Of a stretch of 64,000 nt of DNA, positions 1 to 64,000 are shown in pieces. The stretch comes from a virus, in IMG/VR virus record IMGVR_UViG_3300036828_001020, positions 5,180 to 69,179 of that record. The stretch is one strand, 5' to 3'. Positions within the stretch are counted from its first letter, which is position 1. Every line of letters begins with the position of its first letter. The position numbers were made by a program, and so were the translations under genes. The notes under the pieces were generated by a model. That model searched no databases and was not told the DNA's origin. It worked only from the letters and a program-made list of their open reading frames with translations.

Positions 1-155
1 GGGTTCTTAGTACCGCCATGCCGGTGATTCAGACCGCCTTTAGCCTCGACCGACCCCGCTAACAGCGCGATGAGCAGCCAAAGCCACATTTTAGCAGTTC
101 GGCACAGCCGTTGGGTTTATCGCGATAGCGATCAAAGCCACCGCAAGACCCGCTC

Positions 156-1190
156 TCATCGGGTGAACGCCTGGAGTTTGCCGCGTCCGGTACCGGTACA
201 TCCGGCCCCGGTGCACACGGCATAAAGCTCGGAATTGGCGGGGATTTGCGCGGTACCGCCAACCACCCCCAAATCCTGAAAAGAAATGCCCCCAGCCCCG
301 GCAGTTAGCGAATTGGCATTGCACGGCGCGTTGCTGAGTTTGGTCCCCGAGGTCGTGACACTCGCCGGCGCCACGGTGTTTGCCGCCACCCAAACATCGA
401 TCAACGCCGCAGCGTTCTCGATAACCGCAATGATGCAGTTGAGATTGTAGAGAGTGCGTGCCCGGATATTTCCGCCGATCGGCAACGGAGTGCTCGACAG
501 GTCAGTACTACTCGTCCAGGTCAGCGGAAGGGCGGCCAATGGCGGTAATGGCACATTGATCGCGTTGGCGCCGGTCGAGGTGATCGGCAGCAATGGCGTG
601 TCCGCCGGGATCGTGACCGAGGCGCCGGCAGTGCCGCCGTTGATCGCATCGGGCGAGGTTGGGGTCACGGTGGCGGTGACCCCAATCGTCGTCACCGTGA
701 TGCAGCCGCTACCCGGCAGACTCGCTACCAACGGGATCGTCAAAATCCGGCCGGCCGCGCTAAACATATAGCTCTGGCAGCTCGACCACTTGCCGACATC
801 GATCGTGTCGGTAATCGTGATCGGCGGTCCCGAGACGAGCGGAGACTGGTTGATAAAATTGGCGCCGTCATAGACCAGACACACCGTCGAGGGTCCGCGG
901 AGATCTCCCAGCCCGACGGCGAGCGTGCCGACCCCGGTGTTAAAGGCGATCGGCTTAGCCGCACCATTGTTGACCCGCAGGGTAGGTGCCGCCCCGCTCG
1001 TCGTGGCGATCACCCCGCACACGCCATGACCGGGCGACAGCGAGAACCCCGGTGCCGTCGCTGTGTAGGCGGTCGAGGTGCCGCCAAAGGTGGCGGCGAA
1101 GAGTGCGATATTTTCCGCCGACACGCCCTGGCCGCGCGCCGGCATAGCGGCCAGCAAGATCGCTGCGGTCAGCGACAGAAGTCTTTTCAT
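156..1190 (-). CDS. Tail-fibre-like protein with N-terminal signal peptide
   Basis: Likely start ATG 1190 (MKRLLSLTAAILLAAMPARG). GGTSTAYTAT..PTLRVNNGAAKPI..GDL..LVYDGANF resembles phage fibre/collar modules; lies in the late operon. Confidence 0.55.
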   Translation of the reverse strand: MKRLLSLTAAILLAAMPARGQGVSAENIALFAATFGGTSTAYTATAPGFSLSPGHGVCGVIATTSGAAPTLRVNNGAAKPIAFNTGVGTLAVGLGDLRGPSTVCLVYDGANFINQSPLVSGPPITITDTIDVGKWSSCQSYMFSAAGRILTIPLVASLPGSGCITVTTIGVTATVTPTSPDAINGGTAGASVTIPADTPLLPITSTGANAINVPLPPLAALPLTWTSSTDLSSTPLPIGGNIRARTLYNLNCIIAVIENAAALIDVWVAANTVAPASVTTSGTKLSNAPCNANSLTAGAGGISFQDLGVVGGTAQIPANSELYAVCTGAGCTGTGRGKLQAFTR

Positions 1191-1200
1191 GCTCGCGGTC

Positions 1201-1677
1201 CTAGACATAGCTGACCAGCGAATGCCGGGCGTAAAAATTGGCCAGCGTGGCGTCCAGCGCAGCGCCGCTCTGGTTAAAGGCCACGAGCGCCCAATAGCTC
1301 GGCATAAAGCCGAGGATCGAGTACACCGAGAACTCGGGGAAAATGTAATTGGTCGCGTTGGCGACAACCGGCAGTATCGGCTGCAATGGCGTCAGGCCGG
1401 CGAGCGCGAGCGACTGGTCGGTCGTGGCGTTGGGGTTGATGCCATTGGTCCAGTTGGTGCCGTCCTCGCTGCAAATCAGAAAAAACGACACCGTGCCCGA
1501 AGCGCTGACACCCGAGGCCCCCGACCGGATCGTGATCGGTGCGACATTGTCATCGTAATATTGCACAAGCGTCGTACCAACCGAACCCAAGCCTTTGGCC
1601 TGGGCGGTCGGCAAGGTCTGTAAATTGCTGACCAGCGGAAACGCCGCCAACGCGGCAACGCTCAGAGGATTGGCCAT
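1201..1677 (-). CDS. Putative virion structural protein
   Basis: 158 aa beta-rich ORF tightly packed in the tail operon. Confidence 0.6.
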   Translation of the reverse strand: MANPLSVAALAAFPLVSNLQTLPTAQAKGLGSVGTTLVQYYDDNVAPITIRSGASGVSASGTVSFFLICSEDGTNWTNGINPNATTDQSLALAGLTPLQPILPVVANATNYIFPEFSVYSILGFMPSYWALVAFNQSGAALDATLANFYARHSLVSYV

Positions 1678-1680
1678 TCT

Positions 1681-1989
1681 CTACCTCGATCCCCGCGTGT
1701 CGAAATGCTCGACGGTGAGCGCCTGGTCGTAAGCGAAGACCCCGCGGCGCCGCCCGGTGCTGTCGTAATGCTGCATCAGCAATTCCTTGATGCGCCCAAA
1801 GTATTCGTCAAACGCCCGGCCGGCGCCCTCGCGGCGCTCGTGGTCCTGGCGCAGCGCATTGATGATCAGATTGGCCGCGGCCCCGATGACGTGGGCGCGC
1901 TGATACCCCATCGCCTCGTGCGACAGCGCTTCGAACAAGGCCCGCTCGCCGTCGCCGACGAGCCGCGGGTCGACGAGCGGATCGCTCAT
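1681..1989 (-). CDS. Hypothetical protein
   Basis: ATG 1989 overlaps the stop of the upstream gene; helical 102 aa protein. Confidence 0.55.
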   Translation of the reverse strand: MSDPLVDPRLVGDGERALFEALSHEAMGYQRAHVIGAAANLIINALRQDHERREGAGRAFDEYFGRIKELLMQHYDSTGRRRGVFAYDQALTVEHFDTRGSR

Positions 1990-2414
1990 AACGTGAATAT
2001 TCCTGATGCGTTCCAGGTAATTGTTATGTTCCCGCCGTTTGGCGTGACTGGTAGACCGGTCACACCCGTGTCCTCGAACAGCACCAGCCGCCAATTGGTA
2101 TTGGCGAGCGAGTTGGACCGGTAAAGGATCAGCGCCACGATCGCCGGGCCGGTGGCGACCGCGTTGTAGGTTAAGAGGCCATTATTGGCGAAAGTGCCGT
2201 TGGTGATGGTGATCCCCGAGCCGCCGGTGATCCGCTGATCGGTCCCGGCCCGGCCGGTTATCGAGGTGTAAAACTGATGCGCCGCCGAATAGACATAGGT
2301 GGCGGTGACCAGCGCGCAAAACACCCCGTCAACCGTCGTGTCAGTGTCGAGATTGACGTTGGTGTCGGCATGCATCAGTGCCTGCTTCCACAAGGGATAC
2401 ACAGCGTTTGCCAT
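1986..2414 (-). CDS. Putative minor tail/virion protein
   Basis: MANAVYPLWKQAL..GLPVTPNGGNITITWNASGIFTL, a common phage virion protein pattern; AGGAG upstream. Confidence 0.7.
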   Translation of the reverse strand: MANAVYPLWKQALMHADTNVNLDTDTTVDGVFCALVTATYVYSAAHQFYTSITGRAGTDQRITGGSGITITNGTFANNGLLTYNAVATGPAIVALILYRSNSLANTNWRLVLFEDTGVTGLPVTPNGGNITITWNASGIFTL

Positions 2415-2431
2415 GGCTGGTAAAGACTCCT

Positions 2432-3667
2432 CTATTGGCTCAGGTTGAGGGCGATGTTGCTGGGGTTGCACGAGGCCGCGGCGTTAAACGGCACCACGAC
2501 GTCGGCGTTGCTTGGCGGGTTGGCCGCGAGCCCGATCCCGATATTGCGCACGACATAGGTCGCCGAGAGCCGGTCGAGCTGCATCTGGGTCAGGCCGGAA
2601 GCATTGATCGCCGCGTCGCCGGCGAGATCGGCGGCGGCATGGATCCAGCTGGCATAGACGTCCTGGCCGATCTCGAGGGTTGCGATAAACTCGGCGACCG
2701 CGGCGATGATCAATTGTCCGGTGGTGTCGAGATAGCCGAGCAATGGCTGGATGGTCAGCGCGACAAAGATCGGCTGCTCGATCAGGTAAAAGAAATCGAT
2801 CGTCAGCGGCACCCCGGCGGGATCCTGCACGACCACCTCGGTCGAGCCGTAAGTGCCGCACCCAGTATTCTTTTTGAGCGCGATCGTGGTGGCGATCGCG
2901 GTCGCGTCGCCGCCCTCGACAACCACCGCGATCGAGTGCGGCGGCACGACATCCACGTCATAAAAGTCGCTGTCGTTGTCATAGACCTTGATGCGCCCGA
3001 CCCCGGGCACATTGGCGACCGCGGCACGGATCGCCTCGAGCGGGGTGATCGCCGGCAAGCTGGTCGAGGCGGCTTGCCGCTTGCGCAGGGTGGCATCGCT
3101 CTCGAGCGGATTGCCGGGCTGGGCGGCCTGCGGGTTGCTGACACTCTGCCAGCCCGGCACCAGGGTGATCATCGTCGTCAGGCTGCCGGGGCCCGCGGTG
3201 ACCGCACCCGGAACCTCGCAAATGGCGGTGGCCGTGACCTCGCCCTCGACCGGGATCACCACTAGCGGCGGGAGATCCCAGTGGTTGCCAAAGCTGTCGG
3301 CGACGACCCCATTGCTGACCTGGGTCCCGGCCTGGCCGACCAAGACGACCGCGGCCGAGCTGTTCGACGGCACGAGCCGGCGCAGCCCGTTGATCTTGAC
3401 CTCGCTGGAGAGCCCGGCGCCCTGCGCGGTCGACGGCGCGTAGCTCAAATAGCCAGCGATCAGTGCGGCGTTCATGTCGTAGACGATCTGCGACTGCACC
3501 GCGATCCATTGGCCGTCCTGGCTGTCGGGGGCGAGGTCGACGTCGGAGCCGTAGATCTGCTGATAGGCCGCCTGCAGCGATAGAAAGATGTCCTCAAAGG
3601 TCGGTGCGGTGATGCCTGACGCGTCGATCGCCGCCGCCAGGGTCGGCAGCGGATAGGGGCCGGGCAT
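2432..3667 (-). CDS. Baseplate J-like wedge protein
   Basis: IYGSDVDLAPDSQDGQW, STAQGAGLS..VKINGLRR, ESDATLRKRQ and PHSIAVVVEGG motifs. Confidence 0.9.
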   Translation of the reverse strand: MPGPYPLPTLAAAIDASGITAPTFEDIFLSLQAAYQQIYGSDVDLAPDSQDGQWIAVQSQIVYDMNAALIAGYLSYAPSTAQGAGLSSEVKINGLRRLVPSNSSAAVVLVGQAGTQVSNGVVADSFGNHWDLPPLVVIPVEGEVTATAICEVPGAVTAGPGSLTTMITLVPGWQSVSNPQAAQPGNPLESDATLRKRQAASTSLPAITPLEAIRAAVANVPGVGRIKVYDNDSDFYDVDVVPPHSIAVVVEGGDATAIATTIALKKNTGCGTYGSTEVVVQDPAGVPLTIDFFYLIEQPIFVALTIQPLLGYLDTTGQLIIAAVAEFIATLEIGQDVYASWIHAAADLAGDAAINASGLTQMQLDRLSATYVVRNIGIGLAANPPSNADVVVPFNAAASCNPSNIALNLSQ

Positions 3668-3679
3668 GAGTGCCCCGTC

Positions 3680-4810
3680 TTAGGAGTAGACCCCGCCGGT
3701 CGTTGCATCGACGATTCCGGCGGTGTCGCCGGGCAACCAGGTCAATGCTTGCCCGTTGGTGTGAAGGAGGCTGCTGGTCTGCACGCGGAAACGCACGCCG
3801 GTCGCCGCCCCGGTCCAGGTCATCAGCGGGCCGAGGCCATCCCAGAATTGGCACATCGACTGCTGATGAGCATTGCAGAAGACATCGCTAAAATGCGGAG
3901 CATTGTTTATAGTCACGTTAAATAACGGAGAGTTCGTGGGGTTGTCGGCGCTTGTAACGGCGCCGACAAAGGTGGCATTTGCATTGGTGTCAAGGTGGCG
4001 TGCCGCCCCGCCGCTAATCGAATACGATCCAGCCAGGCGCAACTGCGAATGTAGGCTCGAGGTCATGTGATAGCCCAGACACGTGGCAAAATCGCAGTTG
4101 GCAATACGGATGCGGCCGAGATTGATGGTGGCGACAGCATGGCACGGCGCCCCGGTGAAAGGCGGCGTGATCCCGCTAAAGCGAACCCCCTGAATTTGCA
4201 TTTGCGTGTTGTTGCGGGCGAGCGCACAAGTGCCGTTCGCCAGGCTTGGCGTGATCACAACATTGCCAGGACTGGTCATGTTGCCCTGAAAAATCAGCTG
4301 TGCCGGAGAAGCCAACCCGAGGATCGTGCTCGACAGCAAAAAGCCGGGGTATTGTCCATCGGCCAGCTGCACGACCACGTTCTTGTTGTTGACGTCGGTA
4401 TTAAAGCACAGCACGTCGGCGGCATGCTGCGTGGTGAGCCACGCTGAGGTCGGGCTCTCGCCGTCAAAGCTGTCGCTGCCGGTGGTCCCGTTCACATAGA
4501 AAGTCGTGTTGGCATAGAGCACCTCGCGCGGCTGCAACGCGGTCAACGCGTCGTGCAATTTGCCGGTGAAACCGGCCAGATCGCCATCGTCGAGCACGTC
4601 GACCCCGAGCTCGTTGACGACGATCTGCGCCATCGCGGCCGAGATGAACGAGGCTTGCCGCCACACCTTGTTGAGCTTCTGGCTCTGCGCGATGCCGGCG
4701 CTAAACCCCGCCGAGGTCGACGGATCCGAGGCATAGGATGCCTGGTTCTCGACATTGGCGCCGGCCCCGGTGGCAAAAGGTAAGAAATCGTTGGTGGGAA
4801 TTGGCCTCAC
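3680..4810 (-). CDS. Tail fibre/spike with baseplate-anchor N-terminus and putative beta-helix C-terminus
   Basis: TNDFLPFATGAGANV..GFSAGIAQSQKLNKVWRQAS anchor; TFYVNGTTGSD..WLTTQHA..LADGQY beta-helix cap. Confidence 0.8.
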   Translation of the reverse strand: MRPIPTNDFLPFATGAGANVENQASYASDPSTSAGFSAGIAQSQKLNKVWRQASFISAAMAQIVVNELGVDVLDDGDLAGFTGKLHDALTALQPREVLYANTTFYVNGTTGSDSFDGESPTSAWLTTQHAADVLCFNTDVNNKNVVVQLADGQYPGFLLSSTILGLASPAQLIFQGNMTSPGNVVITPSLANGTCALARNNTQMQIQGVRFSGITPPFTGAPCHAVATINLGRIRIANCDFATCLGYHMTSSLHSQLRLAGSYSISGGAARHLDTNANATFVGAVTSADNPTNSPLFNVTINNAPHFSDVFCNAHQQSMCQFWDGLGPLMTWTGAATGVRFRVQTSSLLHTNGQALTWLPGDTAGIVDATTGGVYS

Positions 4811-4823
4811 TCCCCTAAAATGC

Positions 4824-4858
4824 GAACGGCACCAGCGTGATCAGCACTGGTGCCGTTC
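4824..4858. promoter_or_regulatory. 12-bp perfect inverted repeat in the HNH leader
   Basis: GAACGGCACCAG (4824-4835) and CTGGTGCCGTTC (4847-4858); TAAAAT at 4816-4821 just upstream. Confidence 0.45.
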
Positions 4859-4888
4859 TTGACACAGCCGACGACAGGACCGTCAGCG

Positions 4889-5713
4889 ATGCCCGAGTTG
4901 ATTGTATCCTTGGCAGAGGCGCGAGCCCGCGGGCTGACGCGCTACTTCACCGGCAAGCCGTGCAAGCACGGCCACATTGCCGAGCGACTCGTGTCAAACC
5001 GCCGCTGCAATGTGTGCGTGCAACTCGACAGAACGCAGTGGGGCAAAGACAACCCCGACAAACTGAGCCTTCGTGAGGCTCGCTATTACGTTGAACGGCT
5101 AGGATGTCGGGCAGTCAAGATCGCGAACGCGGCTCGCTGGGCTGAGGCGAACCCGGGAGCGCGGAGCGAAATCACGGCTCGCTACCGTTCGAACAACCCG
5201 GAGAAATGCGTTGCCGCCAGCAAACGCTCAGAAGCCAAGAAACCGGATTACTACCGTGGTTTGCACACCGCTCAGAAGGACTTCCGCCGCGCCCGCATGG
5301 CTAATTTGCCCTGGGCCGATCGGCAGGCAATTACGGCATTTTGGATCGCCTGCCCGCCCGGCATGACGGTGGATCACATCGTGCCGCTTGCCCCCAAGCG
5401 TGCGGCGTTAACCGCAGAAGGCTATCGGATCAGCGGACTGCACGTGGTGTGGAACCTCCAATATCTGCCACGCGCCGAGAACGTCCGCAAAGGGGCCCGC
5501 ATGCGCCCCGAGGATCAGGCGCTGTGTGAGTGGGGTGCGGTCAGTGCGCGCTGCGGTGCCGCTAGCGCTCGCGTGGCCGGCAGACCGGGTACCGTATTCA
5601 TCGGCAGGGTCGGCACCGGGAGTGCCGTTGTGAATGTCGCCCGGCCAAACGCAGTGTCGATCGTGCAGCCCACTACCCAACTACGATCGGTGGGGTTCCA
5701 CGCCGAGGCATAG
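4889..5713 (+). CDS. HNH homing endonuclease 1 (antisense to tail operon)
   Basis: RYFTGKPCKHGH..CNVC N-terminus; VDHIVPL..SGLHVVWNLQYL..EN..KG HNH motif. Confidence 0.88.
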   Translation: MPELIVSLAEARARGLTRYFTGKPCKHGHIAERLVSNRRCNVCVQLDRTQWGKDNPDKLSLREARYYVERLGCRAVKIANAARWAEANPGARSEITARYRSNNPEKCVAASKRSEAKKPDYYRGLHTAQKDFRRARMANLPWADRQAITAFWIACPPGMTVDHIVPLAPKRAALTAEGYRISGLHVVWNLQYLPRAENVRKGARMRPEDQALCEWGAVSARCGAASARVAGRPGTVFIGRVGTGSAVVNVARPNAVSIVQPTTQLRSVGFHAEA

Positions 5714-5982
5714 TTGAGGATGCGCAGCACAAAGGGGGTGCCACCGATGCGCGAGCGGATCGCTTGGTCAGGGGTGCCGGGACCGCGCGGCTTCCCGAGG
5801 ATCTGCTGCAGCCAGGGTGTGCCCGCGGCGAGATCGAGCCACCATTCGCCCTGCCACAGATTGAGCCGGGTCAAGACCGACTGCGCGACCGCTTCGGGGG
5901 TGTCGATGATAAAGTTTGCCCGGCCTTGGCCGAAGGTCATGTCGAGATCGGGCTGGCTGAGACGACGATAACGGAAGGTCAT
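5515..5982 (-). CDS. Baseplate wedge / sheath-initiator-like protein
   Basis: MTFGQGRANF..PEAVAQSVLTRLNLWQGEWWLDLAAGTPW motif; follows the spike gene. Confidence 0.8.
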   Translation of the reverse strand: MTFRYRRLSQPDLDMTFGQGRANFIIDTPEAVAQSVLTRLNLWQGEWWLDLAAGTPWLQQILGKPRGPGTPDQAIRSRIGGTPFVLRILNYASAWNPTDRSWVVGCTIDTAFGRATFTTALPVPTLPMNTVPGLPATRALAAPQRALTAPHSHSA

Positions 5983-6165
5983 CGGCGCACTCCTTTAGGT
6001 TGTGCGCTGTGTGCGAAACTTGCGCGTGAACGCAAACCGCCCGATCTGCAGTGCAAAAACGCCCCGAAAGCGATTTTCGAGGCCGGTTTTGCCGAAACGG
6101 AGCGGCAGAGACGGATTAGCGGGGCGATTTAGCCCCCTTGGGGCGCGGATTACCCTCGGTTTAGG

Positions 6166-7410
6166 TCACGTCGCCTCGCCCGTGTTGCTGAGGCCAGACC
6201 TGACCAGCTGATGGAGATGCTCGAGCAGGCTGACGGAGCCGCGCTTGCCGGCCACGGTAAACGCGCCGACGACACCCTCGGCCATCTTCAGCGTTCTCGA
6301 GATGTCGGTGCCGACGCCGGGGATCGCGCTCAACAGGCTGACCGCCGAATTGACGCCAACCGTTCCGCTGGCCAGCGCGAAAACAGATTGCCCGAGCGCC
6401 TGCCAATTCATCGACGCGCCGGTCAGGCTTAGCGCATTGGTGATAGTGCTCGCCACACCATTGAGATCAGTGATGCTGTGAAAATCCAGCCCCGTGATCT
6501 GTTGGAGCGCACCATTGATCGAGACCTGGAAGGATCCGTCGTGGATCGCGTTCCAGACACTCATCGCCTGTTCCGCGTCGGACAGCACGGCGCCCACCGC
6601 CGCGCCCGGAGTGCTCGGAAGCCCGCCCGCGCCAGACAGCGGCTGCGCCCCAGCCGAGGATGAGGACGGCACCCCGAACCCTGCGATGACATCGCCGCCC
6701 GCGGTGATCTCGCCGGTGACCTCGAGCATCGGGCTGTTGACGTGAACCTTGCCCGAGGCCTCGATATCGACCGTCGGACTGGTGATCGTGACTTTGTCAG
6801 ACGCCGAGACGTTGCAATCCTTGCAGGTGATGTTGACCTGGTTCGGAACGATGATGTTGACCGAGTCACCGGTCAGTTCGATGTAGCAATCGCCCTTGTC
6901 GGTGCGGATCTGCAACGTCCCGAGCGACACCTTGGCGGTCTGGTCGCTGCGCAAGTCGATCTCGAGCATCTGCCCGTTGGCTTGCGGATCGCCCCCGAGC
7001 TTGCGCGGCTTTGAGCGGATCCCCGGGATGTACATCGCGTCGGACAGGTTATGTCGGCGACCGTGCAGTTGTGGCTGCAGCCCGCCCTTGTCCCACCAGC
7101 CATCGATACAGCGCGCGCCAAAGACCGCGATCCCCTCGTCGCCTTTTTTGATTGGGTGGGTGATCGTAAAGCCGCCGCCCGAGCTGAACTGAATCGGCAC
7201 CTCGGTGCAGACCGGCGGCTCGATGTCGGTTTGCTTGCCTTGCTGGTCGGTTTGTTTGCCCTTGATGACCGGCTGAACTTTGACGATGTGGCCTTCCGCC
7301 GTGTCCTCGGTGACGATCACCGGGATCGCTGTCCACACCCGCGCCAAGCCGCGCTCGACCCCGGCGCGGATCACCTGGCCGAGATCGTCCCACCGCTCGC
7401 GCGAGTTCAG
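6166..7410 (-). CDS. Central baseplate spike (Gp138-like) with internal insertion
   Basis: VPIQFSSGGGFTITHPIKKGDEG..RCIDGWW..RRHNLSDA; C-terminal HxH apex (EHLH). Start is either CTG 7410 (GGAG SD, overlaps upstream stop) or GTG 7374. Confidence 0.85.
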   Translation of the reverse strand: MNSRERWDDLGQVIRAGVERGLARVWTAIPVIVTEDTAEGHIVKVQPVIKGKQTDQQGKQTDIEPPVCTEVPIQFSSGGGFTITHPIKKGDEGIAVFGARCIDGWWDKGGLQPQLHGRRHNLSDAMYIPGIRSKPRKLGGDPQANGQMLEIDLRSDQTAKVSLGTLQIRTDKGDCYIELTGDSVNIIVPNQVNITCKDCNVSASDKVTITSPTVDIEASGKVHVNSPMLEVTGEITAGGDVIAGFGVPSSSSAGAQPLSGAGGLPSTPGAAVGAVLSDAEQAMSVWNAIHDGSFQVSINGALQQITGLDFHSITDLNGVASTITNALSLTGASMNWQALGQSVFALASGTVGVNSAVSLLSAIPGVGTDISRTLKMAEGVVGAFTVAGKRGSVSLLEHLHQLVRSGLSNTGEAT

Positions 7411-8573
7411 GACGGGCTCCAGCCGCCGGCGCTCAGCGCTGCGTCAAATGGCTGATCGGGATTGATGTTGAGACAATTCAGCCGGGTGTACCAAGGCAAC
7501 CCCCGGGTGTCGCCCGCATGGTCGATCACCAGAATGCAGTAGACGCCGTCCTGCGCGGTCGAGGCGAGAAACGGCTGCAATTGCGCAAAGCCAAATTGGC
7601 CGGAGGCACCAGGGGCTTCGAAGATCTGGCCCTGCGGATTAGCCCCGCCCGGCAGAAAGGTTTGGTTCAAGGTGCGATTGTCGAGCTGCACCCGGCCTTT
7701 GACATAGACATTCGGGTTGAGCAGCGTGGTTACATAGATCCCGTCCTGGGTGACTTCGGGCACGCCGACCATGCCGGTGCCCGAGTTGATCACGACGATG
7801 TCGCCGCGCTTGTAAGCCGTCGAGGCCAGCAGCTGCAGCTGGCCGTCTTGCACCGACCAGGTGGCGCCGGCGGTGCGCGCATGCTCGTACATCTCGTCTG
7901 CATTGCTACCATACAGCACCGCGCCGCGCGGCAAGACGCCGCCTGGGAATTTGGCGATTTCGCCCTCGCCGAGACCCGCCTGGTGCTTCATCGCATCGAC
8001 CAGCGCTCGGGTGCGGTCGTCGGCGGTGTTCTGCGGCGGCAAGGTTTTGGCGATTGTCGAGTGATTGATCGCCAGATCGCCATCGGCGGCAAAAATGTCG
8101 AGATAGCTGTCGGTGGCGTTCTCGCGGCCGCGCTTGAACTGCTTGATCGTGCCTCGGAAGATGATGCCAAAGTGGCCGGTCTGATAGCCGGCCTCGAGGA
8201 TGACCTGGTCAAACTCCTGAATGACCGCCGCCGCGGTGGTGTTCGAGAGATTGTAGACCCGGATCTCGGCGGTGCCGGGTGTGCCGATATCGGCGTGGCG
8301 CACCTGGAACGTCATGCGAAAGTCGAACCCCGGGGTCTCGGTGGTGATGACCACGGCGTCACCTGACGGCGGGCCGGCCGTCGTGGCCGGTGCGGTCCCA
8401 AACGCCGAGCCCAGATTGGCGCTGCCGCCGGCGCTTGCCAGGGGTGCCCCCGAGCTCGTCAGCGTCAAGGTCCAGCGTCTTAAGTATTGATCATCGCCCT
8501 GGCCGAGCGTGCCGGTAATCGCGTTAGGATAGGTCGGCAGGCTGTAGCTAGGCTCTGAGACGTAGTCGACCAT
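7407..8573 (-). CDS. Baseplate hub protein
   Basis: AEIRVYNLS..LEAGY..IFRG.I..RGRENATD..WSVQDGQL..TGMVGVP..GDTRG.PWYT motifs. Confidence 0.85.
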   Translation of the reverse strand: MVDYVSEPSYSLPTYPNAITGTLGQGDDQYLRRWTLTLTSSGAPLASAGGSANLGSAFGTAPATTAGPPSGDAVVITTETPGFDFRMTFQVRHADIGTPGTAEIRVYNLSNTTAAAVIQEFDQVILEAGYQTGHFGIIFRGTIKQFKRGRENATDSYLDIFAADGDLAINHSTIAKTLPPQNTADDRTRALVDAMKHQAGLGEGEIAKFPGGVLPRGAVLYGSNADEMYEHARTAGATWSVQDGQLQLLASTAYKRGDIVVINSGTGMVGVPEVTQDGIYVTTLLNPNVYVKGRVQLDNRTLNQTFLPGGANPQGQIFEAPGASGQFGFAQLQPFLASTAQDGVYCILVIDHAGDTRGLPWYTRLNCLNINPDQPFDAALSAGGWSPS

Positions 8574-9180
8574 GCAGCACCCGATTGTTATCCGCGCAAA
8601 GGCAAAAGCGCTTGGGTTGAAGCGCTACTTCACCGGCAAGGCTTGCCTGCACGGTCACATCGCGCTGCGGCAGACAAGCAACGGCACCTGCGTCGTGTGC
8701 TCGGCCGAACGGTCGAAACCGCTGATTGCCATCTGGAAGATCGACAATCGGGATCACGTGCTGGCCCAAGCGAGCGCCCGCGCCAAGGAACGATATTGGG
8801 AAAACACCGAGGACAGCCGAACCTACGCCGCGCGCCAGCAGCGCAGATATCGGACCCTAAACCCTGACCGGGCGGCGGCAATGGTCAGGGAGGCGAAGAA
8901 GAAGAAACCGGGGCTCTACTTGTCCATTTTCCAGGCGCATCGTGCTGCCGAACAACTCCCGGCATGGTCAGACCGGGACGCAATTGCAGCAGTCTATCTG
9001 CGTTGCCCGCCGGGAATGGAGGTTGATCACATCGTGCCGCGCCGCGGTCGCACCGTCGAAAGCTATCGGATTAGCGGCTTGCACGTTTCGTGGAACCTCC
9101 AGTATTTGCCTAAACTAGCCAATACCCGGAAGGGAAACCGCATGCGCCCCGAAGATCAGGCGCTTTGCGAAACAAAATAG
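8572..9180 (+). CDS. HNH homing endonuclease 2 (antisense to tail operon)
   Basis: Paralogue of HNH1: RYFTGKACLHGH, VDHIVP, SGLHVSWNLQYL, RMRPEDQALCE. Confidence 0.9.
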   Translation: MQHPIVIRAKAKALGLKRYFTGKACLHGHIALRQTSNGTCVVCSAERSKPLIAIWKIDNRDHVLAQASARAKERYWENTEDSRTYAARQQRRYRTLNPDRAAAMVREAKKKKPGLYLSIFQAHRAAEQLPAWSDRDAIAAVYLRCPPGMEVDHIVPRRGRTVESYRISGLHVSWNLQYLPKLANTRKGNRMRPEDQALCETK

Positions 9181-9476
9181 AGATGGCCAGTTACCCCGAG
9201 ATCGGCCCAGCCGGGCACAGCGTCTGGTGGTTTTTGATCACTGATGACCAGCAATTGCCCACCAAAATTGAGGTAGGGGAATTGCCCCACCAGATCGGTG
9301 CCGGTGATCAGCGGGATGCCGCGCACCAGCGGGTTGCCGATCGTGTCGTAAATGTCGATCACCCAGCATTGCGCCGGATCGTTCCAAGCGAGCTTGATCT
9401 GATAAGGGATGCCGCCGAGGGTCACGCGAAAGACCTGCGGCCGCGAGGCGCTGAACGGGATCTCGACGATCGCCAT
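9156..9476 (-). CDS. Small baseplate protein (DUF6983-like)
   Basis: WNDPAQCWVIDI..PLVRGIPLITGTDLVGQFPYL..DLG..HLYF. Confidence 0.8.
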   Translation of the reverse strand: MAIVEIPFSASRPQVFRVTLGGIPYQIKLAWNDPAQCWVIDIYDTIGNPLVRGIPLITGTDLVGQFPYLNFGGQLLVISDQKPPDAVPGWADLGVTGHLYFVSQSA

Positions 9477-9853
9477 CAGGCGGTTTCGTGCTCGACGACG
9501 TAAAAGCGGTCGCCGTCATTGACCCAGCGGCCCTGCCCGCCGCGAAAGCGGATCGTCCGCGGCGCCACTGGGTGCCCCACCCATTGGTCGACACAACGCA
9601 ATCCGTTCTCCTCTTCGGCTATCAGGATCGCGGCATGCGAGCGCCCATCGGTGTGGTTGCCATAGCGGCCGTTGGGATCAAAGGTCGCGATGATCGTGCC
9701 GGGCTCCGCACCACTGCCGCGGGCCTTGGCGCCGCGCCGCCAGGTGGAGGTGTGGCCGAGGCCGCCGCAGGCCTCTTGTACAAGCCGCGCGCAATGCCCG
9801 TTATGGACGACCCTAGCGATCCAGCGTTCGGGGTTCTCGGCGATGTGCGGCAT
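9476..9853 (-). CDS. BPSL0067/Tae2-like peptidoglycan amidase (Cys-His)
   Basis: GHCARLVQ..TSTWRRG..GTIIATFD.NGRY.N..SHAAI..DQW..NDGDRFYVVE. Confidence 0.8.
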   Translation of the reverse strand: MPHIAENPERWIARVVHNGHCARLVQEACGGLGHTSTWRRGAKARGSGAEPGTIIATFDPNGRYGNHTDGRSHAAILIAEEENGLRCVDQWVGHPVAPRTIRFRGGQGRWVNDGDRFYVVEHETA

Positions 9854-9887
9854 TTGGCGCCCCGCTATCGAAAGCAGCGTAGTCGAG

Positions 9888-10487
9888 CTACGCCAATATT
9901 GTTCCGCCGGCGGCGACGATCTGATCGGTCGTCAGGCTGGCCGGCAAGGTCGAGACCTGGCCGGTTTGCGTGGTCGGGGTGTTGAGCTGCGGCAAGGCGA
10001 GATTGTTGATATTGGCGCTGCCGCCGGCGAGCGTCTGGGTCGAGACCAGGATGATCTGGCGCAAGGTGACGTTGGTGAGGAACGTGTGCTCGAGCCCGGA
10101 ATTGGTCTCTGTATGGACCGAGGCGACCAGCATGCTCTGGTAGGCGCGCTTGCCGGTGTAGACGTCAAACGGCTGGCGCGCCGCCTGGAGCTGCAGGATC
10201 TGCTCATAGACCATGCGCGAGTCGCCGATATAGGCGTCCGACCAGCCGACCCGCACACGCACCTCGGAAGGCCGCTTAAAGGCATGATCGGTGATCGCCG
10301 CGCCGTATTCGACCGGGTGCTCGGTGATCGTCAGATCGTCGTCATGGTCCTCGCTGACCGTGACCTCGGCCACCGGCAGGTTGCCGATCCGGCGGTTGGG
10401 GGCTTCCGGGCGACGCCCAATCCCTCCCGAATATTGCGACAGATCGAGAAACGGGAAAAAAACCGCCGTCGGCGGCAGACCGCTCAT
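9888..10487 (-). CDS. Tail tube initiator / Dit-like baseplate protein
   Basis: SEDHDDDLTITEHPVEYGAAITDHAFKRP..PFDVYTGKRAYQSML; follows the tape measure gene. Confidence 0.82.
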   Translation of the reverse strand: MSGLPPTAVFFPFLDLSQYSGGIGRRPEAPNRRIGNLPVAEVTVSEDHDDDLTITEHPVEYGAAITDHAFKRPSEVRVRVGWSDAYIGDSRMVYEQILQLQAARQPFDVYTGKRAYQSMLVASVHTETNSGLEHTFLTNVTLRQIILVSTQTLAGGSANINNLALPQLNTPTTQTGQVSTLPASLTTDQIVAAGGTILA

Positions 10488-13474
10488 GAGAAGTTGGTCG
10501 CCAGATCGCGGCGCATGTCGCCGTAGAGCCGCCGCGCCGCCCCGGCATAGCGGCCGACCGTGTCGCCGCCGTCATTGCCGCTGATGTTGACGGTGTGCTG
10601 CACGTTCATCGTGAGGTTCTTGTCGCCCTGGTTTGTCGTGTTTGTCGTGTCGCCGCCGAGCTGGGTCGCCGAGATGCGGTCGAGCTGTGCCGAGGCCTTG
10701 CTGATCTGCTCCCACGGCAATTGCTGCTGGGCAGCCTCAAAGTGCATCGGGTCTTTGCGACCGGCAAAGGTGCCGCCCCATTTGAGGCCCCACTTCGCGG
10801 CGATCTCGCCGATATTGGCTGGCAGGTTGGTGACCAGCTTATTGAGCAACATCGGGTTTTCTTCGGGGTTGATATCGATCGCCGCGCCAAAGGCGTGCTC
10901 GGAGGGTGTGGTTCCACCGCGGATCGGCCGGTTGGCATAACCGCCGCCCGAGACGATGTTTGGGAAGCTCTTGGAGAGATCGTTTAGAAAGCCTTGGAAT
11001 TGCGGCGCCACCATGCGGTTGACCTGAAACCGCGCGCCATTGGGTGCGGTGATCGTCACGAGGTTGTGCCCGGCCTCTCCGGGGGTTCCCAAGACTCCAG
11101 TGCGCGCTGCCCAATTGGCCTTGAGCTCGTCCTGCGTCAGTCCTCCGCGGCCGAGCTCGCCTGGCTGTAAGGCGTTTCCGGCGAGTGTCTGCGCGGCTTC
11201 GCGCGGAATGCGGCTATGCTCTTGCACGATGATCGCCTCGGTGAGCTTGCGCATGATCGAGGGGTCATGCAGATCGAGCCGTGCATTTGGATCAAGCCCG
11301 GTACGCTTGGCGGCGTTGCCGATCAGTTCGGCGGTTGGATTCTCGTTAGGCGGCGACCAGCGATTGATAATCCCCGCCAGTGTGTTGATGCCGTGCTGTT
11401 CCTGGTACGACATCAGGTTTTGCTGCAGTGCCAGAAGCCCTTCCTGCGCTGAGGCAAAGGCTCGCTCGTGCCCGCCTGTGATGCCTATATTGCCATAATT
11501 AAAAGCGCGCGAGCCGCCGGGGCCATAGCGCGGGTCGGTAATTGGCCCGACCGACGCGCCGGTGCCCTCGCCGCCACTGAGCACTCGGTCGAGGGCCGCC
11601 CCAGCCCGCGCACCCGCTCGCGCCCCTCGTTCCGCGCCAGCGGCCGTCCCTTCCCCCGAGATAGCCCCGCCGATGCCGCCGACCACACCACCGATGACCC
11701 GGCCGGCGAGCTCGCCAAACCCGGCCTGCTCTTCATCAAATTTGGCGATCTCGACCTTGGGGACAAAACCTTGCCCGCTGAGCCAATCGCCGAGCAGACC
11801 CTGTGATCGGCGCTGCTCGCCTAACGCCTCATCGGCCCCGGCAAACCGCGCAGTCGCCGGCTGCATAAACAGCCGCTGCAGCCCGTGCGAGATCTCGGCC
11901 GGCAAGACCATCTCGCCGGCGTGCGCGTTGATCGGCACAATGCCGCCGGCTTGAAACCCCGGCACGATGCCGCCGTGGGTATAGTGAAAGACCTGCTCGC
12001 CGGGGGTGGCGGGGCCACCAAACGGGGTTGCCTCACCCGTGGGCCGCGGTGGACCTGGGGGGCCCGGCGGCAATGGCGGCTGCTCCTGACCAGGCTTTGG
12101 CAGCCCCAGCAAAGCGCGGGTCCATTCATAGGTTTCCTTGACCCAGCCCAGCGCGGTTTTGAGCACATCGACGAATGGCTTCAGATTTTCTCCGAGCCGG
12201 TCGATCGCACCCCCCATCTGCTTGGAGAGATCGGTAAAAATTGTCACAAAGTCGCGCCAGTGCTCTGCCGCTTCGGCGATCAGCGTGGCGATCAACCCCC
12301 ATGGGGTGGCAAACCGCGCCGCCAGCCCGATCATGCGCACCAGCATCGGGGCACGGCCGAGCAGCAATGCCAAGGCTGCATCCGCTGCAGTAATGCCGGC
12401 GGCGACGGCCACCCAGCCTTCGATCAGCGCCGCGCCTGGGACAAGATTGTTGATGACCTGCACCAACCCCAGGATTTTATCGAGCCCATCGATAACCGGC
12501 CCGAGCAGCGCTGCCGCCTGAGTAAAGACCTGGTTCCAGATCCCAGAGAAATCGGCCAGCAGGTTGTTCCAACGCCGCTGTAAATCGACCGCTTGTTGAG
12601 CGACTTTGGCTTGCTTTGCCTTGGCGATCTCCCATGCCGGATCGGTGCCCTCCCGGCGCGCTTTCGCCTCTGCGTCTGCCTGCTCTTGCAGCGATAGTGT
12701 GATGCCGCCATAGACCCGTTTGAGCCGCTCGCCGGCATCGATTTGACCTTGGATTAACGCGTCCTGGTTCTTGTAGGCGAGGATCGCTTCGTCGGTGCTG
12801 ATGTGCAGCATGTCGGCCCAAGTCTTGGCTTGGAGCACCAGACCGGCATTGCCCGATGATGCCATTCTGCCGATGGTCAGCAGCGTTTCTTCGTATTGAG
12901 CGCGGGCATAGTCGACCATGCCGTGCATACGCTCTTGCAGTTTGGCGACCTCTGCCGGGGGCGCCAGGTAGGCGACCAACGGTTGGACTTCCGGATGCTC
13001 GCGCAACGTCCGCTGAAACTCGACAAAGGCTGCGGTGGCCTGGTCGCTGGCGATACCGATTTGCTTAAACCCGGCCTGCAATGCTTCGAGATCGGCAACC
13101 GAGGTGCGGGTCAGCTGTGCGGTGTAGTAGAGCTGCTCGAAATTCTTTGAGATTTGCAGGACGCCGGCGGCAAAGGTGGTCGCGACCGCGGCAGCCTTTA
13201 GACCGAGATCAACCGTCTCCTTTCTGACCCGGTCCACTGTGCCGATCAGCTTGCGTCCGGCCTCGTCGAATTTGCGGGCTGGCTCACCCGCCTGGCCGGC
13301 GAGCGTGTTGCCGAGCTGCGCCAGCGTCTTGCCGAGCTGGACGACTTGCTGGTTGAGCTGCCCAACCGTCGCCGCCGCGGCACTCGTTCCCTTTTGAAAG
13401 CGCTGTTGCGCGCCTTCGTCGATCTTGTAGCCGAGGGCGACGAAAAATTCTTGGATGACCCCGGCGTCAGCCAT
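10484..13474 (-). CDS. Tape measure protein with C-terminal lysozyme-like and M15 peptidase domains
   Basis: IQEFFVALGYKID N-terminus, long helical body; NYGNI..FASAQEG..IINRWSPPNEN domain; SEHAFGAAIDINP..WGG..DPMHFE M15 motif. Confidence 0.88.
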   Translation of the reverse strand: MADAGVIQEFFVALGYKIDEGAQQRFQKGTSAAAATVGQLNQQVVQLGKTLAQLGNTLAGQAGEPARKFDEAGRKLIGTVDRVRKETVDLGLKAAAVATTFAAGVLQISKNFEQLYYTAQLTRTSVADLEALQAGFKQIGIASDQATAAFVEFQRTLREHPEVQPLVAYLAPPAEVAKLQERMHGMVDYARAQYEETLLTIGRMASSGNAGLVLQAKTWADMLHISTDEAILAYKNQDALIQGQIDAGERLKRVYGGITLSLQEQADAEAKARREGTDPAWEIAKAKQAKVAQQAVDLQRRWNNLLADFSGIWNQVFTQAAALLGPVIDGLDKILGLVQVINNLVPGAALIEGWVAVAAGITAADAALALLLGRAPMLVRMIGLAARFATPWGLIATLIAEAAEHWRDFVTIFTDLSKQMGGAIDRLGENLKPFVDVLKTALGWVKETYEWTRALLGLPKPGQEQPPLPPGPPGPPRPTGEATPFGGPATPGEQVFHYTHGGIVPGFQAGGIVPINAHAGEMVLPAEISHGLQRLFMQPATARFAGADEALGEQRRSQGLLGDWLSGQGFVPKVEIAKFDEEQAGFGELAGRVIGGVVGGIGGAISGEGTAAGAERGARAGARAGAALDRVLSGGEGTGASVGPITDPRYGPGGSRAFNYGNIGITGGHERAFASAQEGLLALQQNLMSYQEQHGINTLAGIINRWSPPNENPTAELIGNAAKRTGLDPNARLDLHDPSIMRKLTEAIIVQEHSRIPREAAQTLAGNALQPGELGRGGLTQDELKANWAARTGVLGTPGEAGHNLVTITAPNGARFQVNRMVAPQFQGFLNDLSKSFPNIVSGGGYANRPIRGGTTPSEHAFGAAIDINPEENPMLLNKLVTNLPANIGEIAAKWGLKWGGTFAGRKDPMHFEAAQQQLPWEQISKASAQLDRISATQLGGDTTNTTNQGDKNLTMNVQHTVNISGNDGGDTVGRYAGAARRLYGDMRRDLATNFS

Positions 13475-13712
13475 CGCGTGTCCTCCGGTAGAAGTCTTCG
13501 AGGCGGCGGCGGTTTTCGTGCTCGAGGTCGAGCAGCTCGTTCAGGGTCGCCAGGTCGGCCAGATCAAGGGTGCCGTCGAGCAGGCTTTCGTACCGGCACA
13601 GGTGGTGCACCACCGGGCGCAGGAGCCAGGCCTCGCCCGAGGCCAATTGGAGAAGCTCTACATCTGGCCGTTCGCCGTCTGGGACGACAGTAGCTTCTCT
13701 GGTGAAAAAGAA
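13467..13712 (-). CDS. Tail assembly chaperone GT extension (DUF6889-like), probably via -1 frameshift
   Basis: WLLRPV..LCRYESLLDGTLDLADLATLNELLD; lies in the -1 frame relative to the upstream chaperone. Confidence 0.72.
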   Translation of the reverse strand, partial: FFFTREATVVPDGERPDVELLQLASGEAWLLRPVVHHLCRYESLLDGTLDLADLATLNELLDLEHENRRRLEDFYRRTRDG

Positions 13713-14125
13713 CCGAGGTTTTCGACCAGCACCTCCCATACCAAACGCAGTTGCACGGCGAGGTCATCGGCCTGTTGCAGCATCAGGCCGCCACCGGGTG
13801 CGGTCAGCGGTGCCCAGCGTTCAGCCGAGCGGAAGCGCACCGCTTCGAGGCAGCGGTCCAGCACATAGTTGGCGTCGGTGTCGCTCATCATGCCGATCGT
13901 GTCGGTCAGTGCCGCAACCGCCTCAAAGAGCGTGATGCCCTCTGGCACCATCTGCCCACTCTCGCCGTCCCGCACCAGGGTGGCGCCGTTAGCGCCGTTC
14001 ATCCGGCCAAACATCGGCACCAGGCCCTTGATGACCGGGGCCATGCGACGGGCCACGTGAAATTGCGTGCGTCCCGACATCTTGCCGATCAAGTAGCGCT
14101 GGCCGCCGAGCTCGACCTCGGACAT
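13658..14125 (-). CDS. Tail assembly chaperone G
   Basis: ATG 14125 with AGGGG SD; YLIGKMSGRTQFHVARRMAP..ENLGSF motif. Confidence 0.82.
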   Translation of the reverse strand: MSEVELGGQRYLIGKMSGRTQFHVARRMAPVIKGLVPMFGRMNGANGATLVRDGESGQMVPEGITLFEAVAALTDTIGMMSDTDANYVLDRCLEAVRFRSAERWAPLTAPGGGLMLQQADDLAVQLRLVWEVLVENLGSFSPEKLLSSQTANGQM

Positions 14126-14136
14126 GAGGCGATCCC

Positions 14137-14544
14137 CTACTTGCTGGCGGCTGCCTGCCGCCGGCCGTTGCCGTTGGCCGGCGCAGCCGGGCGGGTGGGC
14201 AGCGCCACGTCGACCTCGCCGACCTCTTGCTCGCGCTGTTCGAGGCGTGCGCGATGGACCGCGGCGACCGCGGCACTGGTCAGCGCGCGCTGGCGCAGTG
14301 CCGCGTAATCGACGGTCTGCACGACCCCGATAAACCGCGAGGGCAAGGGCGGCGGCGCCTGGGATGCGGCCAGCTCGGCTGCCGCGATCTCGGCCCAGCG
14401 CTGCGCCAGAAGCGCATGCAGCGCGGCGAGAAAGTGCAGCCGCCAGCGGCGCTGGTGCAACGCCGCGGCCTCGGGATCGGCGGCCGCCTTGCCGGCGGCC
14501 TGCGCCGCCTTGGCCTCGGCCTCGTGAAATGCCTGGCTGCTCAT
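14137..14544 (-). CDS. Hypothetical Ala-rich protein
   Basis: GGAGG SD before ATG 14544. Confidence 0.55.
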   Translation of the reverse strand: MSSQAFHEAEAKAAQAAGKAAADPEAAALHQRRWRLHFLAALHALLAQRWAEIAAAELAASQAPPPLPSRFIGVVQTVDYAALRQRALTSAAVAAVHRARLEQREQEVGEVDVALPTRPAAPANGNGRRQAAASK

Positions 14545-14554
14545 GGTGTCCTCC

Positions 14555-14581
14555 AAAAGAAAAACCCCGCATCAGCGGGGC
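14555..14581 (-). terminator. Intrinsic terminator
   Basis: CCCCGC-tgat-GCGGGG followed by TTTTTCTTTT on the minus strand. Confidence 0.7.
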
Positions 14582-14657
14582 TTGGTCGCCGTTGGATGAG
14601 CCGACTTCCACGGCTCGCCGGTTCTCAGAACACCGCAGCGCCGGTCCAGCCGCGGAA

Positions 14658-15131
14658 TTAATGGCCGTCGGGAGTGCCGGGCCCTAGATTAGAGTCAATG
14701 AGTGCTACGTCTAGCTCGAATTCTAATACATTTCCTATTTTCGCGTAACTATTTGTCGGGAAGCGTTTCCAGGCGCAGCCGTCCAAGGTGTAGGCGTCGC
14801 CCCGCGCGGTGTCGCGAATAGTGATGGTGTTGCGCCCCCAAAACGCCGAGGACTGGTGCTGGAAAGTGATCATCTGGACCAATTGCTGCACCAGCGGCGA
14901 GGTCTTCATCAGCCGGAATGTGCAGGTCCCGGCGCGCGCCGAGTGCATCGAGTTCATCACGCTGCCGTCGGCGCCTATCGTGGCGGTGTTCATCTCCTCG
15001 CCCCAGGTGATCGTGATGGCCTCCTCGGCCGCCGCGGTTTCCGGCCCGGACAAGGTAAATTGCCCACCCGGCCCGGATATGGAAGCGACAACATTCTCAA
15101 AAGCATAGGTGCCGTAACGCGGTGTGGACAT
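14658..15131 (-). CDS. Tail tube protein (DUF3277-like)
   Basis: TYAFENVVASISGPGG..IGADGSVMNSMHS..LMKTSP..FWGRNTITIRD. Confidence 0.88.
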   Translation of the reverse strand: MSTPRYGTYAFENVVASISGPGGQFTLSGPETAAAEEAITITWGEEMNTATIGADGSVMNSMHSARAGTCTFRLMKTSPLVQQLVQMITFQHQSSAFWGRNTITIRDTARGDAYTLDGCAWKRFPTNSYAKIGNVLEFELDVALIDSNLGPGTPDGH

Positions 15132-15147
15132 CGTTCCGCCTCCTCTT

Positions 15148-16635
15148 TTACTGGTTTACAAAAACGACGACTTCGGCGGAATGAATCGCCCCGGCAGTCT
15201 TGGCGGCTATCTGTATTATCGGCGCTTTGCGCGCGGCCCGGTCGGCCGCGGTCTGCAACAGCATCGAGGGGGCGTATATGTAGAAGCCGAGCGATATCGG
15301 ATCGCCTTGCTTTAAGGTGCCAAAGCCCGGCGCGTTCCAGACTCCCGAGGAGAGATAGCCGTTGGCGACATAGCCGGCACAAGTTCGCGTGGCCTCGGTG
15401 ACCAACAGGCTCATGCCGGGATCAGTCTGCGGGATCTTGGTCGGGCTGGTGTACAGCACGTTGAACAGACTGGTTTGCAGATCGAGTGCCAGCGCGTCGG
15501 CGCCGATGATCGTGTCGGTGTATTCGCCCGAGCTCGACACCCCGTATTGGATCAGGGTCGCGCCATTGGCGTAGGGCACATAGACGTTGCAGTTCTTGCC
15601 CTGGATCGTGTCGGCCTGGCCCGAGCTGACGTTCTCCGGCGCCACCCCCGGCTCGTGCTTGTACATCAAGGTTATCGCGGTGTTCTGCCCGGTCCAATTG
15701 GTGGTCAGGATGCGCCCGAGGTAGGACATGATCGCGTAGGGGTTGGTCGTCGAATATTGCACCGCGGTCCGATTGAGCCCGAGGCTCTGCATCACCGAGG
15801 CGATGTCGGTGTGATCGGTGCCAATCAACACCTTGGGCTCGGCTGTCGTCAGCCCGTAATAGTGCGGCGGGTCGGAAGCCTCGCAGTAGAGCCCCAAATC
15901 ATCGTGATCGAGATCGGCCGCCCCCGGGCAGACCACCCCGTAGAACTGGCTCGAATACATCGCATCGATGGCGGCGAGTGCGGCCAGCGGGGTCTCGGTG
16001 GCCTGGCCGGGGGCGGCAATCGCCCCCGATCCCGCGGTCATGCCGAGCATCGCCGAGATGTCGACACCGATCACGGGCGGGGTCAGAAAGCTGATCGATG
16101 AGGTGGGCCCGGTGGTGCCGCTGGTCATCTGAAAGACCGCCTGGTTGGCGTTCCACACCATCGTGCCGCCGGTGACCGCAGTGTCGATGATCGCGGCAAC
16201 GGCGTTGAGATTGGCCGCCCCCGAGAAGTTGAGCGGCCCAATATTGGTCGGGGCGGCCCCATCGAGCGCCACGCGAAAGCTGCCGGTGGTGATCGATCGC
16301 CACAGCGTCATCGACTGCTCGGCGGCCGATAGCGGCCGGCCGATCAGCGCGCCGGCGGCCGGCACGTTGGCCCACCGGCCAATCTCGATATTGTCCGGGC
16401 TGGGCGATTGGGCGAACCACGTCGCGGCCGCCAGATACTCCTGCGCGGTGGTGCCGAAATCGCTCGCCACCTCGCTGATGTTGGCGTAACGGCGCATCCG
16501 CTCGGCGACCGAGATCACCGTCCCGGTGCCGATCACCAGACAGGTGTTGATCGCTGGTGCGATCACCGCCGGCGAGGTCAGCGCGACACTCACCTTGACA
16601 AGCCGAGATGCTGGCAATCCGGTAGTGAGCGGCAT
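15148..16635 (-). CDS. Contractile tail sheath (DUF3383-like)
   Basis: LPASRLVKVSV..DFGTTAQEYLAA..ITLMYKHEPG..TKIPQTD.G..RAARKAP..AGAIH. Confidence 0.92.
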   Translation of the reverse strand: MPLTTGLPASRLVKVSVALTSPAVIAPAINTCLVIGTGTVISVAERMRRYANISEVASDFGTTAQEYLAAATWFAQSPSPDNIEIGRWANVPAAGALIGRPLSAAEQSMTLWRSITTGSFRVALDGAAPTNIGPLNFSGAANLNAVAAIIDTAVTGGTMVWNANQAVFQMTSGTTGPTSSISFLTPPVIGVDISAMLGMTAGSGAIAAPGQATETPLAALAAIDAMYSSQFYGVVCPGAADLDHDDLGLYCEASDPPHYYGLTTAEPKVLIGTDHTDIASVMQSLGLNRTAVQYSTTNPYAIMSYLGRILTTNWTGQNTAITLMYKHEPGVAPENVSSGQADTIQGKNCNVYVPYANGATLIQYGVSSSGEYTDTIIGADALALDLQTSLFNVLYTSPTKIPQTDPGMSLLVTEATRTCAGYVANGYLSSGVWNAPGFGTLKQGDPISLGFYIYAPSMLLQTAADRAARKAPIIQIAAKTAGAIHSAEVVVFVNQ

Positions 16636-16661
16636 GAGGTTCCCCTTTCATGGAGTGGCCA

Positions 16662-16874
16662 ATGGATTGCCCGCACTGCCATCGCACCGGGTGGCTGATC
16701 GAGGGGCGGGTGCCCTGTTTTGAATGTCTTGGCGGGATTGCCAGCTGCTGCGATGCAGCCGGCTCGGCGGGCTATTCGGCTGGAGACACCTTGTCGGTGT
16801 CAAAGGATGCGGTGTACGTGCCGGGGTCGGCGGTCACCGTGCCGGCGGCTTCGAGGATATTGAGCACCGGATAG
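16662..16874 (+). CDS. Small antisense zinc-finger-like protein
   Basis: GGAG SD; MDCPHC..PCFECLGGIASCC; the Cys-rich part fills the intergenic gap. Confidence 0.5.
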   Translation: MDCPHCHRTGWLIEGRVPCFECLGGIASCCDAAGSAGYSAGDTLSVSKDAVYVPGSAVTVPAASRILSTG

Positions 16875-17452
16875 ACGCGCTGGATGATGCGGCGCAGCCA
16901 CAGCGGCTTGTCGATGCGATCGAGCCACTGGTTCTTGATAAACTCGGGGGCACGCGTCCCCTCGCCGATCTCGACAAAGGCCATACCCACCGCGGCCAGC
17001 GCCGACTTGTTCTGCCAGATCATCAGCCCGGAATGCAGGTTGGCGGCGTAATAATCGCACTGCGGCCCGTAAAAGCTCGCCAGGACGTCGATGTCCTCGT
17101 GGCGCTGCACCAGGTCATGGCCGTCATTGACCGGATCGTGGATGGTTGCGCCGTAGACGCCGATCGGCCGCTTGCGCACGATGCCGACGGCGCACCAGGT
17201 CACCGAGAAATCGGGCAGGTTGGGCGGCTCGGGCTGGTAGCGCGGGCGCACCAAAGTGCCGTCGAGCCCGGCGACCCCGGCGACAAATTGCTGAATGTAG
17301 TCTTCGAGCGCCGGGCCCTCGAGCTGGAGTGACGTCCAGTAGCCGTGGTCGAGCCCATAGGCGCCGCTCGTGTCGAGAACAAATTGGTCGGTGCGGCCCG
17401 GCTGCAGGTAGCCGGCCTGCGAGGAGTCGCGCGCCTGGTTGGGGATCGTCAT
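16772..17452 (-). CDS. Neck / tail terminator protein
   Basis: GLDGTLVRPRYQPEPP..RHEDIDVLASFYGP; directly upstream of the sheath gene. Confidence 0.8.
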   Translation of the reverse strand: MTIPNQARDSSQAGYLQPGRTDQFVLDTSGAYGLDHGYWTSLQLEGPALEDYIQQFVAGVAGLDGTLVRPRYQPEPPNLPDFSVTWCAVGIVRKRPIGVYGATIHDPVNDGHDLVQRHEDIDVLASFYGPQCDYYAANLHSGLMIWQNKSALAAVGMAFVEIGEGTRAPEFIKNQWLDRIDKPLWLRRIIQRVYPVLNILEAAGTVTADPGTYTASFDTDKVSPAE

Positions 17453-17832
17453 TGCGACGGCGCGTCCTGCGCCAGGGTCGAAGAGAGCTGAGCCTCGACA
17501 AACCCGGCGCCATATTCGCCGAAATCTCTGACCTCAACGACGATATATCGGTTGCCGCGGTAGAGCACGACATCGGGCTGAAAGCCGGGCGAGGCCTGCT
17601 GCAATCGGTACGTGGTCACACAGGTCAGCGTCTTGCGGCCATGCTCATAGTCGCTTTGCCGCACCAAGCGGTTGTCGCCGGTCGGATAAAACGTCCCGTA
17701 CTTGCCGCGAGCGACGACCTGTTCGGTAGCCGAGCGGCCAAACTCGGTGATCGTCTCGGGCCGGCGCAGCACGTCGAAGCGGCTGGCAAACGGATCGCTG
17801 ACCGGGATCGGAGAGACATCGAGGGTCGCCAT
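17449..17832 (-). CDS. Head closure / head-tail adaptor
   Basis: GGAGG SD; LDVS..DPFA..FDVLRR..PDVVLYRGNRY..YGAGFVEA. Confidence 0.75.
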   Translation of the reverse strand: MATLDVSPIPVSDPFASRFDVLRRPETITEFGRSATEQVVARGKYGTFYPTGDNRLVRQSDYEHGRKTLTCVTTYRLQQASPGFQPDVVLYRGNRYIVVEVRDFGEYGAGFVEAQLSSTLAQDAPSQ

Positions 17833-17882
17833 CCGGCACCTCCCTTTTAATGACGGGATAAATATTATTTTGCCCGCGCGGC

Positions 17883-17917
17883 TTGTCAGCAACGGCCCCC
17901 GTTGATAAGGTTACCTT
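17883..17917 (+). promoter_or_regulatory. Sigma70-like promoter overlapped by palindromic operator
   Basis: TTGTCA-N17-TAAGGT with TGn extended -10; palindrome AAGGTTACCTT at 17907-17917. Confidence 0.7.
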
Positions 17918-17959
17918 GGCAAAGCCGGGTTTCCCGGAGCCACGAAAGTGGAGGAGAAG

Positions 17960-18130
17960 ATGATTTTGCCCGTGACCAAGGAGCAGCTCGACGAGATGGA
18001 GCAACAGCCGCTCACCAAGGCCGAGCTCGCGCGGCTGCGGCGCGAGTTCAAGAAGCAGGCCACCTTCTACGCTGATGGGTTGGGTGTGACGATCGAGTGT
18101 CGTGAGAATGATGGCCCAGGTACGCGTTGA
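17960..18130 (+). CDS. Small hypothetical protein
   Basis: GGAGGAG SD; first gene after the promoter. Confidence 0.6.
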   Translation: MILPVTKEQLDEMEQQPLTKAELARLRREFKKQATFYADGLGVTIECRENDGPGTR

Positions 18131-18299
18131 ATGGCACGACGGCCAGCGCCGCCGCGTTGGAACCGCACTCGTCGCCGACGTAGACGCGTATCTTGAGGCC
18201 TCGCACCAGCGCGGCTTCTATCTGATCACCGCGCCGTCTCTGGGTGTCGTGCGGGTGCCGCTGCGCGTCGCTCTGTTCGCCGTCGCTGAGCCAGTATGA
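18111..18299 (+). CDS. Small hypothetical protein
   Basis: Overlaps the previous ORF; MAQVRVEWHDG. Confidence 0.5.
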   Translation: MAQVRVEWHDGQRRRVGTALVADVDAYLEASHQRGFYLITAPSLGVVRVPLRVALFAVAEPV

Positions 18300-18363
18300 T
18301 GCATGAGGACTTCACGCCGCATGATTATCCGGGGATCGCCGTCGCGTGTAACTGGTTCGCAGG

Positions 18364-18939
18364 GTGATCGAGGCGGCGCTGCAGCTGGTCTCGGGGGCGG
18401 CGTCAATAGGGCGCACGATGACTCCGGATTACCGGACATCACGCGCCCTCTCGGCCGCGGCTCTCGGGACCATTGCCGGCGATTTCGGCCTCAAATTCGC
18501 GGCTGACCCGAGGGCGACCCACCTCCTGGTCGGCGCCGCGATGTATACGATCCCGACCGCGCGCACCCTCGCGATCCTGCTCGTTCCCCGCCTCGACCGC
18601 GACCGCGGACCCCGCGTCGCCCTGTGCGCTGCGGCCGGCGTGCTGCAGCTCGTTTTTGCGGTCGGGGCCGACATCGCGGCGACGGCCCCGGTCAATCTTC
18701 TGGCGCTCATCCCCCTGGCGGTCATCGCACTCGCCGCCGTCGGCGACGTGTCAAACGAGATGCGCACCCGGCGCCGGTTCATCTTTGTGATCGGGTGCCT
18801 GTCGGGGATCTTCGCATTTGAAACATCGGCATGGGGGTTGCTGGCAAAGGCCGCGATCTCGGATGTCGCGGCGTCCGTGTGGGTCATGTTGTGGGGACCG
18901 ATCGGCTCCCAGCGGCTTGTCAGAAACCCGCGCCGTTGA
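18364..18939 (+). CDS. Multi-pass membrane protein (distantly YgjV-like)
   Basis: Several hydrophobic segments; AAMY..TARTL and LLALIP..MRTRR patterns. Confidence 0.55.
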   Translation: MIEAALQLVSGAASIGRTMTPDYRTSRALSAAALGTIAGDFGLKFAADPRATHLLVGAAMYTIPTARTLAILLVPRLDRDRGPRVALCAAAGVLQLVFAVGADIAATAPVNLLALIPLAVIALAAVGDVSNEMRTRRRFIFVIGCLSGIFAFETSAWGLLAKAAISDVAASVWVMLWGPIGSQRLVRNPRR

Positions 18940-18951
18940 TAAGGTTACCTT
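18917..18951 (+). promoter_or_regulatory. Second copy of promoter plus operator
   Basis: TTGTCA-N17-TAAGGT; AAGGTTACCTT at 18941-18951; near-identical to the 17.9 kb copy. Confidence 0.7.
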
Positions 18952-18991
18952 GGCAAGCCGGGTTTACCGGAAAGATGCGGAGGTGATCAAA

Positions 18992-19204
18992 ATGGAGACT
19001 TCACGGCCCTTTGCTCGAGCCGCGAACCTTGCCGCCCGGGCCGGGCGCGCAACCGACCCTTGGGAAAGCCGACTCTTGCTCGACGAAGCCAATGAGGAGC
19101 TGGCCCGTGTCAACGCCGCGCTCCATCCGATCAAAGGGGAGGAGACTCGCAAGATACTCATAAACCTGGAGGGAACGTATTATGGCTGGCAAGAGATCCG
19201 GTAA
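18992..19204 (+). CDS. Hypothetical protein
   Basis: Strong GGAGGTGAT SD. Confidence 0.6.
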   Translation: METSRPFARAANLAARAGRATDPWESRLLLDEANEELARVNAALHPIKGEETRKILINLEGTYYGWQEIR

Positions 19205-19553
19205 ACGTCAGCTGCTGACCTCCGCCGCCGTGGGCGTTGGGCTCGTCGGCATCCCGGCGCAGGCGGCGGTGTGGACCGAGGGCGATCGCGTCTACATGCG
19301 CGAAGCCGGAACCACGACCGAGGTCACCGCCACTCCCGAATTGCTTGCCGCCCTACGTGCGGTCGGCGGCAAGGCCAAGCTGCCGAGCGACCCCAAACTG
19401 ATCATGTCGGGGGGCGGGGGTGCCGCTTTTAGTCTCGATCCGTTCGATCTTGTCGGCAAAGTCCGCGATGCATTGATCGGGCAAAAAGAAAAAAAGGGGC
19501 GACCCCAAACTGTGCCAACCAAAGACCCGCCAACCAATGAGGAACACAAATGA
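19182..19553 (+). CDS. Putative exported protein
   Basis: Basic n-region, hydrophobic h-region, AQA cleavage site; IMSGGGGAAFS motif. Confidence 0.65.
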   Translation: MAGKRSGKRQLLTSAAVGVGLVGIPAQAAVWTEGDRVYMREAGTTTEVTATPELLAALRAVGGKAKLPSDPKLIMSGGGGAAFSLDPFDLVGKVRDALIGQKEKKGRPQTVPTKDPPTNEEHK

Positions 19554-19783
19554 ACACAGCCACCTATGCCTTGCCGGGAACTCCGCTTGCCGCACATAGC
19601 GCGGTGATCAAGCGGGCTCTCGATCGCGCCGTCCAGGTGCGGGCTAGTGACATCAACCCTCCCGGAAACTGGATAACCGGCGCCATGCTGCCGCGCATCG
19701 ACGGCAGGATGACCTATGACAAGGACGCCGTGATCCCCGTCAGCGGACCGCGCATGTTGTGGGTCGGCGGCAACGGCCCTTGA
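19550..19783 (+). CDS. Putative peptide precursor (77 aa)
   Basis: GAGG SD, ATGA coupling; leader-like N-half followed by a Pro/Gly/Trp-rich C-half. Confidence 0.6.
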   Translation: MNTATYALPGTPLAAHSAVIKRALDRAVQVRASDINPPGNWITGAMLPRIDGRMTYDKDAVIPVSGPRMLWVGGNGP

Positions 19784-20233
19784 ATGCCGACGACACTCTG
19801 CCCGAGCGCCCGGCCGGTCGACGACATGCCGGGCGGCTTGGCGGTCTTTGCCGTGGCCGCCGGCACGCCAGAAGAACCGAGCGCTGAATACCTGCCCGAG
19901 GCGATCCCGATAACCGCCGCGATGCTGGAAACGATGGCGCGCGGCCCGATCGAGGTCGGCGAGGTGTTTCGTTTCACCAAACAATGTCGCGAAGAAGCCT
20001 GTCGACAATGGGACGAGAAGGCTCATGCGTGCAGCCTGATCGACCGATGGGTTGCGGCACTCGACGTTCCCGCCGAGACCGCTTTGCCGCGTTGCGCTAT
20101 CCGCCAGAATTGTCGGGCATGGCACCAACTCGGAGCGCGGGCCTGCCGCAGTTGTCACCGCGTGACTTCGCAATGGATCACCGGCCTCGATGAGCCTCTT
20201 GCAAAAGTCGACTTGGAAAAACTGTATTTATAG
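19784..20233 (+). CDS. Cys-rich (8 Cys) putative metalloprotein / peptide maturase
   Basis: LCPSA..EVFRF..CREEAC..CSL..LPRCAIRQNCRAW..ACRSC. Confidence 0.7.
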   Translation: MPTTLCPSARPVDDMPGGLAVFAVAAGTPEEPSAEYLPEAIPITAAMLETMARGPIEVGEVFRFTKQCREEACRQWDEKAHACSLIDRWVAALDVPAETALPRCAIRQNCRAWHQLGARACRSCHRVTSQWITGLDEPLAKVDLEKLYL

Positions 20234-21428
20234 AGATCCGCTGCTCGGCAACGGCAGTTATCGCATCTTGCTGTTGACCGGGCTGTTTTGGGGTACCGCG
20301 AGCAGTCAATTGACGTTGCTGGCCGTGGTGTTCCGCCAGCACGGGTTTAGCGACGCGCTAATCGGCTGGACCTTTACCGCGCAATTGGCTGGGCTCGTCG
20401 CCTCGAGCCTATGGAGTGGCTGGCTGATCACCCGCATCGGCGCCACCCTTGTGATGCTCGCTGGTCTGGCGACAGGCCTGATGTCGATGGTCCTGCTGCC
20501 GGTGAGCGGGATTACCCCGGGGCCGACACTCCTACTTAGTCTGATCCGCGGTGTCTCCGGCGGGTTGCTGCTCACGGCCGGTCTTACCCTGGCCCAAAGT
20601 GCCGCGGCCGAAGACGATCGCGTGCGGGCGCTCGGTCTGTTTAACGCATGCTTTCTGCTGCCCGCACTCTATGGCCCAGCACTCGGCGAGTGGACGTTGC
20701 GGGCGTGGGGTGATGCGGGATTTTTTCTGGTTGCCTGCATTCCGGCAGCCATCGGTCTGCTGCTGATGTTGCGCTACCCGCCCAGCGATCGAGCCGCACC
20801 TAGCACGGTTGGATATCTCGCCTTGCTGCGCGATCGCCATATCTGGCTGCCCAGCGTGGCGATGGCGGCCGCCGGGCTCGGCTACATCTTTGCCTATAGC
20901 TTTTTGGCGCTGCTGCTGACCGATGCTTTGCAAACGCCGGTCGCGTGGTTTTTTGTGCCGTTTGCGGCCGGCATGTTTGGTACGCGGTTTTTCGGATTGC
21001 GCCATCTGCAGCGCTTGCCGGCGTGGTTGCTAACGGGCCTCGGGTTGCTCAGTTACGGGGTCGGGTTCGGATGCCTCGCAGCAGCCCCGGCTCACGCTAT
21101 TGTCGTGCCGGCCGTGGCGGGCGCGCTGTTTGGTTTTGCCTATGGGGTGACGGGTCCAGCGGCGACGGCATGGGCCTGCGCCCCTTATCCTGCTGGCGAG
21201 GCGAGCCGGGCCCGGCCAATCGCGCTGACCGGTGCGAGTTTTCAATTGGGCGCGGTCATCTCGGTGCAGGTTGCCGGAGCGCTGTTGCCGATGATTGGTT
21301 GGTCGGGTGTCCTGACGGTCCTCGGCGCCCTGGCCGCCACGGTCTTTCTGGTCGTTATCTACCACGGTGTTTCCGGCATGCGCCGGCGATTTTCGCCGGG
21401 CGCTCTCGACCCCCGACCGGGCGTCTGA
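20190..21428 (+). CDS. MFS transporter
   Basis: 412 aa with about 12 hydrophobic segments; SGWLITRIGAT (motif A-like) and DRVRALG. Confidence 0.88.
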   Translation: MSLLQKSTWKNCIYRDPLLGNGSYRILLLTGLFWGTASSQLTLLAVVFRQHGFSDALIGWTFTAQLAGLVASSLWSGWLITRIGATLVMLAGLATGLMSMVLLPVSGITPGPTLLLSLIRGVSGGLLLTAGLTLAQSAAAEDDRVRALGLFNACFLLPALYGPALGEWTLRAWGDAGFFLVACIPAAIGLLLMLRYPPSDRAAPSTVGYLALLRDRHIWLPSVAMAAAGLGYIFAYSFLALLLTDALQTPVAWFFVPFAAGMFGTRFFGLRHLQRLPAWLLTGLGLLSYGVGFGCLAAAPAHAIVVPAVAGALFGFAYGVTGPAATAWACAPYPAGEASRARPIALTGASFQLGAVISVQVAGALLPMIGWSGVLTVLGALAATVFLVVIYHGVSGMRRRFSPGALDPRPGV

Positions 21429-21545
21429 TCGGCTCGCATCCCCATACGTGCTAAGCTGTCGTCGGCGCCACCCCCCCCGGCGCCAAGCTGGCGCTGCTCC
21501 CGTAGCGGGGAGCGGTGCAGGCGCACCGGCGGCCCCCACCGCCGG

Positions 21546-21561
21546 TGTTTCACGTGAAACA
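21546..21561. other. Perfect bacterial parS site
   Basis: TGTTTCACGTGAAACA, exact 16-bp palindrome, intergenic. Confidence 0.85.
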
Positions 21562-21586
21562 GTGCGCACCAGTTGCGGGGGGCAAC

Positions 21587-22051
21587 ATGCAATACACGAT
21601 GATCCAGGCGGCCAAGGCGGCTGGTCTATCTAAATCGACGGTCACCCGGGCGGTCAAAAGCGGTAGGCTTTCCGCCACCCAGAACGAGCTCGGCGTGATG
21701 GTGATCGATGCCGCGGAACTCCATCGGGTCTATCCGCCAGTGACGCAGCGCAATGGTGCAGACGAGGAGCCGCCTGGTGCAGCCGGGCGAATTTGGACCG
21801 GTGCGCACCAGGTCGATCCCGCCCTCGAAGCCCTGTTGCGCGAGAGATCAGAGCGCATCGCCGAACTCAGTGCGCGCCTCGAGGAGCAAGACGCGACGAT
21901 TCGGGCCGAGCGCACCGTGACCGCCGAGACGATCCACGATTTGCGAGCCCGGCTGGATGCCGAGCAGGCCGAACGCCGCGAGCTGACGCTGACCTTGCGG
22001 ATGATCGGAGCCCCCGCCAAGCGGCGCTGGTGGCGCCTCTGGCGCCCCTAA
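21587..22051 (+). CDS. HTH plus coiled-coil protein (plasmid-type)
   Basis: QAAKAAGLSKSTVTRAVKSGRLSA..IDAAELHRVYP; coiled coil; RRWWRLW tail. Confidence 0.75.
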   Translation: MQYTMIQAAKAAGLSKSTVTRAVKSGRLSATQNELGVMVIDAAELHRVYPPVTQRNGADEEPPGAAGRIWTGAHQVDPALEALLRERSERIAELSARLEEQDATIRAERTVTAETIHDLRARLDAEQAERRELTLTLRMIGAPAKRRWWRLWRP

Positions 22052-22542
22052 CCCTCGTCGCGGATTACCCAGGTAATCGAGCGCAGCAGCGCTCCTGTGT
22101 CGATCAGCGGCGTCGCATCGGCCGGGGTCATCGCTTTGCGCCGGTAGCTGCTCCCCGGCGTGCGGCGTCGTCTTCGGGCCACTGTAGCGGGCGCCAGGGG
22201 CGGTGGGATGCCGGCCTGGATCGTCGCCTGCACCGAGTTGACAGCGATGATGCCGGCGCGGCCCAAGGCGGTGTCGACCGCCGCCAAGTCGCCGGCAAAC
22301 GCGGCTTGCCCGGCCTTGCGCAATTCCGCCGAGATCGCCGGCATCGCGGCCTGGACCCCAGGGGTCAGAAACGGCCGGGCAGGGATATTGCGCGCCGGCG
22401 AGCCAAATTCGTGGATATACCCCAAGGCGGCATTGCCGATCGGGTCGCCCGAACGCGGGTTCTTTTCTTGCGGAATGCCGATCAGCAGCCGCTTGCGGGC
22501 GAGCGCCTCGATTGCGCGGGCAATGTCGTCAGGACCCGGCAC
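22048..22542 (-). CDS. Neck / virion morphogenesis protein
   Basis: LGYIHEFGSP..IPARPFL..PPLAPAT..PLIDTG.L; probable GTG start at 22542. Confidence 0.8.
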   Translation of the reverse strand: MPGPDDIARAIEALARKRLLIGIPQEKNPRSGDPIGNAALGYIHEFGSPARNIPARPFLTPGVQAAMPAISAELRKAGQAAFAGDLAAVDTALGRAGIIAVNSVQATIQAGIPPPLAPATVARRRRRTPGSSYRRKAMTPADATPLIDTGALLRSITWVIRDEG

Positions 22543-22652
22543 AGCAGCGCCTGCCGATCGGGTGCCTGCGCCGGCGGCGCCCCCGGATGATCCGCCGCCG
22601 CAGCGCTGACCGGCGGCCGCGCAGCCGCCCCCCTCTTTGGCGCAACCTGGGC

Positions 22653-23195
22653 TCAGAGAGCACGATACGCCAGCCCGGATGTGCCATAGGGGTAATATTT
22701 GAGCCCCGAGACCCCGTAGAATGGGCGATAGCGGAAGAGGCGATATTGCGCGGTGGCCTGCCAGAAGCTGAGGCCATATTGGGTCTGCGCATACCATGCG
22801 GCACTCGCCGGCAGACCGTCGAGCCCGCCATACCCGACGCTGACCGGGCCCACCGCCTTGTTGGTCATGCGGCCAGGCGTCCCGGCCCCGGTGCCCGGCG
22901 GGCCGCCGATCTGGGCCAGGTGCGCGGTCATCATGTAGAGCAAGCGCTCGCGCTCGCCGCCGACCGAGGCGTCACAGACCGGGCTCGAGCAGCTGTTATC
23001 CAGGTAGATTGTCGCGTCGTAGAACAGCTCCTGTGCCAGTGCGGGTGAGACGGTGATCGTCCCCGACCCGGCAAATTCCGAGTAACGCGTGCTCCACCGG
23101 CCATAGTCGAATTGCACAACGCAATCGTCGACCGGCGGCACCGGGATCAGCGGCGGGCACTGGCACGGGGTGCAGCCACAGGCGCAGGTGCTCAC
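22653..23195 (-). CDS. Head-tail connector (DUF4054-like)
   Basis: RERLLYMMTAHLA..GPVSV..WYAQTQYGLSFWQATAQYR. Confidence 0.85.
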   Translation of the reverse strand: MSTCACGCTPCQCPPLIPVPPVDDCVVQFDYGRWSTRYSEFAGSGTITVSPALAQELFYDATIYLDNSCSSPVCDASVGGERERLLYMMTAHLAQIGGPPGTGAGTPGRMTNKAVGPVSVGYGGLDGLPASAAWYAQTQYGLSFWQATAQYRLFRYRPFYGVSGLKYYPYGTSGLAYRAL

Positions 23196-23650
23196 GTGTT
23201 GGTTGCCTTCTCGATCCGCACGGCGCGTGTGCCGATCGCCCGGACCCGCTCATCGGAGGCCAGGTCATCCGGGTCGATCGGCTCCATCAGGGTCTTGATC
23301 CCGGCGAGCTCCCGAGCCTGATCGCGCGCCTTGTTGGGATCTTCGTAGGCAAAGATCAGCTTGTTGCGGACCAGTGGAAGATCGGCGTTCTGCCGCATCC
23401 ATTCCTCGAAAAAGTCGCGATCCACATTGTGGGTCAGGCCAAAGCTATGAGTGATTTCAAAACCAGGCTGCACGCCAAACGCGACACGGTTGCCATTGAG
23501 CACCACGGTGCGCCCATCGGGGTGCGGGCGGGCGATCTTGACCTCGCGCATCCCGCCGCCCATCACCGGCTCCATGGTGTCGACCATCTGCCATAATTTG
23601 AGGATCAGCCCGTTTGGCAGCTTACAGGCAACCGTAACCGTGCCGGCCAT
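23192..23650 (-). CDS. Conserved head-associated protein
   Basis: TVTVACKLPNGL..FGLTHNVDRDFFEEW; directly downstream of the capsid gene. Confidence 0.75.
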   Translation of the reverse strand: MAGTVTVACKLPNGLILKLWQMVDTMEPVMGGGMREVKIARPHPDGRTVVLNGNRVAFGVQPGFEITHSFGLTHNVDRDFFEEWMRQNADLPLVRNKLIFAYEDPNKARDQARELAGIKTLMEPIDPDDLASDERVRAIGTRAVRIEKATNT

Positions 23651-23661
23651 TGGCGCTGGTC

Positions 23662-24771
23662 CTAGATCCCGAGCATCGAAGAGATCGCCATCGGCATGCG
23701 GATTATCGCACCCCAGGTGCCACCGACGATCTTCTGCTTGAACGAGCTCATCGCCCGGATGATCGGATGCGACCGCATCTTCTCATTAAACGCGCAATAT
23801 CCAGTGTCCTGCCCCTCGACGCGCTCGGCGATGAGCTGGATCAGGTTGCCGACGGTGCCATTGCCCTGCGGGTTTTGCGGTGACCGTATGGCGTATTGCA
23901 CAGCCGTTTCGATGCGCAGATTAGCGAATTCGTCCTCGATCATCTTGCGGGCGATCAGACCAAATTGGTTGACAAACCCGAGCGCCACGGCACTCGCCGG
24001 ATCGAGCGCCAGACACATCGGGGTTTCGCGATCGACCAGCCCCGCGGTTTGTTTTACCAGCTGACTAAACAACGCCAGGATGTCGTTATAGACCTCGTTG
24101 GCGGTCGCGTTGGGCGCCCCGGTCGGGGTGAACCACGCATTGGCATTGCCGCCCGCTTTGGTCGTCGGGGTCAGCGACGCGCTCAATGCTGGATCGTTGA
24201 GCAAACCGTAGTTCTGCAATCCGGCTAGCCCAAAGAAATACGTCAGGTTGCTGAATTTGTTGAGCACCAAGGCGGCTGCCTGATCGAGCTCACTTACCCA
24301 GTTGATCCGCCCGAGCCCGGCGCGCTCGAGTTCCAGATCGCCGTATTCTTTAGTCGTCTGAAACAGGTAGCTTTGGCGTTGGGGCCAATTTGTATTGGCT
24401 CCACTGTGCCCGCCTTCGTTGTAATCGCCGTAGGTCGTGACCTCGCCGACATGCTCGACGACCGGGAACATGATCGTCTGGTCGAGCCAGGTGCCTTTGC
24501 GCACCTCGCCAAAAATCACCGCCGCCTTGTTTGGAGCGAACAAGATCTTGTAGACCGCCGGGTCGGTCAGCAGGGTGAGCATGAAAGGCACCGCCGAGTT
24601 GATCCCGGTGGTCAACGCCGGCATCGCATCACGCGCCATCCGATAATCGTGTTTGAACTCCTCCGGCACATAGCTGGTCGGCGGGTCCATGCCTTCGGCA
24701 AATGAGACGCCGAGCGCCTCAAACCGCGCCCGGTCAGCCTGCCAGGCCGTCCGTGCTTCCATCAAATTCAT
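23662..24771 (-). CDS. Major capsid protein (DUF2184 / Bcep781-like)
   Basis: GEVRKGTW..GEVTTYGDY..RQSYLFQT..YFFGLAGLQNYGLLNDP..EKMRSH..GTWGAIIR. Confidence 0.92.
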   Translation of the reverse strand: MNLMEARTAWQADRARFEALGVSFAEGMDPPTSYVPEEFKHDYRMARDAMPALTTGINSAVPFMLTLLTDPAVYKILFAPNKAAVIFGEVRKGTWLDQTIMFPVVEHVGEVTTYGDYNEGGHSGANTNWPQRQSYLFQTTKEYGDLELERAGLGRINWVSELDQAAALVLNKFSNLTYFFGLAGLQNYGLLNDPALSASLTPTTKAGGNANAWFTPTGAPNATANEVYNDILALFSQLVKQTAGLVDRETPMCLALDPASAVALGFVNQFGLIARKMIEDEFANLRIETAVQYAIRSPQNPQGNGTVGNLIQLIAERVEGQDTGYCAFNEKMRSHPIIRAMSSFKQKIVGGTWGAIIRMPMAISSMLGI

Positions 24772-24786
24772 GGTGGGTTCCTCATT

Positions 24787-24812
24787 AAAAAACCCCGCCG
24801 CAGCGGGGTTGC
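24787..24812 (-). terminator. Intrinsic terminator-like hairpin upstream of the capsid gene
   Basis: AACCCCGC-tgcg-GCGGGGTT followed by a T-run on the minus strand. Confidence 0.6.
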
Positions 24813-24828
24813 CATTAGGCGGCCGCGG

Positions 24829-25374
24829 TTAAACCGTACCGATCGGCCCCACGCTGACCGAGGTGGTTCTGACCAATTCGCCGGTCAGACCGTTGCTGAC
24901 CGCGCGCCAGCGCGTCTCGATCGACCCCGCCACAGTGGCCGCCGCAGCGGCAAAGCTCACCGTGCCAGTGGTAAGATTGGCAAAGGCTTTCTGCCCGATC
25001 GTCGCCGCCCCGGCCCCCGAGTTCAGCATCCAGAACCCGCCCGAATCCATCAGGGTCACACCCATGCCCGCGGGGATCACCATGCCAAACTCGCCCAGAT
25101 ACGCGGTGATCAGCCCCTGCTGCTCGCGATGGACAAACCCGGTAGGTTGCCCGGCACCCGTATTGTTGACGTAGATTGGCCCGGTCGAGGGGTCGACTCC
25201 GGTGGTGGTGTCCCACCACCCAAAGCACCCGATCGTCACCCCACTGGCTCCGGCGCGCAGGGCGCCCGGACCGGCATCGACCGATGATCTCGGGTTGGTA
25301 TCGCAGAAATCTCCACTTACTGCGGGCGCCGGCTGCGTGGTGACAAGCCGCTGCATGCCTTGAGATACCGCCAT
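24829..25374 (-). CDS. Capsid cement / decoration protein
   Basis: QPAPAVSGDF..NPR..GFVHREQQGLIT.YL..GGFW. Confidence 0.8.
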   Translation of the reverse strand: MAVSQGMQRLVTTQPAPAVSGDFCDTNPRSSVDAGPGALRAGASGVTIGCFGWWDTTTGVDPSTGPIYVNNTGAGQPTGFVHREQQGLITAYLGEFGMVIPAGMGVTLMDSGGFWMLNSGAGAATIGQKAFANLTTGTVSFAAAAATVAGSIETRWRAVSNGLTGELVRTTSVSVGPIGTV

Positions 25375-25380
25375 GACTGG

Positions 25381-25818
25381 TTACCTCCTTCTGCTCGGTG
25401 GTTTGGCGCGCGAGTGCGCCGCGCGCGCCGGGCCGCCCCCATCATCCTCCTCGTCCTCGTCTTCCTCGGCAGGCTCGGGCTCAGGCTCGGGCTCCTCCGC
25501 GGGCTCTTCGACCGGGGTCGGTGGTGTTTCGACCGGCAGCGGTGGCACGGGAGTCTCGGGATGGGGCTCCGACGCGGACGTCGGACCTGCTGCGGCGTCG
25601 TGCAGCCGCCGCGAATGTTCGGGGCTGACGATCGCCATCAGCAGGTCACATGCGTGGCTGTATTCGTCGCTGGTCAGACCGGTCGGCAGTGGCTCTACCG
25701 GCGGCTTGTTGACCATCTCCTCGCGTTGGTCGGGTGGGGCCAGCAAGTACAGCAGCTCGTCGATCCGCGAGTGTGTTATGCCGCCACCTTCGGAAAACGC
25801 TCGGTGAACCTCGCTCAT
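25381..25818 (-). CDS. Acidic Pro-rich hypothetical protein
   Basis: GGGAG SD; located in the head operon. Confidence 0.55.
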   Translation of the reverse strand: MSEVHRAFSEGGGITHSRIDELLYLLAPPDQREEMVNKPPVEPLPTGLTSDEYSHACDLLMAIVSPEHSRRLHDAAAGPTSASEPHPETPVPPLPVETPPTPVEEPAEEPEPEPEPAEEDEDEEDDGGGPARAAHSRAKPPSRRR

Positions 25819-25832
25819 GGGCCTGGCTCCCT

Positions 25833-27479
25833 TTAAACTTGCCGAATGTGTTTGGTTTCGGGGAAGCGCTCGGCAAAGGATTTGAGCGCCGCGGCATCCA
25901 TCGCTACTGGGGCTGATCCCAGCTGTGGAGCGCCGGCTTTGGGCTGGACCGCCAGCAATGCTGGATAGGCGCTCGGATGAATCGCCGCCGGGTCGACCCC
26001 GCGCATGCGCAGCGCCTGGGCGTAGACCTGATCCTTGCTGTCAAAGGCTTGGGTCAGCTCGCCGACATAAGGGAAGACCTCGCGCTCGGCCTCGCGGATT
26101 TCCCGTTGCGTGCGCGCCGCAGCGATTTGTGCCGCGCGGACCGCAGCGGCGATCGCCGCATCCATCGCGCCCTTGGTCACCAGGTCAGGTTGTGGGTTTT
26201 TAGTCTCGTCGGCGCTCGGGATGATCGAACGCCTATCCTGTGCGTCCCAGGCCGCATCGGCCGCCTCGTCGTCGTCCTCGCGTTTCTTCTTTTCTTCATC
26301 GGTCTCGTCACGGCCCAGCCGGCGCGCCGCGTCGCGAGCACGGATCGCTTTGATGTCCTGCGCTTTCTCCTCCGGGGGACAGTCTGGGTCCTGATCCTGG
26401 TTGCCCATCGGTACCGCACTGTTCGGCGGCAGCATCGGCGGTTCATCAACAATCCCGCCATTCCCGGTGCCGGCCAGCACCGTTTCGATCAGCGGCAGGA
26501 TTTCGTCGATATCGGCGTCCTGGGCGATCCGCTTGCCGGTCAGCGCCCGTTTGAGGGCGTCCTTCATGCTCATGTTAATCACCTCCGGTTGCATGGGTGG
26601 TTTGGCGTCGCCGATCACGACATCGTGGCCGGCACGGCCCTCGGCGACAGCGGCCACATGGTTGCCGACGATGTTCGTCATGATTCCGTCGTAGCGCTGG
26701 CCCTCGTAGACGCCCGGCGTCATCACCGGCTGGTAGCGATAGGCGCAGCTGAGCTCACGCTTCTCGCCGCTCTCGATCGCGTCGATCGCCGCTTGCGGCC
26801 AGAACACCAGCGAGTTTTTCAGGTATGGCGGCTCAAACCGGGCGTGCGTGCCGGTCGAGCCGATCACCAGTTCGGGCGGATGATCCTGCGCGCTGATCGG
26901 CACGTGCTCGCTGAGGATCGGCAGATTGTTAAAAGTCGCGGTCCCCTTGGCGATCTCGTCGGGGTGGCGCAGCAGCTGATAGGTCTTTTCCGGATCGAGC
27001 CCGAGGCTTTCCCAATCGGGGATCTCCTCGCCTTTGTAGGGGTTGACCGTGGCCTTGCTGATATTCGCCTCCTCGACGTGCAGCCGGCCGTCGGCGTCCT
27101 TTGAGCGCACCGAGTTCCGGTCGAGTGCCATGTCGTTGGCGGCGGTCAATTCGCGGGTCAGCAGCGGTCGGCTGCCCTCGGCATCGCAGTCCGCGTCTGC
27201 GCTGTGCTCCTCCTCGCCGCCTTCCTCGCCGACCCAGGCGAGCAGACCGCGCAGGAAGTTTTTGAGGGTGTCTAAAAAGGCCCCGGTGGTTTGGTCGTGG
27301 CCCTCGCCAACACTCTCGACAAACTCTTTACCGACCGACTGCGGAATGCCGAGCGTGGAGTGCCCGCTTGCCGCGGCATGCATCGCGCGGCGCTGCGGCT
27401 CCGAGGTCGGCGGATCGGTGGCGAGTTCATTATCGCCGCCGGCGCCAACCCCGGAAATCGGCCCTCCCACCTCTGGCAT
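25833..27479 (-). CDS. Prohead protease / scaffold (DUF2213-like)
   Basis: DGRLHV..ISKATVNPY.G.EIP..KRELSCAYRY..GNHVA.V.EGRAG. Confidence 0.9.
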   Translation of the reverse strand: MPEVGGPISGVGAGGDNELATDPPTSEPQRRAMHAAASGHSTLGIPQSVGKEFVESVGEGHDQTTGAFLDTLKNFLRGLLAWVGEEGGEEEHSADADCDAEGSRPLLTRELTAANDMALDRNSVRSKDADGRLHVEEANISKATVNPYKGEEIPDWESLGLDPEKTYQLLRHPDEIAKGTATFNNLPILSEHVPISAQDHPPELVIGSTGTHARFEPPYLKNSLVFWPQAAIDAIESGEKRELSCAYRYQPVMTPGVYEGQRYDGIMTNIVGNHVAAVAEGRAGHDVVIGDAKPPMQPEVINMSMKDALKRALTGKRIAQDADIDEILPLIETVLAGTGNGGIVDEPPMLPPNSAVPMGNQDQDPDCPPEEKAQDIKAIRARDAARRLGRDETDEEKKKREDDDEAADAAWDAQDRRSIIPSADETKNPQPDLVTKGAMDAAIAAAVRAAQIAAARTQREIREAEREVFPYVGELTQAFDSKDQVYAQALRMRGVDPAAIHPSAYPALLAVQPKAGAPQLGSAPVAMDAAALKSFAERFPETKHIRQV

Positions 27480-27529
27480 AGATACCTCCCTGCTCCTGGC
27501 ATGGATTACCTCCCTTGAAAGCCCCGCCG

Positions 27530-27907
27530 ATGCGCTACCCGATGCCGAATTACCCTTGCGAGTTTGAAATCCCGGATGCCTGGCTCGCCGAGGCCGGCAT
27601 CAATGGTTTCACTCGAACCATGCCGGCGTACCGATCGACCCCGGCGGCGGTGCCGGTGTCATTGCGCGAGATCGAGCCGCCGTATCGCACGCCAGAAAAA
27701 GATTGGCGCGGTTTCGACCGCGGCCGACTGATCTCCGTTCTGAACGGCATTGCGACGGGGGCAGAGATCGAGCCGGTGCCGCTGCTCAAACTACCGCCCG
27801 GTGATTTCCTGCCGTCGCCGTACGGCTATCGAGTGCGTAATGGATTTCATCGGTTCTATGCGTCGATCGCAGCGGGCTTCGAGTGCTTGCCGGCGGAGAT
27901 CTCATGA
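27530..27907 (+). CDS. Stand-alone ParB/Srx-fold protein
   Basis: IEPV..YRVRNGFHRFYAS..G (GxHR motif). Confidence 0.65.
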   Translation: MRYPMPNYPCEFEIPDAWLAEAGINGFTRTMPAYRSTPAAVPVSLREIEPPYRTPEKDWRGFDRGRLISVLNGIATGAEIEPVPLLKLPPGDFLPSPYGYRVRNGFHRFYASIAAGFECLPAEIS

Positions 27908-28245
27908 GCACGCGAGAGGACGGACTTGTCAGACAGTGGCTGGCGCTGCCGCGGGCTGAGCGGTTGCGGTACGTGCGCCACGATCCGGCCTATCAGCGAG
28001 CCAACGAGCTCGCCGATCATCTGATGGAGCTGCTGCACGCCGCCGTGCGCTCCGGCGAGGTTGGCCTCGAAATCTCAGGCATCGCGGCGCCGACAATCGT
28101 CGAGCGCAACCGCGCGATCCTCGCTCGCTATTTGAGCCCCCTCAAAGCGGCGGCGTGGATGGCCGAGGGGCCGATGGACCCGGACCTCCTCGAATATTGC
28201 ATCTTGAAGCTGATCGCTGCCGGGGTGTCGATCCCGAAACCGTGA
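27904..28245 (+). CDS. Hypothetical protein
   Basis: ATGA coupling with the previous gene, GGAG SD. Confidence 0.6.
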   Translation: MSTREDGLVRQWLALPRAERLRYVRHDPAYQRANELADHLMELLHAAVRSGEVGLEISGIAAPTIVERNRAILARYLSPLKAAAWMAEGPMDPDLLEYCILKLIAAGVSIPKP

Positions 28246-28249
28246 GCTG

Positions 28250-28277
28250 AAAAAAAGCGGCCCCAGGAGGAGCCGCC
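28250..28277 (-). terminator. Intrinsic terminator
   Basis: GCGGCTCC-tcct-GGGGCCGC followed by T7 on the minus strand. Confidence 0.65.
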
Positions 28278-28392
28278 AAGGTCATGGGAGACGTAGGAAT
28301 GCCCGGTCTTGGACGAGACCGGACACTCTTGTCTTGGCCCACAGCCCGACCACCGCGCCACCAAATAATTTGGCGTCAGCGCATTTTTATGT

Positions 28393-28421
28393 TTGACTTT
28401 GTTGGCGTCACGCCATATATT
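28393..28421 (+). promoter_or_regulatory. Sigma70 promoter
   Basis: TTGACT-N17-TATATT with an AT-rich upstream element. Confidence 0.75.
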
Positions 28422-28492
28422 CTCATCATCAGAACAACGACACGCCAGCCCGGTGGAAGGCCCGGACCGAGAGCCAGAGCGCCTGTAAACGA

Positions 28493-28538
28493 GGGTCGCG
28501 CCGTACAAGTCGGCGCCTGATGAGCAGGAGCGAAACCC
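28493..28538 (+). ncRNA. Type III hammerhead ribozyme
   Basis: GGGUC / GCGCCG-uacaagu-CGGCGC / CUGAUGA / GC-agga-GC / GAAA / CCC: complete catalytic core and all three stems pair. Confidence 0.8.
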
Positions 28539-28539
28539 A

Positions 28540-28809
28540 ATGTACACGATCGCGGTTGCCGGTAGCGAATTCGAGACCAGCGCAGATATCCGCGCCAAAC
28601 TGCACCAGGCTGACGAAATCGAGGCACGGCACATCAAGGCGATCGATCGTATCGAACGCGAGGGGATCAAGTATTCGAACGAGGATTTCGACATTCTGTC
28701 GGGTGCGCGGCACGCGATTTGGCGCCGCGGAGAATGCGAGCGCCTTGGGCTACATACCAATTGCAGCGCAACGGAATTCTGGGGCGCTAAGGCAAGGGAA
28801 ACCCAATGA
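28540..28809 (+). CDS. Hypothetical protein
   Basis: AGGAG SD lies inside the ribozyme. Confidence 0.65.
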   Translation: MYTIAVAGSEFETSADIRAKLHQADEIEARHIKAIDRIEREGIKYSNEDFDILSGARHAIWRRGECERLGLHTNCSATEFWGAKARETQ

Positions 28810-28940
28810 ACAAGCTGACAGACAACAACGGATACCTGGTAGCGCGGGGATCAAAGGCGAAGCTGCTGGCCTTCGTCGAGAAACAGCGCCAGTTCGACCC
28901 GGGTTATGCCCTTTGGCTCAACGGAGTGCGGGTGCTTTAA
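28806..28940 (+). CDS. Small hypothetical protein (44 aa)
   Basis: ATGA coupling; MNKLTDNNGYLVARG. Confidence 0.5.
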   Translation: MNKLTDNNGYLVARGSKAKLLAFVEKQRQFDPGYALWLNGVRVL

Positions 28941-29093
28941 GCACCCAGGAGCGAAACACGATGATGCGGCCGACCTAGAGCGGCCGCCCCTCCGGGATGG
29001 GGCACACCCGGCGGTGCCGCGGCCACTTCGAGCCGCGGGCCGGACAGTTCATAAAATCGGCAATCCTGCCGGGCTCTTTTTTCGGAGGCTCTC

Positions 29094-29297
29094 ATGAGCG
29101 CTTCTCAAATCGCTGCGCGCCACTTCGGCCGCCCGGCCGTTGCCACCCTCGCCCGCAAGGGCATTCGGGTGATTGGCCTGCAAGCCATCCCCGACGAGCG
29201 CGGCTCGTTCCTCAACTCGACCACCGGTTACGTTGTCGACGACAACGGCTGCGGTCGGGTGTGGACCTTCCGCCAAGTAAGTGAGGCGGCGCGGTGA
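29094..29297 (+). CDS. Hypothetical protein
   Basis: GGAGG SD. Confidence 0.6.
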   Translation: MSASQIAARHFGRPAVATLARKGIRVIGLQAIPDERGSFLNSTTGYVVDDNGCGRVWTFRQVSEAAR

Positions 29298-29539
29298 GCG
29301 CCGCCCGGGAGGATCCGCCGCTCGACTTGCGCGAGCAGATCGCCCGCATCGACCGGGCGATCATCGAAGGCGGCAAGCTGCGCGCCGAAACCGAAAAATT
29401 CGTCGCCGAGCAGCGCAAGCTGGAAGCCGAGGCCCGCAAGTTCGACCGCGAGCGCTGGCTGGCCCCCGCGCTGGCGATTGCCGCGGTGATCGGCGGGTTG
29501 CTCGGCACCGCCTCGTTTATTGCCAAGCTGATCCAATGA
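29294..29539 (+). CDS. Coiled-coil protein with C-terminal TM helix
   Basis: KLRAETEKFVAEQRKLEAEARK followed by a hydrophobic tail. Confidence 0.65.
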   Translation: MSAAREDPPLDLREQIARIDRAIIEGGKLRAETEKFVAEQRKLEAEARKFDRERWLAPALAIAAVIGGLLGTASFIAKLIQ

Positions 29540-29748
29540 CCGGGCCCGAGTTGCGCGCTTTCCGCAAGCGCTTAGGCCTCACCCAGGCGCAATTTGCCGA
29601 AACCCTCGGTATCTCGGCCAGCCAGCTTCACAACTATGAACACGAGCGCGACCGCCGCACCGGCGAACCCTGCCCGGTTCCCAAGCTCGTAGCACTCGCC
29701 TGCATCGCACTGGAAACGCCCGCCCAACATGAAAGGATCAACCGATGA
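29536..29748 (+). CDS. XRE-family HTH protein
   Basis: ELRAFRKRLGLTQAQFAETLGIS..NYE. Confidence 0.8.
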   Translation: MTGPELRAFRKRLGLTQAQFAETLGISASQLHNYEHERDRRTGEPCPVPKLVALACIALETPAQHERINR

Positions 29749-29942
29749 TCGCGCTACCGTTTGACGATCACCTCGAGTTTGCCGAGGCGCTCTATTATGC
29801 GCACACAGCGGCCAAGCTCACTCGGGTGGAAAATCCGCACGCCGAACCGCGCAGCCCGGAGTGGGAAGAGGTTAGCGAAGACGAACGCTCGATTTGGCGG
29901 TTGACCGCCAGACGGTTGTTGCAGCTGCATCCAACGAGCTGA
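29745..29942 (+). CDS. Hypothetical protein
   Basis: ATGA coupling. Confidence 0.55.
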   Translation: MIALPFDDHLEFAEALYYAHTAAKLTRVENPHAEPRSPEWEEVSEDERSIWRLTARRLLQLHPTS

Positions 29943-29973
29943 ACTAATCCCGATTGCGACACCCTTATCGATG

Positions 29974-30210
29974 TCACCTGATCGGCAGCGGCACGATGCA
30001 GGCCAATAGCGCGAAGACCACGACGATGACCGCGATGGCGACTGCCGCCCACAAGACGATGCGGACGACTTGGATCGCCACGTTGACCACCCAGGCGAAC
30101 TCTGCCGGCGGGGCGGCCAGTGCCAGCAACACGCGGATGATCGCAAAGACCGCGAGCACCACGACGATCCAGATCAACAGATGCTCGATCGAGCCCAAGC
30201 CAAAGCACAT
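29974..30210 (-). CDS. Small 2-TM membrane protein
   Basis: GAGGAG SD; two hydrophobic helices. Confidence 0.6.
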   Translation of the reverse strand: MCFGLGSIEHLLIWIVVVLAVFAIIRVLLALAAPPAEFAWVVNVAIQVVRIVLWAAVAIAVIVVVFALLACIVPLPIR

Positions 30211-30215
30211 GGCGG

Positions 30216-31058
30216 TTACTCCTCGAACACGGCCCCGGCCGTGTAGCCGGCATCGCGTAACGCCCGCAGGTATTCCGGATTGCGCGGAAGTCGAAGCGTT
30301 GCGCCGGGTTCCGGGGCTTCGCCGATCACCGATTCCGGCCAGCACCGACAGTTGATCCAAGCACCTGCGTGCGCCCGCACTTCCGGTTGTCCAGGCTCGG
30401 TGACGACCGGCGGATCGCTCCATAGAACAAATTGGCCCTCGAGCTCTTTGTGACGCGGGCGAACGTCGGCGTCGCGGGCGGTGCGCCACCAGTAGCCCGG
30501 TGAGCCGACATGCTCGGCGCGCACCTGCGTCAGGTTGGTGGCGGCCCGCCCGGTCTCGGTGCGGGCGATCGTGTTGGCTCGGCTCCGGGTGACCTCGCCG
30601 GTGCGCATGATCTCCTTGGCGATCTCGTTCCAGCGCTCGCCGCTGGTCAGCCCAAGGGTCGCCAATTCGTGCACGCGGTCGGCGGCCTCGCGCGGCAATG
30701 AGGTGATCAAGTCGACCTGCTCGGTCATCAGCCGCTGAAAGGTCAACCCGGTCGGCGCGGTGGCGATCTCGCGGCGCAATCGGCGGCCGATCTCTTTACC
30801 GAGCTCGTGCCACGCATTGGCGTCACGCCGCGCCACCTCGGCGAGCATCCGCTCGGCCTGGGTTTCGGCCCACGGCTCGAGGATCACCGCATAGGCTTGG
30901 AGTGTCTCCTCGAGCTGGCGCAGCCCTGCCGGGTCATCAGGCGCAAACCCGCGCACGATATCGTCAATGTGGCGCGCGATGCGGCGCAGGTTGCGGGCAT
31001 ATTCGGCCTCGGCGCGGCGCACCGTCTCAAACGGCCGGCGGCGCCGCGAACGCGCCAC
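30216..31058 (-). CDS. Head morphogenesis protein (Mu gpF-like)
   Basis: RANTIARTET..YWWRTARDADVRPRH..HAG..INCRC. Confidence 0.9.
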   Translation of the reverse strand: MARSRRRRPFETVRRAEAEYARNLRRIARHIDDIVRGFAPDDPAGLRQLEETLQAYAVILEPWAETQAERMLAEVARRDANAWHELGKEIGRRLRREIATAPTGLTFQRLMTEQVDLITSLPREAADRVHELATLGLTSGERWNEIAKEIMRTGEVTRSRANTIARTETGRAATNLTQVRAEHVGSPGYWWRTARDADVRPRHKELEGQFVLWSDPPVVTEPGQPEVRAHAGAWINCRCWPESVIGEAPEPGATLRLPRNPEYLRALRDAGYTAGAVFEE

Positions 31059-31061
31059 CGG

Positions 31062-32723
31062 TCACACCCCGCTGCGCGCGGCCCTGCGGGTTTCGGCCCG
31101 GCCGGCAAGCGGATCGCGGCCACCACTGCCGGACGGCGAGGCGACCGAGGTAACGGTCTGGCCCTGCTGCGGCCCGCCGCCGGCGGGACGCGGTGGCCCG
31201 CCCAGCCGCTCGCTCGGCGCCATCGGCGGCGGTGGCGGCGGCTCGGGCAAGTCGTCGGGGTCGAGCTCCAGCCCTGCATACGGGCTCTCGGGGTCGGTCG
31301 CCAATACCTGGCGCACCTCCTGGTTGGAGATCGCACCCATCTGCTCGTATTGATCGTGAATGTCGGCCTTGGTCTTTTGCACCGCTGCTTGTCCGGCCTC
31401 GTCGAGCTGCCACAGCGATTTGAAATCAAACGTGATGTCGGGATCGACCCGGCCAAACAACGAGAGTTGGACAAAGTCGATGACCCGGGTCAGCGGCTCG
31501 CGAAACAGCTTGTTCTGAACGGCTCTGATCCAGTCATAGAAAGATCTAATTTCCCCTTCGCTGCTGGCATTGAGACCTGACGGGGTAAGTCCGGTATATT
31601 TAATAAGTGGAAGGCCAGAAATCGAGCAGATGTGCTCTTGACTTTGCGCCTGCAGCGCCTCGAGACCACCCAACGGTGTCGAGATGTTCTGAAACTCTTC
31701 GGTATCCTTGTTGAGGATCAACAGCCCTCGGTTGTCGCGGAAAAAATTGTAGAGATCGGCGCGGTTCTCGACGATTGGCTGGCCGCCCCGGTTCAGCATC
31801 GCGGTCAGATCGGTCAGCATCACGCTGGTCGAGAACGAGCGGATCAGATCGGCGACCGAGTCGCGGGTCTGCACCCATTTGTCGATGTAGGGCTTGGCCA
31901 TCTGCGACAGCGGCAGACCACCAAACATATAGGCGGGCTTTAACAGATCCCGGACCGGGCGCCCGACCAGGGTCAGCAGTCGCGTGGCGTGGATCTGCTT
32001 ACCCATGACAAACCAGCTTTGCGGCTTGTACCAATCGGCGCGCAGCGGGTCAGAGCTGTTGTAATCGATCGGATAGGTCCACACCGGCTCGACGGTGCGC
32101 ACCGCCTTTAGACCGCCCTTGCGGACCTTGGCGAGCGAAGTCTCGTCGCGGCCATGGCCGATCGAGGTCTTCAGCTCGTTGGGGTTATCAGTGGTGCCGA
32201 GATCAAGGTAGAGGTGCCCGCGGCCAAAAAAACAGTCGAGCTCGGCCAACTCATTACATGCATCCTGCACGCCAAGTCGTTTGAGCTCGTCATAGATCGC
32301 GTTGATTTCGAGGGTCTTGTCCTTGTCGCTTGAGCTTTTGAGCTCGATCCACTCGCGGGTCATCTCCGAGGCCATGACTTCCGCGAGACGCCGGTACTCG
32401 CCGCGCTGCGCCAGCTCGGACAGCACCGGATAGCCGAGAAAGCTCAGCCCATCGGTATAGTAGACGGCGAGCAATTGCTCGGCCGCCCAATTGGTCGCGG
32501 AACCGAGATTGCTGTCCATCGCCATCGTGGAACGGTCCGGCGGCACGACCCCGGGCATTGGCGGCTTGACCGCAAAGGTCGGCTGTCGCGGTTTGCCGCT
32601 CGGTATCTCGCCGCGCCGGCCGGCATTGTGCAGTGCCGTGGCAAAGTCGATCACCGCAGCCGCTACACCCCGACGTTTGCGTGGCGGCGAGGGGCCGCCG
32701 GGCGGCATGTTGACGACAGTCAC
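31062..32723 (-). CDS. Portal protein (DUF1073-like)
   Basis: FLGYPVLSELAQRGEYR..EMTREWI..GLTPSGLNASSEGEIRSFYD. Confidence 0.92.
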   Translation of the reverse strand: MTVVNMPPGGPSPPRKRRGVAAAVIDFATALHNAGRRGEIPSGKPRQPTFAVKPPMPGVVPPDRSTMAMDSNLGSATNWAAEQLLAVYYTDGLSFLGYPVLSELAQRGEYRRLAEVMASEMTREWIELKSSSDKDKTLEINAIYDELKRLGVQDACNELAELDCFFGRGHLYLDLGTTDNPNELKTSIGHGRDETSLAKVRKGGLKAVRTVEPVWTYPIDYNSSDPLRADWYKPQSWFVMGKQIHATRLLTLVGRPVRDLLKPAYMFGGLPLSQMAKPYIDKWVQTRDSVADLIRSFSTSVMLTDLTAMLNRGGQPIVENRADLYNFFRDNRGLLILNKDTEEFQNISTPLGGLEALQAQSQEHICSISGLPLIKYTGLTPSGLNASSEGEIRSFYDWIRAVQNKLFREPLTRVIDFVQLSLFGRVDPDITFDFKSLWQLDEAGQAAVQKTKADIHDQYEQMGAISNQEVRQVLATDPESPYAGLELDPDDLPEPPPPPPMAPSERLGGPPRPAGGGPQQGQTVTSVASPSGSGGRDPLAGRAETRRAARSGV

Positions 32724-34090
32724 CGCCGGATCACGCCAACGACCGGTCGCCGGATCAGCATGTCGTTGGTGACGATCACCGGCGGCGGCGCCGGCTCGAC
32801 CAGAAGCTCGCTAAAGGCCCAGACCAACGCGTCGACCCGGTCGGGCGAGCCGGCCATGTCTCTGTCGATATCGACGGTAAAGGATGTCATCTGAGCCTCC
32901 AGCTCGGGAAAATTCCCGACGTGGTGGATCCTTCGCTGCTCATAGAGGGCCGAGACCGGCTCGGCGCGGATCACCTTGCCGCGCGAGGCATGCACGGGCG
33001 TGTAGGCCACATTCGGGTCAACCATGCGGATGGTGTTCTCGACCATCTCGCCACCAGCATTGATCTCGGCGACGATCCGGTCAGCCTTGCGCTCCGGGTT
33101 GCTGTATTGGGCAATTGCGGCGCGCGCCCATTCGATCGGCTGATAATGCCCGGAGACATCGGCCAGCACATAGCCGTGCCCGTTCCAATCCTTGCCGGCG
33201 ACAATGATCCCGGTCTCATCGGCATCCTCACCCGAGGTCATCGCGGGGTCGATCGCCACCACGACGCGCTGCAAATTTGGCAATCTGTAACCATAGGGCA
33301 ACCGATCGCGCTCGATGCTTTCGTGCGTCCATAGCGCGCCCGGCACATCCTCGAGCAGCTCGGCATAGATCTCCTGGCGACCGAGGCGCGTGCCTTCGTA
33401 GCGGCGCAGGATCTGGTCAAAAAAGCTGGCCGGCAAATTGGACTGGTTATCAAAGGTCGAGCCGCGGGTGACCGTGGTCGTCGAAGCGGTCAGCAACTCG
33501 CGGATCAGCTTTGTCGGACGCGGTGTGGTGGTTACACAAACCCGCGGATGCGGCCCGAGGCGCAGCCCGAACATCAGCATGTCCCAGGCCTCGGGATAGC
33601 GCCACGCGCCAATCTCGTCGCACCACGCTGCGTCGTGTTGCGGTCCGCGCAAACGCTCCGGCTCATCGGCTGAGTAGGCAGTCGCCTGCGCGCCGTTGGA
33701 CCACACGAGACGACGCTTGGAGGGCTCGTATTGCGGTCGCGCCCACGGCGGCGAGATCGCCAGGATGCCGCTTTGCCCCTCGATCATCACATCGCGCACA
33801 TCGGCCGCGGTGGCGGCGACCAGCGCGAGCCTGCCGTGCCCGGCAGCGATCTGCATGCGGCACCATTCGGCACCCGCTCGGGTCTTGCCAAATCCGCGAC
33901 CGGCGAGCATCAGCCAGACCAGCCAATCGCCCGCCGGCGGCAGCTGGTTGGCGCGTGCCCACCATTCGCCCCAGGCATAGGGAAATTCGGTCTGCGCCTT
34001 AGCCGACCACCTTGCCATTACCGCGTGCCGCTGAGGCGGGCTCAGCTGCGCCAGCTGCTCGACTGGCGAGAGCGTCGATAAGCTGCTCAT
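32720..34090 (-). CDS. terL: Terminase large subunit
   Basis: AGRGFGKT Walker A, RLRGPQ..AWCDE Walker B, VVAIDP and SPDRVDA nuclease motifs. Confidence 0.95.
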   Translation of the reverse strand: MSSLSTLSPVEQLAQLSPPQRHAVMARWSAKAQTEFPYAWGEWWARANQLPPAGDWLVWLMLAGRGFGKTRAGAEWCRMQIAAGHGRLALVAATAADVRDVMIEGQSGILAISPPWARPQYEPSKRRLVWSNGAQATAYSADEPERLRGPQHDAAWCDEIGAWRYPEAWDMLMFGLRLGPHPRVCVTTTPRPTKLIRELLTASTTTVTRGSTFDNQSNLPASFFDQILRRYEGTRLGRQEIYAELLEDVPGALWTHESIERDRLPYGYRLPNLQRVVVAIDPAMTSGEDADETGIIVAGKDWNGHGYVLADVSGHYQPIEWARAAIAQYSNPERKADRIVAEINAGGEMVENTIRMVDPNVAYTPVHASRGKVIRAEPVSALYEQRRIHHVGNFPELEAQMTSFTVDIDRDMAGSPDRVDALVWAFSELLVEPAPPPVIVTNDMLIRRPVVGVIRR

Positions 34091-34460
34091 TGCGCTTACG
34101 GGCCTCCGCAATCGGCATTGGCAACGACAGCTCGACGGCCCCGCCGTCCTTGCCGGTCATCTCCAGGCGCCGGGTAAAGCCGCGGCTCTTGCCGAGCGTC
34201 TCCAGGTAGAACCGCGCCGCATTCAGGTCTTTGTTCTGCAGCGCCTCGACCATGATCTGTTCGGCCATATCGACAGTAAAATCGCGAGCCTGCTCGCACG
34301 CCTCCTGCAGGCGCTTGGAGCGGTGCACCGCCATGGCGACGAGCTCGCGCGAGCATGATTTTCCGGTCTCGGCTTGCAATGCGCGTGCCGCAGCGGCTTT
34401 GATGCCGCCCTGCGAGCGCAACGCCCGCTCGATTTGCTCGGCTGTAAAGATCCGTGCCAT
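33999..34460 (-). CDS. terS: Terminase small subunit
   Basis: N-terminal HTH; AARFYLETLGKSRGF..EMTGKDGG; directly upstream of TerL. Confidence 0.8.
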   Translation of the reverse strand: MARIFTAEQIERALRSQGGIKAAAARALQAETGKSCSRELVAMAVHRSKRLQEACEQARDFTVDMAEQIMVEALQNKDLNAARFYLETLGKSRGFTRRLEMTGKDGGAVELSLPMPIAEARKRNEQLIDALASRAAGAAEPASAARGNGKVVG

Positions 34461-34575
34461 CAGTTTGCCGCCTCGGGCGCGTGTAGAACCGTAACGGGTC
34501 GTAACGCTACCCGCTCGGCCGCGATCTCGGCGAGGGTTCGACCGTCGCCGTCCAGGTCAGCGGGCGGCTGTCGCC

Positions 34576-34803
34576 TTAGCGGCGGGTGCTGTCGGCTTTG
34601 CAGCGGGCGCGCCATTTCTCGATCTCGCTGATGTTGCAGGCGTGGTCGGCGGGTCCGGTGCGGCATTTCTCTTGCCAGCTGTGGAGCTGCCGGCACGAGG
34701 GCGGCACACCCTCGAGCCCCTGGCGGTCGCCGGCGAGCGCTGATCCCCACCAGCACAACGCGACGAGGCAGCCGGCGAGCAAGAGCCTCGCCAACGTCAG
34801 CAT
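34576..34803 (-). CDS. Small secreted Cys-rich protein
   Basis: Signal peptide ending ALA; mature part C-x9-C-x8-C-x11-C. Confidence 0.6.
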   Translation of the reverse strand: MLTLARLLLAGCLVALCWWGSALAGDRQGLEGVPPSCRQLHSWQEKCRTGPADHACNISEIEKWRARCKADSTRR

Positions 34804-34811
34804 AGCCCTGA

Positions 34812-34997
34812 TCACAGCAAACCGACCAGCAGCAGCACGAGCACGACCAACGCCACGACGCCGAGCAAGCCGGCGGGGTAATAACCCCATGTTGCGGGAG
34901 CCTCGTTGTAGGGCCAATGCGGCAATCCGGCGATGATCAGCACCACCAGCACAATCAAGAGAATAATTCCGGCGGGCGATAAATAGTGCTGCGCCAT
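34812..34997 (-). CDS. DUF3309-family small membrane protein
   Basis: LPHWPY..WGYYPAG.LG..LVLLLVG. Confidence 0.75.
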   Translation of the reverse strand: MAQHYLSPAGIILLIVLVVLIIAGLPHWPYNEAPATWGYYPAGLLGVVALVVLVLLLVGLL

Positions 34998-35099
34998 CCC
35001 CGGAATTCCCTTGTGTTGAGGCATTTAATGCCTTATTGTGAGGTCGTACCGAAGCGCTGCTCGAAACTTCGCTTCACCACACGAAAGGGAAATTATCCG

Positions 35100-35345
35100 A
35101 TGCCAAAAGCCATTCGCGGCCTTCACGCGCACATCGCCGACATGCTGGGCGTTACGGAATCAGGCTTAGAGACCCTGTTCCGGATCAAAAGAGGCGACAA
35201 CATCAGCGGCGGACAAGCGGGCGCGCGGCTACTGCGCCAGCGGTATGTCACTGACCCCATTCATGCGGGTGGTGGCTATTGGATGCGCAGCCTCACCCCC
35301 GCCGGGCTCGACATCTGCAATCGCGCCCGCACTCTCGGCTGGTAA
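35100..35345 (+). CDS. Hypothetical (winged-helix-like) protein
   Basis: GAAAGG SD; LTPAG motif. Confidence 0.55.
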   Translation: MPKAIRGLHAHIADMLGVTESGLETLFRIKRGDNISGGQAGARLLRQRYVTDPIHAGGGYWMRSLTPAGLDICNRARTLGW

Positions 35346-35401
35346 TAACGAACCCCGCCCGGCGCTCGAAACGCCGGCAAACCCCACGAAAGGATCTCAC
35401 G

Positions 35402-35707
35402 ATGAAACTCTCGATCATCGCCGCCCTCACCACTGCCCTGGTCGCGACCGGCGCCAGCGCCGCCGAGGCCCAGATGACCTGCGAAGCGGGCATCGCGGCA
35501 ATGCACCGGGGCGTCACCCCGACCAACCCGCCGAACTGGTCAGAATGCCTACGCCAGGCCGCGCCCGCGGACGCTGTACAGGAGGAAATCAAACGCAACA
35601 TTGCCAATGGCGACCCAGTCTTCATCGGCTGTGATGACTATGCCCGTATGAGCGGCTGTCGATACCTCTACCCGCCTTACCGCCCTTTTATCGACGTAAG
35701 GCCGTAG
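35402..35707 (+). CDS. Secreted protein
   Basis: Signal peptide MKLSIIAAL..AEA; four Cys. Confidence 0.65.
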   Translation: MKLSIIAALTTALVATGASAAEAQMTCEAGIAAMHRGVTPTNPPNWSECLRQAAPADAVQEEIKRNIANGDPVFIGCDDYARMSGCRYLYPPYRPFIDVRP

Positions 35708-35829
35708 CCCCGCGGTGCCGCCCGCGATGCTCGAACACCCGGGCGGCGTGCCCGCTGCCGGCCCCTCGTCCCACGAAAGCAAAACGAGGGTGCGTAGCGA
35801 GACCACCAATTTAATCGAGGAGCCGGGCG

Positions 35830-36030
35830 ATGACACCCCAAGAACTGCGCGCCTGGCGTCTCTCACTCGGCTGGTCGCAGCCGCAAGCGGCCACCGCACT
35901 TGGTATGGCGACGCGCTCCTATAGGTACCTCGAGGCCGGCGAAACCAGCACCCGGGCGAGCCGCCGCGAAGTGCCGGTTGCGATCGAGCTGGCAACCCAT
36001 GAACTCACGCGCCGCCACAAAGAAAGTTAA
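35830..36030 (+). CDS. XRE-family HTH protein
   Basis: ELRAWRLSLGWSQPQAATALG..YLEAG. Confidence 0.8.
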   Translation: MTPQELRAWRLSLGWSQPQAATALGMATRSYRYLEAGETSTRASRREVPVAIELATHELTRRHKES

Positions 36031-36041
36031 TTCCCAGTTAA
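36027..36041. promoter_or_regulatory. Putative CtrA binding site
   Basis: TTAA-ttcccag-TTAA; reads TTAA-N7-TTAAC on the minus strand. Confidence 0.5.
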
Positions 36042-36094
36042 TTCCCCGCCGGTGCTCGAAACGCCGGCAAACCCACGAAAGGAAACCTTCACCG

Positions 36095-36418
36095 ATGTTC
36101 GACGCAATCATTGCCGGTATAGCTTTAGGCTTGGCAATCCTCGCCCTACTGCTGCTCTCGGGCTGCACCGCCCCGGTTCCCGGCTACACCTGGAATAAGA
36201 CCGCGGCCACCCAGGCCGATTTCGCCAGCGATAGCTTTGGGTGCAAGCAAACCGCGCGGGCGACCGTTCCCGGTGGCGGTGTGGCGGTCGGCGGGCTGGC
36301 GTTTGTCCTGATCGCCACCGCGGTGCGCGCCGAGAACACTCACAATGGCCAACAGCAAGTCTACAACGAGTGCATGGCGGCACTCGGCTACACCCCGACC
36401 CCGGCGGTCGCGCCATGA
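36095..36418 (+). CDS. Lipoprotein
   Basis: LSGC lipobox; W.K..DF..D..C and CM..LGY motifs. Confidence 0.75.
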   Translation: MFDAIIAGIALGLAILALLLLSGCTAPVPGYTWNKTAATQADFASDSFGCKQTARATVPGGGVAVGGLAFVLIATAVRAENTHNGQQQVYNECMAALGYTPTPAVAP

Positions 36419-36639
36419 TGGACGCGCCAACCACCGGTATGTTTTGGCTGGCGATCGGGTTATTCGCCAAAATCTTGCTGACCACGGCGGCCACCTTTGA
36501 CGGTGGCGCCGGGAGCGAGCCGCCCTATTCCTGCCGGCTCCTCTACGACGAGCAAAAGAAGTGCGCGTTTGGCAGCTGCGACACGCGGGTCCTCGAGCGG
36601 CTGCGCAACGAGTGTCTGCGCGATGGCGGGCGGCCATGA
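36415..36639 (+). CDS. Small secreted Cys-rich protein
   Basis: Hydrophobic N-terminus; C-x9-C-x4-C-x11-C. Confidence 0.6.
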   Translation: MMDAPTTGMFWLAIGLFAKILLTTAATFDGGAGSEPPYSCRLLYDEQKKCAFGSCDTRVLERLRNECLRDGGRP

Positions 36640-36812
36640 CTATGCCGCGTAGTCTCGACGGAACCTACTGCCACGCGTGCGGCGGCGAGATGTTCATCCA
36701 ACCGGATGGCGTGTCGCACCACGGCCGGCTTGGCGAGATAAGCCACGATGACGACGCCGACCACGTCGCGGTTGCCGATGTCGAGGGCGCCGCGCTGGGG
36801 GAGGGGTGCTGA
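36636..36812 (+). CDS. Small CxxC / His-rich protein
   Basis: CHACGG..SHH..DH. Confidence 0.5.
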   Translation: MTMPRSLDGTYCHACGGEMFIQPDGVSHHGRLGEISHDDDADHVAVADVEGAALGEGC

Positions 36813-37078
36813 TGGGCTATCATCAAATGCCCGATCTCGAGACCCTGGCGGGTGAGTTACCCGATCCACTCCAGCGATGGACGGCACGGCGCAAGGCGGC
36901 AGTGGTCGCGGCGATCACGCTGCAGCGGATCAGCCGCGAGGAGGCGTGCCGCCGTTATCAGGTGACCGAGGAGGAATTAACGGACTGGATCGCCCGGCTT
37001 GAGCAGCATGGCGTCCGCGGGTTGCGGACCACGCGGCTCCAGCAATTCCGACCAGTCGCAAAGGCTGACTTAGCATGA
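36812..37078 (+). CDS. sciP: SciP-like CtrA inhibitor (DUF1153)
   Basis: LP..QRWTARRKAAVVAA..ISREEACRRYQVTEEEL..W..HGVRGLRTTRLQQFR matches the SciP pattern over its whole length. Confidence 0.85.
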   Translation: MGYHQMPDLETLAGELPDPLQRWTARRKAAVVAAITLQRISREEACRRYQVTEEELTDWIARLEQHGVRGLRTTRLQQFRPVAKADLA

Positions 37079-37245
37079 GCAACGACATGGTCGACATCGC
37101 GACCGCGGCCACCAAAGCCGACGTTCATAGAGCGCTGGCCGAGCTGCGCCTCGACCTGCTCAAATGGAAGGTGGTGCAAACCATGGTGATCATCACCGCG
37201 CTCGGCGGGTTGATCATCTTGCTGCATTTCGGGACTAAGCCATGA
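37075..37245 (+). CDS. Small coiled-coil plus TM protein (DUF1640-like)
   Basis: ATKADV..LAELRLDLLKW followed by a hydrophobic tail. Confidence 0.55.
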   Translation: MSNDMVDIATAATKADVHRALAELRLDLLKWKVVQTMVIITALGGLIILLHFGTKP

Positions 37246-37844
37246 CCGACGACAAGATCCAGCGCCTGCCGATCGCCAGGGATGAGCTCGACGCGACCTT
37301 GCGCGCGACGCTGGCGCGCGATGAGATGACCCGCATCCAACTCGGGGAAGGTCCCGAAGCCATCATCGTCGCCGATGCCTACCCGCGGCGGCAATGCGGG
37401 CAATGCACATTTTGTTGCACCGCGGCCGGGGTCAACGAGCTCGAAAAGCTGCCGATGAAGCGCTGCCAACATCTGCGCGACGGCGGCTGCGGGATTTACC
37501 CGGATCGCCCCTCGAGCTGCGCCAAATTCTCTTGCGGCTGGCTGATCGGCAATTTCGACGAGCGCTTCCGGCCCGACAAGATCGGTGCCTACGTCGCATT
37601 TTTCATGACCGAGGAGTTCGGCTTTTACGCGGTGGTGCAGATGATGACTGCCCGCGCCAAGCCCAAACGGATCGCGCAGATGATCAAGCGCCTGTTGGTG
37701 TGGGTGCCCGAGGTGCGTGTCGTTGTCGACGACGCGCACGGGACGATCTACCGGCATGACAAGCCGCCCTGCCGATTTATCAGGCTCGACCGCGAGCCCG
37801 GTGACTACGAGACGCTTATTTACCGACTGCTCGATCCACGATGA
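37242..37844 (+). CDS. YkgJ / UPF0153-like Cys-cluster protein
   Basis: CGQCTFCC..CQHL..CGIYPDRPSSC. Confidence 0.8.
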   Translation: MTDDKIQRLPIARDELDATLRATLARDEMTRIQLGEGPEAIIVADAYPRRQCGQCTFCCTAAGVNELEKLPMKRCQHLRDGGCGIYPDRPSSCAKFSCGWLIGNFDERFRPDKIGAYVAFFMTEEFGFYAVVQMMTARAKPKRIAQMIKRLLVWVPEVRVVVDDAHGTIYRHDKPPCRFIRLDREPGDYETLIYRLLDPR

Positions 37845-38143
37845 CTCTGTCGATGCTGGCGATCTGGGCCGCGGCCTTTGCGATAGGGGCGATCATTGGC
37901 TGGCTGATTGCCGCGTGTTGGGAACGCCGGCTGAAGGCGCGCGGTAAATTCTGGTCGGGTTTATGGTGATATGCATAGGATGAACCACGTGCGCGAGTAT
38001 CTCATCGATCTGCATCGATCCACCCCATCGGGGTTCTGGTATGGGCTTGCCTTCGGGATAACGTTCTCGTGGTTGCTCATCATCTCGTTGTAGAACAACC
38101 ACTGCCAGTCCGGAGAAACGGCGATGCTTGAATGGATGATCGT

Positions 38144-38342
38144 CATTTACGAGATGAATACCCACCGTCTCGTTATAGAACAGCCACTGCACTTCCCGAC
38201 GCGCGAAGCATGCGACCGCGCTCGAGAGGGCTATAACGGCTGGCCATCACGAACCTACGCGCTGTGCCGACCAATTCAGACACCCAAGGTAGGAGCCAGC
38301 CCTGACCTCGACCCGGCTCCGGCTCGGCCCTTATTTTTATAG
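38144..38342 (+). CDS. Small hypothetical protein (start uncertain, possibly 38124)
   Basis: FPTREAC..ALCRP two-Cys pattern common in small phage proteins. Confidence 0.45.
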
Positions 38343-38548
38343 CCTCGAAAAACCCGATCCCCGGCGGCTCTCATGTCGTGGTTCCGAGGGTCTTCTCGTT
38401 GACCGCACGATGATTTCGAAAAGTCGAGGGGCTGTGATCAGGATGATTGGCCTGGCGCTGATCTGGGCCGGGACTGTGATCACGATGATTGGCCTGGCGC
38501 TGATCTGGACCGCGGCCTTATTTTTATAGCCTCGAAAAACCCGATCCC
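38329..38548. repeat. 33-bp direct repeats enclosing a 42-bp tandem duplication
   Basis: CCTTATTTTTATAGCCTCGAAAAACCCGATCCC at 38329 and 38516. Confidence 0.85.
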
Positions 38549-38549
38549 A

Positions 38550-38846
38550 TCACAGCGGATCGATCCCCATGTCGATGGCCCGGGTCAACCAGCTGGCGAT
38601 TGCCTCGCGGCTGGTCAGCCCATCGACGGCGGCCCGCATCTCGGCGAAATTGGCGTTTGTCTTCGGCGAGGCGTGCGGGTTGCGGTCCCAGGCCGAGGCC
38701 ATGATCCACTGCCGCAGATAGGCCCGCAGCGCAGCGATCTGCTGGCCAGTCAGCGGCTCGTGGTTGAGGTAAGCCTCGACTGCCGGGCGCAGCACACCCG
38801 AGGTCTCGTACATCCAGTAGCCGGGCGCTTCGTCGGCGGCGTTCAT
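38550..38846 (-). CDS. Conserved phage hypothetical protein
   Basis: PGYWMYETSGVLRPAV..LRAYLRQW..GIDPL. Confidence 0.7.
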   Translation of the reverse strand: MNAADEAPGYWMYETSGVLRPAVEAYLNHEPLTGQQIAALRAYLRQWIMASAWDRNPHASPKTNANFAEMRAAVDGLTSREAIASWLTRAIDMGIDPL

Positions 38847-39088
38847 GTCGTGGTTCCGAGGATCATTGCGTTGACCGCGACCAGCGCATCGACCGCGATG
38901 ATATGCTCTGCCAGCACGCCGGCGCGCAGTTGGCTGGTAGCCTCGCGGTCGCCGGCAACGTGGTGCCCGGCCAGCCAGATCGCCAGACAATCGGCCAGCG
39001 CCGCCCCTTGAATATCCGGTGGATGACCGGCGAGCAGCGGCTTGATGCGCTCGACAAGCGCCGTGATCGTCTCGGTCTGATTGTTCAT
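38843..39088 (-). CDS. Hypothetical protein
   Basis: LLAGHPPDIQGAALAD; coupled to the next gene. Confidence 0.6.
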   Translation of the reverse strand: MNNQTETITALVERIKPLLAGHPPDIQGAALADCLAIWLAGHHVAGDREATSQLRAGVLAEHIIAVDALVAVNAMILGTTT

Positions 39089-39139
39089 GCCGCAGTATAG
39101 CGGAAGGGCGGCACGGGCCGCCCCTCCAGCCGCGCGGGA

Positions 39140-40282
39140 TTAAAAGAAGCTCGTCGACGACGCCGGCAGAAACCGGGTCGGCACCGGGACGCTGCTGTTA
39201 AACAGGTTGCTAAACGATCCGCGAGCCAAGGGTGCGGCGACGCCGCCCTCGCGCACCTCGGACAGACCCAAGAGCGTGGTCGGCCCGATCTCGTCGATGA
39301 TCCCGAAAATCCCGACCTTGCTTGCCGGGGCCGAGACAACCACACCCTTGCGCCCCATCAGCGAGGTTACCAGGCTGGGGTTGATCGAGGTCAGCGACAC
39401 CTCTTCCCAGCAGATAAATTCGGTCGAGGTCGACAGGAGGTTTTCGTTGCCGAGCGTGCTCGGGTTGCCGCCAAAGAAATCGAGATCGACAAACACCGGG
39501 TTGTTGGGGCGGTTTGATTTGACGTCGAGCGTGAGCAGGGTCAGCGAACCCTGACTAACAACCGGGCCGGCGGTGTTGGTGTACCTGACGTCGCCAAGCA
39601 CCTGCCCGGTGACCGCCTGGTAATGCCCGGCCGCACCATCAAAGAGCAGCGCGCCGTTGCCGTTGGTGGTGATTGGCGCGGCGTTGGCCAGCCGCGGGTC
39701 GGCTTGGATCGGGATGGCGTTGTAGCTCGCCTGCGCGGTCGGGCTCGCACGCACCACCGCATCCCCGATCAGCCCGTCGAACTTGATCGGGCTGTCGCTC
39801 GCCGGGGTGATCACCCAGCCGATCAGATAGCCGCCCGAGCACGGAGCCGCGGGAACGGTCTTTGTCGGCAAACCGCTGGCATAGCCGTTTTGCTGGGTGC
39901 CGTCAGGCACCAGCACGATCTTTTCAAACACCGTGGCGGTGACGTCGAAATCGGTTTCCTTGCAGATAAAGCTACCGGCGAGATCGGCCTCGGAGGTGCC
40001 ACATACCCAATGAAAGCGGATCTTGACCGGCTCGTGCTCAGGGCACGACACCCCTTTGGGGCAAACCACGCCAACCTCGATCTCGGTGACCGGGGCAGCG
40101 GCACCCTCGGGCAGTGTGAGTGGGGGGGCGTTGAGGAATTTGGGAAACACGATGACGCTGCCGGGTTCGGTGGCGTCGTTTAAGGTGGGGCTGCGCACCT
40201 GGGCGGAAGCCGCTCCGGCCAAGGCCAATAGCGGGAATATCCACCCGGCGGTCCGAATGGCCCGTTTAATAATAAACCGCAT
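39140..40282 (-). CDS. Secreted beta-rich protein, host-like
   Basis: Signal peptide ending ASA; six Cys; AGAAGGA SD. Confidence 0.75.
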   Translation of the reverse strand: MRFIIKRAIRTAGWIFPLLALAGAASAQVRSPTLNDATEPGSVIVFPKFLNAPPLTLPEGAAAPVTEIEVGVVCPKGVSCPEHEPVKIRFHWVCGTSEADLAGSFICKETDFDVTATVFEKIVLVPDGTQQNGYASGLPTKTVPAAPCSGGYLIGWVITPASDSPIKFDGLIGDAVVRASPTAQASYNAIPIQADPRLANAAPITTNGNGALLFDGAAGHYQAVTGQVLGDVRYTNTAGPVVSQGSLTLLTLDVKSNRPNNPVFVDLDFFGGNPSTLGNENLLSTSTEFICWEEVSLTSINPSLVTSLMGRKGVVVSAPASKVGIFGIIDEIGPTTLLGLSEVREGGVAAPLARGSFSNLFNSSVPVPTRFLPASSTSFF

Positions 40283-40531
40283 GTTTTGAATTTCCTTCTA
40301 AAGCCTCTTGATTGAGGCCCCGCACTATCGAGCAATCCCTATACCAACTGCCATTGTCTCGCGTTTTGCTTATTCTTGAAGAACTTAAGAGAAAGGCCCG
40401 AGGCATCCGAATCCGAAGATCCGGACTCTGCGCCCCAAGCGAATCCGGAAATCCGGACTATATTAATTTCGGCTGCGCGGTGGCGATAAAATATCAATAT
40501 CTAGCAGACCTGGCGCAGCTCGGGACGTTAT

Positions 40532-41131
40532 TTAGGCGTGTACGATATTCGGTAACGCCGCCCGTTCGTCAAGCGATTGTTCTACGCCACGGTTTTTTGA
40601 CCAGCTGCGGGCCACCTGATCGAGCCCGCGGCGCAGCCGGCGCACGGTCACCGGGCGGGCGCCGCCGGCGAGCACGACATAAAGAAACGGCAGCCATTGG
40701 CCCTCGGCCACGGCAAAGGTCAAGGCCACGAGCTCGGGAGCCAAGCGGCCGCTCAGGCGCTCGAGCACGCGGCGGGCAAACTCGGCGCCGCGGTCCTCGC
40801 TGGGCCCGATGCCGCGCGCGCCAAAGATCGCCATCCATGAGACTTGCGGGCTCGAGCGGCCGAGATCGCGCCGCGCCACCTCGAGCAGATCACCCAGATC
40901 GCGCCCCGCCAGATAGTGGTCTTTGTCGATCAGCCCGCGGCCGTAAAGGATGCCCAGCGGATCCACCGGCAGATCGGCTGACCCGGTCGCTGACACCCGG
41001 TGCGCTTGCAGCTCGCTGGTGCCGCTATCGTGGACGATAACGCCGCGGCGGCCGGCGCGGGTGGTCTGCCGGCGGCGGGCATGGAGCAGGCGTGGACGAC
41101 CTCGCCGGCGCCCGGTCTTGCGTCTGGTCAT
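40532..41131 (-). CDS. Putative late-gene activator / antiterminator (DUF6456-like)
   Basis: DPLGILYGRGLID..YLAGRDL and LRRGLDQVA..W; sits upstream of the late genes. Confidence 0.55.
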   Translation of the reverse strand: MTRRKTGRRRGRPRLLHARRRQTTRAGRRGVIVHDSGTSELQAHRVSATGSADLPVDPLGILYGRGLIDKDHYLAGRDLGDLLEVARRDLGRSSPQVSWMAIFGARGIGPSEDRGAEFARRVLERLSGRLAPELVALTFAVAEGQWLPFLYVVLAGGARPVTVRRLRRGLDQVARSWSKNRGVEQSLDERAALPNIVHA

Positions 41132-41267
41132 TGCAGATTGATACCAATCACCCCCTCAGACGGCATTCCTACAAGACAAACATCGACTTGGCGACGATTT
41201 CTCTTAATCTGTCGACGGTGTCGGCGGGGCCGTCGTCACGATATGCTGAAATAATGAGGGGGTAGGG

Positions 41268-42257
41268 ATGCGAGACTCGAAAACCGAGCAATTTCTCGAT
41301 CACGGACAATATAAATATTCCTATCAGGAAAGGGTCGAATTTTCTGACATCGCCCTCGACGCGAGTCAGGAAAATCCTTCACGTCTATTACGCCGGCTCA
41401 ATGAGGATTTGGCGATCAGCTACGGGCTAGCGATGCAAGACGGTGACAAATTTCCCGCAATCGTGCTGTTGCAGCTGGCTGCGGACCAGCCCAAAAAATA
41501 CCTGATCGCAACCGGGGTGCATCGGGTCAAAGGGGCCGAGCTAATCGAGCAGCACTATTTTGACGCTTACGTGGTGATCGAGCCCGATGTCTATCGTGAA
41601 GAAGTGCTGATCCGGCAGCTCAACACGATCGAAGGCCAAGGCGTATCAATCACCGATCGCATCGCCCAGGTTCTGCTCTTGCATGAGAAGTATCCCGACA
41701 AGACGCTGACCACCCTGGCGCGGGAATGGCGACTTAACGAAAAATCGGTCAAGCTGTCGCACAGTGCCGAGCAGGCGTTGAAGCGTGGCCTGCGGTTTGG
41801 CTACGATTTTAGCAAGGCCAAGCTGTCGCGCACGATCCAGGTCGGGTTGAACGGTATCCACTCGGATGTGGTCTTTCAGCGTGCCGCGCAATTCGCGTTG
41901 ACCCCGTCGGTCAGCCCCGGCGATATCGAGGCCATGATCAAGGAAATCAGAAAGGCGCCACGCGAGGAATCTGCCGGGCTTGCCATCATCAATCAACGCA
42001 TGGACGAGCTGGTGCAGCGCACAATCCACGCCAAGGCGCGGCACGGCCGGATCTCGCCAACCGCCGCGACAAATCTGATCGCCAATTGTCGCCGCATCCT
42101 CTCGCAGATCGAGAAAGGTGTCGAAAACCTGCACCTAGCGGCACTAAACAACCCGGCCGACGCGCTGATCGTCGTCGACGACACTGTGAAGTGGTTAAAA
42201 AGTGTGGCGACCGAGCTTGATCGGATCCGCCGTCTCGGGGCGTTGGCGGCCGCTTGA
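41268..42257 (+). CDS. ParB-N-like domain protein
   Basis: FPAIVL..IATGVHRV; HTH-like LAREW segment. Confidence 0.65.
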   Translation: MRDSKTEQFLDHGQYKYSYQERVEFSDIALDASQENPSRLLRRLNEDLAISYGLAMQDGDKFPAIVLLQLAADQPKKYLIATGVHRVKGAELIEQHYFDAYVVIEPDVYREEVLIRQLNTIEGQGVSITDRIAQVLLLHEKYPDKTLTTLAREWRLNEKSVKLSHSAEQALKRGLRFGYDFSKAKLSRTIQVGLNGIHSDVVFQRAAQFALTPSVSPGDIEAMIKEIRKAPREESAGLAIINQRMDELVQRTIHAKARHGRISPTAATNLIANCRRILSQIEKGVENLHLAALNNPADALIVVDDTVKWLKSVATELDRIRRLGALAAA

Positions 42258-43039
42258 GCTGGCAATCCGACCTTTTTGATCTGATACGGGATCGCCAGTG
42301 GTATCAGGTCGGCGAGCTGTTTGAAATCTGCGAGAGCCAGATCCCGTTACATTTAGCGATGCGCCGCGCGATGGCGCCCAGCCGCTATCGCACCGAGCTG
42401 CCAACCAATTTTGAAGCCCGGTTGTTAGCATTTCGCATGATATTGTCGGTGTTTGGCGTTGAGACCGAGACGCCGCCGCGAGGGCGCCGGTATGGCACTC
42501 CCAAGTTCCAATGGAATACGCGGATCCGTCTGCGCTACCTGGCCAACCGCAGCTGTCCGGTTTGTCGCGGGCCGGTAATCAAGGCCTCTTGGTCAATCAG
42601 GGCCGCTGATTATGGCGCCTGCGCAGCCAGTTGTCTGGCCTGTGAAAAGCCACCCGCACCGGTAATCACCTTCCCCGGTTTACTCGAACAACGACGGCGG
42701 TTGCTCACACTCATTGACATAATCCACAAGCCGATCGTTACGGCGGCACCGGCAGCCGTGCTCCCGCAACGCGGCTGGGTGAGCCTGGTGCACAATCCCA
42801 TGGTGGACGCCCCCAACGTGCATCGATTGCTATTTCACAATCACCGCGATTTGGCTCGGGCGATCAAGCGCACGCTGGGATTTGGCTCGATCAACGGCTA
42901 TGAACGCGAGCTTGATCGAAACCAGGGTGATGGCGGCGCCATTCTCCACAAACACGGCATGACTATTACGGATTTATATTATCGGTTGATCGGAATGCCC
43001 TGGCGTGGTGCTCGAAGAATTTCACCAGGCTCCAAATGA
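42254..43039 (+). CDS. Zn-finger-containing hypothetical protein
   Basis: CPVC..CLAC; coupled to the previous gene. Confidence 0.6.
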   Translation: MSWQSDLFDLIRDRQWYQVGELFEICESQIPLHLAMRRAMAPSRYRTELPTNFEARLLAFRMILSVFGVETETPPRGRRYGTPKFQWNTRIRLRYLANRSCPVCRGPVIKASWSIRAADYGACAASCLACEKPPAPVITFPGLLEQRRRLLTLIDIIHKPIVTAAPAAVLPQRGWVSLVHNPMVDAPNVHRLLFHNHRDLARAIKRTLGFGSINGYERELDRNQGDGGAILHKHGMTITDLYYRLIGMPWRGARRISPGSK

Positions 43040-43245
43040 TCAGCGGTCGCCGCCCCAGCACTCAGCCGGGATCAGATCAGGCTCACGAGCTTGACGATGC
43101 CCCAAATGATCAACGCCCACAAAATCGTCGACGGCAGCAAGGCGCGCTGGATGCCGCGGAATAGGCGCAGATCGTCGTCGTCAGGCTCGCAGGCGTCCTC
43201 GGCGCTGACCGCCCAGCGGCGTGGGGATTTGGCGCCCACCGGCCG

Positions 43246-43503
43246 CTAACAGTCACGCTCGCGAGCGAAGACCGCGAGCCAGATATCCAAAACAGCGACA
43301 AACATCTCGTAATTGTCTGCGACCGATCGATCGCCGTTCTGCATGACACGGGCAGCAACCCGGGCAAGTGCGGTAAGAGAGGCGCCGAGCGACACCATGG
43401 ACAGCGGCTGGCTGGTGATAACCGAATAGAGAAGCCCAGTCAGCGCCTCGCTTTCAGCTTCAACCGCCATAGCGAAATGGTCGTCGTCGTCGTCATTTCC
43501 CAT
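43246..43503 (-). CDS. Hypothetical protein
   Basis: 85 aa ORF in an otherwise empty interval. Confidence 0.45.
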   Translation of the reverse strand: MGNDDDDDHFAMAVEAESEALTGLLYSVITSQPLSMVSLGASLTALARVAARVMQNGDRSVADNYEMFVAVLDIWLAVFARERDC

Positions 43504-43638
43504 GTCGCAGCCCCGGGGAAGACAACACCAGCGCAGTCTTCGCGTTTACCCACTCTGTTGCAAGCGAACGTTTGCCAACATTGCAGGCTAATATTTTAAG
43601 TTTTAGTTTTTAACGAGTGTAATATTTCATGGGGTGGC

Positions 43639-44217
43639 TCATTCCGCCGCCTCGGGGGTTTGTCCGCTTTCTTCACGGACGCGCACACCCAACTCGCGCG
43701 CCAATTCGTCCAGGTCGACATCGTTCTCAGGCGGCCCAAAGATGCGCCGTGTGCTCTGCTGCCAGCGCTCCTGCCAATGGCGCGCGAAGTCGCCGGCCGC
43801 GGTCGCCCAGGCGAGTGCCTCGGGAGTGCGCTCCCCATTGGGCAGCCGGTCCGGTCCCGCCCAGGCGATCCTGCGCAGCCTCTCGACCTCGTCGGCCTGC
43901 GACCACCAGAGCTTGCGCTCCTCATCGCTCAAGCCGGGCGGCGGCGTCATCGCGGCGCGTTCGGGTTGTTTGGGCTCCGGGTGCGCGCGGCGCCACATCG
44001 CTTCGGCCTGGCCAATCAAATACGGATCGAACCAGCGGCCTTCCTGGTCGATCGGCGATACTCGTTTGGCATCGTCCAGCACCACCCGGCGCCAGCCGTA
44101 ATCGTAGGCGTGATATTGCGAGCGCTCTGGATGGGTCAGCGCCGACCAGGAATAGCCGCCCGCCTTGAATTTCTGCTGGAGGCTCTCGCGGTGCTCCAGG
44201 CTCGGGAAGGTGCTCAT
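43639..44217 (-). CDS. Hypothetical protein
   Basis: ATGA coupling with the rep gene. Confidence 0.6.
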   Translation of the reverse strand: MSTFPSLEHRESLQQKFKAGGYSWSALTHPERSQYHAYDYGWRRVVLDDAKRVSPIDQEGRWFDPYLIGQAEAMWRRAHPEPKQPERAAMTPPPGLSDEERKLWWSQADEVERLRRIAWAGPDRLPNGERTPEALAWATAAGDFARHWQERWQQSTRRIFGPPENDVDLDELARELGVRVREESGQTPEAAE

Positions 44218-44936
44218 GGCGCGATCCCGCTCTGGATTTTCCACTCGCGCATGTCGTCCCACCGTTCCGACCGCATCCGGTGGTCGGTCTCGTCGAGCAT
44301 GCGCTGGGCAGCCGCGGGGTCGTCCCCGAGCATGGCGGCCCAGTAGGCCGCGAGACCCTCAAAGCGGCGGCGGGCTGTCAGAAAGCGGGCCAGTTTCTGG
44401 ACCAGCAGATCGCGCCGCTTCTTGCGCAGCGCTGGGCTGCTGGGCGGCCGCCACCGCCGCGGGGCAGTATTCCGGCTTAGAGGGGCGAAGGGTGTGCCAG
44501 GTCGGTGTTCAACCTTGATGCCAGCAAAGGGCGCATCGCGCCCATCTTCAGGATTCGTGTCCGTTTTTTCCTCTTTTCCCTTCGCGCGCGCGGCGTTAAG
44601 GGATTCAGACTTATCAACAGATTCTGAATCCTTTTTGGCTATGCCTTTCGTTCCAACGGTGGAGCAGCGCGCGACGCGATAGCCATCGGCGATCTGATAC
44701 ACGTTTGACTTGCTGCCGCCGCGGCAGTCGATCGTGATCGCGCCGCGAATTCGTAACTTTTTGAGCGCTCGATTGAGGGTCCCGATCGTCATGCGAGCGA
44801 CCAGCGCGAGTCGGCGCTGACCAGGCCAGCAGCGGCCGAATAAATCGGCGAAACGATGCAGTGCGGCGAGCGCTTTGAATTCTGTCGGATCGAGATCGAA
44901 AGCCGCGTCGTTAAGCTGGACAAACGGGAGCGTCAT
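44214..44936 (-). CDS. Putative replication initiator (N-terminal wHTH)
   Basis: LAALHRFAD..GRCWPGQRRLA..TLNRALKKL..G.I..SNVY. Confidence 0.7.
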   Translation of the reverse strand: MTLPFVQLNDAAFDLDPTEFKALAALHRFADLFGRCWPGQRRLALVARMTIGTLNRALKKLRIRGAITIDCRGGSKSNVYQIADGYRVARCSTVGTKGIAKKDSESVDKSESLNAARAKGKEEKTDTNPEDGRDAPFAGIKVEHRPGTPFAPLSRNTAPRRWRPPSSPALRKKRRDLLVQKLARFLTARRRFEGLAAYWAAMLGDDPAAAQRMLDETDHRMRSERWDDMREWKIQSGIAP

Positions 44937-45229
44937 GGCCGGCCCCCGCGCTGGAGCTCGCGCCAGGCGGCGGCGACCGCCTTGACGGCCTCGGTGACGG
45001 TCGGCGTCGAATATTCACAATCGACCGATCGGCCGATCTCGCGCGGGGTCATCCCATAGCCGAGCGCCCAGCAAACGTGCTCGAGTGCGACGTCGGAGGC
45101 CTCGGTGGCGGCCATGTCGGAAAATAATCGGGCGGCATCGGCGCGATTTTTCCGGCACCAATCGAGAAACGAATCAGCAACGACGAAGGGTGGAACAAAG
45201 CGGGTAACGCTAAGGTTTTCTAGGCTCAT
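44933..45229 (-). CDS. Hypothetical protein, translationally coupled to rep
   Basis: SD buried in hairpin 45230-45248. Confidence 0.6.
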   Translation of the reverse strand: MSLENLSVTRFVPPFVVADSFLDWCRKNRADAARLFSDMAATEASDVALEHVCWALGYGMTPREIGRSVDCEYSTPTVTEAVKAVAAAWRELQRGGRP

Positions 45230-45334
45230 CGGGTCCTCTCAGGACCCGCCTGAAAACCGCCGCTGGCAGGGGCTCTCAAATTAAATATTGGTGACGCTGC
45301 ATTTTTATGTTGCGGCGGCACCATATATTTCGGA

Positions 45335-45435
45335 GAGTCGCGGCTGTAACCGACGACTCACCGTGAGAGCCTCTGGTCAGGAGGGCATCAGACGGGTGGT
45401 TGAGAAGGCCCCTCGCCAAAGGGGCCTTCGGTTTA
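45335..45435 (+). ncRNA. Putative antisense RNA to the rep-operon leader
   Basis: TATATT -10-like box near 45324; 5' hairpin GAGTCG/CGACTC; terminal hairpin GAAGGCCCCT/AGGGGCCTTC. No ORF. Confidence 0.35.
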
Positions 45436-45539
45436 AGTGGGTTTAATCGATGTGACGTCCTTCCGGGACCGGGGCTGTAAAACCGGTCCCGGTTTCATTC
45501 TGGCTCGCACTCTTGGCGCCTGGCGAGTCAGAAATTCAG

Positions 45540-45954
45540 TTTTCCACAGCTCTTTTCGATTGACCGCTCGACGAGGCCTTCGCGCGGCGTTTGTCAAAAA
45601 ATAATGTTGGTGTGATCCGTTGCCGGCCATCTCGGCGGAAGGAAATATACTTATCCACAGAAATTCGCGTGCTAAGGCGGCCTTTTCAGCGTTGCTAAGG
45701 CGGCCTTTTCAGCGGCGCCCGAAAATTTATTGCGCGGGCCCGGTGATTTTCCGAGAATGCGCGCGGGTCGGAGAACCGCGGCACCGCCGCGGCAAAGGTC
45801 TCCCGGATCTCTCCGGCTTAGCCTGGCCTCCCCGGCTGCTCATGGTCGCGGGAGGCCTCTTTTTGCGAAGGCGAGCTTAGTGCCACCTGGTGCGGGCGCA
45901 GCGGCAGACCCCAGACCCGCAGCTGGGCCAGCATCTCGTCGACGCTGTGGATAA
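45540..45954. other. Putative replication origin with DnaA boxes and a 22-bp tandem repeat
   Basis: TTTTCCACA at 45540, TTATCCACA at 45651, TGTGGATAA at 45946; TGCTAAGGCGGCCTTTTCAGCG twice at 45670-45714. Confidence 0.5.
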
Positions 45955-46318
45955 CCCCGATCGCGGCGAACCCGCCCGAGGCGATCAGCAATGGGAACAT
46001 CTCTTCCTGACCGACGAGGATCCGTGGTGAGCCACGCTTGGTGCGGCCGATCCGGGTCTTTGAGAGCTGACCGCCGCGCCGCTTGACCTCGAGCCCCCAG
46101 GTGCCGTGGTAGAAAATGAAGATGTCGGGAAAGCCGCGCTTGAGCCCGACCTCGGCAAAGCGCGCGAATTGCTGCGGCGACAGCTGGGCCGCCCCGGCCG
46201 GGTAGCAGCACCACAACGCGGGTGGGAAGAGCAGCTTGTCGAGCGCCGAGCCGCAGGCCTTGTGAATGTCGAGCTCGTAGGGCTCGGGTGCTGTCAGCCG
46301 GAAGTGGCGACTAGCCAT
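45818..46318 (-). CDS. VRR-NUC-like PD-(D/E)XK nuclease
   Basis: GLKRGFPDI..LEVKRRGGQLS..Q..IHSVDE. Confidence 0.8.
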   Translation of the reverse strand: MASRHFRLTAPEPYELDIHKACGSALDKLLFPPALWCCYPAGAAQLSPQQFARFAEVGLKRGFPDIFIFYHGTWGLEVKRRGGQLSKTRIGRTKRGSPRILVGQEEMFPLLIASGGFAAIGVIHSVDEMLAQLRVWGLPLRPHQVALSSPSQKEASRDHEQPGRPG

Positions 46319-46493
46319 CTGCCGGTTCTTTGCTGGCGGCTGCTGCCTGGGCAGCCTTGGCGCAGATCTCGCAGCCCGGGCCTTCGCAGCACACCGAGAG
46401 GATCCCCAGACCAGGGACGCGGATGTCGTGCATGCGGCCGGCGAAGACCCGCGGCTCTCTGACGCTCGAGCGGCGCGGTGTGGGTTTCGGCAT
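46311..46493 (-). CDS. Small Cys-rich protein
   Basis: CCEGPGCEIC; SD present; overlaps the next gene. Confidence 0.5.
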   Translation of the reverse strand: MPKPTPRRSSVREPRVFAGRMHDIRVPGLGILSVCCEGPGCEICAKAAQAAAASKEPADG

Positions 46494-46909
46494 GGCAGCC
46501 CTCGCGGGGGGTCGAGGCTCGAAATCATTTTTAGGACAAAAGGCGAGCTTGTCAGCCGAAAAAATATTCCCGCCCGCCGCGAGTCGGCACCCACTAAATA
46601 TTGATTATTTCCAAAAATTGGCCCGGGAAATTCGCCGGTCTTCGCTACCCTGGCGGGTGTGTTGAAACTGCTGCCGGATTTCCGGCGGATCGGCTCGGGT
46701 CACTTTCCACAATTTTTTATTATGCGACAAATCCGGCAACCGCCGCGCGAGGTTAAATCAACCGGTGCAATATTGTGCCGGCACCGGGTCACCATCGCGT
46801 CACGGCACCTCGTTAATAATTAATCGGGTTGACGCAGGGGAGATTATGTCAGGAATATTACCCGGGACCGCTTCTCAGGAACGACAACAAAAAAGGGGGC
46901 GATCGGGGA

Positions 46910-47587
46910 GTGACCACGACGCGCAGTGGTGGCGGCACGTTCCGCCGCGTCGAGATGATCCGCGCCGAGCTTGGGATGTCGCCGACCGAGTTTGCCCGGG
47001 CGATCGGGCTGTCGCCGCAGCGCTATGCTCGGATGATGCGCGAGGGCTCGATGCCGCAGCTGATCAAATTGGCGGCGCATGGTTTGGCCGCCCGCCGCCG
47101 CTTTGAGCCCGACCAGACATTTTTGGTGCGGATCATTGGAGGGCTCCCCTCGGTGATGATGCTCCAGCAGCTGCACACGACGACGATCCGCGGCATGCTC
47201 TATGCGCTGGTGCCGCTCGTTCATAGCCTATCGGAAGCGGCCGAGCAGGCCGCCCCGGAAACGGTCGGCCAAACCCGCGACAGCCCCGCCGCCGGCTCGC
47301 GGCACAAGCAGATCATCGATCGTGTCGTCGGTCTGCTGCGCTCCCATCGTTGCGACGGGGGCGAGCAGCGGCCGGCCGAGCTGCTCGACGCGCTGGAGGC
47401 CGAGGGCGGCTGGTTTGACCAGGCTCAGCCGCGGGCTCAGCGGCTGACCTATTTGACCGGGATCTTGTGGCATGAGCAGCGCCGCCCCGATGCCCGGCTG
47501 GCCGTGCACCAGCGCGGTCACTATAGGTTGGCCAATGGCGAGCTCGCCGGCGACGACGACGATGACGACCTCAGCGAGGAGGACTAA
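46910..47587 (+). CDS. XRE HTH regulator with C-terminal wHTH-like domain
   Basis: IRAELGMSPTEFARAIGLS; C-terminal RGHYRL. Confidence 0.65.
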   Translation: MTTTRSGGGTFRRVEMIRAELGMSPTEFARAIGLSPQRYARMMREGSMPQLIKLAAHGLAARRRFEPDQTFLVRIIGGLPSVMMLQQLHTTTIRGMLYALVPLVHSLSEAAEQAAPETVGQTRDSPAAGSRHKQIIDRVVGLLRSHRCDGGEQRPAELLDALEAEGGWFDQAQPRAQRLTYLTGILWHEQRRPDARLAVHQRGHYRLANGELAGDDDDDDLSEED

Positions 47588-47599
47588 TGGGCGAGCTGG

Positions 47600-47827
47600 T
47601 CACCGCGGCGCTGGGCCCGTGGGAACATATCTGGAGTTGCCCCGATTGCGGCAAGCGCGATTGGCATTTTGGCCTTTCTCTGCCTTCCGCTGGTCGCCGA
47701 AGCGAGCGAGCGCCTCCCGCAGGCTTAACCGCAGCGCCAGATCGTCGTCTCGTGTCAGAACCTCAAGAATTCTGGCGATCTGCTCTCGCGTAAGCTGGAT
47801 TGAAACGCGCTTTCGTCTGCTGCTCAT
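47600..47827 (-). CDS. Hypothetical protein
   Basis: GGAGG SD. Confidence 0.45.
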   Translation of the reverse strand: MSSRRKRVSIQLTREQIARILEVLTRDDDLALRLSLREALARFGDQRKAEKGQNANRACRNRGNSRYVPTGPAPR

Positions 47828-48013
47828 CTCTCTGCCTCCAGCAAGCGGCGCAGCATTTCCTAGAGTTCGACCTTGGGGGCGTCGGTGACGGAGCCCCGAT
47901 CTTCGCCATTACGCCGTCGATGTAGGCGTTGAACTTCTCAAGTTCAGCCGCAAGCTTTTCGATGTAGCCGACTTTGGCGCCGGCGGGATGATCCAGCGGC
48001 CGCCCAAGCGCGA

Positions 48014-48796
48014 TTAAGCGGCTGGTCGGGGATCTGCGGGCGGCGGCGGTGGTGCGTCGTCGCGCAGATCAAAGATCAGCTTGGTTCGATCACCGGACGC
48101 CCGATCAATCAGCCAGGCCAGCTTCTCCTCCTCGCCGCTCGCGGCACTGTCGGCGCGGTTGGCATTGACGCGCTTCATGCCGACATGCAGCTCATACTGG
48201 CGGATCGTGCAGAAGCGGGCATAGACGCTGCGGCTCTTGCCGGGCACGCTGGCGTCAGGGAAGGCGACTATTCCATCGATCTTCTTGCCGCCGGCAAAGG
48301 TGAACAGCATCAGCTGGCCGTCGTCATCCTCGAGCTCGACGCCGGTTTCCTCGATGTCGGCATGGGCACAAAGATCACTCAGCGCTGTTTTGTCGGCCTC
48401 CGGCCGCAGATGCCATGCGAAATCGCTGTCGGCAGCTTCACGCATCCGCCCCAACAGCTCGCGAGCCTGGCGCTGCTCGCCGCCGGACAGCACGTCGATA
48501 TAGCCTGTCAAATCGTCGAGCATTGCGATCCGCGCGGCGGCGCGGGCCGCAGCCCCCTGCTCGTCATGGACCGCCCGCCAAGCGGAGCGCCAGAGCACTG
48601 TAAGCAGTTCGTCGGCAGCGTTAGCGACACCCCAAGTAATCGGATCGCCATGGGCCAGATCAAGAAACGAGGTGAGACCTTCCAGCGAAAAGCCGCCTCG
48701 ACCGTCCTTGCCTTTGATGTATTTCCGAACTTCGGTTTTGACCCGCGGCAATAGGCGGGTGGAATAGCTAGGTAGTCTGCCGCGGCCTCCGCTCAT
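48014..48796 (-). CDS. Hypothetical protein, partner of the ParB-like gene
   Basis: GGAG SD; overlaps the upstream ParB-N gene. Confidence 0.6.
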   Translation of the reverse strand: MSGGRGRLPSYSTRLLPRVKTEVRKYIKGKDGRGGFSLEGLTSFLDLAHGDPITWGVANAADELLTVLWRSAWRAVHDEQGAAARAAARIAMLDDLTGYIDVLSGGEQRQARELLGRMREAADSDFAWHLRPEADKTALSDLCAHADIEETGVELEDDDGQLMLFTFAGGKKIDGIVAFPDASVPGKSRSVYARFCTIRQYELHVGMKRVNANRADSAASGEEEKLAWLIDRASGDRTKLIFDLRDDAPPPPPADPRPAA

Positions 48797-49757
48797 GGTT
48801 TTTTCTCCGTGGAAATTTGATCGATTTGAGGATGTTGACTGCGTTTTGACCGGTGGCGATGCTCGCTGCCAGTTCTGCGACGCCGCCCTTGAAGTATTTT
48901 CGGAAGGCCTCATCGATTTCGGGATCGCCGAGCCAGTTCGGCACTTCGCAGACCAGCGGGGTATTGGTGATCGCGTCGCCTAGCCGAGCGTAATCGGCGA
49001 GCATCTGAAAGACTGTCTGGCGCTGCTGCTCCTGTTGTTTGTCGCTATCGGCGAGTAAGGTGCGGGCTTCTTCAAAGCTGATCTCGGCGCGATCGACTCG
49101 CTCGGCCATTTCAGGAGCCTTCTGACGCAACAGCGCCATGCCCTCGGTGCGCCACTCTTTTTGCCGCTTGCGCCCCTGCGCGGTTTTGTAGGCGGTATCG
49201 AGCGCTTGGCTGTTGGCCATGATCTCATCGACCAGCTCCGGCGCGTACTCGATGACCAGCTCGGCTTCGCTGATCCGCTGATGAGGAATGCCACCAGCGC
49301 GCGCCAGCCCGGAATGGCTGAACGGATTTTGGGGCGGCCCCTTACGGGCCTTCTCTGCCGGATCCGGCAGAGTAAAGGCCGAGGGTGCATCGCGCCGCAT
49401 CAACGCGAGCGTCATGGCGATCTGGCCGGTCGACATATGCCGGCGTGAGATGTTCTCCGAAATCGCCAACCGCACGATCTTGGTCAGGTCCTCGATGCGC
49501 TCAAAGCGCGGCTCTATCCCCGCGAGCTGGCACGCCCTAAATCGGCTGCGTCCGTCGATAATGCCCTCGACCACGTCCTCCTCGCTGATCATCTCGGCCA
49601 GCAAGATCGGATGTCGCAGCCCATTGGCTTTGATGTCCGCGGCCAGATCGGCGAGTTCGGGCTCGGTCATCATCGGGAACAGCGCGGCAATCGGATGCAC
49701 CGGCAGATCGGCGACCTCTGCCGGCGGCTCGGCTAACAACGCAGGCTGATCGTTCAT
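48768..49757 (-). CDS. ParB-N domain protein
   Basis: HPIAALFPMM..LAADIKANGLRHPI..IIDGRSRFRAC..SENISRRHMS.GQ. Confidence 0.85.
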   Translation of the reverse strand: MNDQPALLAEPPAEVADLPVHPIAALFPMMTEPELADLAADIKANGLRHPILLAEMISEEDVVEGIIDGRSRFRACQLAGIEPRFERIEDLTKIVRLAISENISRRHMSTGQIAMTLALMRRDAPSAFTLPDPAEKARKGPPQNPFSHSGLARAGGIPHQRISEAELVIEYAPELVDEIMANSQALDTAYKTAQGRKRQKEWRTEGMALLRQKAPEMAERVDRAEISFEEARTLLADSDKQQEQQRQTVFQMLADYARLGDAITNTPLVCEVPNWLGDPEIDEAFRKYFKGGVAELAASIATGQNAVNILKSIKFPRRKNHERRPRQTT

Positions 49758-49763
49758 CGCCGA

Positions 49764-50345
49764 TCACGCCACATGCGGCTGGCCGCCTTTGGGCCGGTTG
49801 CGGCTACCTGGCGGGCGGCCGCGCGGGCGTTTGCTGCCCGGTTCGGGAACCCGGCTCTGGGCCAGCATCTCGGCACCTTGGTGCCAGCCGCTATCCCACA
49901 CCTGATAGAGCAAGGTGCCGGGCGACCACGGGTTGCCATCGCGGACGTAGCCATGCAATCCGGCGGTGTGCCCGGCGTCGCTGACCCGGCGTCGCTGGTG
50001 CTCGCTGACCGCGGCGGTGTCGTGCCCGTTGGGCGCACCACCGGCCGGCGCCTCGGCCTCGGTGAAGATCGTGGTCTGAAAGCCGACGGGCTTCCCCAGC
50101 CACTCCATGTTGCGGCGAAATTCGGCGTCCTCGGCCTCGCGCATGTCGCCCGATTTTTCGGCCTCCTTGCGGGCGCGATCAAAGGGCCCGAGCAGAAACC
50201 CCGCCCCCTTGATGCGGGCGCGCAGATCCTTACGAGCACCAACCGCCTCGGCGACCAGCGCGTCGGCGGCGGCGTAGGCGTCGTAAAATTCGAGATAGGT
50301 AGAGCGAGTGACGTTGCCGCCACCGGATGAAGTTGGCTCTGGCAT
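49764..50345 (-). CDS. GapR (DUF2312)-like DNA-binding protein with AT-hook tail
   Basis: RKDLRARIKGAGF..REAEDAEF..WLG; C-terminal KRPRGRPPGSRNRPK. Confidence 0.55.
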   Translation of the reverse strand: MPEPTSSGGGNVTRSTYLEFYDAYAAADALVAEAVGARKDLRARIKGAGFLLGPFDRARKEAEKSGDMREAEDAEFRRNMEWLGKPVGFQTTIFTEAEAPAGGAPNGHDTAAVSEHQRRRVSDAGHTAGLHGYVRDGNPWSPGTLLYQVWDSGWHQGAEMLAQSRVPEPGSKRPRGRPPGSRNRPKGGQPHVA

Positions 50346-50546
50346 GAGGTCGGAAAGCTCCCCGGAGTGGCAGGTGGTTCGCTACCGTTACCCAAGACTA
50401 GAACCGCGCCGGGTCGGGCGACAAGCTGAATTTATCCCCAGCTTTGCCAACAGGGACTTATCAGCGGCAGGCGACGGCAAGCAGGCCGCTGATCGAATAT
50501 TTAATATTCTAATGGGTGACGGAATAAATATTATTTGCCCGCCGGC

Positions 50547-50581
50547 TTGCCCGGGGAATCCGGCTTTGCTAAGGTAACCTT
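50547..50581 (+). promoter_or_regulatory. Promoter plus operator
   Basis: TTGCCC-N17-TAAGGT; AAGGTAACCTT at 50571-50581. Confidence 0.65.
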
Positions 50582-50920
50582 ATGATGGCGATGGTCAAAA
50601 GGGTATGGATCGCGCAGTGTTTGTGCCCGGCGCGGCACTGCATCATGGCGACCGCAGGCGAGGCGATGACGCCGGCCGAGGTCGAAGAGCGGGTCACCCG
50701 CCCGCTGCGCGACAAAGTCATGAGGTGGTTGCTAGACGGTACAATAAACCCGTGGTGCGCGCTGTGCGACGCCAAGGCCGAGACCTGGCATTTCGAGACC
50801 GGGCGCACCCGCTGGGCCTCGCTTGACGACGCCCGCCCCGAATTGGAGAAGAACCAGGCCGAGCAAGCGGTGACCCGCGCGATGTGGGGCGACACCCATC
50901 GCCGGAAGCCCGATGCCTGA
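50582..50920 (+). CDS. Cys-rich hypothetical protein
   Basis: QCLCPARHCI..NPWCALC. Confidence 0.65.
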   Translation: MMAMVKRVWIAQCLCPARHCIMATAGEAMTPAEVEERVTRPLRDKVMRWLLDGTINPWCALCDAKAETWHFETGRTRWASLDDARPELEKNQAEQAVTRAMWGDTHRRKPDA

Positions 50921-51311
50921 TGAATCTTCTGACGCAGAAAAGGATGCGAGAATGCGTGTGTACACCGCTATCGGAGAGGAACTTGATCTCGTCGCTGCTG
51001 ACTTATTCGGAAAAGATTTCGTTCGAAGTGATGGCGAAACTGATGCCGCGTTCCGGCATCGCATGATCCGCCGCATGGCGGCGCGGTCAGCTCGGGAAAT
51101 AACCTGCCCCAGATCCGGGGAGGCGTGTCGAGAGGAACTGTGCGCGACATCGGGCTGGTGTGTGGCCGCTGGTTGGCCAAATGCGGAAATGAAGACAATT
51201 CCGCCTTTAGACCATTACCCGGAACCGCCGTCCGCGCCCGACAAAAAATACAGTTTCTCGGATGTGAACCCTTGGGTTCAGCCGGCACGGCGCCGCCGGC
51301 ACGATGCCTGA
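50913..51311 (+). CDS. Hypothetical protein
   Basis: Coupled ORF; GETDAAFR and a four-Cys cluster. Confidence 0.55.
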   Translation: MPDESSDAEKDARMRVYTAIGEELDLVAADLFGKDFVRSDGETDAAFRHRMIRRMAARSAREITCPRSGEACREELCATSGWCVAAGWPNAEMKTIPPLDHYPEPPSAPDKKYSFSDVNPWVQPARRRRHDA

Positions 51312-51486
51312 TGACGAGGAGCGGCAGCTAAGGATTGACCTGATGACGATTCAAATCGAGCGGTTGCGCCAGGAGTTGCGCATGGAGAGCCGCAAATTCG
51401 CGGTACAGGCGCTGCTCGCGGCAGCGGCCCTGCTGATCGCCGGCATCGCGATCGGCCGCTTTACCTGCGTGTTGTTCCATCCCTGA
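51304..51486 (+). CDS. Small coiled-coil plus TM protein
   Basis: IERLRQELRMESRK followed by a hydrophobic tail. Confidence 0.6.
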   Translation: MPDDEERQLRIDLMTIQIERLRQELRMESRKFAVQALLAAAALLIAGIAIGRFTCVLFHP

Positions 51487-51499
51487 TGCCGGCAGCCGA

Positions 51500-51733
51500 T
51501 CAGCTGTTGCGCGGGCGCCCGCGATGCGGCGGCTCCCAGACATCGGGGCGCAATTCATAGCACGGGATCTTGTAGAGCTTTTCGATGGTCAGGGCATGCC
51601 GGACCGGCACCTTTTTCCACTGGATGACGGCCGCCGCGGAGATCCCGAGCTGTCGGGCGAGCTTGGCAAAGCTGCCGGCGGCGGCGACGGCGATGGCGAC
51701 GCCGGGATCATCGCGCGGTTTGGCTTTGGGCAT
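51500..51733 (-). CDS. Cro-like (YdaS-type) repressor
   Basis: AGSFAKLARQLGISAAAVIQWKKVP..IE..ELRPDV. Confidence 0.85.
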   Translation of the reverse strand: MPKAKPRDDPGVAIAVAAAGSFAKLARQLGISAAAVIQWKKVPVRHALTIEKLYKIPCYELRPDVWEPPHRGRPRNS

Positions 51734-51771
51734 GCGCTCGGCAAATAAAGTAGCAAGGCGAGCTTAGCAAG

Positions 51772-52218
51772 ATGCCGCGTCAGCCCGCCCTCAAACCAAC
51801 CATCGCCGAGCTCCGGCGCGGCGGCAAAGTTGCCCATTTACCGGAGCCCGGCTATTTCCGGCTAAAGCGGATCCGCGGCGGGCCGTGGATTCCGGCGCTG
51901 ATCTGGGCCCCGTGCCCGATGGTGCTCGCCGAGCCGCGCGGCGAGCTCGTCGCCATCGGCGAGAACGAATTTACCGAGCCACCCGAATATTGGTGCCGGC
52001 CGGCCGATCCGTGGCGCGGGCCGCGCTGGCTGCGCGCGACGATCGGCGACGACGAGGTCGACCCCCTCGACGTGTGGCAATGGGGAAGCCGCATCACCGC
52101 GGCCGAATATCACCATCGCATGGCGCTGCGCGAATGGGCGATCCGCCACGCTCCGCAGCAGCCCGAGGCACTGCCGCGGCAGCGCGTCAACCTGACCCGC
52201 CAGCCATCGCTGCTGTGA
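51772..52218 (+). CDS. Hypothetical protein
   Basis: PEPGYFRLKRIRGGPWIPA..ITAAEY pattern of phage early regions. Confidence 0.65.
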   Translation: MPRQPALKPTIAELRRGGKVAHLPEPGYFRLKRIRGGPWIPALIWAPCPMVLAEPRGELVAIGENEFTEPPEYWCRPADPWRGPRWLRATIGDDEVDPLDVWQWGSRITAAEYHHRMALREWAIRHAPQQPEALPRQRVNLTRQPSLL

Positions 52219-52339
52219 GCCGCCAGACTTAATATTTTCGCCGCGCGCCTGACGCATAAATAAATATTCCGCGGCCCTCGAAAAACTTCAAAAAACGCTG
52301 AGTTTCCCGAGGTTTCGGTTTACTGTTATCCCCCGATTA

Positions 52340-52354
52340 TGATAAGGTCACCTT
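52340..52354 (+). promoter_or_regulatory. Extended -10 promoter plus operator
   Basis: TGA-TAAGGT; AAGGTCACCTT at 52344-52354. Confidence 0.6.
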
Positions 52355-52379
52355 CTCAAAAAGGGGAGATCACAGAAGC

Positions 52380-53210
52380 ATGCCAGACACCCTGGAAAGA
52401 CAGGACCAGGCGGAATTTCCGCGGATCCACAACCAGCCGCCCGAAGTCATCGACATCAATGATCCAGATGTCTTGGCCTCGCGGCTCGCCCGTGATTACG
52501 CCGACCAGGTCCGGCGCTTTGTCGAGCTCGAAATCGCCGCCAAGGCGTTCCCGCCGGGCGAGATCACGACCGAGGAAGCGGCCACGCGGATTGTCGACTG
52601 GGTGGCCCAGCAGGTGCGGCCGCTGACCGCCGAGGCCAGGGAGGATCACGACAAGATCAAAAAGCCCTACTGGGACTGCGGCAAGGTGGTCGACGCGTTT
52701 TTTCTAAACCGCATCAAGCAGCTCAACAACGCGGTCGGCCCGGTGCAGCGCCGCGCCGATTTGTACCGCCAGCGCAAGGAGGCCGAGCAGCGCCGCCGAG
52801 AGGAGGCGGCCCGCCGCGCCGCCGAGCAGGCCCGCCAGAAGGCGGCTGACGAAGCCGCCCGGCTGGCCGCCGACGCTCAGCGCAAGGTCGACGAGGGCGA
52901 CCGCCCGGCGGCGATCGAATTGCAAACCCAAGCCGACCAGCAGGCCGACCAGGCCGCGGCGGCCGAGAAGATCGTCAACGCCCCGCCAGCCCCGGTGCAC
53001 CTGCATGGCGACTATGGCGCGACCGGGTTTTCGGTTGAGAAGTGGGCCTTTGAATACGACGACTTGACCGAGCTGCCGCCGCGCTACTGGAAGCCCGACG
53101 ACGAGCTGGTCCAGGCCGACATCGATGCCGCGGCCAGAAAGGGCGAGACCCCATCGATCCCCGGTGTGCGGATCTGGCGCAACGACAAGTTCATTATCAG
53201 AAAATGCTAA
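52380..53210 (+). CDS. Coiled-coil recombination-module protein
   Basis: KKPY..GKVVDAFF and IPGVRI; directly upstream of RecT. Confidence 0.65.
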   Translation: MPDTLERQDQAEFPRIHNQPPEVIDINDPDVLASRLARDYADQVRRFVELEIAAKAFPPGEITTEEAATRIVDWVAQQVRPLTAEAREDHDKIKKPYWDCGKVVDAFFLNRIKQLNNAVGPVQRRADLYRQRKEAEQRRREEAARRAAEQARQKAADEAARLAADAQRKVDEGDRPAAIELQTQADQQADQAAAAEKIVNAPPAPVHLHGDYGATGFSVEKWAFEYDDLTELPPRYWKPDDELVQADIDAAARKGETPSIPGVRIWRNDKFIIRKC

Positions 53211-53234
53211 CCCCCCATTCCCAAGGAGTTCCCC

Positions 53235-54749
53235 ATGCCTGACGATACCGCTGTCATCGAACGCACCGTTGCCCCGCCAGCCCCGCCAGCGCCGCCGGCT
53301 CCCGTGGCGGCGACCGGCTTTGGCGCGTTCTCGATCGCCCACCTGCCGCTGTCACTGCAGATTTTGTTTAACCCGGAGCTCAACCGGCAATGCGTCTCGG
53401 TGGCCAATTATCTGTCCAAGGCCGAGGGCATAACGCCGGCGCATTTGCTGGGCAAGCACGAGGCCTGCTTTGCCGTCGTCGCGCGCTCGCTGACCTGGCA
53501 GCTGGACCCGTTCGCGGTCGCCGGCGCGACCTACCAGACGCCCGACAAAAAGGTCGGCTATTACGGCTCGCTGTGCCAGTCGATTATTGAGAACTCGGGC
53601 CGCCTGGAGGGCGGCGTGAGATACGCCCATTATGGCGATTGGGCGCAAGTGCGCGGCCGGTTCAAGATCGTCGAAAGGCCCAGCAGTCGCGACAACAACC
53701 GGGTGGTCAGGGCACCCGAGCAGCAATGGACCGACGAGGACGAAATCGGGATCGGTGTCACGGTCAGCGCGCTGATCAAAGGCGAGGCCAGCCCGCGCGA
53801 GATGAATTTCGACATGGCGCAGGCCTATCCACGGTACTCAACCCTGTGGATCACCGACCCGATGACGCAGATCCAATATACGGCGGTCAGGCGGTTTGCG
53901 ACGTCGGTGGTGCCCACCCTCTTTATGGGCGTGCCGTTTGACCGCGAGGATTACGACGATTGGGCCGATACACTGCGCGATGTTACCCCGGTACGCCCGC
54001 AGCTCGGCGAGTATGGGCCGCAAGGCAAGACCGAGCCATCACCCCGCCAACGAAGCCGTCGCCGGCAAGAGGCCGATGCGCATTTTGGCAATGACGGCGA
54101 GGATCCGCCGCTCGATCAGAACCCCGCGGCGCGCGCGGAGACTAGCAAGGTCAACCCGCCGCAATTTTTCTTCGCCGACGCCGACGGCATCGTGCATGAG
54201 GATTTTGCCTCGTTTGAAGAGGCGGTGGCCGACTATGCGAGCTATCTCGAGGCGGCTGCCAAGCAGGGTGAGAAGCCGCTGATCACCGCCTGGGACAGTG
54301 GCGCGCAATTGCTCGCCAATCTGCGCGAGACCGGGCACGACAGCGCGGCCGATGCACTCTCGCGGGAATATTCAAAGCTGGTCAGCGATCTCGACAAGCC
54401 TGCCCCTGGCGGGGAACAGGGGCCGCCAGCCGGGGGCGGGGCGACCAAGCCGCCAGCGGCAAGAGCACCGTCGCCGGCAGCCAAGAGCGCACCCGGCGAA
54501 TTGCCGCTCGCCGACCAGGCGGGCGGTGACCCTGCCGATGTCGAGGTGCCGCGCGGCATCCTGACCTCGCAGGGCTGGTTCCCGCTGGCCAAGGCCAAAC
54601 TAAAGGCGATGAGCGAGGCCAAGCGGCCGCCGACCGAGTTTGCGCTGTTCCGCAGCAAAAACGCCGAGGCGCTGCAGAAGCTCGAGGACGAGCTGCCAAA
54701 CTGGTGGAAGATCCTCGATAACGCGATCAAGGCCGAGTTCCGGCCCTGA
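53235..54749 (+). CDS. recT: RecT-like single-strand annealing protein
   Basis: PAHLLGKHEACFAV..WQLDPFAVA..TY..LWITDP..QI.Y.AVRRF..P..MGV. Confidence 0.75.
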   Translation: MPDDTAVIERTVAPPAPPAPPAPVAATGFGAFSIAHLPLSLQILFNPELNRQCVSVANYLSKAEGITPAHLLGKHEACFAVVARSLTWQLDPFAVAGATYQTPDKKVGYYGSLCQSIIENSGRLEGGVRYAHYGDWAQVRGRFKIVERPSSRDNNRVVRAPEQQWTDEDEIGIGVTVSALIKGEASPREMNFDMAQAYPRYSTLWITDPMTQIQYTAVRRFATSVVPTLFMGVPFDREDYDDWADTLRDVTPVRPQLGEYGPQGKTEPSPRQRSRRRQEADAHFGNDGEDPPLDQNPAARAETSKVNPPQFFFADADGIVHEDFASFEEAVADYASYLEAAAKQGEKPLITAWDSGAQLLANLRETGHDSAADALSREYSKLVSDLDKPAPGGEQGPPAGGGATKPPAARAPSPAAKSAPGELPLADQAGGDPADVEVPRGILTSQGWFPLAKAKLKAMSEAKRPPTEFALFRSKNAEALQKLEDELPNWWKILDNAIKAEFRP

Positions 54750-55023
54750 CCCCGGCAATGGCGCTGGCGCATGGCGGGGCGGTCAAGCCACCGCGGCGGC
54801 GGCGCCCGCGCTGGCGCCAGTGGTTGCGGTGCTGGCTGTGGTGATCAGTTCGGCGGCTGGGTGGGCTCGTCGGGTGCCGGCGCCGGCGCCTCATCGGGAG
54901 CAGGCTGGTTCGGCGGCTGCGGTTGCGGCTCGGGTTCCTGGTGCGGTTCCTGGTGCATGGCGATGCTTTCCAGACAAGAGAAAGGCCGCGCCCCTCCAGG
55001 AGGCGCGGCCCGGAACATGCTTT

Positions 55024-55596
55024 TTAGGGGCGCCGGACGGGGGTTCCCGATGGGGTCGGATGCGGGACGGTCGGCACGCCGACAACTACCCAGCCGGTGC
55101 GTATTGTCCAGGCAATTTTCCATTCCACGAGCGGCCGGAGGCCTCCCTCGATCGGTGGCTGCGGGCCGGGAGGCCCTTGATCGGGATACGGGTCGATAGG
55201 TCCTCCCCATATCTCCAAGGGCGGCAGCGGCGGCAAGTAAATCGGATGTGTTGGGACACCAGGCGCTATAGCGTCCGGTGGGATTACTATGGGATGACTT
55301 GGGGATGGCGGCAAGTAAATTGGATGTGTTGGGACACCAGGTGCTATAGCATCCGGTGGGATTACTATGGGATGACTTGGGTACACCGGTATATATATCG
55401 GATGACTTGGGACCGGCGGCGGTCCGGGCTCAATCGAGCCCGGCGGAATAATGACAATCGGGTGACTTGGGACCAGCGGCGGGCCGCCGGGCGCGATCGG
55501 GTGCTCAGGCCGGGGGCCGCCAGGCAGCGGTCCGCCGCCGACCCCCAACCCCGTCAAAAACGCCTCGCCTACGATTGTTACAGGTACTCCTGCCAT
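55024..55596 (-). CDS. Pro/His-rich repeat protein
   Basis: Seven P[S/T/E]HPI repeats; GAGG SD; followed by a terminator hairpin at about 54984-55010. Confidence 0.7.
   Translation of the reverse strand: MAGVPVTIVGEAFLTGLGVGGGPLPGGPRPEHPIAPGGPPLVPSHPIVIIPPGSIEPGPPPVPSHPIYIPVYPSHPIVIPPDAIAPGVPTHPIYLPPSPSHPIVIPPDAIAPGVPTHPIYLPPLPPLEIWGGPIDPYPDQGPPGPQPPIEGGLRPLVEWKIAWTIRTGWVVVGVPTVPHPTPSGTPVRRP
55229..55381. repeat. 78-bp tandem duplication
   Basis: Two near-identical units starting at 55229 and 55307. Confidence 0.9.
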
Positions 55597-55832
55597 AGCA
55601 AGTTCCTCGTTGTGGGAAAGCGCGGGGCCCCCCGCGCGGAAGTACTCCCAACCCAGGCACCTACAGGGGCCCGCAGGTGCCGCCCTACCCTCTGCCAGAC
55701 GGGGACCCCCCGCCGGGCATACTCGGGTTCAAAAGGAATTAGGAAAACTGTGAGCCGATTTGTTGGCGCGATCAAGTAACGCCGCACTTCGGCGGAATGA
55801 ATTTTTTGGGAAAAAACAATATCGGAGGCGAG

Positions 55833-56054
55833 ATGACTGAGGAATTTATTATCACCGGGCTGGTGCTGATCTATGCGACCGGGTGCATGGCCACGATCGC
55901 CGAGATCTACGACCAGCAGAAAACCGGTATGGCCCCATCGGGAGCCGCGCTGGCGGTGCGCCATCCGGCACTGAGTGCGCTGGTCACGGTGGCGGCGATC
56001 GCCAGCTGGCCGCTGGTGCTGACGTGGTGTGCAGTCCGAAAGGGGTGGCGATGA
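55833..56054 (+). CDS. Small membrane protein
   Basis: GGAGG SD; two hydrophobic segments. Confidence 0.55.
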   Translation: MTEEFIITGLVLIYATGCMATIAEIYDQQKTGMAPSGAALAVRHPALSALVTVAAIASWPLVLTWCAVRKGWR

Positions 56055-56494
56055 GTTACGGATTGAAGGACCTGGCGCAGGAAGTCAGCCAGGTGATCGA
56101 GGAGGCGATCGCCGGCGGCCGCTCGATGCCGGCGACCGAAATCGTCGCCCTGGTGCTCGAGCGGCACCCGTTGCCGCCGCCCTATGATGCCGCCGGGGTG
56201 CGTGATTTTGTGACGCTGGCGTGCACCTGGATGGTGCGCGAGCAGGTCCACAAGATCCTCGCGACCTTGAAGCGCAAAAACCTGCGCGGGCAGGCCCAGC
56301 TGCCCGGCTTCGCGCGGCTGTTGCCGGCTTACATTGTGATCCGCAATGACGTCGAGATGATCGTCGTCACCCCGCAATTGACCGACGCCGAGATCGAGAC
56401 CAAGGCGCTCGAATACGAGGCGATGGCCGAGGGCTGTCTATTGCACGCCGGCGAATTGCGCCGCTATGCGCTCGAACGCCGCGAGGCCGCGTGA
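56051..56494 (+). CDS. Hypothetical protein
   Basis: LPGFARL..AY..HAGELRRY; ATGA coupling. Confidence 0.65.
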   Translation: MSYGLKDLAQEVSQVIEEAIAGGRSMPATEIVALVLERHPLPPPYDAAGVRDFVTLACTWMVREQVHKILATLKRKNLRGQAQLPGFARLLPAYIVIRNDVEMIVVTPQLTDAEIETKALEYEAMAEGCLLHAGELRRYALERREAA

Positions 56495-56676
56495 TGCGCA
56501 CGGCTAAGGAAAAAGCCGCCGCGGCGATGGAGCGGCAATTGATCGTCGGCGAGCTGCTGGCCGAGATCTATGCGCTCGACGGCGATCCCGAGTGGTGCCA
56601 AATCGCCGCCGCATTGCGCGCGACGCATGATCATGTCCGCCGGGCGATGCACCCCGACGACCGCGAGGAGGCGTGA
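56491..56676 (+). CDS. Hypothetical protein
   Basis: Coupled small ORF. Confidence 0.5.
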   Translation: MMRTAKEKAAAAMERQLIVGELLAEIYALDGDPEWCQIAAALRATHDHVRRAMHPDDREEA

Positions 56677-56921
56677 GGGCACGGGATCTGCGCCGGCCCG
56701 ACGCCGCCTTTCGCCGGCTGTGGGGCCGACTATTGGCGATCGAGGATTGGCGGCCATGGGTGCTCGCCCCGGAAGCGATGAATTACGACCAGGCCGAGGA
56801 TTGGGCCGCCAAGCACGGCGCCCGCCGGGTGATCGCGCTGTCGAGCGGCGACACGCTAGCCGAGGTGGTGCTGGTCGAAGTGTCGGAAAACTTTACAGGT
56901 GAGACCGAATGCCCCGAATGA
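56673..56921 (+). CDS. Hypothetical protein
   Basis: GGAGG SD, coupled. Confidence 0.5.
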   Translation: MRARDLRRPDAAFRRLWGRLLAIEDWRPWVLAPEAMNYDQAEDWAAKHGARRVIALSSGDTLAEVVLVEVSENFTGETECPE

Positions 56922-57109
56922 CCCGCTTTATCTCGGTCGACGGCCACGTCTACAAAATCGCCGAGGATGTAGATCTGTTCAATGTGACGATCATCAACAG
57001 CAAAGGCCTGGTGATCGCAGGGAAAATCTTAGAGCCAACGTCCCCCGACAACGTGTCGGAAAATCTTACAGGTTCGGGCGACCCTGCTGATGACGCATCA
57101 ACGGCTTAG
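56918..57109 (+). CDS. Hypothetical protein
   Basis: ATGA coupling. Confidence 0.45.
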   Translation: MTRFISVDGHVYKIAEDVDLFNVTIINSKGLVIAGKILEPTSPDNVSENLTGSGDPADDASTA

Positions 57110-57254
57110 AATAAAGCGACAAGGGCTTAGGCAAAAAGCGCCTGTCGGAAAATTTTACACTCGGTCTTTGCCGTGTCCGCCGACCCCGCAGAAACTCTAT
57201 GGTGGCTCGTTTCTTGCTCATAAAGCAATTAAATCAATTACCCAGGAGCTTGCC

Positions 57255-57962
57255 ATGATCAAAGAATTTCTCGCCGGCGTTGCCCTGACATTTGGCATTT
57301 TCACACTTGCCGGTGCGGCGCAAGCCGTGCCCTGCAGCGGCACCACGACAACCCTTGCCAATGGCAATTCGGTGGCCGCCTCGTTTCTGGTCGGCGCGGG
57401 CGGTGCCTCGACCGGCAATTGCGTGGCCGCGGGCGACAAAATCTTTGGCGCCTTCTCGACCTCGGGGGCCATCACCAACACCGGGAGTGCGAGCTTCTCG
57501 TTCTTTATGACGCCGGGCAATGTGACGATCGGCTTTGCCGGGGTCGTGGCACCCAGCTCGGTGGGCGGTATAGACTATGCGGTGGCGGTTGATCCGGCCT
57601 TGGCCAACGGCTTTCAAATCGACGATTTGCAAAAGGACTTCACGCTCAACGCCAGCGACGGCGGGCTCGCAGCCAGCGCCACCTTGACCGGGTTCACCAC
57701 GCCGGCCTCGATCGACTTTAGCTGCACGCGCACGGTCAATCCGACAACCTCGAGCTGCCCGCAAACCGCATCCTTTAGCCCGGTTACCGGCGATCTCGAC
57801 GTCAACCAGACGATCACCACCGGCGCCAATGCGATCGTTACCGCATTGACCGACACGATCTCACAGACCCCAGCGGCGGTTCCCGAGCCGGCCTCGCTGG
57901 CGATCCTCGGCTCGGCACTGGCCGGCATGGGATGGCTGCTCCGACGCCGGCGGCAAGTCTAA
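57255..57962 (+). CDS. PEP-CTERM exported protein
   Basis: Signal peptide ending AQA; Thr/Ser-rich body; VPEPASLAILGSALAGMGWLLRRRR C-terminus. Confidence 0.92.
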   Translation: MIKEFLAGVALTFGIFTLAGAAQAVPCSGTTTTLANGNSVAASFLVGAGGASTGNCVAAGDKIFGAFSTSGAITNTGSASFSFFMTPGNVTIGFAGVVAPSSVGGIDYAVAVDPALANGFQIDDLQKDFTLNASDGGLAASATLTGFTTPASIDFSCTRTVNPTTSSCPQTASFSPVTGDLDVNQTITTGANAIVTALTDTISQTPAAVPEPASLAILGSALAGMGWLLRRRRQV

Positions 57963-58294
57963 AGCGGCGCCCGCGCGGCGCGCGCAGTCCGCAGCGCCTG
58001 CTCGTCCTCGAGGCGCTCGCGGCGGCGGCCGAGGCCGCGACGCCGCCGCCCGGCTGGGTCAAGCCCGAGGGTCTGGAACGCGCGGCCGGGCTCGACCCCG
58101 ATGTTGCCGGCGGGCTCGAATTTCTCGCCCTGCTCTACAACCATCTGCTCGGCATGGAGGTGCGCCTCTACACGGCACAGCGGCGGCTCGAGCGGCTGAC
58201 CGATCAGGTCAAGAAATCCAGCAGCGAGGTCAAAGCCGGACTCGATGAGCTGGCGCAACGGCTGGCCGCGCTCGAGGTGCTGATCAAGGGGTAG
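57932..58294 (+). CDS. Hypothetical coiled-coil protein
   Basis: Coding-like C-terminal half; start uncertain. Confidence 0.4.
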   Translation: MAAPTPAASLKRRPRGARSPQRLLVLEALAAAAEAATPPPGWVKPEGLERAAGLDPDVAGGLEFLALLYNHLLGMEVRLYTAQRRLERLTDQVKKSSSEVKAGLDELAQRLAALEVLIKG

Positions 58295-58514
58295 AGCGCA
58301 GCAATTCTTCGAGCTCTTCGAGGTGCAGGCGCAATTCGAGGCTCATCCATTTGCGGCCGATCTCGTGATAGAGCAGATCGAGCAGCACCCGGCATTCGGT
58401 GCGCAACGCCGCGTCGGGGAGCCCGCTGAGGTCGACGGCAGGGATATCGGCGGCCGGCGGCACCGGCTTAGCGGCTCGGCGGCGGCGTGTTTTGGTAGAG
58501 CTCGGGGCGGTCAT
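58284..58514 (-). CDS. Hypothetical protein
   Basis: Small ORF in the distal late operon. Confidence 0.45.
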   Translation of the reverse strand: MTAPSSTKTRRRRAAKPVPPAADIPAVDLSGLPDAALRTECRVLLDLLYHEIGRKWMSLELRLHLEELEELLRSTP

Positions 58515-58671
58515 GATTGGCAAAGCCGCGGGATTGCGGCTCGGTTTTTAATCGACGCAGCAATTGCCCGGCGTATTCCGGGCTCGGCACCCCGCCGCGG
58601 ATGCACAGCTCGAGATGGGCGGCGAGATCGGCAAACAATTCGCCCGAAACCCGGTAGGATGAGATCGCCAT
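58468..58671 (-). CDS. Hypothetical protein
   Basis: AGGAG SD before MAISSYRV. Confidence 0.5.
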   Translation of the reverse strand: MAISSYRVSGELFADLAAHLELCIRGGVPSPEYAGQLLRRLKTEPQSRGFANHDRPELYQNTPPPSR

Positions 58672-58679
58672 GTGGTCTC

Positions 58680-59279
58680 CTAGTTCTTCCGGCTCAATTG
58701 TTTTAGCGCGATCTCTATGACACCCTGCACGACAGCCTGCTCGTAGTCTTCGGGGAACGGTTTTTTCCAGCCGATCGCGATCAAGGCCAGCAGCAATTCG
58801 CGCCGCTCGGGCGGCACCGGCACCAAGCACACCCGCGTCATGCCTTCCTCGGCAAACCGCTTGACCAATAGCGAGACTCCCTTGCTGGTGTCGCCGCAGA
58901 CCGGCTCGCCGCCCAACACCCGCAAGACCAGCCCGCTCGGCGTCTTGTCGGTGATCAGCGGGGCCCGGCGCGGCTCAAAGGACCACGGCTTGCCGTCGTC
59001 CCAGCGGCCTTGCAGAAACGTCTCGGAGTTGAACTTGAAGTCGATCGACCAGACCGCAACCAGGTTGGCGGTGGTCTCGCGTTGGATTTCGGCAAGTGCT
59101 GCAGGCAATGCCTCGACCCTTAAGGTCGCCGGGATCTCGCGCCAGTATTCGAACAATTCATGGCGCAAATCCCACACCACAAAGCCACCCCCGGCAATCA
59201 GTGCTGCGAGAATCACGACCGCGGCTTTCCACGGATGATCGATGAATCCGAGCAGCTGGTGCAACGCCTCCATGATCAT
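58680..59279 (-). CDS. Putative T4-T-like (class III) holin
   Basis: Single N-terminal TM plus a soluble domain with two Cys and GAF-like strands; follows the fibre genes as T4 t does. Confidence 0.5.
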   Translation of the reverse strand: MIMEALHQLLGFIDHPWKAAVVILAALIAGGGFVVWDLRHELFEYWREIPATLRVEALPAALAEIQRETTANLVAVWSIDFKFNSETFLQGRWDDGKPWSFEPRRAPLITDKTPSGLVLRVLGGEPVCGDTSKGVSLLVKRFAEEGMTRVCLVPVPPERRELLLALIAIGWKKPFPEDYEQAVVQGVIEIALKQLSRKN

Positions 59280-59354
59280 CCCGCCACGCGGCGGGGGTGG
59301 CGATGGTGGCGGTTGCGTCAGGGCCCATCTCCTGCCAGATCAGTCGAGCTGCAA

Positions 59355-59678
59355 TCAGGTGATCTCCTCGGCCTGGCGGATCATCAGCCCAAAATCGACG
59401 ATCACCTGGTCGGCAACGACAAAGCCAAAGCCCTCGAGCTTGTCGCGCAAGGTCTTCCACTGCTCCTCGGTCAAGGTGACCTCCTCGGCCTTTTGCTGGA
59501 CTGCCTCGTCGATCGGCTTGATCGCATCGACACAGCGGATCACCTCGTCGAGGCTGAGCCCGCGGTCGGAAGGGCGGTTGCGCAGCAGGGTGCGCATCAT
59601 GTCGGCATAGCTAAAGTCGAGCGGTTCGCCGCTGCCGTTTGGCGTCTTAATCACCCGCAGCGCCAGTCGTCGCGCCAT
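59355..59678 (-). CDS. Putative tail fibre chaperone
   Basis: GAGGAGG SD; immediately after the fibre gene; VTLTEEQWKTL. Confidence 0.6.
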   Translation of the reverse strand: MARRLALRVIKTPNGSGEPLDFSYADMMRTLLRNRPSDRGLSLDEVIRCVDAIKPIDEAVQQKAEEVTLTEEQWKTLRDKLEGFGFVVADQVIVDFGLMIRQAEEIT

Positions 59679-59680
59679 TC

Positions 59681-62600
59681 TCAGACCTCCTCGAGTCGTT
59701 GCAGTCGCGCGGCGAGCTCGCAAACCGCGTTGAGCAAAGCATACGTCAGCGCGCTCGGGTCGAGCAGCAGGCCCGGCGAGTCGCGGCTGTCGATCTCGTC
59801 CTCACCCTTGGCGATGTAGCGGCGGGTCACCGAATGGGTCAGCAGCTCGGGCATGATGTCGGCGACCGCCTCGGCAACCAGCCCGTGATAGGTCTTGCCG
59901 TCGGCGATGGTGCCGCCGCGGCCGTTGTACTCAAAGCTGACCGGCCGCAATTTGGCCAGCGCCTCGAGACCGCGGTCATAGTTGCGGATGTTGCGCTTGA
60001 CGGCGCGCGAGGAGGGTGCCGCCCAGCTGCCGCCGCCGGGCTTGGTGGCGGTGCCGCCGAGCACCGTCAGGTTGCCGCTGCCGTCGAGGCTCATCGCTCC
60101 GATGAGGATTGACGCGCTGCCGACCGGTGTGGTGCTGAACGACAAGCCCGCACCTTGATTGGTGGCGCTCCAGGTCTCCAGCGCGACAGCCGCAACGCCG
60201 GCGCGGGCGCCCGACATGGCCGAGGTCGGCGCGGGCAGCCAACCAAACCAGCCCAGGGTCCCGAGCTGATCGTTGTTGACGATCCCGGTCGGGGTGAGGC
60301 AAGTGCCGTCGGTCCGCCGCATGTCTATGCGGCCCTGGTTGCCATAAGCGTCGACGACACTGCGCGGGACCACCGTATCGGCCCCGGCCAGGCGGATACC
60401 CGTTCCGGCGAGAGGGGCCGGCAATGCTGCGGTGTTCATGTTGACTTGCAGCAGGCCTGCTTGGTTGTGCGTGGCGCTGCCAAGATCACCGTCCGGCGGG
60501 CTGCCGACGACGAGCCCCTGGCCCAAAGTCATCATCTGGGTCGGGGTCACCGTCCCTGGCGGTGTCGTGATGAAATTGATGACTGTGCCTTGTGCTGTGT
60601 CGGACCAGTTTTCGATTGCCCGACCCTGCATCGCCGCCCGGTTGCTTGCCGAGTAGCCGGTCGCACCATAGCCAAAAAAGGCATATTGGCCCATCGCATC
60701 GTTGTTGAGCAGCGGTGAGGGCGCCGCGGCTGTGCCATTGGCCTTGCGCACGGTGGTATTGCCGGCGACCCCTGAGCCAAAGGCGTCGAGCAGGAGCCGG
60801 GTCGTCGCATTGTCGGCGCCCCCCAGACGCAGCAATGTACCGCTCGGCACTGCCGGCAAGGCCGCGGCGTTCTGACTGATCGCCAGGAGCCCGCTCATCG
60901 TGCCCCCCGCCAGCGGCACGTAGGAGGAGAGCGCCGCGGTTGTCGCATAATTCTGGTTGGCGGCCGCGGTGATCAGCCCCTTGGCGTTGATCTGCAGGCC
61001 CTGAAAGGTGCCGACATTCGCGTTGACCGAAGCCAGTGTCGCGAGGATCGCGGTGGTGCCGCTGCCGCCGACGTCGCCGCTCAGCGTCACCGTCTGGTTG
61101 CCACTGATATAGCCCTGTGACTTGACGTAGGCGGTCGTGGCGATTTGCGTCGTGTTGGTGACCGCTGTGGCTGTGGGTGCAGTCGGTGTGCCGGTCAGGG
61201 CGGGCGAGGCGAGCGGCGCATAATTGGTCGCAACAAAGGCCGTCGTCGCGATCTGGATCGTGCTCGTGCCAAAGGGTGCCGTCGGTGCGGTCGGTGTGCC
61301 GATCAACCCCGGTGAAGCGAGCGGCGCATAATTCTGGTTGGCCGCCGCAGTGACCAAACCTTTGGCATTGACCGTCAACCCCTGAAAGGTCCCAACATTG
61401 GCGTTGACCGAAGCCAGGGTCGTGGGGATCGCGGTGGCGCCGCTGCCGACGACGTCACCGCTCAGCGTCACCGTCTGGTTGCCGGTCAGGTAACCCTGGT
61501 TGGCGGCCGCGGTGATCAATCCCTTGGCGTTGACCGTGAGCCCCTGGAAGGTGCCGATGTTGCTGTTGACCGCGGCGAGGGTCAGTAACCCGGTGGCGGT
61601 GTTGAGGGTGGCATCGCCCGCCACCGTAAACCCGCCAAACCCCCCGGCGCTGTTGTACTGGACTTGTCCAGTGGCGCCCCCGGCAAGGTTGCCGCCAGCG
61701 CTGACCGCGACACCGTTGACGTAAATGCCGGGGGCATTGACCGTGCCGGGTCCGAGATCGCCGCCGGTCGGGCTGCCGATGACCAATCCCTGGCCGAGCG
61801 TCATCGTCTGGGCCGGGGTCACTGAACCCGGCGGGGTGGTGATAAAGTTGAGATACGTACCCTGCGCCGCATCCGACCAGTTTTCGACGGCTCGGCCCTG
61901 GATCGCCGCCCGATTGCTCGCCGAATAGCCAGTGGCGCCATAGCCGAAAAAGGCGAATTGCCCGATTGCGTCGTTATTGAGGAGTGCGGTGGGTGTGCCG
62001 GCTGTGCCATTGGCCTTGCGCACCGTGACGTTGCCGGACACCCCAGCGCCAAACGTGTCGAACAGAATTCGGGTCGCCTGGCCATCGGCGTTGGCGACCC
62101 GCAGCAAGGTGCCGGCCGGTGCGGCGGGCAGGGTTGCGGCATTCATGTTGACCTGGATCAGCCCGGCGGTGTTGAGCGTAGCCGGACCCAGACTCCCGCC
62201 GACTGGTGCGCCGATCACGAGCGAGCCCGGTGCGGTGCCGCTGATGGCACCACCGCCGAGCGGCAAATAGCCGGCCAACGCCGCGGTCGTTGCGTAATTC
62301 TGATTGCTCGCGCTGATGACCAAGCCCTTGGCGTTGACCTGGATGCCCTGGAAGAAGCCGACATTGGCGTTGACCGTGGCCAGTGCCGTGATGATCGCGG
62401 TGGCTCCGCTGCCGCCGACATCACCCGAGAGTGTCACCGTCTGGTTGCCGGTCAGGTAGCCCTGGGCTTTGACAAAGGCCGTCGTGGCGAGCTGCGTCGT
62501 GTTGGTGACCGCCGCCGCGGTGGGTGCGGTTGGCGTGCCGGTCAGGGCGGGCGAGGCGAGCGGCGCGTAATTGGTCGCGACAAACGCCGTCGTCGCGATC

Positions 62601-64000
62601 TGGATCGTGCTCGTGCCAAAGGGTGCCGTCGGTGCCGTCGGTGTGCCGGTCAACCCCGGTGAAGCCAGCGGCGCGTAATTCTGGTTGGCGGCCGCGGTGA
62701 CCAAACCCTTGGCGTTGACCGTCAGCCCCTGAAAGGTCCCGACATTGGCATTGACCGTGGCCAAGGTCAGCGCCCCGCTGCCGGTGTCGAGGGTGGCGTC
62801 GCCCGTCACCGTAAACCCGCCCAGCGTCCCGGCGCTGTTGAACTGCACCTGGCCCGGCGTGCCGCCGGGGAATGTGACAGCCCCCGCGCTGACCGCGACC
62901 CCGCCGATGTAGAGCCCGGTGGCATTGATCGTGCCGGTGCCGAGGTCACCGCCGGCAGCACTGCCGACGACGAGGCCGCGACCCAGGGTCATTGCCTGCA
63001 GTGGGGTCACCGTCCCTGGTGGCGTCGTGATGAAATTGAGATAGGTGCCCTGCGCTGTGTCGTTCCAGTTCTCAACCGCACGGCCCTGGATCGCCGCTCG
63101 ATTGCTCGCCGAGTAGGCGGTAGCCCCGAAGCCAAAAAAGGCGAATTGGCCCATCACATCGTTGTTGAGGAGTGCCGAGGGTGCGCTCGCCGTGCCGTTG
63201 GCTTTGCGCACGGTCACGTTGCCGGCGATGCCCGAGCCAAACGTATCAAACAAGATGCGGGTTTCCACGCCATTGAGGTTGGCCACCCGCAGCAATGTGC
63301 CAGCCGGTGCGGCGGGCAGGGTTGCGGTGTTGGCGTTGACCTGGATCAGGTTGGCAACATTCAGCGTGCCGGCACCGAGGCTGCCGGCCGGCGGCGCCCC
63401 GATCACCAGTGAGCCCGGTGCGGTGCCGCTGATGGCACCACCGCCGAGCGGCAAATAGCCAGAGAGTGCCGCTGTCGTGGCGTAATTCTGGTTGACCGCC
63501 GAGGTGACCAAACCTTTGGCGTTGACCGTGAGGCCCTGGAAGGTGCCGACGTTGGCGTTGACCGTGGGAAGCGTCGTGATGATCGCGGTAGAGCCCGAGC
63601 CGGTGACATCACCGGAGAGCGTCACCGTCTGGTTGCCGGTCAGATAGTTCTGATTGGCGGCCGCGGTGACGAGCCCCTTGGCATTGATCGTCAGGCCTTG
63701 GAAGATCCCGGCGTTCGCATTGACCGCGGCGAGAGTCAGCACGCCGGTGGCGGTGTTGAGCGTGGCGTCACCCGATACGGTGAACCCGCCAAACCCGGTG
63801 CCGCCGGCGTTGAACTGAACTTGCCCGGCGCTGCCGCCAGGTGGTGTCCCGCCCCCCGCGCCGACCGCGACCCCGTTGATATAGACCCCGGTGGCGTTGA
63901 CCGTGCCGATGCCGAGATCGCCGCCGGCAGCACTGCCGACAACGAGCCCTTGTCCCAAGGTCATCGTCTGGGTCGGGGTCACCGTCCCGGGTGGGGTGGT
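59681..64000 (-). CDS. Giant repetitive tail fibre with C-terminal S74 autocleaving chaperone (5' partial)
   Basis: Open to the window edge; Gly/Ala/Thr repeats (LTGTPTAPTA, VNAKGLVT); C-terminal SSRAVKRNI..LRPVSFEY..GLVAE. Confidence 0.9.
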   Translation of the reverse strand, partial: TTPPGTVTPTQTMTLGQGLVVGSAAGGDLGIGTVNATGVYINGVAVGAGGGTPPGGSAGQVQFNAGGTGFGGFTVSGDATLNTATGVLTLAAVNANAGIFQGLTINAKGLVTAAANQNYLTGNQTVTLSGDVTGSGSTAIITTLPTVNANVGTFQGLTVNAKGLVTSAVNQNYATTAALSGYLPLGGGAISGTAPGSLVIGAPPAGSLGAGTLNVANLIQVNANTATLPAAPAGTLLRVANLNGVETRILFDTFGSGIAGNVTVRKANGTASAPSALLNNDVMGQFAFFGFGATAYSASNRAAIQGRAVENWNDTAQGTYLNFITTPPGTVTPLQAMTLGRGLVVGSAAGGDLGTGTINATGLYIGGVAVSAGAVTFPGGTPGQVQFNSAGTLGGFTVTGDATLDTGSGALTLATVNANVGTFQGLTVNAKGLVTAAANQNYAPLASPGLTGTPTAPTAPFGTSTIQIATTAFVATNYAPLASPALTGTPTAPTAAAVTNTTQLATTAFVKAQGYLTGNQTVTLSGDVGGSGATAIITALATVNANVGFFQGIQVNAKGLVISASNQNYATTAALAGYLPLGGGAISGTAPGSLVIGAPVGGSLGPATLNTAGLIQVNMNAATLPAAPAGTLLRVANADGQATRILFDTFGAGVSGNVTVRKANGTAGTPTALLNNDAIGQFAFFGYGATGYSASNRAAIQGRAVENWSDAAQGTYLNFITTPPGSVTPAQTMTLGQGLVIGSPTGGDLGPGTVNAPGIYVNGVAVSAGGNLAGGATGQVQYNSAGGFGGFTVAGDATLNTATGLLTLAAVNSNIGTFQGLTVNAKGLITAAANQGYLTGNQTVTLSGDVVGSGATAIPTTLASVNANVGTFQGLTVNAKGLVTAAANQNYAPLASPGLIGTPTAPTAPFGTSTIQIATTAFVATNYAPLASPALTGTPTAPTATAVTNTTQIATTAYVKSQGYISGNQTVTLSGDVGGSGTTAILATLASVNANVGTFQGLQINAKGLITAAANQNYATTAALSSYVPLAGGTMSGLLAISQNAAALPAVPSGTLLRLGGADNATTRLLLDAFGSGVAGNTTVRKANGTAAAPSPLLNNDAMGQYAFFGYGATGYSASNRAAMQGRAIENWSDTAQGTVINFITTPPGTVTPTQMMTLGQGLVVGSPPDGDLGSATHNQAGLLQVNMNTAALPAPLAGTGIRLAGADTVVPRSVVDAYGNQGRIDMRRTDGTCLTPTGIVNNDQLGTLGWFGWLPAPTSAMSGARAGVAAVALETWSATNQGAGLSFSTTPVGSASILIGAMSLDGSGNLTVLGGTATKPGGGSWAAPSSRAVKRNIRNYDRGLEALAKLRPVSFEYNGRGGTIADGKTYHGLVAEAVADIMPELLTHSVTRRYIAKGEDEIDSRDSPGLLLDPSALTYALLNAVCELAARLQRLEEV

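What the first reader, a model, noticed from the sequence alone, without database searches (positions are those of the whole stretch)
18992..21428. Phage-borne putative peptide (RiPP-like) biosynthesis and export cluster
Seen: five overlapping or abutting plus-strand genes inserted in the neck operon with their own promoter: a 70 aa ORF, an exported protein, a 77 aa peptide (leader-like LPGTPLAAHSAVIKRALDRAVQVRASDI, then two Pro/Gly/Trp segments PPGNWITGAM and GPRMLWVGGNGP), an 8-Cys protein and an MFS transporter. A membrane protein lies just upstream. Established: precursor plus maturase plus exporter is standard RiPP layout. Inference: the Cys-rich protein resembles no maturase class I know, so this may be new chemistry or a phage signalling/bacteriocin system. 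My recollection that this peptide/Cys-rich pair recurs in bacterial genomes is unverified.
Basis: partly seen in the sequence, partly recalled or inferred. Interest (0 to 1): 0.75.

Follow-up and report, generated by a model that had tools for sequence, protein, structure and literature searches.

The report
Phage peptide plus eight-cysteine partner
A soil phage carries an inserted gene block whose core is a small protein gene coupled to a gene for an eight-cysteine protein of a widespread but unnamed bacterial family, next to a membrane exporter; relatives of this pair sit beside genuine peptide-antibiotic precursors, so it may be an undescribed peptide-maturation system.

Summary
Comparison with 10 related phage loci shows that the + strand block 17893-22047 is an insertion specific to this phage.

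Only three insert genes recur elsewhere: the 77-aa gene, the 149-aa 8-Cys gene and, in one locus, the MFS gene.

The 8-Cys protein belongs to a large unnamed family: 620 cluster representatives at E<=1e-3. It has no Pfam, NCBIfam or PDB-sequence match. All eight Cys are conserved: seven invariant, C6 nearly so.

In 16 of 17 loci examined, the family gene lies next to a co-oriented small ORF. These small ORFs are too diverged to align with each other. In Nostoc the small ORF is an NHLP-leader RiPP precursor. In Spirosoma it has a double-glycine leader and lies beside NHLP-type peptidase/ABC exporters.

Against it: the window peptide matches no known leader family, is conserved at both ends, and has no protease gene nearby. 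Most relatives have no exporter.

No + strand sigma-70-like promoter was found. A 57-nt repeat precedes two of the ORFs.

The parts
17878..17934 (+). Copy 1 of a 57-nt direct repeat, in the intergenic region at the left edge of the insert, upstream of the 60-aa ORF
   Evidence: the repeat finder family D1. The 22-nt core has 2 matches in the window and 0 expected. Sequence read.
17948..18130 (+). 60-aa ORF of unknown function; first gene of the insert
   Evidence: ORF list. Codon-position GC 0.64/0.38/0.79 looks coding. No Pfam, PHROG or PADLOC hit.
18364..18939 (+). 191-aa membrane protein with 3 TM-like segments; not conserved with the pair elsewhere
   Evidence: GC3 0.82. No family hit. No tblastn hit in 16 other loci.
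18912..18968 (+). Copy 2 of the 57-nt repeat. It spans the end of the 191-aa gene and lies just upstream of the ribosome-binding site and ATG of the 70-aa ORF. Candidate promoter/operator or recombination scar.
   Evidence: No Rfam match. The two copies do not share a fold.
18992..19204 (+). 70-aa ORF; coding status uncertain
   Evidence: Good ribosome-binding site. Codon-position GC is ambiguous, and the antisense 63-aa ORF scores alike. No homologue or family.
19182..19553 (+). 123-aa protein with a signal-peptide-like N-terminus and a Gly-rich motif; only weakly linked to the pair
   Evidence: Weak BLASTP match (E 2e-4, 21/57) to the 120-aa ORF downstream of the pair in L008. Not recovered by tblastn at E<=1e-2.
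19550..19783 (+). 77-aa Cys-free small protein, the partner or candidate precursor. Conserved motifs at residues 37-49 and 66-77; relaxed segment at residues 50-65.
   Evidence: Homologues P0005, P0006, L002 and L008. dN/dS 0.29-0.31. 4-nt overlap with the upstream gene and abuts the downstream gene.
19784..20233 (+). 149-aa eight-cysteine protein, member of a large unnamed family
   Evidence: 620 representatives at E<=1e-3. Seven Cys invariant and C6 nearly so, plus invariant R63 and R107, in 60 sequences. dN/dS 0.08-0.18. No Pfam, NCBIfam, PDB or PADLOC match.
20190..21428 (+). 412-aa MFS transporter, presumed exporter
   Evidence: PF07690 E 7e-24, phrog_2034 E 4e-29. 38% identical over its full length to the MFS that follows the pair in L002. 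8 TM-like segments by a crude scan.
21515..22051 (+). HTH protein with a coiled-coil tail (likely start at ATG 21587); last gene of the insert, convergent with Neck1
   Evidence: Sub-threshold HTH_17 hit, E 8e-4. Sequence. Absent from 10 related phage loci.
22048..22797 (-). Neck1/tail-completion gene; right flank of the insert
   Evidence: phrog_222 E 1e-39. Used to find related phages.
17449..17892 (-). Head protein (phrog_939); left flank of the insert. The true start is probably the ATG near 17832.
   Evidence: phrog_939 E 2.5e-13, aligned from residue 24. Adjacent to Neck1 in related phages.

Best explanation
The region is a 4.2-kb accessory insertion (moron) on the opposite strand of the head-neck-tail operon of a myovirus-like soil phage.

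Its functional core is a translationally coupled pair followed by an MFS transporter. The pair is a 77-aa Cys-free protein and a 149-aa protein whose eight cysteines are conserved across the family (seven invariant, one nearly so).

Proposed mechanism (inferred, not shown): the 8-Cys protein is a metal-binding protein (Fe-S or Zn). It binds the small protein through the helix and the hydrophobic Pro...Gly strand motif, and modifies or processes it. The MFS transporter then exports the product as a bacteriocin-like or signalling peptide made by infected or lysogenised cells. This would be a RiPP-like system with an undescribed maturase family.

Shown:
- The insertion.
- The conservation and purifying selection of the pair.
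- The family-wide adjacency to small ORFs.
- The presence of bona fide RiPP leaders and exporters in two distant relatives.

Inferred:
- Binding, metal content, modification and export.
For: 1. Insertion. 0 of 10 related phage loci carry any insert gene, and Neck1 and the next structural gene are adjacent in 9 of 10. GC3 of the pair and the MFS is 0.69-0.77, against 0.76-0.87 for the flanking structural genes.

2. Real, linked genes. The peptide and 8-Cys genes are adjacent in L002 (13-nt gap) and overlap by 4 nt in L008. DNA similarity between window and L002 covers exactly these two genes (19564-20227, 75%). dN/dS is 0.29-0.31 and 0.08-0.18.

3. An MFS follows the pair in both window and L002 (38% identity, E 1e-74).

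4. Family-wide pairing. An adjacent co-oriented small ORF is present in 16 of 17 loci from Pseudomonadota, Cyanobacteriota, Bacteroidota and Actinomycetota. Six are annotated CDS in RefSeq plasmids. Nine fall in four groups conserved between independent loci. Gaps are mostly 40 nt or less, or 4-nt overlaps.

5. The partners are too diverged to align, while the 8-Cys protein is conserved. This is the usual picture for a precursor and its enzyme.

6. The Nostoc partner is an NHLP-leader precursor (TIGR03793, E 3.6e-32) with a Gly-Gly site and a short core. The Spirosoma partner has a double-glycine leader and lies downstream of two NHLP-type bacteriocin ABC exporters, one with a peptidase domain.

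7. A loose motif, Pro then hydrophobic-hydrophobic-Gly-hydrophobic-hydrophobic, occurs in 6 of 10 independent partner groups. The rate is 4.9% in shuffles and 3.3% in 731 control ORFs. The motif was defined post hoc.
Against: - The window peptide matches no leader family: NCBIfam, Pfam and PHROGs give 0 hits.
- It has no Cys, Ser or Thr-rich core.
- In its clade both termini are conserved and only residues about 50-65 are relaxed.
- There is no protease or peptidase-transporter in the insert.
- Most relatives (for example L006, L007, L015, L018, L019, L020, L022) are bare two-gene modules with no exporter nearby.
- Some family members have long N-terminal extensions. One (P0053) looks like a partner fused to the 8-Cys domain, which would fit a stable complex better than an enzyme and a released product. 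That similarity is weak (E 0.05).
- MFS divergence (38%) is much greater than that of the pair (72-82%) between window and L002, so the transporter may not be co-inherited with the pair.
- The motif test is post hoc.
- No structural model of usable quality was obtained (pLDDT 38.5).
- One of 17 loci (L021) shows no partner.
Confidence: 0.4

Rival explanations
1. The small protein and the 8-Cys protein are two subunits of a stable intracellular metalloprotein, for example a redox or sensor module. Nothing is modified or exported, and the MFS and other insert genes are unrelated cargo.
For: - Most family loci are bare two-gene modules without an exporter or protease.
- The window-clade small protein is under purifying selection along most of its length and is conserved at both ends.
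- A possible natural fusion of a partner-like N-terminus to the 8-Cys domain exists in P0053.
- The MFS is far more diverged than the pair.
Against: - Subunits of a stable complex usually stay alignable. Here the partners from different groups are not alignable at all, while the 8-Cys protein is 30-47% identical across the family.
- The Nostoc and Spirosoma partners carry export or cleavage leaders, and Spirosoma has dedicated exporters.
- Streptomyces partners start with signal-peptide-like segments.
- The fusion evidence is weak (E 0.05).
Confidence: 0.28
2. The small protein is the precursor of a communication peptide, and the module is a phage or mobile-element signalling system. The 8-Cys protein is a processing or sensing component and the HTH protein is the responder.
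For: - In two Streptomyces plasmids, the small secreted-looking peptide that precedes the 8-Cys gene directly follows a large HTH-domain regulator gene. A papain-like or C1 peptidase lies nearby. This layout recalls receptor-peptide quorum systems (recalled, not tested).
- The phage insert ends with an HTH protein.
Against: - The window has no TPR-type receptor; the HTH hit is sub-threshold.
- The window peptide has no signal sequence.
- At 77 aa with two conserved motifs, it is unlike known short phage signalling peptides (recalled).
- The HTH gene is not found next to the pair in L002 or L008.
Confidence: 0.1
3. The 8-Cys protein is a zinc-finger-type regulator or an immunity or chaperone protein for the small protein, which would itself be the active toxin or membrane-active factor. 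There is no enzymatic chemistry.
For: - Eight conserved Cys in about 120 residues could form two Zn(Cys)4 sites (inference).
- Family genes lie on plasmids and islands, as conflict systems often do.
Against: - No match to any DNA-binding or defence family in Pfam, NCBIfam or PADLOC.
- The small proteins are not hydrophobic or toxin-like by inspection.
- The regulator reading does not explain the NHLP and double-glycine leaders.
Confidence: 0.12
4. The short ORFs are chance open frames in GC-rich DNA, and only the MFS is a real gene.
For: - GC-rich DNA yields many spurious ORFs: 86 ORFs of 40 aa or more in 7.5 kb.
- The 70-aa ORF has ambiguous coding statistics and no homologue.
Against: - The 77-aa and 149-aa genes have homologues with dN/dS of 0.08-0.31.
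- The 8-Cys family has 620 representatives.
- The rival can hold only for the 70-aa ORF and perhaps the 60-aa ORF.
Confidence: 0.02

Closest known systems
NHLP / Nif11-leader RiPP systems with peptidase-containing ABC exporters (Haft et al. 2010, PMC2887384; passages read)
   Same: In Nostoc sp. C057 plasmid p057_G, an NHLP-leader precursor lies 167 nt upstream of a homologue of the 8-Cys protein. In Spirosoma oryzicola, a double-glycine-leader peptide and the 8-Cys homologue follow two NHLP-type bacteriocin ABC exporter genes. The layout is a small precursor, an adjacent accessory protein and an exporter.
   Different: The window peptide has no NHLP, Nif11 or double-glycine leader match. The exporter is an MFS without a peptidase domain. 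No cyclodehydratase, LanM or radical-SAM enzyme is present. A term search of the 2010 paper found no Cys-rich partner protein.
Phage- or prophage-borne bacteriocin gene clusters (Dragos et al., bioRxiv 10.1101/2020.10.01.322628; abstract and section headings read). Sublancin appears only in a methods heading there; SPbeta as the phage that carries it is recalled.
   Same: A mobile virus carries a peptide-plus-exporter cassette as accessory cargo that could arm the host against competitors.
   Different: The preprint's abstract says phage clusters sit predominantly in temperate phages and nearly all encode bacteriocins. Here no integrase or resolvase was found in the 69-kb record. The host is probably an alphaproteobacterium (inferred from the closest homologue). 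The accessory protein belongs to no known bacteriocin or RiPP family.
RiPPs whose variable core lies between conserved N- and C-terminal recognition sequences, such as cyanobactin precursors (recalled; not tested)
   Same: In the 77-aa protein, the most relaxed segment (residues 50-65) lies between two constrained segments (residues 37-49 and 66-77).
   Different: No cyanobactin protease or heterocyclase is present. The evidence comes from short segments in two pairwise comparisons only.
Auxiliary Fe-S (SPASM/twitch) or ferredoxin-like Cys-rich domains of RiPP maturases (recalled)
   Same: Eight conserved Cys in about 120 residues, ending in a C-x2-C-P element in most family members, could hold two clusters.
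   Different: The spacing (C-x4-C-x9-C ... C-x5-C-x10-C-x2-C) matches no model in Pfam or NCBIfam. There is no radical-SAM core. Metal content is unknown.

Membership tests
RiPP biosynthetic gene cluster (generic definition) | A short precursor gene adjacent to, and co-transcribed with, the modifying-enzyme gene | tested here: met
   The 77-aa gene abuts the 149-aa gene. The same adjacency is seen in L002 and L008 and in 16 of 17 family loci.
RiPP biosynthetic gene cluster (generic definition) | A precursor with a recognisable leader family (NHLP, Nif11, double-glycine and others) | tested here: not met
   The window peptide and its L002 homologue give 0 NCBIfam families at E<=1 and 0 Pfam or PHROG hits. 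The feature is met only in the distant Nostoc relative (TIGR03793, 3.6e-32), and by inspection in Spirosoma.
RiPP biosynthetic gene cluster (generic definition) | A modifying enzyme of a known RiPP class | tested here: not met
   The 8-Cys protein has no Pfam, NCBIfam, PHROG or PADLOC hit. The best PDB-sequence E-value is 0.15. A search of named Atlas clusters gave no usable hit.
RiPP biosynthetic gene cluster (generic definition) | Conserved leader and variable core among homologous precursors | tested here: inconclusive
   With 4 sequences, the N-terminal half and the C-terminal 12 residues are conserved. Residues about 50-65 are relaxed: dN 0.34-1.0 against 0.12-0.13 at residues 66-77.
RiPP biosynthetic gene cluster (generic definition) | A leader peptidase or peptidase-containing exporter | tested here: not met
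   The insert has only an MFS. No peptidase family was found among the 8 insert proteins.
RiPP biosynthetic gene cluster (generic definition) | A demonstrated post-translational modification of the peptide | not testable with these tools
   This needs co-expression and mass spectrometry.
Unnamed 8-Cys family (some members labelled 'nitrogen fixation protein' by sources) | Significant profile match plus the eight conserved Cys and two invariant Arg | tested here: met
   620 representatives at E<=1e-3 and 126 at E<=1e-10. C68, C73, C83, C104, C110, C121, C124, R63 and R107 are invariant and C6 nearly invariant in 60 sequences.
Major facilitator superfamily (PF07690 MFS_1) | A profile match above the gathering score and multiple TM helices | tested here: met
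   84.8 bits against a cut-off of 33.4. 8 TM-like segments by a crude hydropathy scan.
Receptor-peptide phage communication systems (arbitrium / RRNPP type) | A TPR-type intracellular receptor with an HTH, next to a short secreted propeptide | tested here: not met
   The only HTH protein has a sub-threshold HTH_17 hit and no TPR. The 77-aa protein has no signal-like hydrophobic segment.
Phage moron (accessory insertion in a structural operon) | Absent from syntenic relatives, opposite orientation, deviating composition | tested here: met
   0 of 10 related loci carry the insert genes. The insert is on the + strand inside a minus-strand operon. GC3 is lower than in the flanks.

The most novel reading that the evidence does not exclude
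The 8-Cys proteins are the maturases, or obligate peptide-binding metallo-partners, of an undescribed RiPP class. Some sources currently mislabel them 'nitrogen fixation protein'. They would act on a short Pro...hydrophobic-Gly-hydrophobic segment presented by very different leaders (NHLP, double-glycine, or the helical type seen here). A phage has captured one such pair with an MFS exporter to make its host secrete a weapon or a signal.
Probability: 0.3. Interest if true: 0.85.

Novelty: new variant of a known kind. Interest (0 to 1): 0.62.

Why it matters
If the 8-Cys family is a peptide-modifying or peptide-binding metalloprotein, several hundred sequence clusters across at least four bacterial phyla would gain a function. 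RiPP genome mining would gain a new handle that does not depend on known enzyme classes.

The Nostoc and Spirosoma loci offer clean test cases, because leader, cleavage site and core can be read from the sequence.

A virion-type phage genome carrying such a cassette inside its neck operon would also be an unusual case of phage-borne secondary metabolism outside the Firmicutes prophages. A section heading of the Dragos et al. preprint states that biosynthetic clusters are extremely rare in virion-derived genomes.

If instead the pair is a plain two-subunit metalloprotein, the finding is still a new, widely distributed family of unknown role, but of modest interest.

Tried and rejected
**Structure and complex prediction**
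- With the 3-sequence alignment the model was unusable (mean pLDDT 38.5), so no fold search was run on it.
- Complex prediction for the peptide and 8-Cys protein was unavailable.

**Similarity searches that found nothing**
- DNA search of the insert against the phage collection: no match.
- Viral-contig scans with the 8-Cys alignment, the peptide alignment and the 22-nt repeat core: no relatives.
- Metagenome scan with the 8-Cys alignment: none.
- The 60-sequence alignment was too diverse for the search for related loci.
- PDB sequence search: nothing below E 0.15.
- PADLOC: nothing for the pair.
- Rfam: nothing in 17400-22400.

**Wasted genome searches**
- Three further class-level genome searches were centred on genomes that turned out to be in the same class, apparently with the same sample.

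**Sequencing runs**
- Only one DNA run was listed, probably the source sample, and no RNA holder was listed.

**Literature**
- Four searches found no description of this pair: NHLP + RiPP + cysteine-rich + uncharacterized; NHLP/Nif11/precursor/conserved cysteines; DUF7005; RiPP + precursor peptide + cysteine-rich protein + genome mining.
- One search was mis-formed.
- No supplementary files were consulted. The phage-cluster tables of the Dragos preprint and the RiPP family tables of PMC11118758 could bear on novelty.

**Rejected or unproven ideas**
- The partners share a detectable common ancestor: phmmer finds similarity only within four groups.
- The 123-aa protein is a conserved member of the module: there is only a weak pairwise hit to L008.
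- The repeat is a structured RNA: the two copies fold differently.
- The phage is demonstrably temperate: no integrase or resolvase was found, but the record is only 93% complete.
Full report
**What is there**

The window is most of a 69,179-bp IMG/VR virus record, rated 93% complete. PHROG and Pfam hits show a myovirus-like structural module on the minus strand:
- large terminase 32720-34111
- portal 31062-32723
- head protease 25833-27479
- major head protein 23662-24771
- DUF4054 protein 22653-23195
- Neck1 22048-22797
- head protein phrog_939 17449-17892
- tail terminator 16772-17452
- sheath 15148-16635
- tape measure 10484-13474
- baseplate and fibre genes

Between Neck1 and the phrog_939 gene lie 4155 nt of + strand ORFs:
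- 60 aa, 17948-18130
- 191 aa with three TM-like segments, 18364-18939
- 70 aa, 18992-19204
- 123 aa with a signal-peptide-like start, 19182-19553
- 77 aa, 19550-19783
- 149 aa with exactly eight Cys, 19784-20233
- a 412-aa MFS transporter, 20190-21428 (PF07690, E 7e-24)
- an HTH protein, 21515-22051

**It is an insertion**

I used Neck1 to fetch 10 related phage loci and ran tblastn with 15 window proteins against them.
- In 7 of 10, Neck1 and the phrog_939 head gene are 0-670 nt apart.
- In 2 of 10, the head gene was not detected but the tail terminator follows within 1.1 kb.
- One locus is cut off.
- None of the 10 has a hit to any of the eight insert proteins.

One relative (L028) has a different 2.3-kb gap, between the head gene and the terminator, so this neck region seems to accept cargo. 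GC3 of the pair and the MFS (0.69-0.77) is lower than that of the flanking structural genes (0.76-0.87).

No integrase or resolvase was found in the record, so lysogeny is not established.

**Promoter claim**

The consensus scan found no + strand sigma-70-like site in 17400-22400, and Rfam found nothing.

There is a 57-nt direct repeat (17878-17934 and 18912-18968, 82% identical). Its 22-nt core is exact in both copies, occurs nowhere else in the window (0 expected by chance) and was not found in the viral collection. Each copy lies just upstream of a ribosome-binding site and an ATG, those of the 60-aa and 70-aa ORFs. The two copies do not share an RNA fold.

It may be a promoter or operator, or a recombination scar that separates two cassettes. 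I could not decide between these.

**Which genes belong together**

A word-indexed search of 5.8 billion proteins found only two relatives of the 8-Cys protein (80% and 72% identity) and two of the peptide (61% and 58%).

One genome locus was recovered: L002, an uncultured Alphaproteobacteria MAG. There the peptide gene, the 8-Cys gene and an MFS gene follow each other on one strand.
- DNA similarity to the window covers exactly the first two genes (19564-20227, 75%).
- The MFS proteins are 38% identical over their full length.
- The neighbours are ordinary chromosomal genes.
- The 2.6-kb island lies between 469-bp direct repeats (93% identical) that duplicate the 5' end of a MetE-like gene.

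On the 1757-bp metagenome contig L008, the peptide gene overlaps the 8-Cys gene by 4 nt. It is followed by a 120-aa ORF that shares only a weak Gly-rich motif with the window's 123-aa protein (BLASTP E 2e-4).

tblastn of all insert proteins against 16 other loci recovered only the peptide, the 8-Cys protein and the L002 MFS.

Pairwise dN/dS is 0.29-0.31 for the peptide gene and 0.08-0.18 for the 8-Cys gene. Both are therefore real genes under purifying selection. The 60-aa, 70-aa, 123-aa, 191-aa and HTH genes are not demonstrably part of the conserved module. The 70-aa ORF may not be a gene.

**The 8-Cys protein is a member of a large unnamed family**

A profile search of 1.84 billion cluster representatives gave 620 proteins at E<=1e-3, 126 at E<=1e-10 and 2 at E<=1e-30.

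I aligned 60 sequences: the three close ones plus 57 of the 66 rows P0007-P0072. I dropped nine short or partial rows by eye. R63, C68, C73, C83, C104, R107, C110, C121 and C124 are invariant, and C6-P7-S8 are nearly so.

None of the 60 matches the family's region in Pfam or NCBIfam. There was one unrelated hit in each library. A PDB sequence search gave nothing below E 0.15.

The ESM Atlas holds a fairly confident model of this very protein (pTM 0.74). Its only structural neighbours (TM 0.77-0.78) are unnamed clusters, some automatically called 'nitrogen fixation protein'. No named cluster was near. One NCBI record (Iningainema tapete) carries that name. I found no basis for the label.

The family is rare. 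It was found in 3 of 401 sampled genomes of the MAG's class and 5 of 401 of its phylum, each count including the MAG itself. It was found on 10-12 plasmid records.

**Family-wide pairing with small ORFs**

I examined 17 loci:
- the window, L002 and L008
- five genome loci (L006, L007, L019, L020, L021)
- eight distinct plasmid loci (L012-L015, L017, L018, L022, L023)
- one record filed as a bacteriophage, whose genes look bacterial (L016)

In 16 of them a small co-oriented ORF (45-165 aa) lies directly beside the family gene. It is upstream in 13 and downstream in 3 (L018, L019, L022). The gaps are mostly 40 nt or less, or 4-nt overlaps. L021 shows none.

Support for these being genes:
- Six are annotated CDS in RefSeq plasmids.
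- Nine fall into four groups conserved between independent loci: window/L002/L008, L006/L015, L007/L020 and L014/L017.
- The remaining ones rest on adjacency alone.

Between groups the small proteins are not alignable (phmmer E>0.001), and they have no Pfam or NCBIfam family.

By eye many share an amphipathic helix followed by a Pro-containing hydrophobic strand with a central Gly. A regular expression for that strand matches 6 of 10 independent groups, against 4.9% of shuffles and 3.3% of 731 control ORFs. I wrote the expression after seeing the sequences, so this is only suggestive.

The second (residues 66-77) is the most constrained part of the peptide.

**Link to ribosomal peptide natural products**

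- In Nostoc sp. C057 plasmid p057_G, the upstream ORF is an NHLP-leader RiPP precursor (TIGR03793, E 3.6e-32). It ends in a Gly-Gly site and a 14-residue core containing the motif. The region also holds TOMM and Nif11/radical-SAM systems on the other strand.
- In Spirosoma oryzicola, the 76-aa upstream ORF has a double-glycine leader by inspection, with only a weak model hit (E 0.12). It follows two genes annotated as NHLP-family bacteriocin export ABC transporters, one with a peptidase domain, and a DUF7005 protein.
- In three Streptomyces plasmids (L014, L017, L023) the small ORF ends in Cys. In the two whose sequence I read in full (L014, L017) it begins with a signal-like segment. In two (L014, L023) it follows a large HTH regulator gene and lies near a papain-like or C1 peptidase.

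These contexts make a processed, exported peptide the most economical reading of the pair.

**What argues against a RiPP reading**

- The window peptide has no known leader, no cleavage motif with a matching peptidase, and no Cys.
- Within its clade both ends are conserved.
- Many relatives are bare two-gene modules.
- Some family members have N-terminal extensions. One (P0053) looks like a partner domain fused to the 8-Cys domain. That would suit a stable complex, but the similarity is weak (E 0.05).
- The transporter is much more diverged than the pair between window and L002.

**Mechanism and odds**

I take it as very likely (about 0.85) that the peptide and the 8-Cys protein work together.

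| Reading | Confidence |
|---|---|
| RiPP-like: a metal-binding protein recognises the helix and Pro...Gly strand of the small protein, modifies or processes it, and the MFS exports the product | about 0.4 |
| Stable two-subunit intracellular metalloprotein | about 0.28 |
| Regulator, immunity or chaperone role for the 8-Cys protein | about 0.12 |
| Signalling system | about 0.1 |

Fe-S versus Zn, the chemistry and the exported species are all untested.

**Comparison with what is known, and novelty**

The layout resembles NHLP/Nif11-type RiPP systems (PMC2887384, passages read) and phage-borne bacteriocin clusters (Dragos et al., abstract and section headings read).

It fails the membership tests for any known RiPP class: no leader family, no known enzyme class and no peptidase. 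Four literature searches found no description of the pair. No supplementary files were consulted.

I rate it a new variant of a known kind, with moderate to high interest. The boldest reading, a new RiPP class defined by this 8-Cys family and captured by a phage, has a probability of about 0.3.

Noticed in passing
window 17878-17934 and 18912-18968: A 57-nt direct repeat with an exact 22-nt core. Each copy precedes a ribosome-binding site and ATG. The second copy includes the last codons of the 191-aa gene, and the first copy follows a short ORF ending in similar residues. This suggests the insert was built from two cassettes joined at this element.
   Followed up: partly
L002 6702-7169 and 9756-10222: In the Alphaproteobacteria MAG, the peptide/8-Cys/MFS island (plus a divergent 111-aa ORF) lies between 469-bp direct repeats, 93% identical. 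The repeats duplicate the 5' end of a MetE-like gene, so the module looks mobile outside phages too.
   Followed up: partly
window 20170-20200 (C-terminal tail of the 149-aa protein) versus window 19667-19680 (peptide motif): The C-terminal tail of the 8-Cys protein contains the same four-residue string (W-I-T-G) as the peptide's first motif. The tail motif is kept in L002 and L008. It may be a pseudo-substrate or a strand-pairing element.
   Followed up: no
L028 2896-5178: A related phage has a different 2.3-kb gap, between the phrog_939 head gene and the tail terminator. The neck region of this phage group therefore seems to be a hot spot for accessory insertions.
   Followed up: no
L014 3371-5399 and L023 2569-4501: In two Streptomyces plasmids the order is a large HTH regulator gene, a small ORF ending in Cys (signal-like start in L014) and the 8-Cys gene, with a papain-like or C1 peptidase nearby. 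This recalls receptor-peptide signalling cassettes.
   Followed up: partly
L015 5962-9271 and L016 2266-4206: M28-type (and M20) peptidase genes lie next to the pair on the opposite strand, by annotation in the Agrobacterium vitis plasmid and by my inspection of the ORF translation in the MT836289 record. They are possible processing enzymes, or a coincidence.
   Followed up: no
L016 (MT836289.1): This record is filed as 'UNVERIFIED: Bacteriophage sp.' from a faecal sample. Around the family gene it carries GC-rich, bacterial-looking genes (a peptidase and a MarR-like regulator) and no evident phage genes in the 9.6 kb read.
   Followed up: no
window 8572-9180: A + strand gene with endonuclease VII and HNH-like PHROG hits lies inside the minus-strand baseplate/tail region. 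It is another opposite-strand insertion in the structural module.
   Followed up: no
protein P0053 (259 aa), residues 1-110: The N-terminal extension of this family member carries two copies of the partner-type hydrophobic Gly strand and a helix like those of the L006 and L015 partners. It may be a natural partner/8-Cys fusion. BLASTP support is weak (E 0.05).
   Followed up: partly
L013 3475-4629: A DUF7005 protein (E 2e-124) lies between the NHLP-type exporters and the peptide/8-Cys pair in Spirosoma. No paper in the searched library mentions DUF7005.
   Followed up: partly

Follow-up and report, generated by a model that had tools for sequence, protein, structure and literature searches.

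Plasmid prophages such as P1 and N15, like the parABS mycobacteriophages, carry their own ParA and ParB together with their own parS. In Caulobacter, the origin Cori brings DnaA boxes, CtrA boxes and GANTC sites together, and extra copies of parS disturb segregation. CtrA boxes are described as regulating genes in alphaproteobacterial phages, and phiCbK as encoding a GcrA homologue; the same source describes CtrA-box 'lytic deferment' and phage homologues of GcrA and CcrM for phiCbK-like and other alphaproteobacterial phages (PMC9437464). Orphan ParB-fold proteins are described as common on phages (PMC12704722), and GapR genes are mentioned in the Erythrobacter phages R34L1 and R34L2 (PMC12185513).

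Here we analysed a 64-kb stretch (the window) that makes up most of a tailed phage genome of about 69 kb. Like the phiCbK-type phages as far as that source describes them, it is an alphaproteobacterial phage that encodes a homologue of one of its host's cell-cycle regulators and has a CtrA-type site ahead of phage genes; unlike in them, the homologue is of SciP, the CtrA inhibitor, the CtrA box is single and weak rather than part of a cluster, and parS and ParB-like parts are added. A phage SciP gene did not come up in our literature searches. We give about an even chance (roughly 0.5) to the reading that the phage has gathered a number of independently mobile parts with which it engages host chromosome machinery during infection. 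The preliminary description had proposed that it persists as a mini-chromosome using host ParB and DnaA while dampening CtrA output; most of what it observed holds, the parts do match what the host uses for its chromosome and cell cycle, and some of them are found again in relatives, but the mini-chromosome itself is unsupported.

The phage genome, its probable host and its relatives

The whole contig measures 69,179 bp and is nearly complete. Its host is probably an alphaproteobacterium of the Hyphomicrobiales/Caulobacterales kind: the capsid protein has 27 relatives in bacterial genomes, mostly Alphaproteobacteria, with Bosea (66% identity) and Xanthobacter (63%) at the top. Five of those 27 genomes, which carry related prophages, were inspected (two Bosea, one Xanthobacter, a Caulobacteraceae MAG and one Bradyrhizobium). 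Among viruses, there were 80 capsid-related loci, and 44 of these were searched as whole records: every one of the 36 whose contig reaches 40 kb, and 8 on shorter contigs, among which L003 and L004 belong to the three closest relatives. G001 is the closest of all, with a capsid protein 80% identical to that of the window.

The parS site and the P0003-P0001 gene pair

17833..22047, plus strand: accessory gene island, inserted where tail genes meet neck genes; the flanking genes are adjacent in G001
20190-21428, plus strand: MFS transporter gene inside the accessory island (MFS_1, E 7e-24)
21546..21561, no strand: perfect 16-bp chromosomal-type parS palindrome TGTTTCACGTGAAACA (motif search)
21587..22051, plus strand: g30, HTH_17 and coiled-coil DNA-binding protein (weak Pfam HTH_17 match; weak NCBIfam match to a plasmid-replication DNA-binding protein)
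48768..49757, minus strand: orphan ParB-family protein P0003, N-terminal ParB/Srx-like domain and HTH-like DNA-binding domain
49764..50345, minus strand: P0001, 193 aa, remote GapR-like N-terminal domain, RMF-like domain and C-terminal AT-hook

The perfect parS noted earlier at 21546 is real and unique in the window, being the sole match at up to two and even up to three mismatches, and none of 100 shuffles of the window gave a match at up to two. The same 16-mer occurs as perfect parS copies in 5/5 of the inspected alphaproteobacterial genomes, each of which has 2-3 copies at up to one mismatch, mostly clustered within kilobases (control 0). Since this 16-mer equals the centromere site of the host, host ParB is expected to load on DNA of the phage.

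The 26 nt between parS and the start of g30 recur identically in the closest viral g30 homologue, locus L350, which has a parS with one mismatch; DNA homology between the window and L350 is confined to 21520-21764, a shared block 80% identical overall. The mismatch in L350 is central, and the persistence of the site there speaks only weakly for selection. Judged from this arrangement, parS and g30 form a small mobile cassette; against this, a parS-like site accompanies only 1/24 g30-family viral loci and 0/4 metagenome loci. The 4.2-kb island that holds parS is missing from G001, and its genes g24-g29 are absent from 80/80 related loci. Across IMG/VR a perfect parS occurs in at least 137 stretches, and the 80 of these that were compared yielded no homologue of g30, P0003, P0001, P0002, the MFS transporter or the ParB of relative G021.

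The preliminary description took host ParB to be the protein needed at parS. That necessity falls away because the phage encodes an orphan ParB-family protein of its own, P0003, whose gene had been missed; it adjoins the GapR-like gene and lies 27 kb from parS. P0003 scores 23 bits against ParB_N and 33 bits against TIGR00180, both under the cut-off, while its AF2 model (pLDDT 89) has Spo0J, ParB, Noc and KorB (8qa8, 8qa9) as top Foldseek matches over about 225 columns. A ParA-binding-like motif was found in 0/50 members of its family. Among 80 viral loci encoding the family, only 6 have a parS-like site within 10 kb (controls 0, 0, 0, 1 and 0). P0003 thus resembles the orphan ParB-CTPase-fold proteins, including RK2 KorB, as far as PMC12704722 describes them: a ParB N-domain plus HTH on a mobile element, with neither a ParA-binding motif nor a neighbouring parA. 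It differs from them in falling below the Pfam and TIGR cut-offs, and from the ParB activators of phage thymidine dioxygenases, as presented in PMC13229309, in keeping a region like a DNA-binding domain.

The neighbouring P0001 had been called GapR-like, and this stands in a restricted form: a remote GapR-like domain is present, but Pfam GapR matched neither the protein nor any of the six frames of the contig, and the domain is fused to an RMF-like domain and an AT-hook. When the P0001 family profile was compared with the PDB, four GapR chains ranked first (E 0.0066-0.031), and the N-terminal 70-80 residues align to them without gaps; in this P0001 resembles Caulobacter GapR (UPF0335), from which, as a 193-aa fused protein, it otherwise departs. 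The predicted helices (14-47, 52-63 and 66-83) match the three-helix layout of GapR.

Such a site might also serve as a decoy, replicating phage genomes soaking up host ParB and stalling segregation and division while the cell keeps growing; in Caulobacter-type cells the decoy would also draw MipZ, PopZ and SMC loading. The identity of the perfect 16-mer with the host's 2-3 chromosomal copies per genome, the lack of a ParA partner, the recurrence of parS-like sites at non-homologous places in relatives and the disturbance of Caulobacter segregation by extra parS copies would all fit. However, a single site per genome would absorb little ParB unless the protein spreads, and ParB-like genes in 5 of the 7 related phage records with a parS-like site point to use by a phage protein, so that we consider a decoy very unlikely.

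The replication module and the SciP homologue

44214..44936, minus strand: lambda-O-like replication initiator, rep (phrog_270, 1.4e-9; phrog_391, 4.3e-6; replication-initiation/O-like)
44598..44634, no strand: palindrome (inverted repeat I8) inside rep, with the 1-mismatch DnaA box 44611 at its centre
45230..45817, no strand: non-coding region upstream of the rep operon, with DnaA boxes 45540 (one mismatch) and 45651 (perfect) and two hairpins
45946..45954, minus strand: perfect DnaA box inside ORF 45818-46318 (motif search)
35830..36030, plus strand: small Xre-like HTH ORF whose stop codon lies within the CtrA-box-like site (read from the sequence and the ORF list)
36027..36041, plus strand: CtrA-box-like TTAA-N7-TTAA, TTAATTCCCAGTTAA, the sole such match in the window
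36812..37078, plus strand: SciP-family (DUF1153) protein P0002, 88 aa (family profile matches)

DnaA boxes had been reported beside the rep gene, and they do cluster there: two perfect copies of TTATCCACA, at 45651(+) and 45946(-), and two 1-mismatch copies, at 45540 and 44611. Two of the four positions fall in the non-coding stretch of about 590 bp, one in ORF 45818-46318 and one inside rep. Dinucleotide shuffles (n=1000) gave a mean of 0.108 perfect boxes, at least two boxes in 2/1000 and two within 400 bp in 0/1000. GANTC, the CcrM site, is depleted about 5-fold in the genome (56 observed against 264.8 +/- 15.5 in 100 dinucleotide shuffles), and 8 of the 56 sites fall within one 1-kb interval, 44.5-45.5 kb. 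The palindrome at 44598-44634, with three GANTC sites and a T-rich tract alongside, is a candidate origin; a 22-nt perfect tandem repeat lies at 45670-45714 in the upstream non-coding region. Boxes 45540, 45651 and 45946 all carry the extended motif TTWTCCACAG, and because these three strongest boxes share the CACAG extension, they could be sites of a phage protein instead of DnaA.

The association of a replication gene with DnaA-box-like sites and a local GANTC cluster resembles Caulobacter Cori; unlike Cori, the rep region has no CtrA box (the only one lies 8-9 kb away, at 36027) and the initiator is a phage O-like protein. No relatives of rep were found in IMG/VR, and the replication module of G001 differs, leaving the rep region without a counterpart for comparison. 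In the reading that we prefer, that of collected host-interface parts, the lambda-O-like initiator, the origin-like palindrome in its gene, the upstream non-coding region and the four DnaA-box-like sites make up a replication module, and host DnaA may aid initiation or its control in a manner sensitive to methylation state, as the box-like sites and the GANTC pile-up suggest.

The SciP homologue reported at 36812 is a true member of the DUF1153/SciP family (82.3 bits against Pfam DUF1153, cut-off 23.5), but it stays under the NCBIfam SciP equivalog cut-off (82.9 bits against 100), which 9 of 13 scanned P0002 homologues pass. A homologue with 47-51% identity is present in 4/5 of the inspected alphaproteobacterial genomes. 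The gene sits in a same-strand row at 36095-37844, and the CtrA box said to precede this row is indeed present 54 nt before the ATG at 36095, overlapping the stop codon of the small HTH ORF; it is single, however, and statistically weak, with at least one TTAA-N7-TTAA in 7/100 shuffles of the window. Given its family membership, P0002 may bind CtrA and shut off CtrA-activated genes such as those for division, flagellum and pili.

Recurrence of the parts in relatives and the question of lifestyle

46829..47587, plus strand: HTH_3 (Xre-type) regulator, 252 aa (Pfam HTH_3, 1.4e-5)
51500..51733, minus strand: Cro/YdaS-like HTH regulator at a divergent early-gene junction (Pfam YdaS_toxin, 4.6e-14; P22_Cro, 3.4e-8)
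52380..54749, plus strand: exonuclease and RecT recombination pair (family profile matches)

Parts of this kind recur in the related phages. A parS-like site (up to two mismatches) is found in 7/44 records (reversed control 0/44) and ParB_N in 6/44; the two coincide in 5/44 (Fisher p = 1.1e-4, uncorrected for relatedness), and ParA is above cut-off in 0/44, so parS-like sites stand mostly alongside ParB-like genes and never with ParA. G021 encodes a full ParB (ParB_N and HTH_ParB) 2.4 kb from its site, which in G021, G036 and G020 occupies a syntenic intergenic spot; G001 and G037 have 16-mers identical to each other in unrelated flanks. Within 2.2 kb, G001 combines DUF1153, a P0003 homologue and a parS with one mismatch; it also has a separate, clear GapR-domain protein (47 bits), and its SciP-like, GapR and parS-like parts lie at other places than in the window. 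Of the parts named in the preliminary description, G001 thus shares parS, DUF1153 and GapR, but it contains neither a perfect DnaA box nor a TTAA-N7-TTAA.

This pattern also bears on whether the parts have a joint function at all. The motifs and genes might be unrelated passengers, with parS brought by the mobile HTH cassette, the DnaA-like boxes serving as operators of a phage regulator, the CtrA box arising by chance, and the SciP-, GapR- and ParB-like genes acting independently or not at all. The parts are spread over 29 kb, belong to different modules and turn up unevenly among relatives (DUF1153 in 1/44, GapR in 4/44, parS-like in 7/44); the weak CtrA box, the shared CACAG motif and the 80 perfect-parS stretches (of at least 137) lacking homologues of the six query proteins agree with this. 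Yet the closest relative has the same four kinds of part, rearranged, parS-like sites exceed controls in three sets (7 against 0; 6 against 0, 0, 0, 1, 0; and the host-identical perfect copy), and no shuffle reproduced the two perfect DnaA boxes within 400 bp. We regard an absence of joint function as quite unlikely.

The extrachromosomal prophage originally proposed would have a DnaA-dependent origin by rep, a parS segregated by host ParA and ParB, and a SciP homologue that stops CtrA from blocking initiation. As stated earlier, integrase and ParA are missing: integrase (PF00589), resolvase (PF00239) and ParA-type AAA_31 (PF13614) were each sought in all six frames along the full 69,179 bp and none was found, the 5.2 kb outside the window included, where an integrase would have spoken against the proposal. 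At each contig end an ORF is truncated; the two share a reading frame and, joined in silico, yield a single 1918-aa ORF with no stop inside it, so that the contig is probably closed. This favours the circular genome suggested before, although the ends do not overlap and IMG/VR classes the contig as linear and 93% complete. The earlier statement that CI is lacking is not assertable, since the HTH_3 protein and the Cro/YdaS-like protein, both overlooked before, are present; the former, divergent from the gene at 45818-46594 and with no match in PDB or PHROG, is a possible repressor.

In lacking an integrase and in having a rep gene near DnaA boxes and a centromere-like site, the phage resembles P1, N15 and the parABS mycobacteriophages, and the rep gene, DnaA boxes, short tandem repeat and AT-rich tracts recall plasmid origins. 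The parS equals the host centromere, and moron-type genes (the MFS transporter and a PEP-CTERM protein) together with CI/Cro-like regulators are a usual feature of temperate phages; temperate members do exist in the group, as 4/44 relatives are classed as proviruses and 6/44 have integrases. Unlike those plasmid prophages, however, this phage has no ParA, its ParB-like protein lacks the ParA-binding motif, and its parS is the host chromosome consensus. ParA likewise exceeds the cut-off in none of the 44 relatives, parS is single and sits in an accessory island missing from the closest relative, the tandem repeat has just two copies and so forms no iteron array, and the contig is rated linear. 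No related plasmid of Alphaproteobacteria turned up in PLSDB, where the capsid reaches no more than 46% identity, in enterobacterial records only, and rep has no match, and absence of integrase is the norm of the group (38/44, including 8 records with terminal repeats). Persistence as a mini-chromosome is thus not upheld and we judge it unlikely; as to lifestyle in general, the phage may be lytic, integrating or plasmid-like.

We read the parts instead as a mosaic of host-interface modules, each mobile on its own, and not as a single system inherited together. In such a mosaic the adjacent P0003 and P0001 would form a pair that coats or structures DNA, and P0003 may also load at parS beside host ParB; parS itself could serve to position or compact the phage DNA, bring about silencing of the KorB type, or titrate ParB.

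parS and an orphan ParB-like protein

The argument concerns the following features, given in window coordinates.

21546-21561: parS palindrome
21587-22051, plus strand: g30, a gene for a protein with HTH_17 and a coiled coil, starting 26 nt after parS
36812-37078, plus strand: P0002, a SciP-family protein
44214-44936, minus strand: rep gene, a lambda-O-like initiator
48768-49757, minus strand: P0003, a ParB-family protein
49764-50345, minus strand: P0001, a GapR-like protein

The 16-bp palindrome at 21546 agrees with the parS consensus TGTTTCACGTGAAACA at 16/16 positions. It is the sole copy in the window, even when 3 mismatches are allowed, and was matched in 0/100 shuffles, which verified the perfect parS of the preliminary description as real and unique in the window. 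For the phage capsid, 27 relatives were found in genomes of bacteria, mostly of Alphaproteobacteria (Bosea, 66%; Xanthobacter, 63%; further ones in Rhodospirillaceae, Bradyrhizobium, Rhizobium, Caulobacteraceae and Acetobacteraceae). Five of these genomes (two Bosea, Xanthobacter, one Caulobacteraceae MAG and one Bradyrhizobium), taken as the likely host clade, were searched whole, and each carried 2-3 parS copies, mostly clustered, one of them perfect and identical to that of the phage (control, 0). Because the 16-mer is the same as the parS of the likely host clade, we infer that host ParB would load at the phage site, and this is the step that we hold most firmly. Up to 10 kb from the capsid gene, 0/27 of the prophage relatives in bacterial genomes had a parS-like site.

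The site lies within a 4.2-kb plus-strand island, which is missing from G001, the closest related record (capsid 80% identical), because the genes flanking the island are adjacent there; the island genes g24-g29 were found in 0/80 related loci. This accessory island, placed between tail/neck genes, also holds an MFS_1 transporter gene (20190-21428, 412 aa) that matches a PHROG of unknown function as well. Directly downstream of parS, g30 belongs to a large family (2784 hits), and a single-protein search of IMG/VR returned no close relatives. Its closest viral homologue, on contig L350 (50% identity), follows a 1-mismatch parS at the identical 26-nt distance from the start codon. DNA homology between the window and L350 is limited to 21520-21764, and on this evidence the arrival of parS together with the MFS gene was rejected. 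A role of g30 as the parS binder was also set aside: other genes of its family have CGCAAC/GTTGCG upstream, and only the closest homologue has parS. In many family members (L350-L368, L375) this motif stands about 80 nt before the start codon, often as inverted repeats, and is a likely operator of the family. Since the distant g30 genes are preceded by it and not by parS, g30 is probably controlled from an operator of its own, with parS probably a separate element of the cassette.

Perfect parS sites occur in at least 137 IMG/VR stretches. The 80 of these that we fetched are mostly low in GC (median, 42%), and they contained no homologues of g30, P0003, P0001, P0002, the MFS transporter or the ParB of the related record G021. 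Some IMG/VR "viral" contigs (L209, L249, L265 and others) carry 3-5 perfect copies inside 1 kb; these may be fragments of plasmids or chromosomal origins, or phage-plasmids.

P0003 (329 aa), which adjoins the GapR-like gene, was overlooked in the preliminary description. Its sequence scores below the cut-offs of ParB_N (PF02195; 23.0 versus 26.3 bits) and TIGR00180 (33.3 versus 58.45 bits). The AlphaFold model (pLDDT 89) predicts a ParB/Srx fold at the N terminus and, after it, an HTH DNA-binding domain. The top Foldseek matches were Spo0J, ParB, Noc and KorB, in alignments of about 225 columns that cover the N-domain and the HTH (E about 1e-6), with low TM scores because the domain orientation differs. 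A ParA-binding-type motif was present in 0/50 members of the family and is also lacking in P0003, and on these grounds the predicted structure places it with the orphan ParB-fold proteins known from phages. Two earlier papers already describe orphan phage ParB proteins (PMC12704722, PMC13229309). A parS-like site was found within 10 kb in 6/80 viral loci encoding P0003-family proteins, against 0, 0, 0, 1 and 0 for five control palindromes. Thus, parS-like sites are enriched near these genes, yet most members have none nearby.

SciP-like and GapR-like proteins and the rep region

P0002 scored 82.3 bits on Pfam DUF1153 (cut-off, 23.5), and sequence alignment of the family reveals 14 invariant columns, all of which P0002 keeps. 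By its sequence, it is a genuine DUF1153 protein. On the NCBIfam SciP equivalog (NF051866) it reached 82.9 bits, under the cut-off of 100. Thirteen homologues scored from 81.6 to 124.9 bits, and 9 of them passed that cut-off. The earlier naming as a SciP homologue stands at the level of the family and not of the equivalog. Homologues with 47-51% identity were found in 4/5 of the alphaproteobacterial genomes searched. The CtrA box reported together with it does exist, as a single TTAA-N7-TTAA in the window that overlaps a small HTH ORF at its stop codon, but it is a weak signal: 7/100 shuffles gave at least one, and G001 has none.

The GapR-like assignment of P0001 was likewise upheld in part. 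Neither P0001 nor a six-frame search of the contig matched Pfam GapR (PF10073, UPF0335) at E values up to 10, and only 2/48 members of the P0001 family did so (best E, 0.0054). On the other hand, when a profile of the 48 members was searched against 177,635 PDB sequences, four GapR chains came first (E, 0.0066 to 0.031), aligned without gaps to profile positions 8-86; RMF and an AT-hook peptide ranked after them. In the structural model, three N-terminal helices precede an RMF-like pair. Foldseek with this model gave weak RMF matches only, GapR not being among them, and hhalign of the family against the GapR protein of G001 was not significant (E, 0.42). The description of P0001 that best fits these comparisons is a fusion of a putative, remotely GapR-like domain with an RMF-like domain and an AT-hook.

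The rep gene has O-like PHROG matches, and no close relatives of it were found in IMG/VR or PLSDB. Of the DnaA boxes, those at 45651 and 45946 are perfect and those at 45540 and 44611 have 1 mismatch, so that 4/8 of the matches in the window (at most 1 mismatch) fall within 1.35 kb. Two perfect boxes arose in 2/1000 dinucleotide shuffles and two within 400 bp in 0/1000, confirming the cluster reported next to rep. AT-rich and T-rich tracts are present as well, and the region may be a DnaA-dependent origin. The three strongest boxes share the extended motif TTWTCCACAG; given this common CACAG extension, a phage protein and not DnaA could be the binder. GANTC, the CcrM site, is depleted about 5-fold in the window (56 versus 264.8 +/- 15.5 in 100 shuffles), and 8/56 sites sit in one kilobase at rep and its upstream region (cluster 44552-45525). 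Three of the clustered sites flank a 1-mismatch DnaA box in a palindrome inside rep, beside a T-rich tract, which makes this palindrome a candidate origin. In the non-coding region upstream of rep, a perfect 22-nt tandem repeat (45670-45714) immediately follows the perfect DnaA box, and there are two GC-rich hairpins (45404-45429 and 45463-45492); Rfam gave no match.

Genome form, relatives and the plasmid prophage model

IMG/VR classes the 69,179-bp record, of which the window is bases 5180-69179, as linear and 93% complete. Genes were called with a simple caller of our own; at least two escaped it (44214-44936 and 35830-36030), and these were added by hand. Pfam and PHROG scans of the gene calls in the window and contig revealed the structural block of a tailed phage.

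Gene modules identified by Pfam/PHROG
Structural block: terminase, portal, Mu-F-like protein, DUF2213, capsid, cement protein, neck, sheath-like DUF3383, tape-measure region, baseplate J, giant fibre
Lambdoid early region: O-like initiator, exonuclease, RecT, Cro/YdaS-like HTH, HTH_3 protein

The 5.2 kb lying outside the window contains only fibre-like and unannotated genes by Pfam scan. Both contig ends cut ORFs in the same frame, and when joined by script (contig 64860-69179 plus 1-1434; window 59681-64000 plus 1-1434 of the fetched stretch L001), they form a single fibre-like ORF of 1918 aa that is free of internal stops and has a C-terminal Peptidase_S74 chaperone domain. The genome is thus probably almost complete and either circular, as earlier read from gene order, or circularly permuted, though no overlap between the contig ends was found. 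The window encodes an HTH_3 protein as well as a Cro-like one; with these two, neither the earlier statement that CI is absent nor a general lack of repressors can be upheld. Searches of the window found no tRNA genes and no Rfam families at gathering thresholds, and PDB sequence searches with the HTH_3 protein, rep and g30 gave no matches. Two further genes deserve mention: a 235-aa protein (57255-57962) ends in a PEP-CTERM sorting motif, a host-envelope signal dependent on exosortase and unusual for a phage, and a small DUF3309 membrane-type protein adjoins the terminase region both here (34812-34952) and in the relative G017 (L097 7627-7839).

GenBank holds no close phage, the terminase being less than 60% identical to any, and a megablast search of phage records with 30-50 kb gave no match. 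In IMG/VR, 140 capsid relatives were confirmed and 80 kept. The complete records of 44 of the 80 were searched: all 36 that stand on contigs of at least 40 kb, together with 8 on shorter contigs, among them L003 and L004, which belong to the three closest relatives.

Features found in 44 whole related records
parS, at most 2 mismatches: 7/44 (reversed control, 0)
ParB_N: 6/44
GapR: 4/44
DUF1153: 1/44
Tyrosine integrase: 6/44
ParA-type ATPase above cut-off: 0/44

Five of the 7 records with a parS-like site also encode ParB_N (Fisher p = 1.1e-4, a value that overstates independence because the records come from two or three lineages only). The ParB of G021 is a full one that includes HTH_ParB, encoded at a distance of 2.4 kb from the parS-like site. 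G021, G036 and G020 share a syntenic intergenic site (L093 3680, L094 6744, L095 4378); the two genes on either side of it are conserved but unannotated, and a ParB_N gene lies 2-3 kb away. G001 and the related record G037 have the identical 1-mismatch 16-mer in unrelated flanks. In G001, a 2.2-kb stretch contains DUF1153 and a short homologue of P0003 along with the parS-like site, and a clear GapR-domain protein is encoded elsewhere; the record has neither a perfect DnaA box nor TTAA-N7-TTAA, and its replication module is different. Of the parts described earlier, parS-like sites thus recur in relatives, and G001 has DUF1153 and GapR as well, but DUF1153 is confined to that one record among the 44, and G001 lacks the DnaA and CtrA boxes. 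G001 (L085 7825-9720) also carries a 632-aa ParB_N-DUF5131 fusion, a C5 cytosine methylase and a Mom-family protein, a DNA-modification set missing from the window.

The preliminary description proposed that the phage persists as a mini-chromosome, that is, a plasmid prophage using host ParB and DnaA while damping CtrA output. This model has some support. Six-frame searches of the whole contig, rated 93% complete, matched no tyrosine integrase or serine recombinase, as in P1/N15-type plasmid prophages, the rep region is origin-like, and moron genes are carried; integrase-less genomes with terminal repeats are, however, common among the relatives. Still, the decisive marks of such a prophage are missing. 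The same searches matched no ParA-type ATPase (AAA_31), so that the reported absence of integrase and ParA extends to the 5.2 kb outside the window. P1/N15-type prophages, in contrast, have their own partition ATPase and centromere-binding protein. Nor is there an iteron array. Relatives recorded as plasmids, expected under this model, did not turn up in PLSDB: capsid matches reached at most 46% identity, in enterobacterial records only, and rep had no match. One such record, NZ_CP141750.1 (a 47.9-kb non-mobilizable E. coli "plasmid", capsid 46% identical), may be a phage-plasmid whose head module is distantly related.

Acquired parts of the alphaproteobacterial chromosome toolkit

According to the above-described analysis, the parts are genuine, several of them beyond what chance would give. 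Taken together, they reveal a lineage of phages that acquires pieces of the alphaproteobacterial chromosome toolkit again and again, and they behave as separate mobile modules and not as one conserved system. Beyond this, it may be that the phage and its scattered relatives parasitise the host centromere machinery. Through a host-exact parS without ParA, the phage DNA would be positioned and segregated by the ParB, ParA and PopZ of the host, and by this borrowed segregation the phage would ride through cell divisions unintegrated, in a carrier or plasmid state. The phage SciP would meanwhile hold down CtrA output, and an origin sensitive to DnaA and CcrM would time phage replication to the host cycle. 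We give this combination, with the carrier or plasmid state, SciP damping and the cycle-timed origin taken together, roughly one chance in five.

Some elements have precedents: two reports describe CtrA-box control and GcrA/CcrM homologues, by which alphaproteobacterial phages sense the cell cycle of the host (PMC9437464), and GapR genes in Erythrobacter phages (PMC12185513). The open-access literature yielded no report of a phage SciP gene, of a host-type parS without ParA in phages or of a GapR-like/RMF-like/AT-hook fusion protein. New against that literature are the phage-borne SciP homologue, the host-identical parS without ParA in a small mobile cassette, the recurrence of parS-like sites in related phages together with orphan ParB-like genes, and the fusion protein. 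If parS is unused, the case remains a useful catalogue of host-mimicking accessory parts. If it is used, it would offer a simple handle on the role of orphan phage ParB proteins and on whether a host centromere can be borrowed by a phage.

Follow-up and report, generated by a model that had tools for sequence, protein, structure and literature searches.

Hundreds of bacterial and phage hammerhead ribozymes were described by Perreault et al. in 2011 (PMC3088659). According to the parts of that paper drawn on here, a stem II of 2 bp is common among them, and phage and prophage hammerheads have an intergenic location, flanking prophage genes; in one halovirus, a hammerhead is placed 13 nt ahead of a start codon, and the 5' end of the transcript was mapped near the cleavage site. 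The role proposed for prophage hammerheads is the cutting of long phage transcripts, and in the same parts of the paper the biological role of phage and prophage hammerheads is still described as unclear. Concerning viruses with RNA genomes, an article of 2026 (PMC13725137) reports, in the portion used here, hammerheads in the 5'-UTR of fungal and plant RNA viruses that are needed for the initiation of translation.

The element studied here belongs to a 69-kb soil phage (IMG/VR record IMGVR_UViG_3300036828_001020; 69,179 bases, completeness estimate 93%), most of which is covered by the window, i.e., the whole stretch of 64,000 nt that was analysed; the leader that carries the ribozyme sits within the head-gene region. 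Among engineered systems, synthetic bacterial aptazymes conceal the ribosome site within a stem of the ribozyme, and RiboJ serves as an insulator. By analogy, the phage element would share with them a ribosome site masked by structure, its expected freeing by self-cleavage, and the removal of a variable 5' leader. It differs from the synthetic switches in being natural, in having no ligand-sensing aptamer, and in carrying the site in loop II instead of an extended stem.

With the hammerheads of Perreault et al. (PMC3088659), as far as the parts used here describe them, the phage element has in common the consensus core, the 2-bp stem II, and the phage intergenic position. Despite this likeness there are differences: the ribosome site is part of the ribozyme itself, in loop II plus stem II, the start codon adjoins stem III, and the pseudoknot between loop I and loop II stressed in those parts is not evident in the window. 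In the literature searched, no natural hammerhead containing a ribosome site was found. The hammerheads of PMC13725137, to judge from the portion used, likewise combine a viral 5'-UTR and a self-cleaving ribozyme tied to the translation of the downstream open reading frame (ORF), a tie that is a prediction in the present case; they are of type I and act in eukaryotic cap-independent translation of RNA viruses, whereas the window derives from a DNA phage with a bacterial Shine-Dalgarno (SD) sequence.

Architecture and genomic setting of the element

The type III hammerhead motif extends over positions 28493-28538 on the plus strand, with all consensus elements present. It is opened by stem III (GGGT/ACCC, 4 bp, 28493-28496 with 28535-28538), after which follow the cleavage nucleotide C17 in hammerhead numbering (C28497), with a predicted cut at 28497/28498 before G28498, and a stem I of 6 bp (28498-28503 with 28511-28516), closed by the 7-nt loop I TACAAGT (28504-28510). 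The 5' part of the core, CTGATGA (C3 to A9), occupies 28517-28523 and leads into a stem II of only 2 bp (G-C and C-G, 28524-28525 with 28530-28531), in which the G10.1-C11.1 pair is present and which carries as loop II the tetraloop AGGA (28526-28529), a sequence that fits R-N-N-A. The core trinucleotide GAA (G12, A13, A14; 28532-28534) then passes directly into the 3' strand of stem III, ACCC, ending at 28538. All conserved core positions (C3 U4 G5 A6 N7 G8 A9 and G12 A13 A14) are occupied as expected, the A15.1-U16.1 pair is formed by A28535 with T28496, and nucleotide 17 is C, not G. Of the three helices, stems I and II are closed by loops and stem III is open. The complete type III core with a predicted cut after C28497, as proposed in the initial annotation, is borne out at these positions, and the element belongs to a covarying class of phage sequences (see below).

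The element is the sole copy in the 69-kb phage record. A lenient descriptor (minimum lengths of 4 bp for stem I, 2 bp for stem II, and 3 bp for stem III) matched the window once and none of 687 windows simulated with a first-order Markov model, both strands being searched. The combination of the window's stem I and CTGATGA occurs at 121 or more loci of genome_contigs (596 billion bases of prokaryote genomes); these are chance matches and served as a control, and at none of the 121 loci listed was a hammerhead completed. A second CTGATGA...GAAA match within the window (50917-50940) was rejected, being without helices. Folding for minimum free energy fails to return the hammerhead fold, a result that is uninformative for hammerheads; the secondary structure of the hammerhead exceeds the minimum by 2.2 kcal/mol, and the values for the class range from 0 to 8.0 kcal/mol with a median of 0.8.

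A Logan contig of 4541 nt from run X1 matches positions 28300-28700 with 0 differences. As X1 is possibly the source sample, this contig is no independent proof of the element elsewhere, and no variants of the ribozyme occurred among the X1 contigs. The search of sequencing runs listed one DNA run, possibly the source, and no RNA run. Two short contigs of the same run show 90-95% likeness over 28617-28700, the conserved middle of the downstream gene; neither of them extends to the ribozyme, and their presence indicates that related phages coexist in that sample.

Head-assembly genes on the minus strand, namely those for a DUF2213 protein (25833-27479), a Mu F-like protein (30216-31058), and the portal (31062-32723), flank a block of small ORFs on the plus strand (27515-29942). 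Within this block, the hammerhead lies in a gap of 294 nt (28246-28539) between two plus-strand ORFs. The gene following the gap, the first of the operon (28540-28809, plus strand), encodes 89 aa without Pfam or PHROG family, and further small plus-strand ORFs of the same block (28806-29942) include one for an XRE-type HTH protein (29536-29748; Pfam HTH_31, 3.4e-09; PHROG transcriptional regulator families). A hairpin resembling a terminator, followed by a T run, is situated on the minus strand at 28256-28277, just past the plus-strand ORF 27883-28245, where it would halt antisense transcripts that enter the plus-strand block from the right-hand head genes.

The sigma70 promoter noted earlier about 70 nt before the cleavage site was recovered as TTGACT-17 nt-TATATT at 28393-28421 on the plus strand (10/12 matches), one sigma70-like site having been found vs 0.6 expected in shuffles. 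Transcription would start near 28425-28428, and the small operon appears to be driven by this sigma70-like promoter. The spacer of the promoter is filled by a palindrome of 13 nt that reads on both strands (TGGCGT-C-ACGCCA, 28403-28415) and is predicted to form a 5-bp stem; a second TTGGCGTCA copy recurs 32 nt upstream of it, at 28370-28378. From its sequence, the palindrome is a putative repressor operator, the candidate repressor possibly being the XRE-type protein of the same block.

A compact hammerhead subclass in phages

A pattern scan of viral_contigs, for which the core and stem II supplied 16 fixed bases and loop II was left free, yielded 116 matches at 114 loci. The same type III architecture is found in 79 of these matches, which represent 41 distinct phage sequences. 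Another 23 matches are without hammerhead structure, about the chance background, and the remaining 14 are hammerhead-like with a closed stem III, an open stem I, and a 2-bp stem II. The loci with closed stem III include L125, L129, L137, L174, L175, L176, and L178, as well as L201, L211, L223, L229, and L236, among others.

Stem I measures exactly 6 bp in all 41 distinct class sequences, and the dinucleotide at the site is TC in 39 of them. Loop I has 7 nt and conforms to T-N-N-R-A-G-T in 38/41, its second base being A or G in each of the 38; the sequence TACAAGT itself occurs in five of the 41. Concerning loop II, AAGA is most frequent (19/41), followed by AGAA (7/41) and AGGA (6/41), such that the AGGA of the window is in itself an ordinary variant. 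The window shares all features of this compact subclass, i.e., the 6-bp stem I, the loop T-R-N-R-A-G-T, the stem II of G-C and C-G, and the R-N-N-A loop II.

Two phages carry two nearby copies each, 600 nt apart at L166 and 326 nt apart at L190, and every one of these copies precedes a ribosome site; the paired copies agree with the published view that ribozymes flank single genes. Among the 42 sequences (the window and the class), 24 have a hairpin with 5 bp or more whose end is no more than 11 nt from U16.1, vs 30% for shuffled upstream sequence. Several more class members possess an upstream hairpin slightly farther away, and the window is without an adjacent one.

Covariation was assessed in an alignment of the window with the 41 class sequences. 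Paired cells make up 93.4% vs 69.7% in shuffles, none of 500 shuffles reaching the observed value, a percentage that is in part due to construction, as the class filter asked for at least 4 stem I and at least 2 stem III pairs. Cells changed on both sides number 124 vs 33.2 in shuffles, again with 0/500 reaching the observed value, and with sliding partners only 27-40% are paired. In stem I, all cells (100%) are paired and five of the six pairs show changes on both sides; the pairs of stem III covary across the class, and in total changes on both sides are found at 9 of 14 pairs. The pairs of stem II and the first pair of stem III are, like the core, constant by construction, since the class pattern was taken from the window. 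While the pairing filter inflates the percentage paired, neither compensatory changes nor a conserved loop can be created by it. The covariation in homologues by which the initial annotation wanted its reading to be judged is present, and it is strong in stems I and III.

The covariance model R2 comprises 39 class members; the window, its relative L128, and the outlier L204 were kept out of it, and neither the window nor the related record G001 forms part of it. It matches the window at 28491-28540 with 61.5 bits (E ~3e-16), and G001 with 52.1 bits. Judged from sequence and covariation, the element in the window is a real hammerhead of type III and belongs to a compact subclass found widely among phage genomes.

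The curated Rfam models give a different picture. The search at gathering scores found no match in the whole window, and a permissive search of 241 nt returned an irrelevant miRNA match only. RF00008 (Hammerhead_3), whose gathering cut-off of 48.5 bits the window does not reach, had no match at E up to 10 in the locus or in the phage record. RF02276 (Hammerhead_II) gave a partial match to the window of 14 bits vs its cut-off of 37; the topology of type II, with an open stem II, does not apply to the window, which has that of type III. The search with hammerhead models suggested in the initial annotation had a divided outcome: the Rfam models miss the window, and the class model R2 recovers it. 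The phage class shares topology and core with RF00008, and class members align to this model from end to end, yet they score 22-36 bits vs the cut-off of 48.5. The seed of RF00008 consists mostly of viroids and plant satellites, and stem II is here 2 bp shorter than in viroid and satellite examples. The low RF00008 scores appear to be due mainly to the stem II of 2 bp in combination with a longer loop I. The negative Rfam result counts against membership as defined by Rfam, but turned out to reflect the models and not the sequence. The stem I consensus ugCCgg ... ccGGca is common to RF02276, the type II model, and the phage type III subclass, which hints that the two may be circular permutations of one lineage.

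Concerning the loops, the parts of Dufour et al. 2009 (PMC2632901) used here state that in most natural hammerheads loop 1 opens with an exposed U and loop 2 is R-N(n)-A, that this U and the A of loop 2 form a reverse Hoogsteen pair, and that the loop motifs are UNmYN for loop 1 and RNnA for loop 2. In the window, T28504 and A28529 correspond to the pairing bases reported there, in a heptaloop that begins with U and an R-N-N-A tetraloop; the published loop 1 has a pyrimidine at the penultimate position, whereas the phage class has G at this position and U at the last. The partial fit of the loops to the published motif, together with the conservation of loop I in the class, makes a tertiary contact of the known type between the U of loop I and the A of loop II likely by analogy, although stem I exceeds stem II by 4 bp, a geometry that may count against the loop-loop contact adopted in our preferred explanation. 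If the contact involves A28529, two bases of the SD sequence would sit in or next to it. Two suggestions of the initial annotation find no support in this comparison. The fold had been called minimal, with loop I and the upstream hairpin as possible stabilisers, a view not supported by loops that partly fit the published loop-loop motif and a loop I conserved across the class; loop I had further been called T-loop-like, and the published motif already accounts for its conserved U and for the A of loop II. No hammerhead T-loop was found in the literature searched.

Related leaders and the upstream hairpin

The hairpin of CCGG (28450-28453) and CCGG (28462-28465) to which the initial annotation drew attention exists on the plus strand at 28450-28465, with 4 bp and a loop of 8 nt (feature limits 28449-28465). 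Four related leaders, those of the window, L001, L239 (record G001), and L253, have the promoter region and this hairpin in common, and the hairpin with its flanks is their best conserved part. Its sequence is absent from the other class members examined, and L253 possesses the hairpin, whereas a hammerhead is absent there; the suggested function as a stabiliser of the ribozyme is accordingly not supported, and the hairpin is regarded as a separate element of the leader. At the promoter, L001 is identical to the window in both hexamers and in their spacing, with a palindrome at the equivalent position that differs from that of the window; in L239, no matching sigma70-like promoter was found.

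An intact ribozyme is found in two of the four leaders only, those of the window and G001. The latter shows a compensatory change from G-C to A-T at the first pair of stem I and a loop I of 6 nt, and its ribozyme directly precedes the ATG of an unrelated ORF of 65 aa. L001 carries a degraded hammerhead (its positions 2414-2500). The 5' half is preserved (cleavage site, stem I, CTGATGA) up to the insertion of a long imperfect hairpin of about 27 nt; beyond it, the GAAA and the 3' strand of stem III are altered and no longer canonical. L001 has a separate SD sequence of its own, fails the descriptor, and reaches with R2 21.6 bits over the 5' half only. An exact scan of viral_contigs for the window's stem I with CTGATGA returned L001 only. 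The stretch between hairpin and ribozyme has diverged heavily among the relatives, whereas the ribozyme has not. As L253 is without a hammerhead, the ribozyme is dispensable for this type of leader, and the comparison of the four leaders suggests that it can be lost or gained within the type.

Concerning the gene behind the leader, a protein search yielded six homologues of the 89-aa protein, in all of which M1, Y2, and I4 are invariant, and this supports the start at 28540. The closest of them, with 83% aa identity, is that of L001, which is also the one locus with a relative of the gene in viral_contigs. In metagenome_contigs one locus (L003, an unrelated sequence) was obtained, among GenBank phages none by DNA or protein, and the protein atlas gave no usable match. 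An upstream ORF ending at the TGA of CTGATGA was considered for the window and for L001 and dismissed, there being no in-frame start past the promoter.

Ribosome site, proposed mechanism, and alternatives

The SD candidate AGGAG (28526-28530, plus strand) consists of loop II and one base of the 3' strand of stem II. It is placed 9 nt before the ATG at 28540, no other SD-like word exists in the 15 nt preceding that ATG, and the start codon begins 1-2 nt past stem III. The initial annotation had located the SD sequence of the gene in loop II and stem II, with stem III ending just before ATG 28540, and both points agree with the sequence. In G001, the AGGAG word and the 9-nt spacing are identical.

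Across the class, an SD sequence with a start codon follows within 120 nt past the ribozyme in 40 of the 42 sequences. The SD sequence is clear of the ribozyme in 28, overlaps the 3' strand of stem III in 9, and is internal to the ribozyme in 3. Of the last three, L162 is probably a spurious GTG call, since an ATG with GGAGG lies a little downstream. The layout with the SD sequence in loop II is, by this tally, special to the window and G001, and a coupling to translation cannot be the role of the class as a whole, given the 28 sequences with an SD outside.

We regard it as rather probable that the hammerhead cleaves the leader off by itself, that the ribosome site is built into the ribozyme, and that the ribozyme fold and the 30S subunit are mutually exclusive. 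The nascent RNA would fold into the ribozyme, aided by the contact that joins the U at the start of loop I to the A at the end of loop II, and a self-cut between C28497 and G28498 would remove the leader of about 70 nt, leaving an mRNA with a 5'-hydroxyl end that begins with the stable hairpin of stem I, 42 nt before the start codon. After cleavage, stem III would be held by 4 bp only, such that the leader fragment may depart; with the fragment gone, the stem II of 2 bp should come apart and make the ribosome site accessible. A 30S subunit bound to AGGAG and the ATG would occlude the core and stem II as well as the 3' strand of stem III, and by this footprint a folded ribozyme and a bound 30S subunit would exclude each other. 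Self-cleavage, the 5' end resulting from it, and effects on translation and mRNA stability are what we infer from these features. The competition of ribozyme folding with ribosome loading, and with it the coupling of cleavage to translation already put forward in the initial annotation, is suggested by the geometry of the overlap.

We only tentatively extend this to a natural cleavage-gated ribosome-binding site, in which the 89-aa protein would be efficiently translated only once cleavage frees stem III, and an early ribosome would block cleavage. Before the cut, the SD bases G28528 and A28529 would be held in the loop II contact and the bases preceding the ATG in stem III.

An active ribozyme may instead merely trim or insulate the 5' end of the mRNA, or split the operon from upstream read-through on the plus strand, the overlap with the ribosome site being a matter of compaction; ribosomes would then easily melt the 2-bp stem II, and cleavage would be without effect on translation. 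We hold this to be possible but somewhat doubtful. It agrees with the prevalence of SD sequences clear of the ribozyme (28/42), with the occurrence of an AGGA loop II also together with a separate downstream SD (L157, L207; AGGA being found in 6/41), and with the processing of transcripts as the role proposed for prophage hammerheads in the parts of PMC3088659 used here. It is less easily reconciled with the window and G001, where the ATG begins 1-2 nt past stem III and the sole SD sequence lies inside the ribozyme, making the two structures mutually exclusive, and with the 9 of 42 further SD sequences in the 3' strand of stem III, which may be more overlap than proximity would need.

That the element is a relic of evolution and has ceased to cleave, the gene being expressed through the promoter and AGGAG alone, seems improbable to us. 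Two of the four related leaders are indeed without an intact hammerhead (degraded in L001, none in L253), the phage has one copy only, and the hammerhead fold differs from the structure predicted to have the minimum free energy; all core positions, both loops, and all helices of the window, however, match the class consensus at 61.5 bits, the compensatory change from G-C to A-T relative to G001 argues for continuing selection on pairing, and the ribozyme is conserved next to a heavily diverged stretch towards the hairpin. Even less probable is that the ribozyme mainly serves to set free the hairpin leader (about 70 nt) as a small RNA whose 3' end is defined, a reading to which the strong conservation of the hairpin and its flanks across the four leaders would lend itself, but to which a leader without ribozyme (L253) and one with a defective ribozyme (L001) are opposed. 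A chance match, finally, for which the negative Rfam searches at gathering scores could be quoted, is practically negligible as an explanation in view of the 0/687 simulated windows and 0 of the 121 listed control loci, the class membership, and the covariation.

The hammerhead in the window is thus ordinary in kind, a phage hammerhead of a known family, and the overlap with the ribosome site is what is unusual about it. Annotation that relies on Rfam cut-offs will miss such elements, of which one narrow pattern scan yielded at least 41 distinct sequences. Since in the window and in G001 the ribosome site and start codon are either contained in the ribozyme or directly border it, control of translation and trimming of the mRNA should be separable in these two. 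If the cleavage-gated reading is true, phage hammerheads would, considered together with the 9 of 42 SD sequences that overlap stem III, time or license the translation of the next gene.
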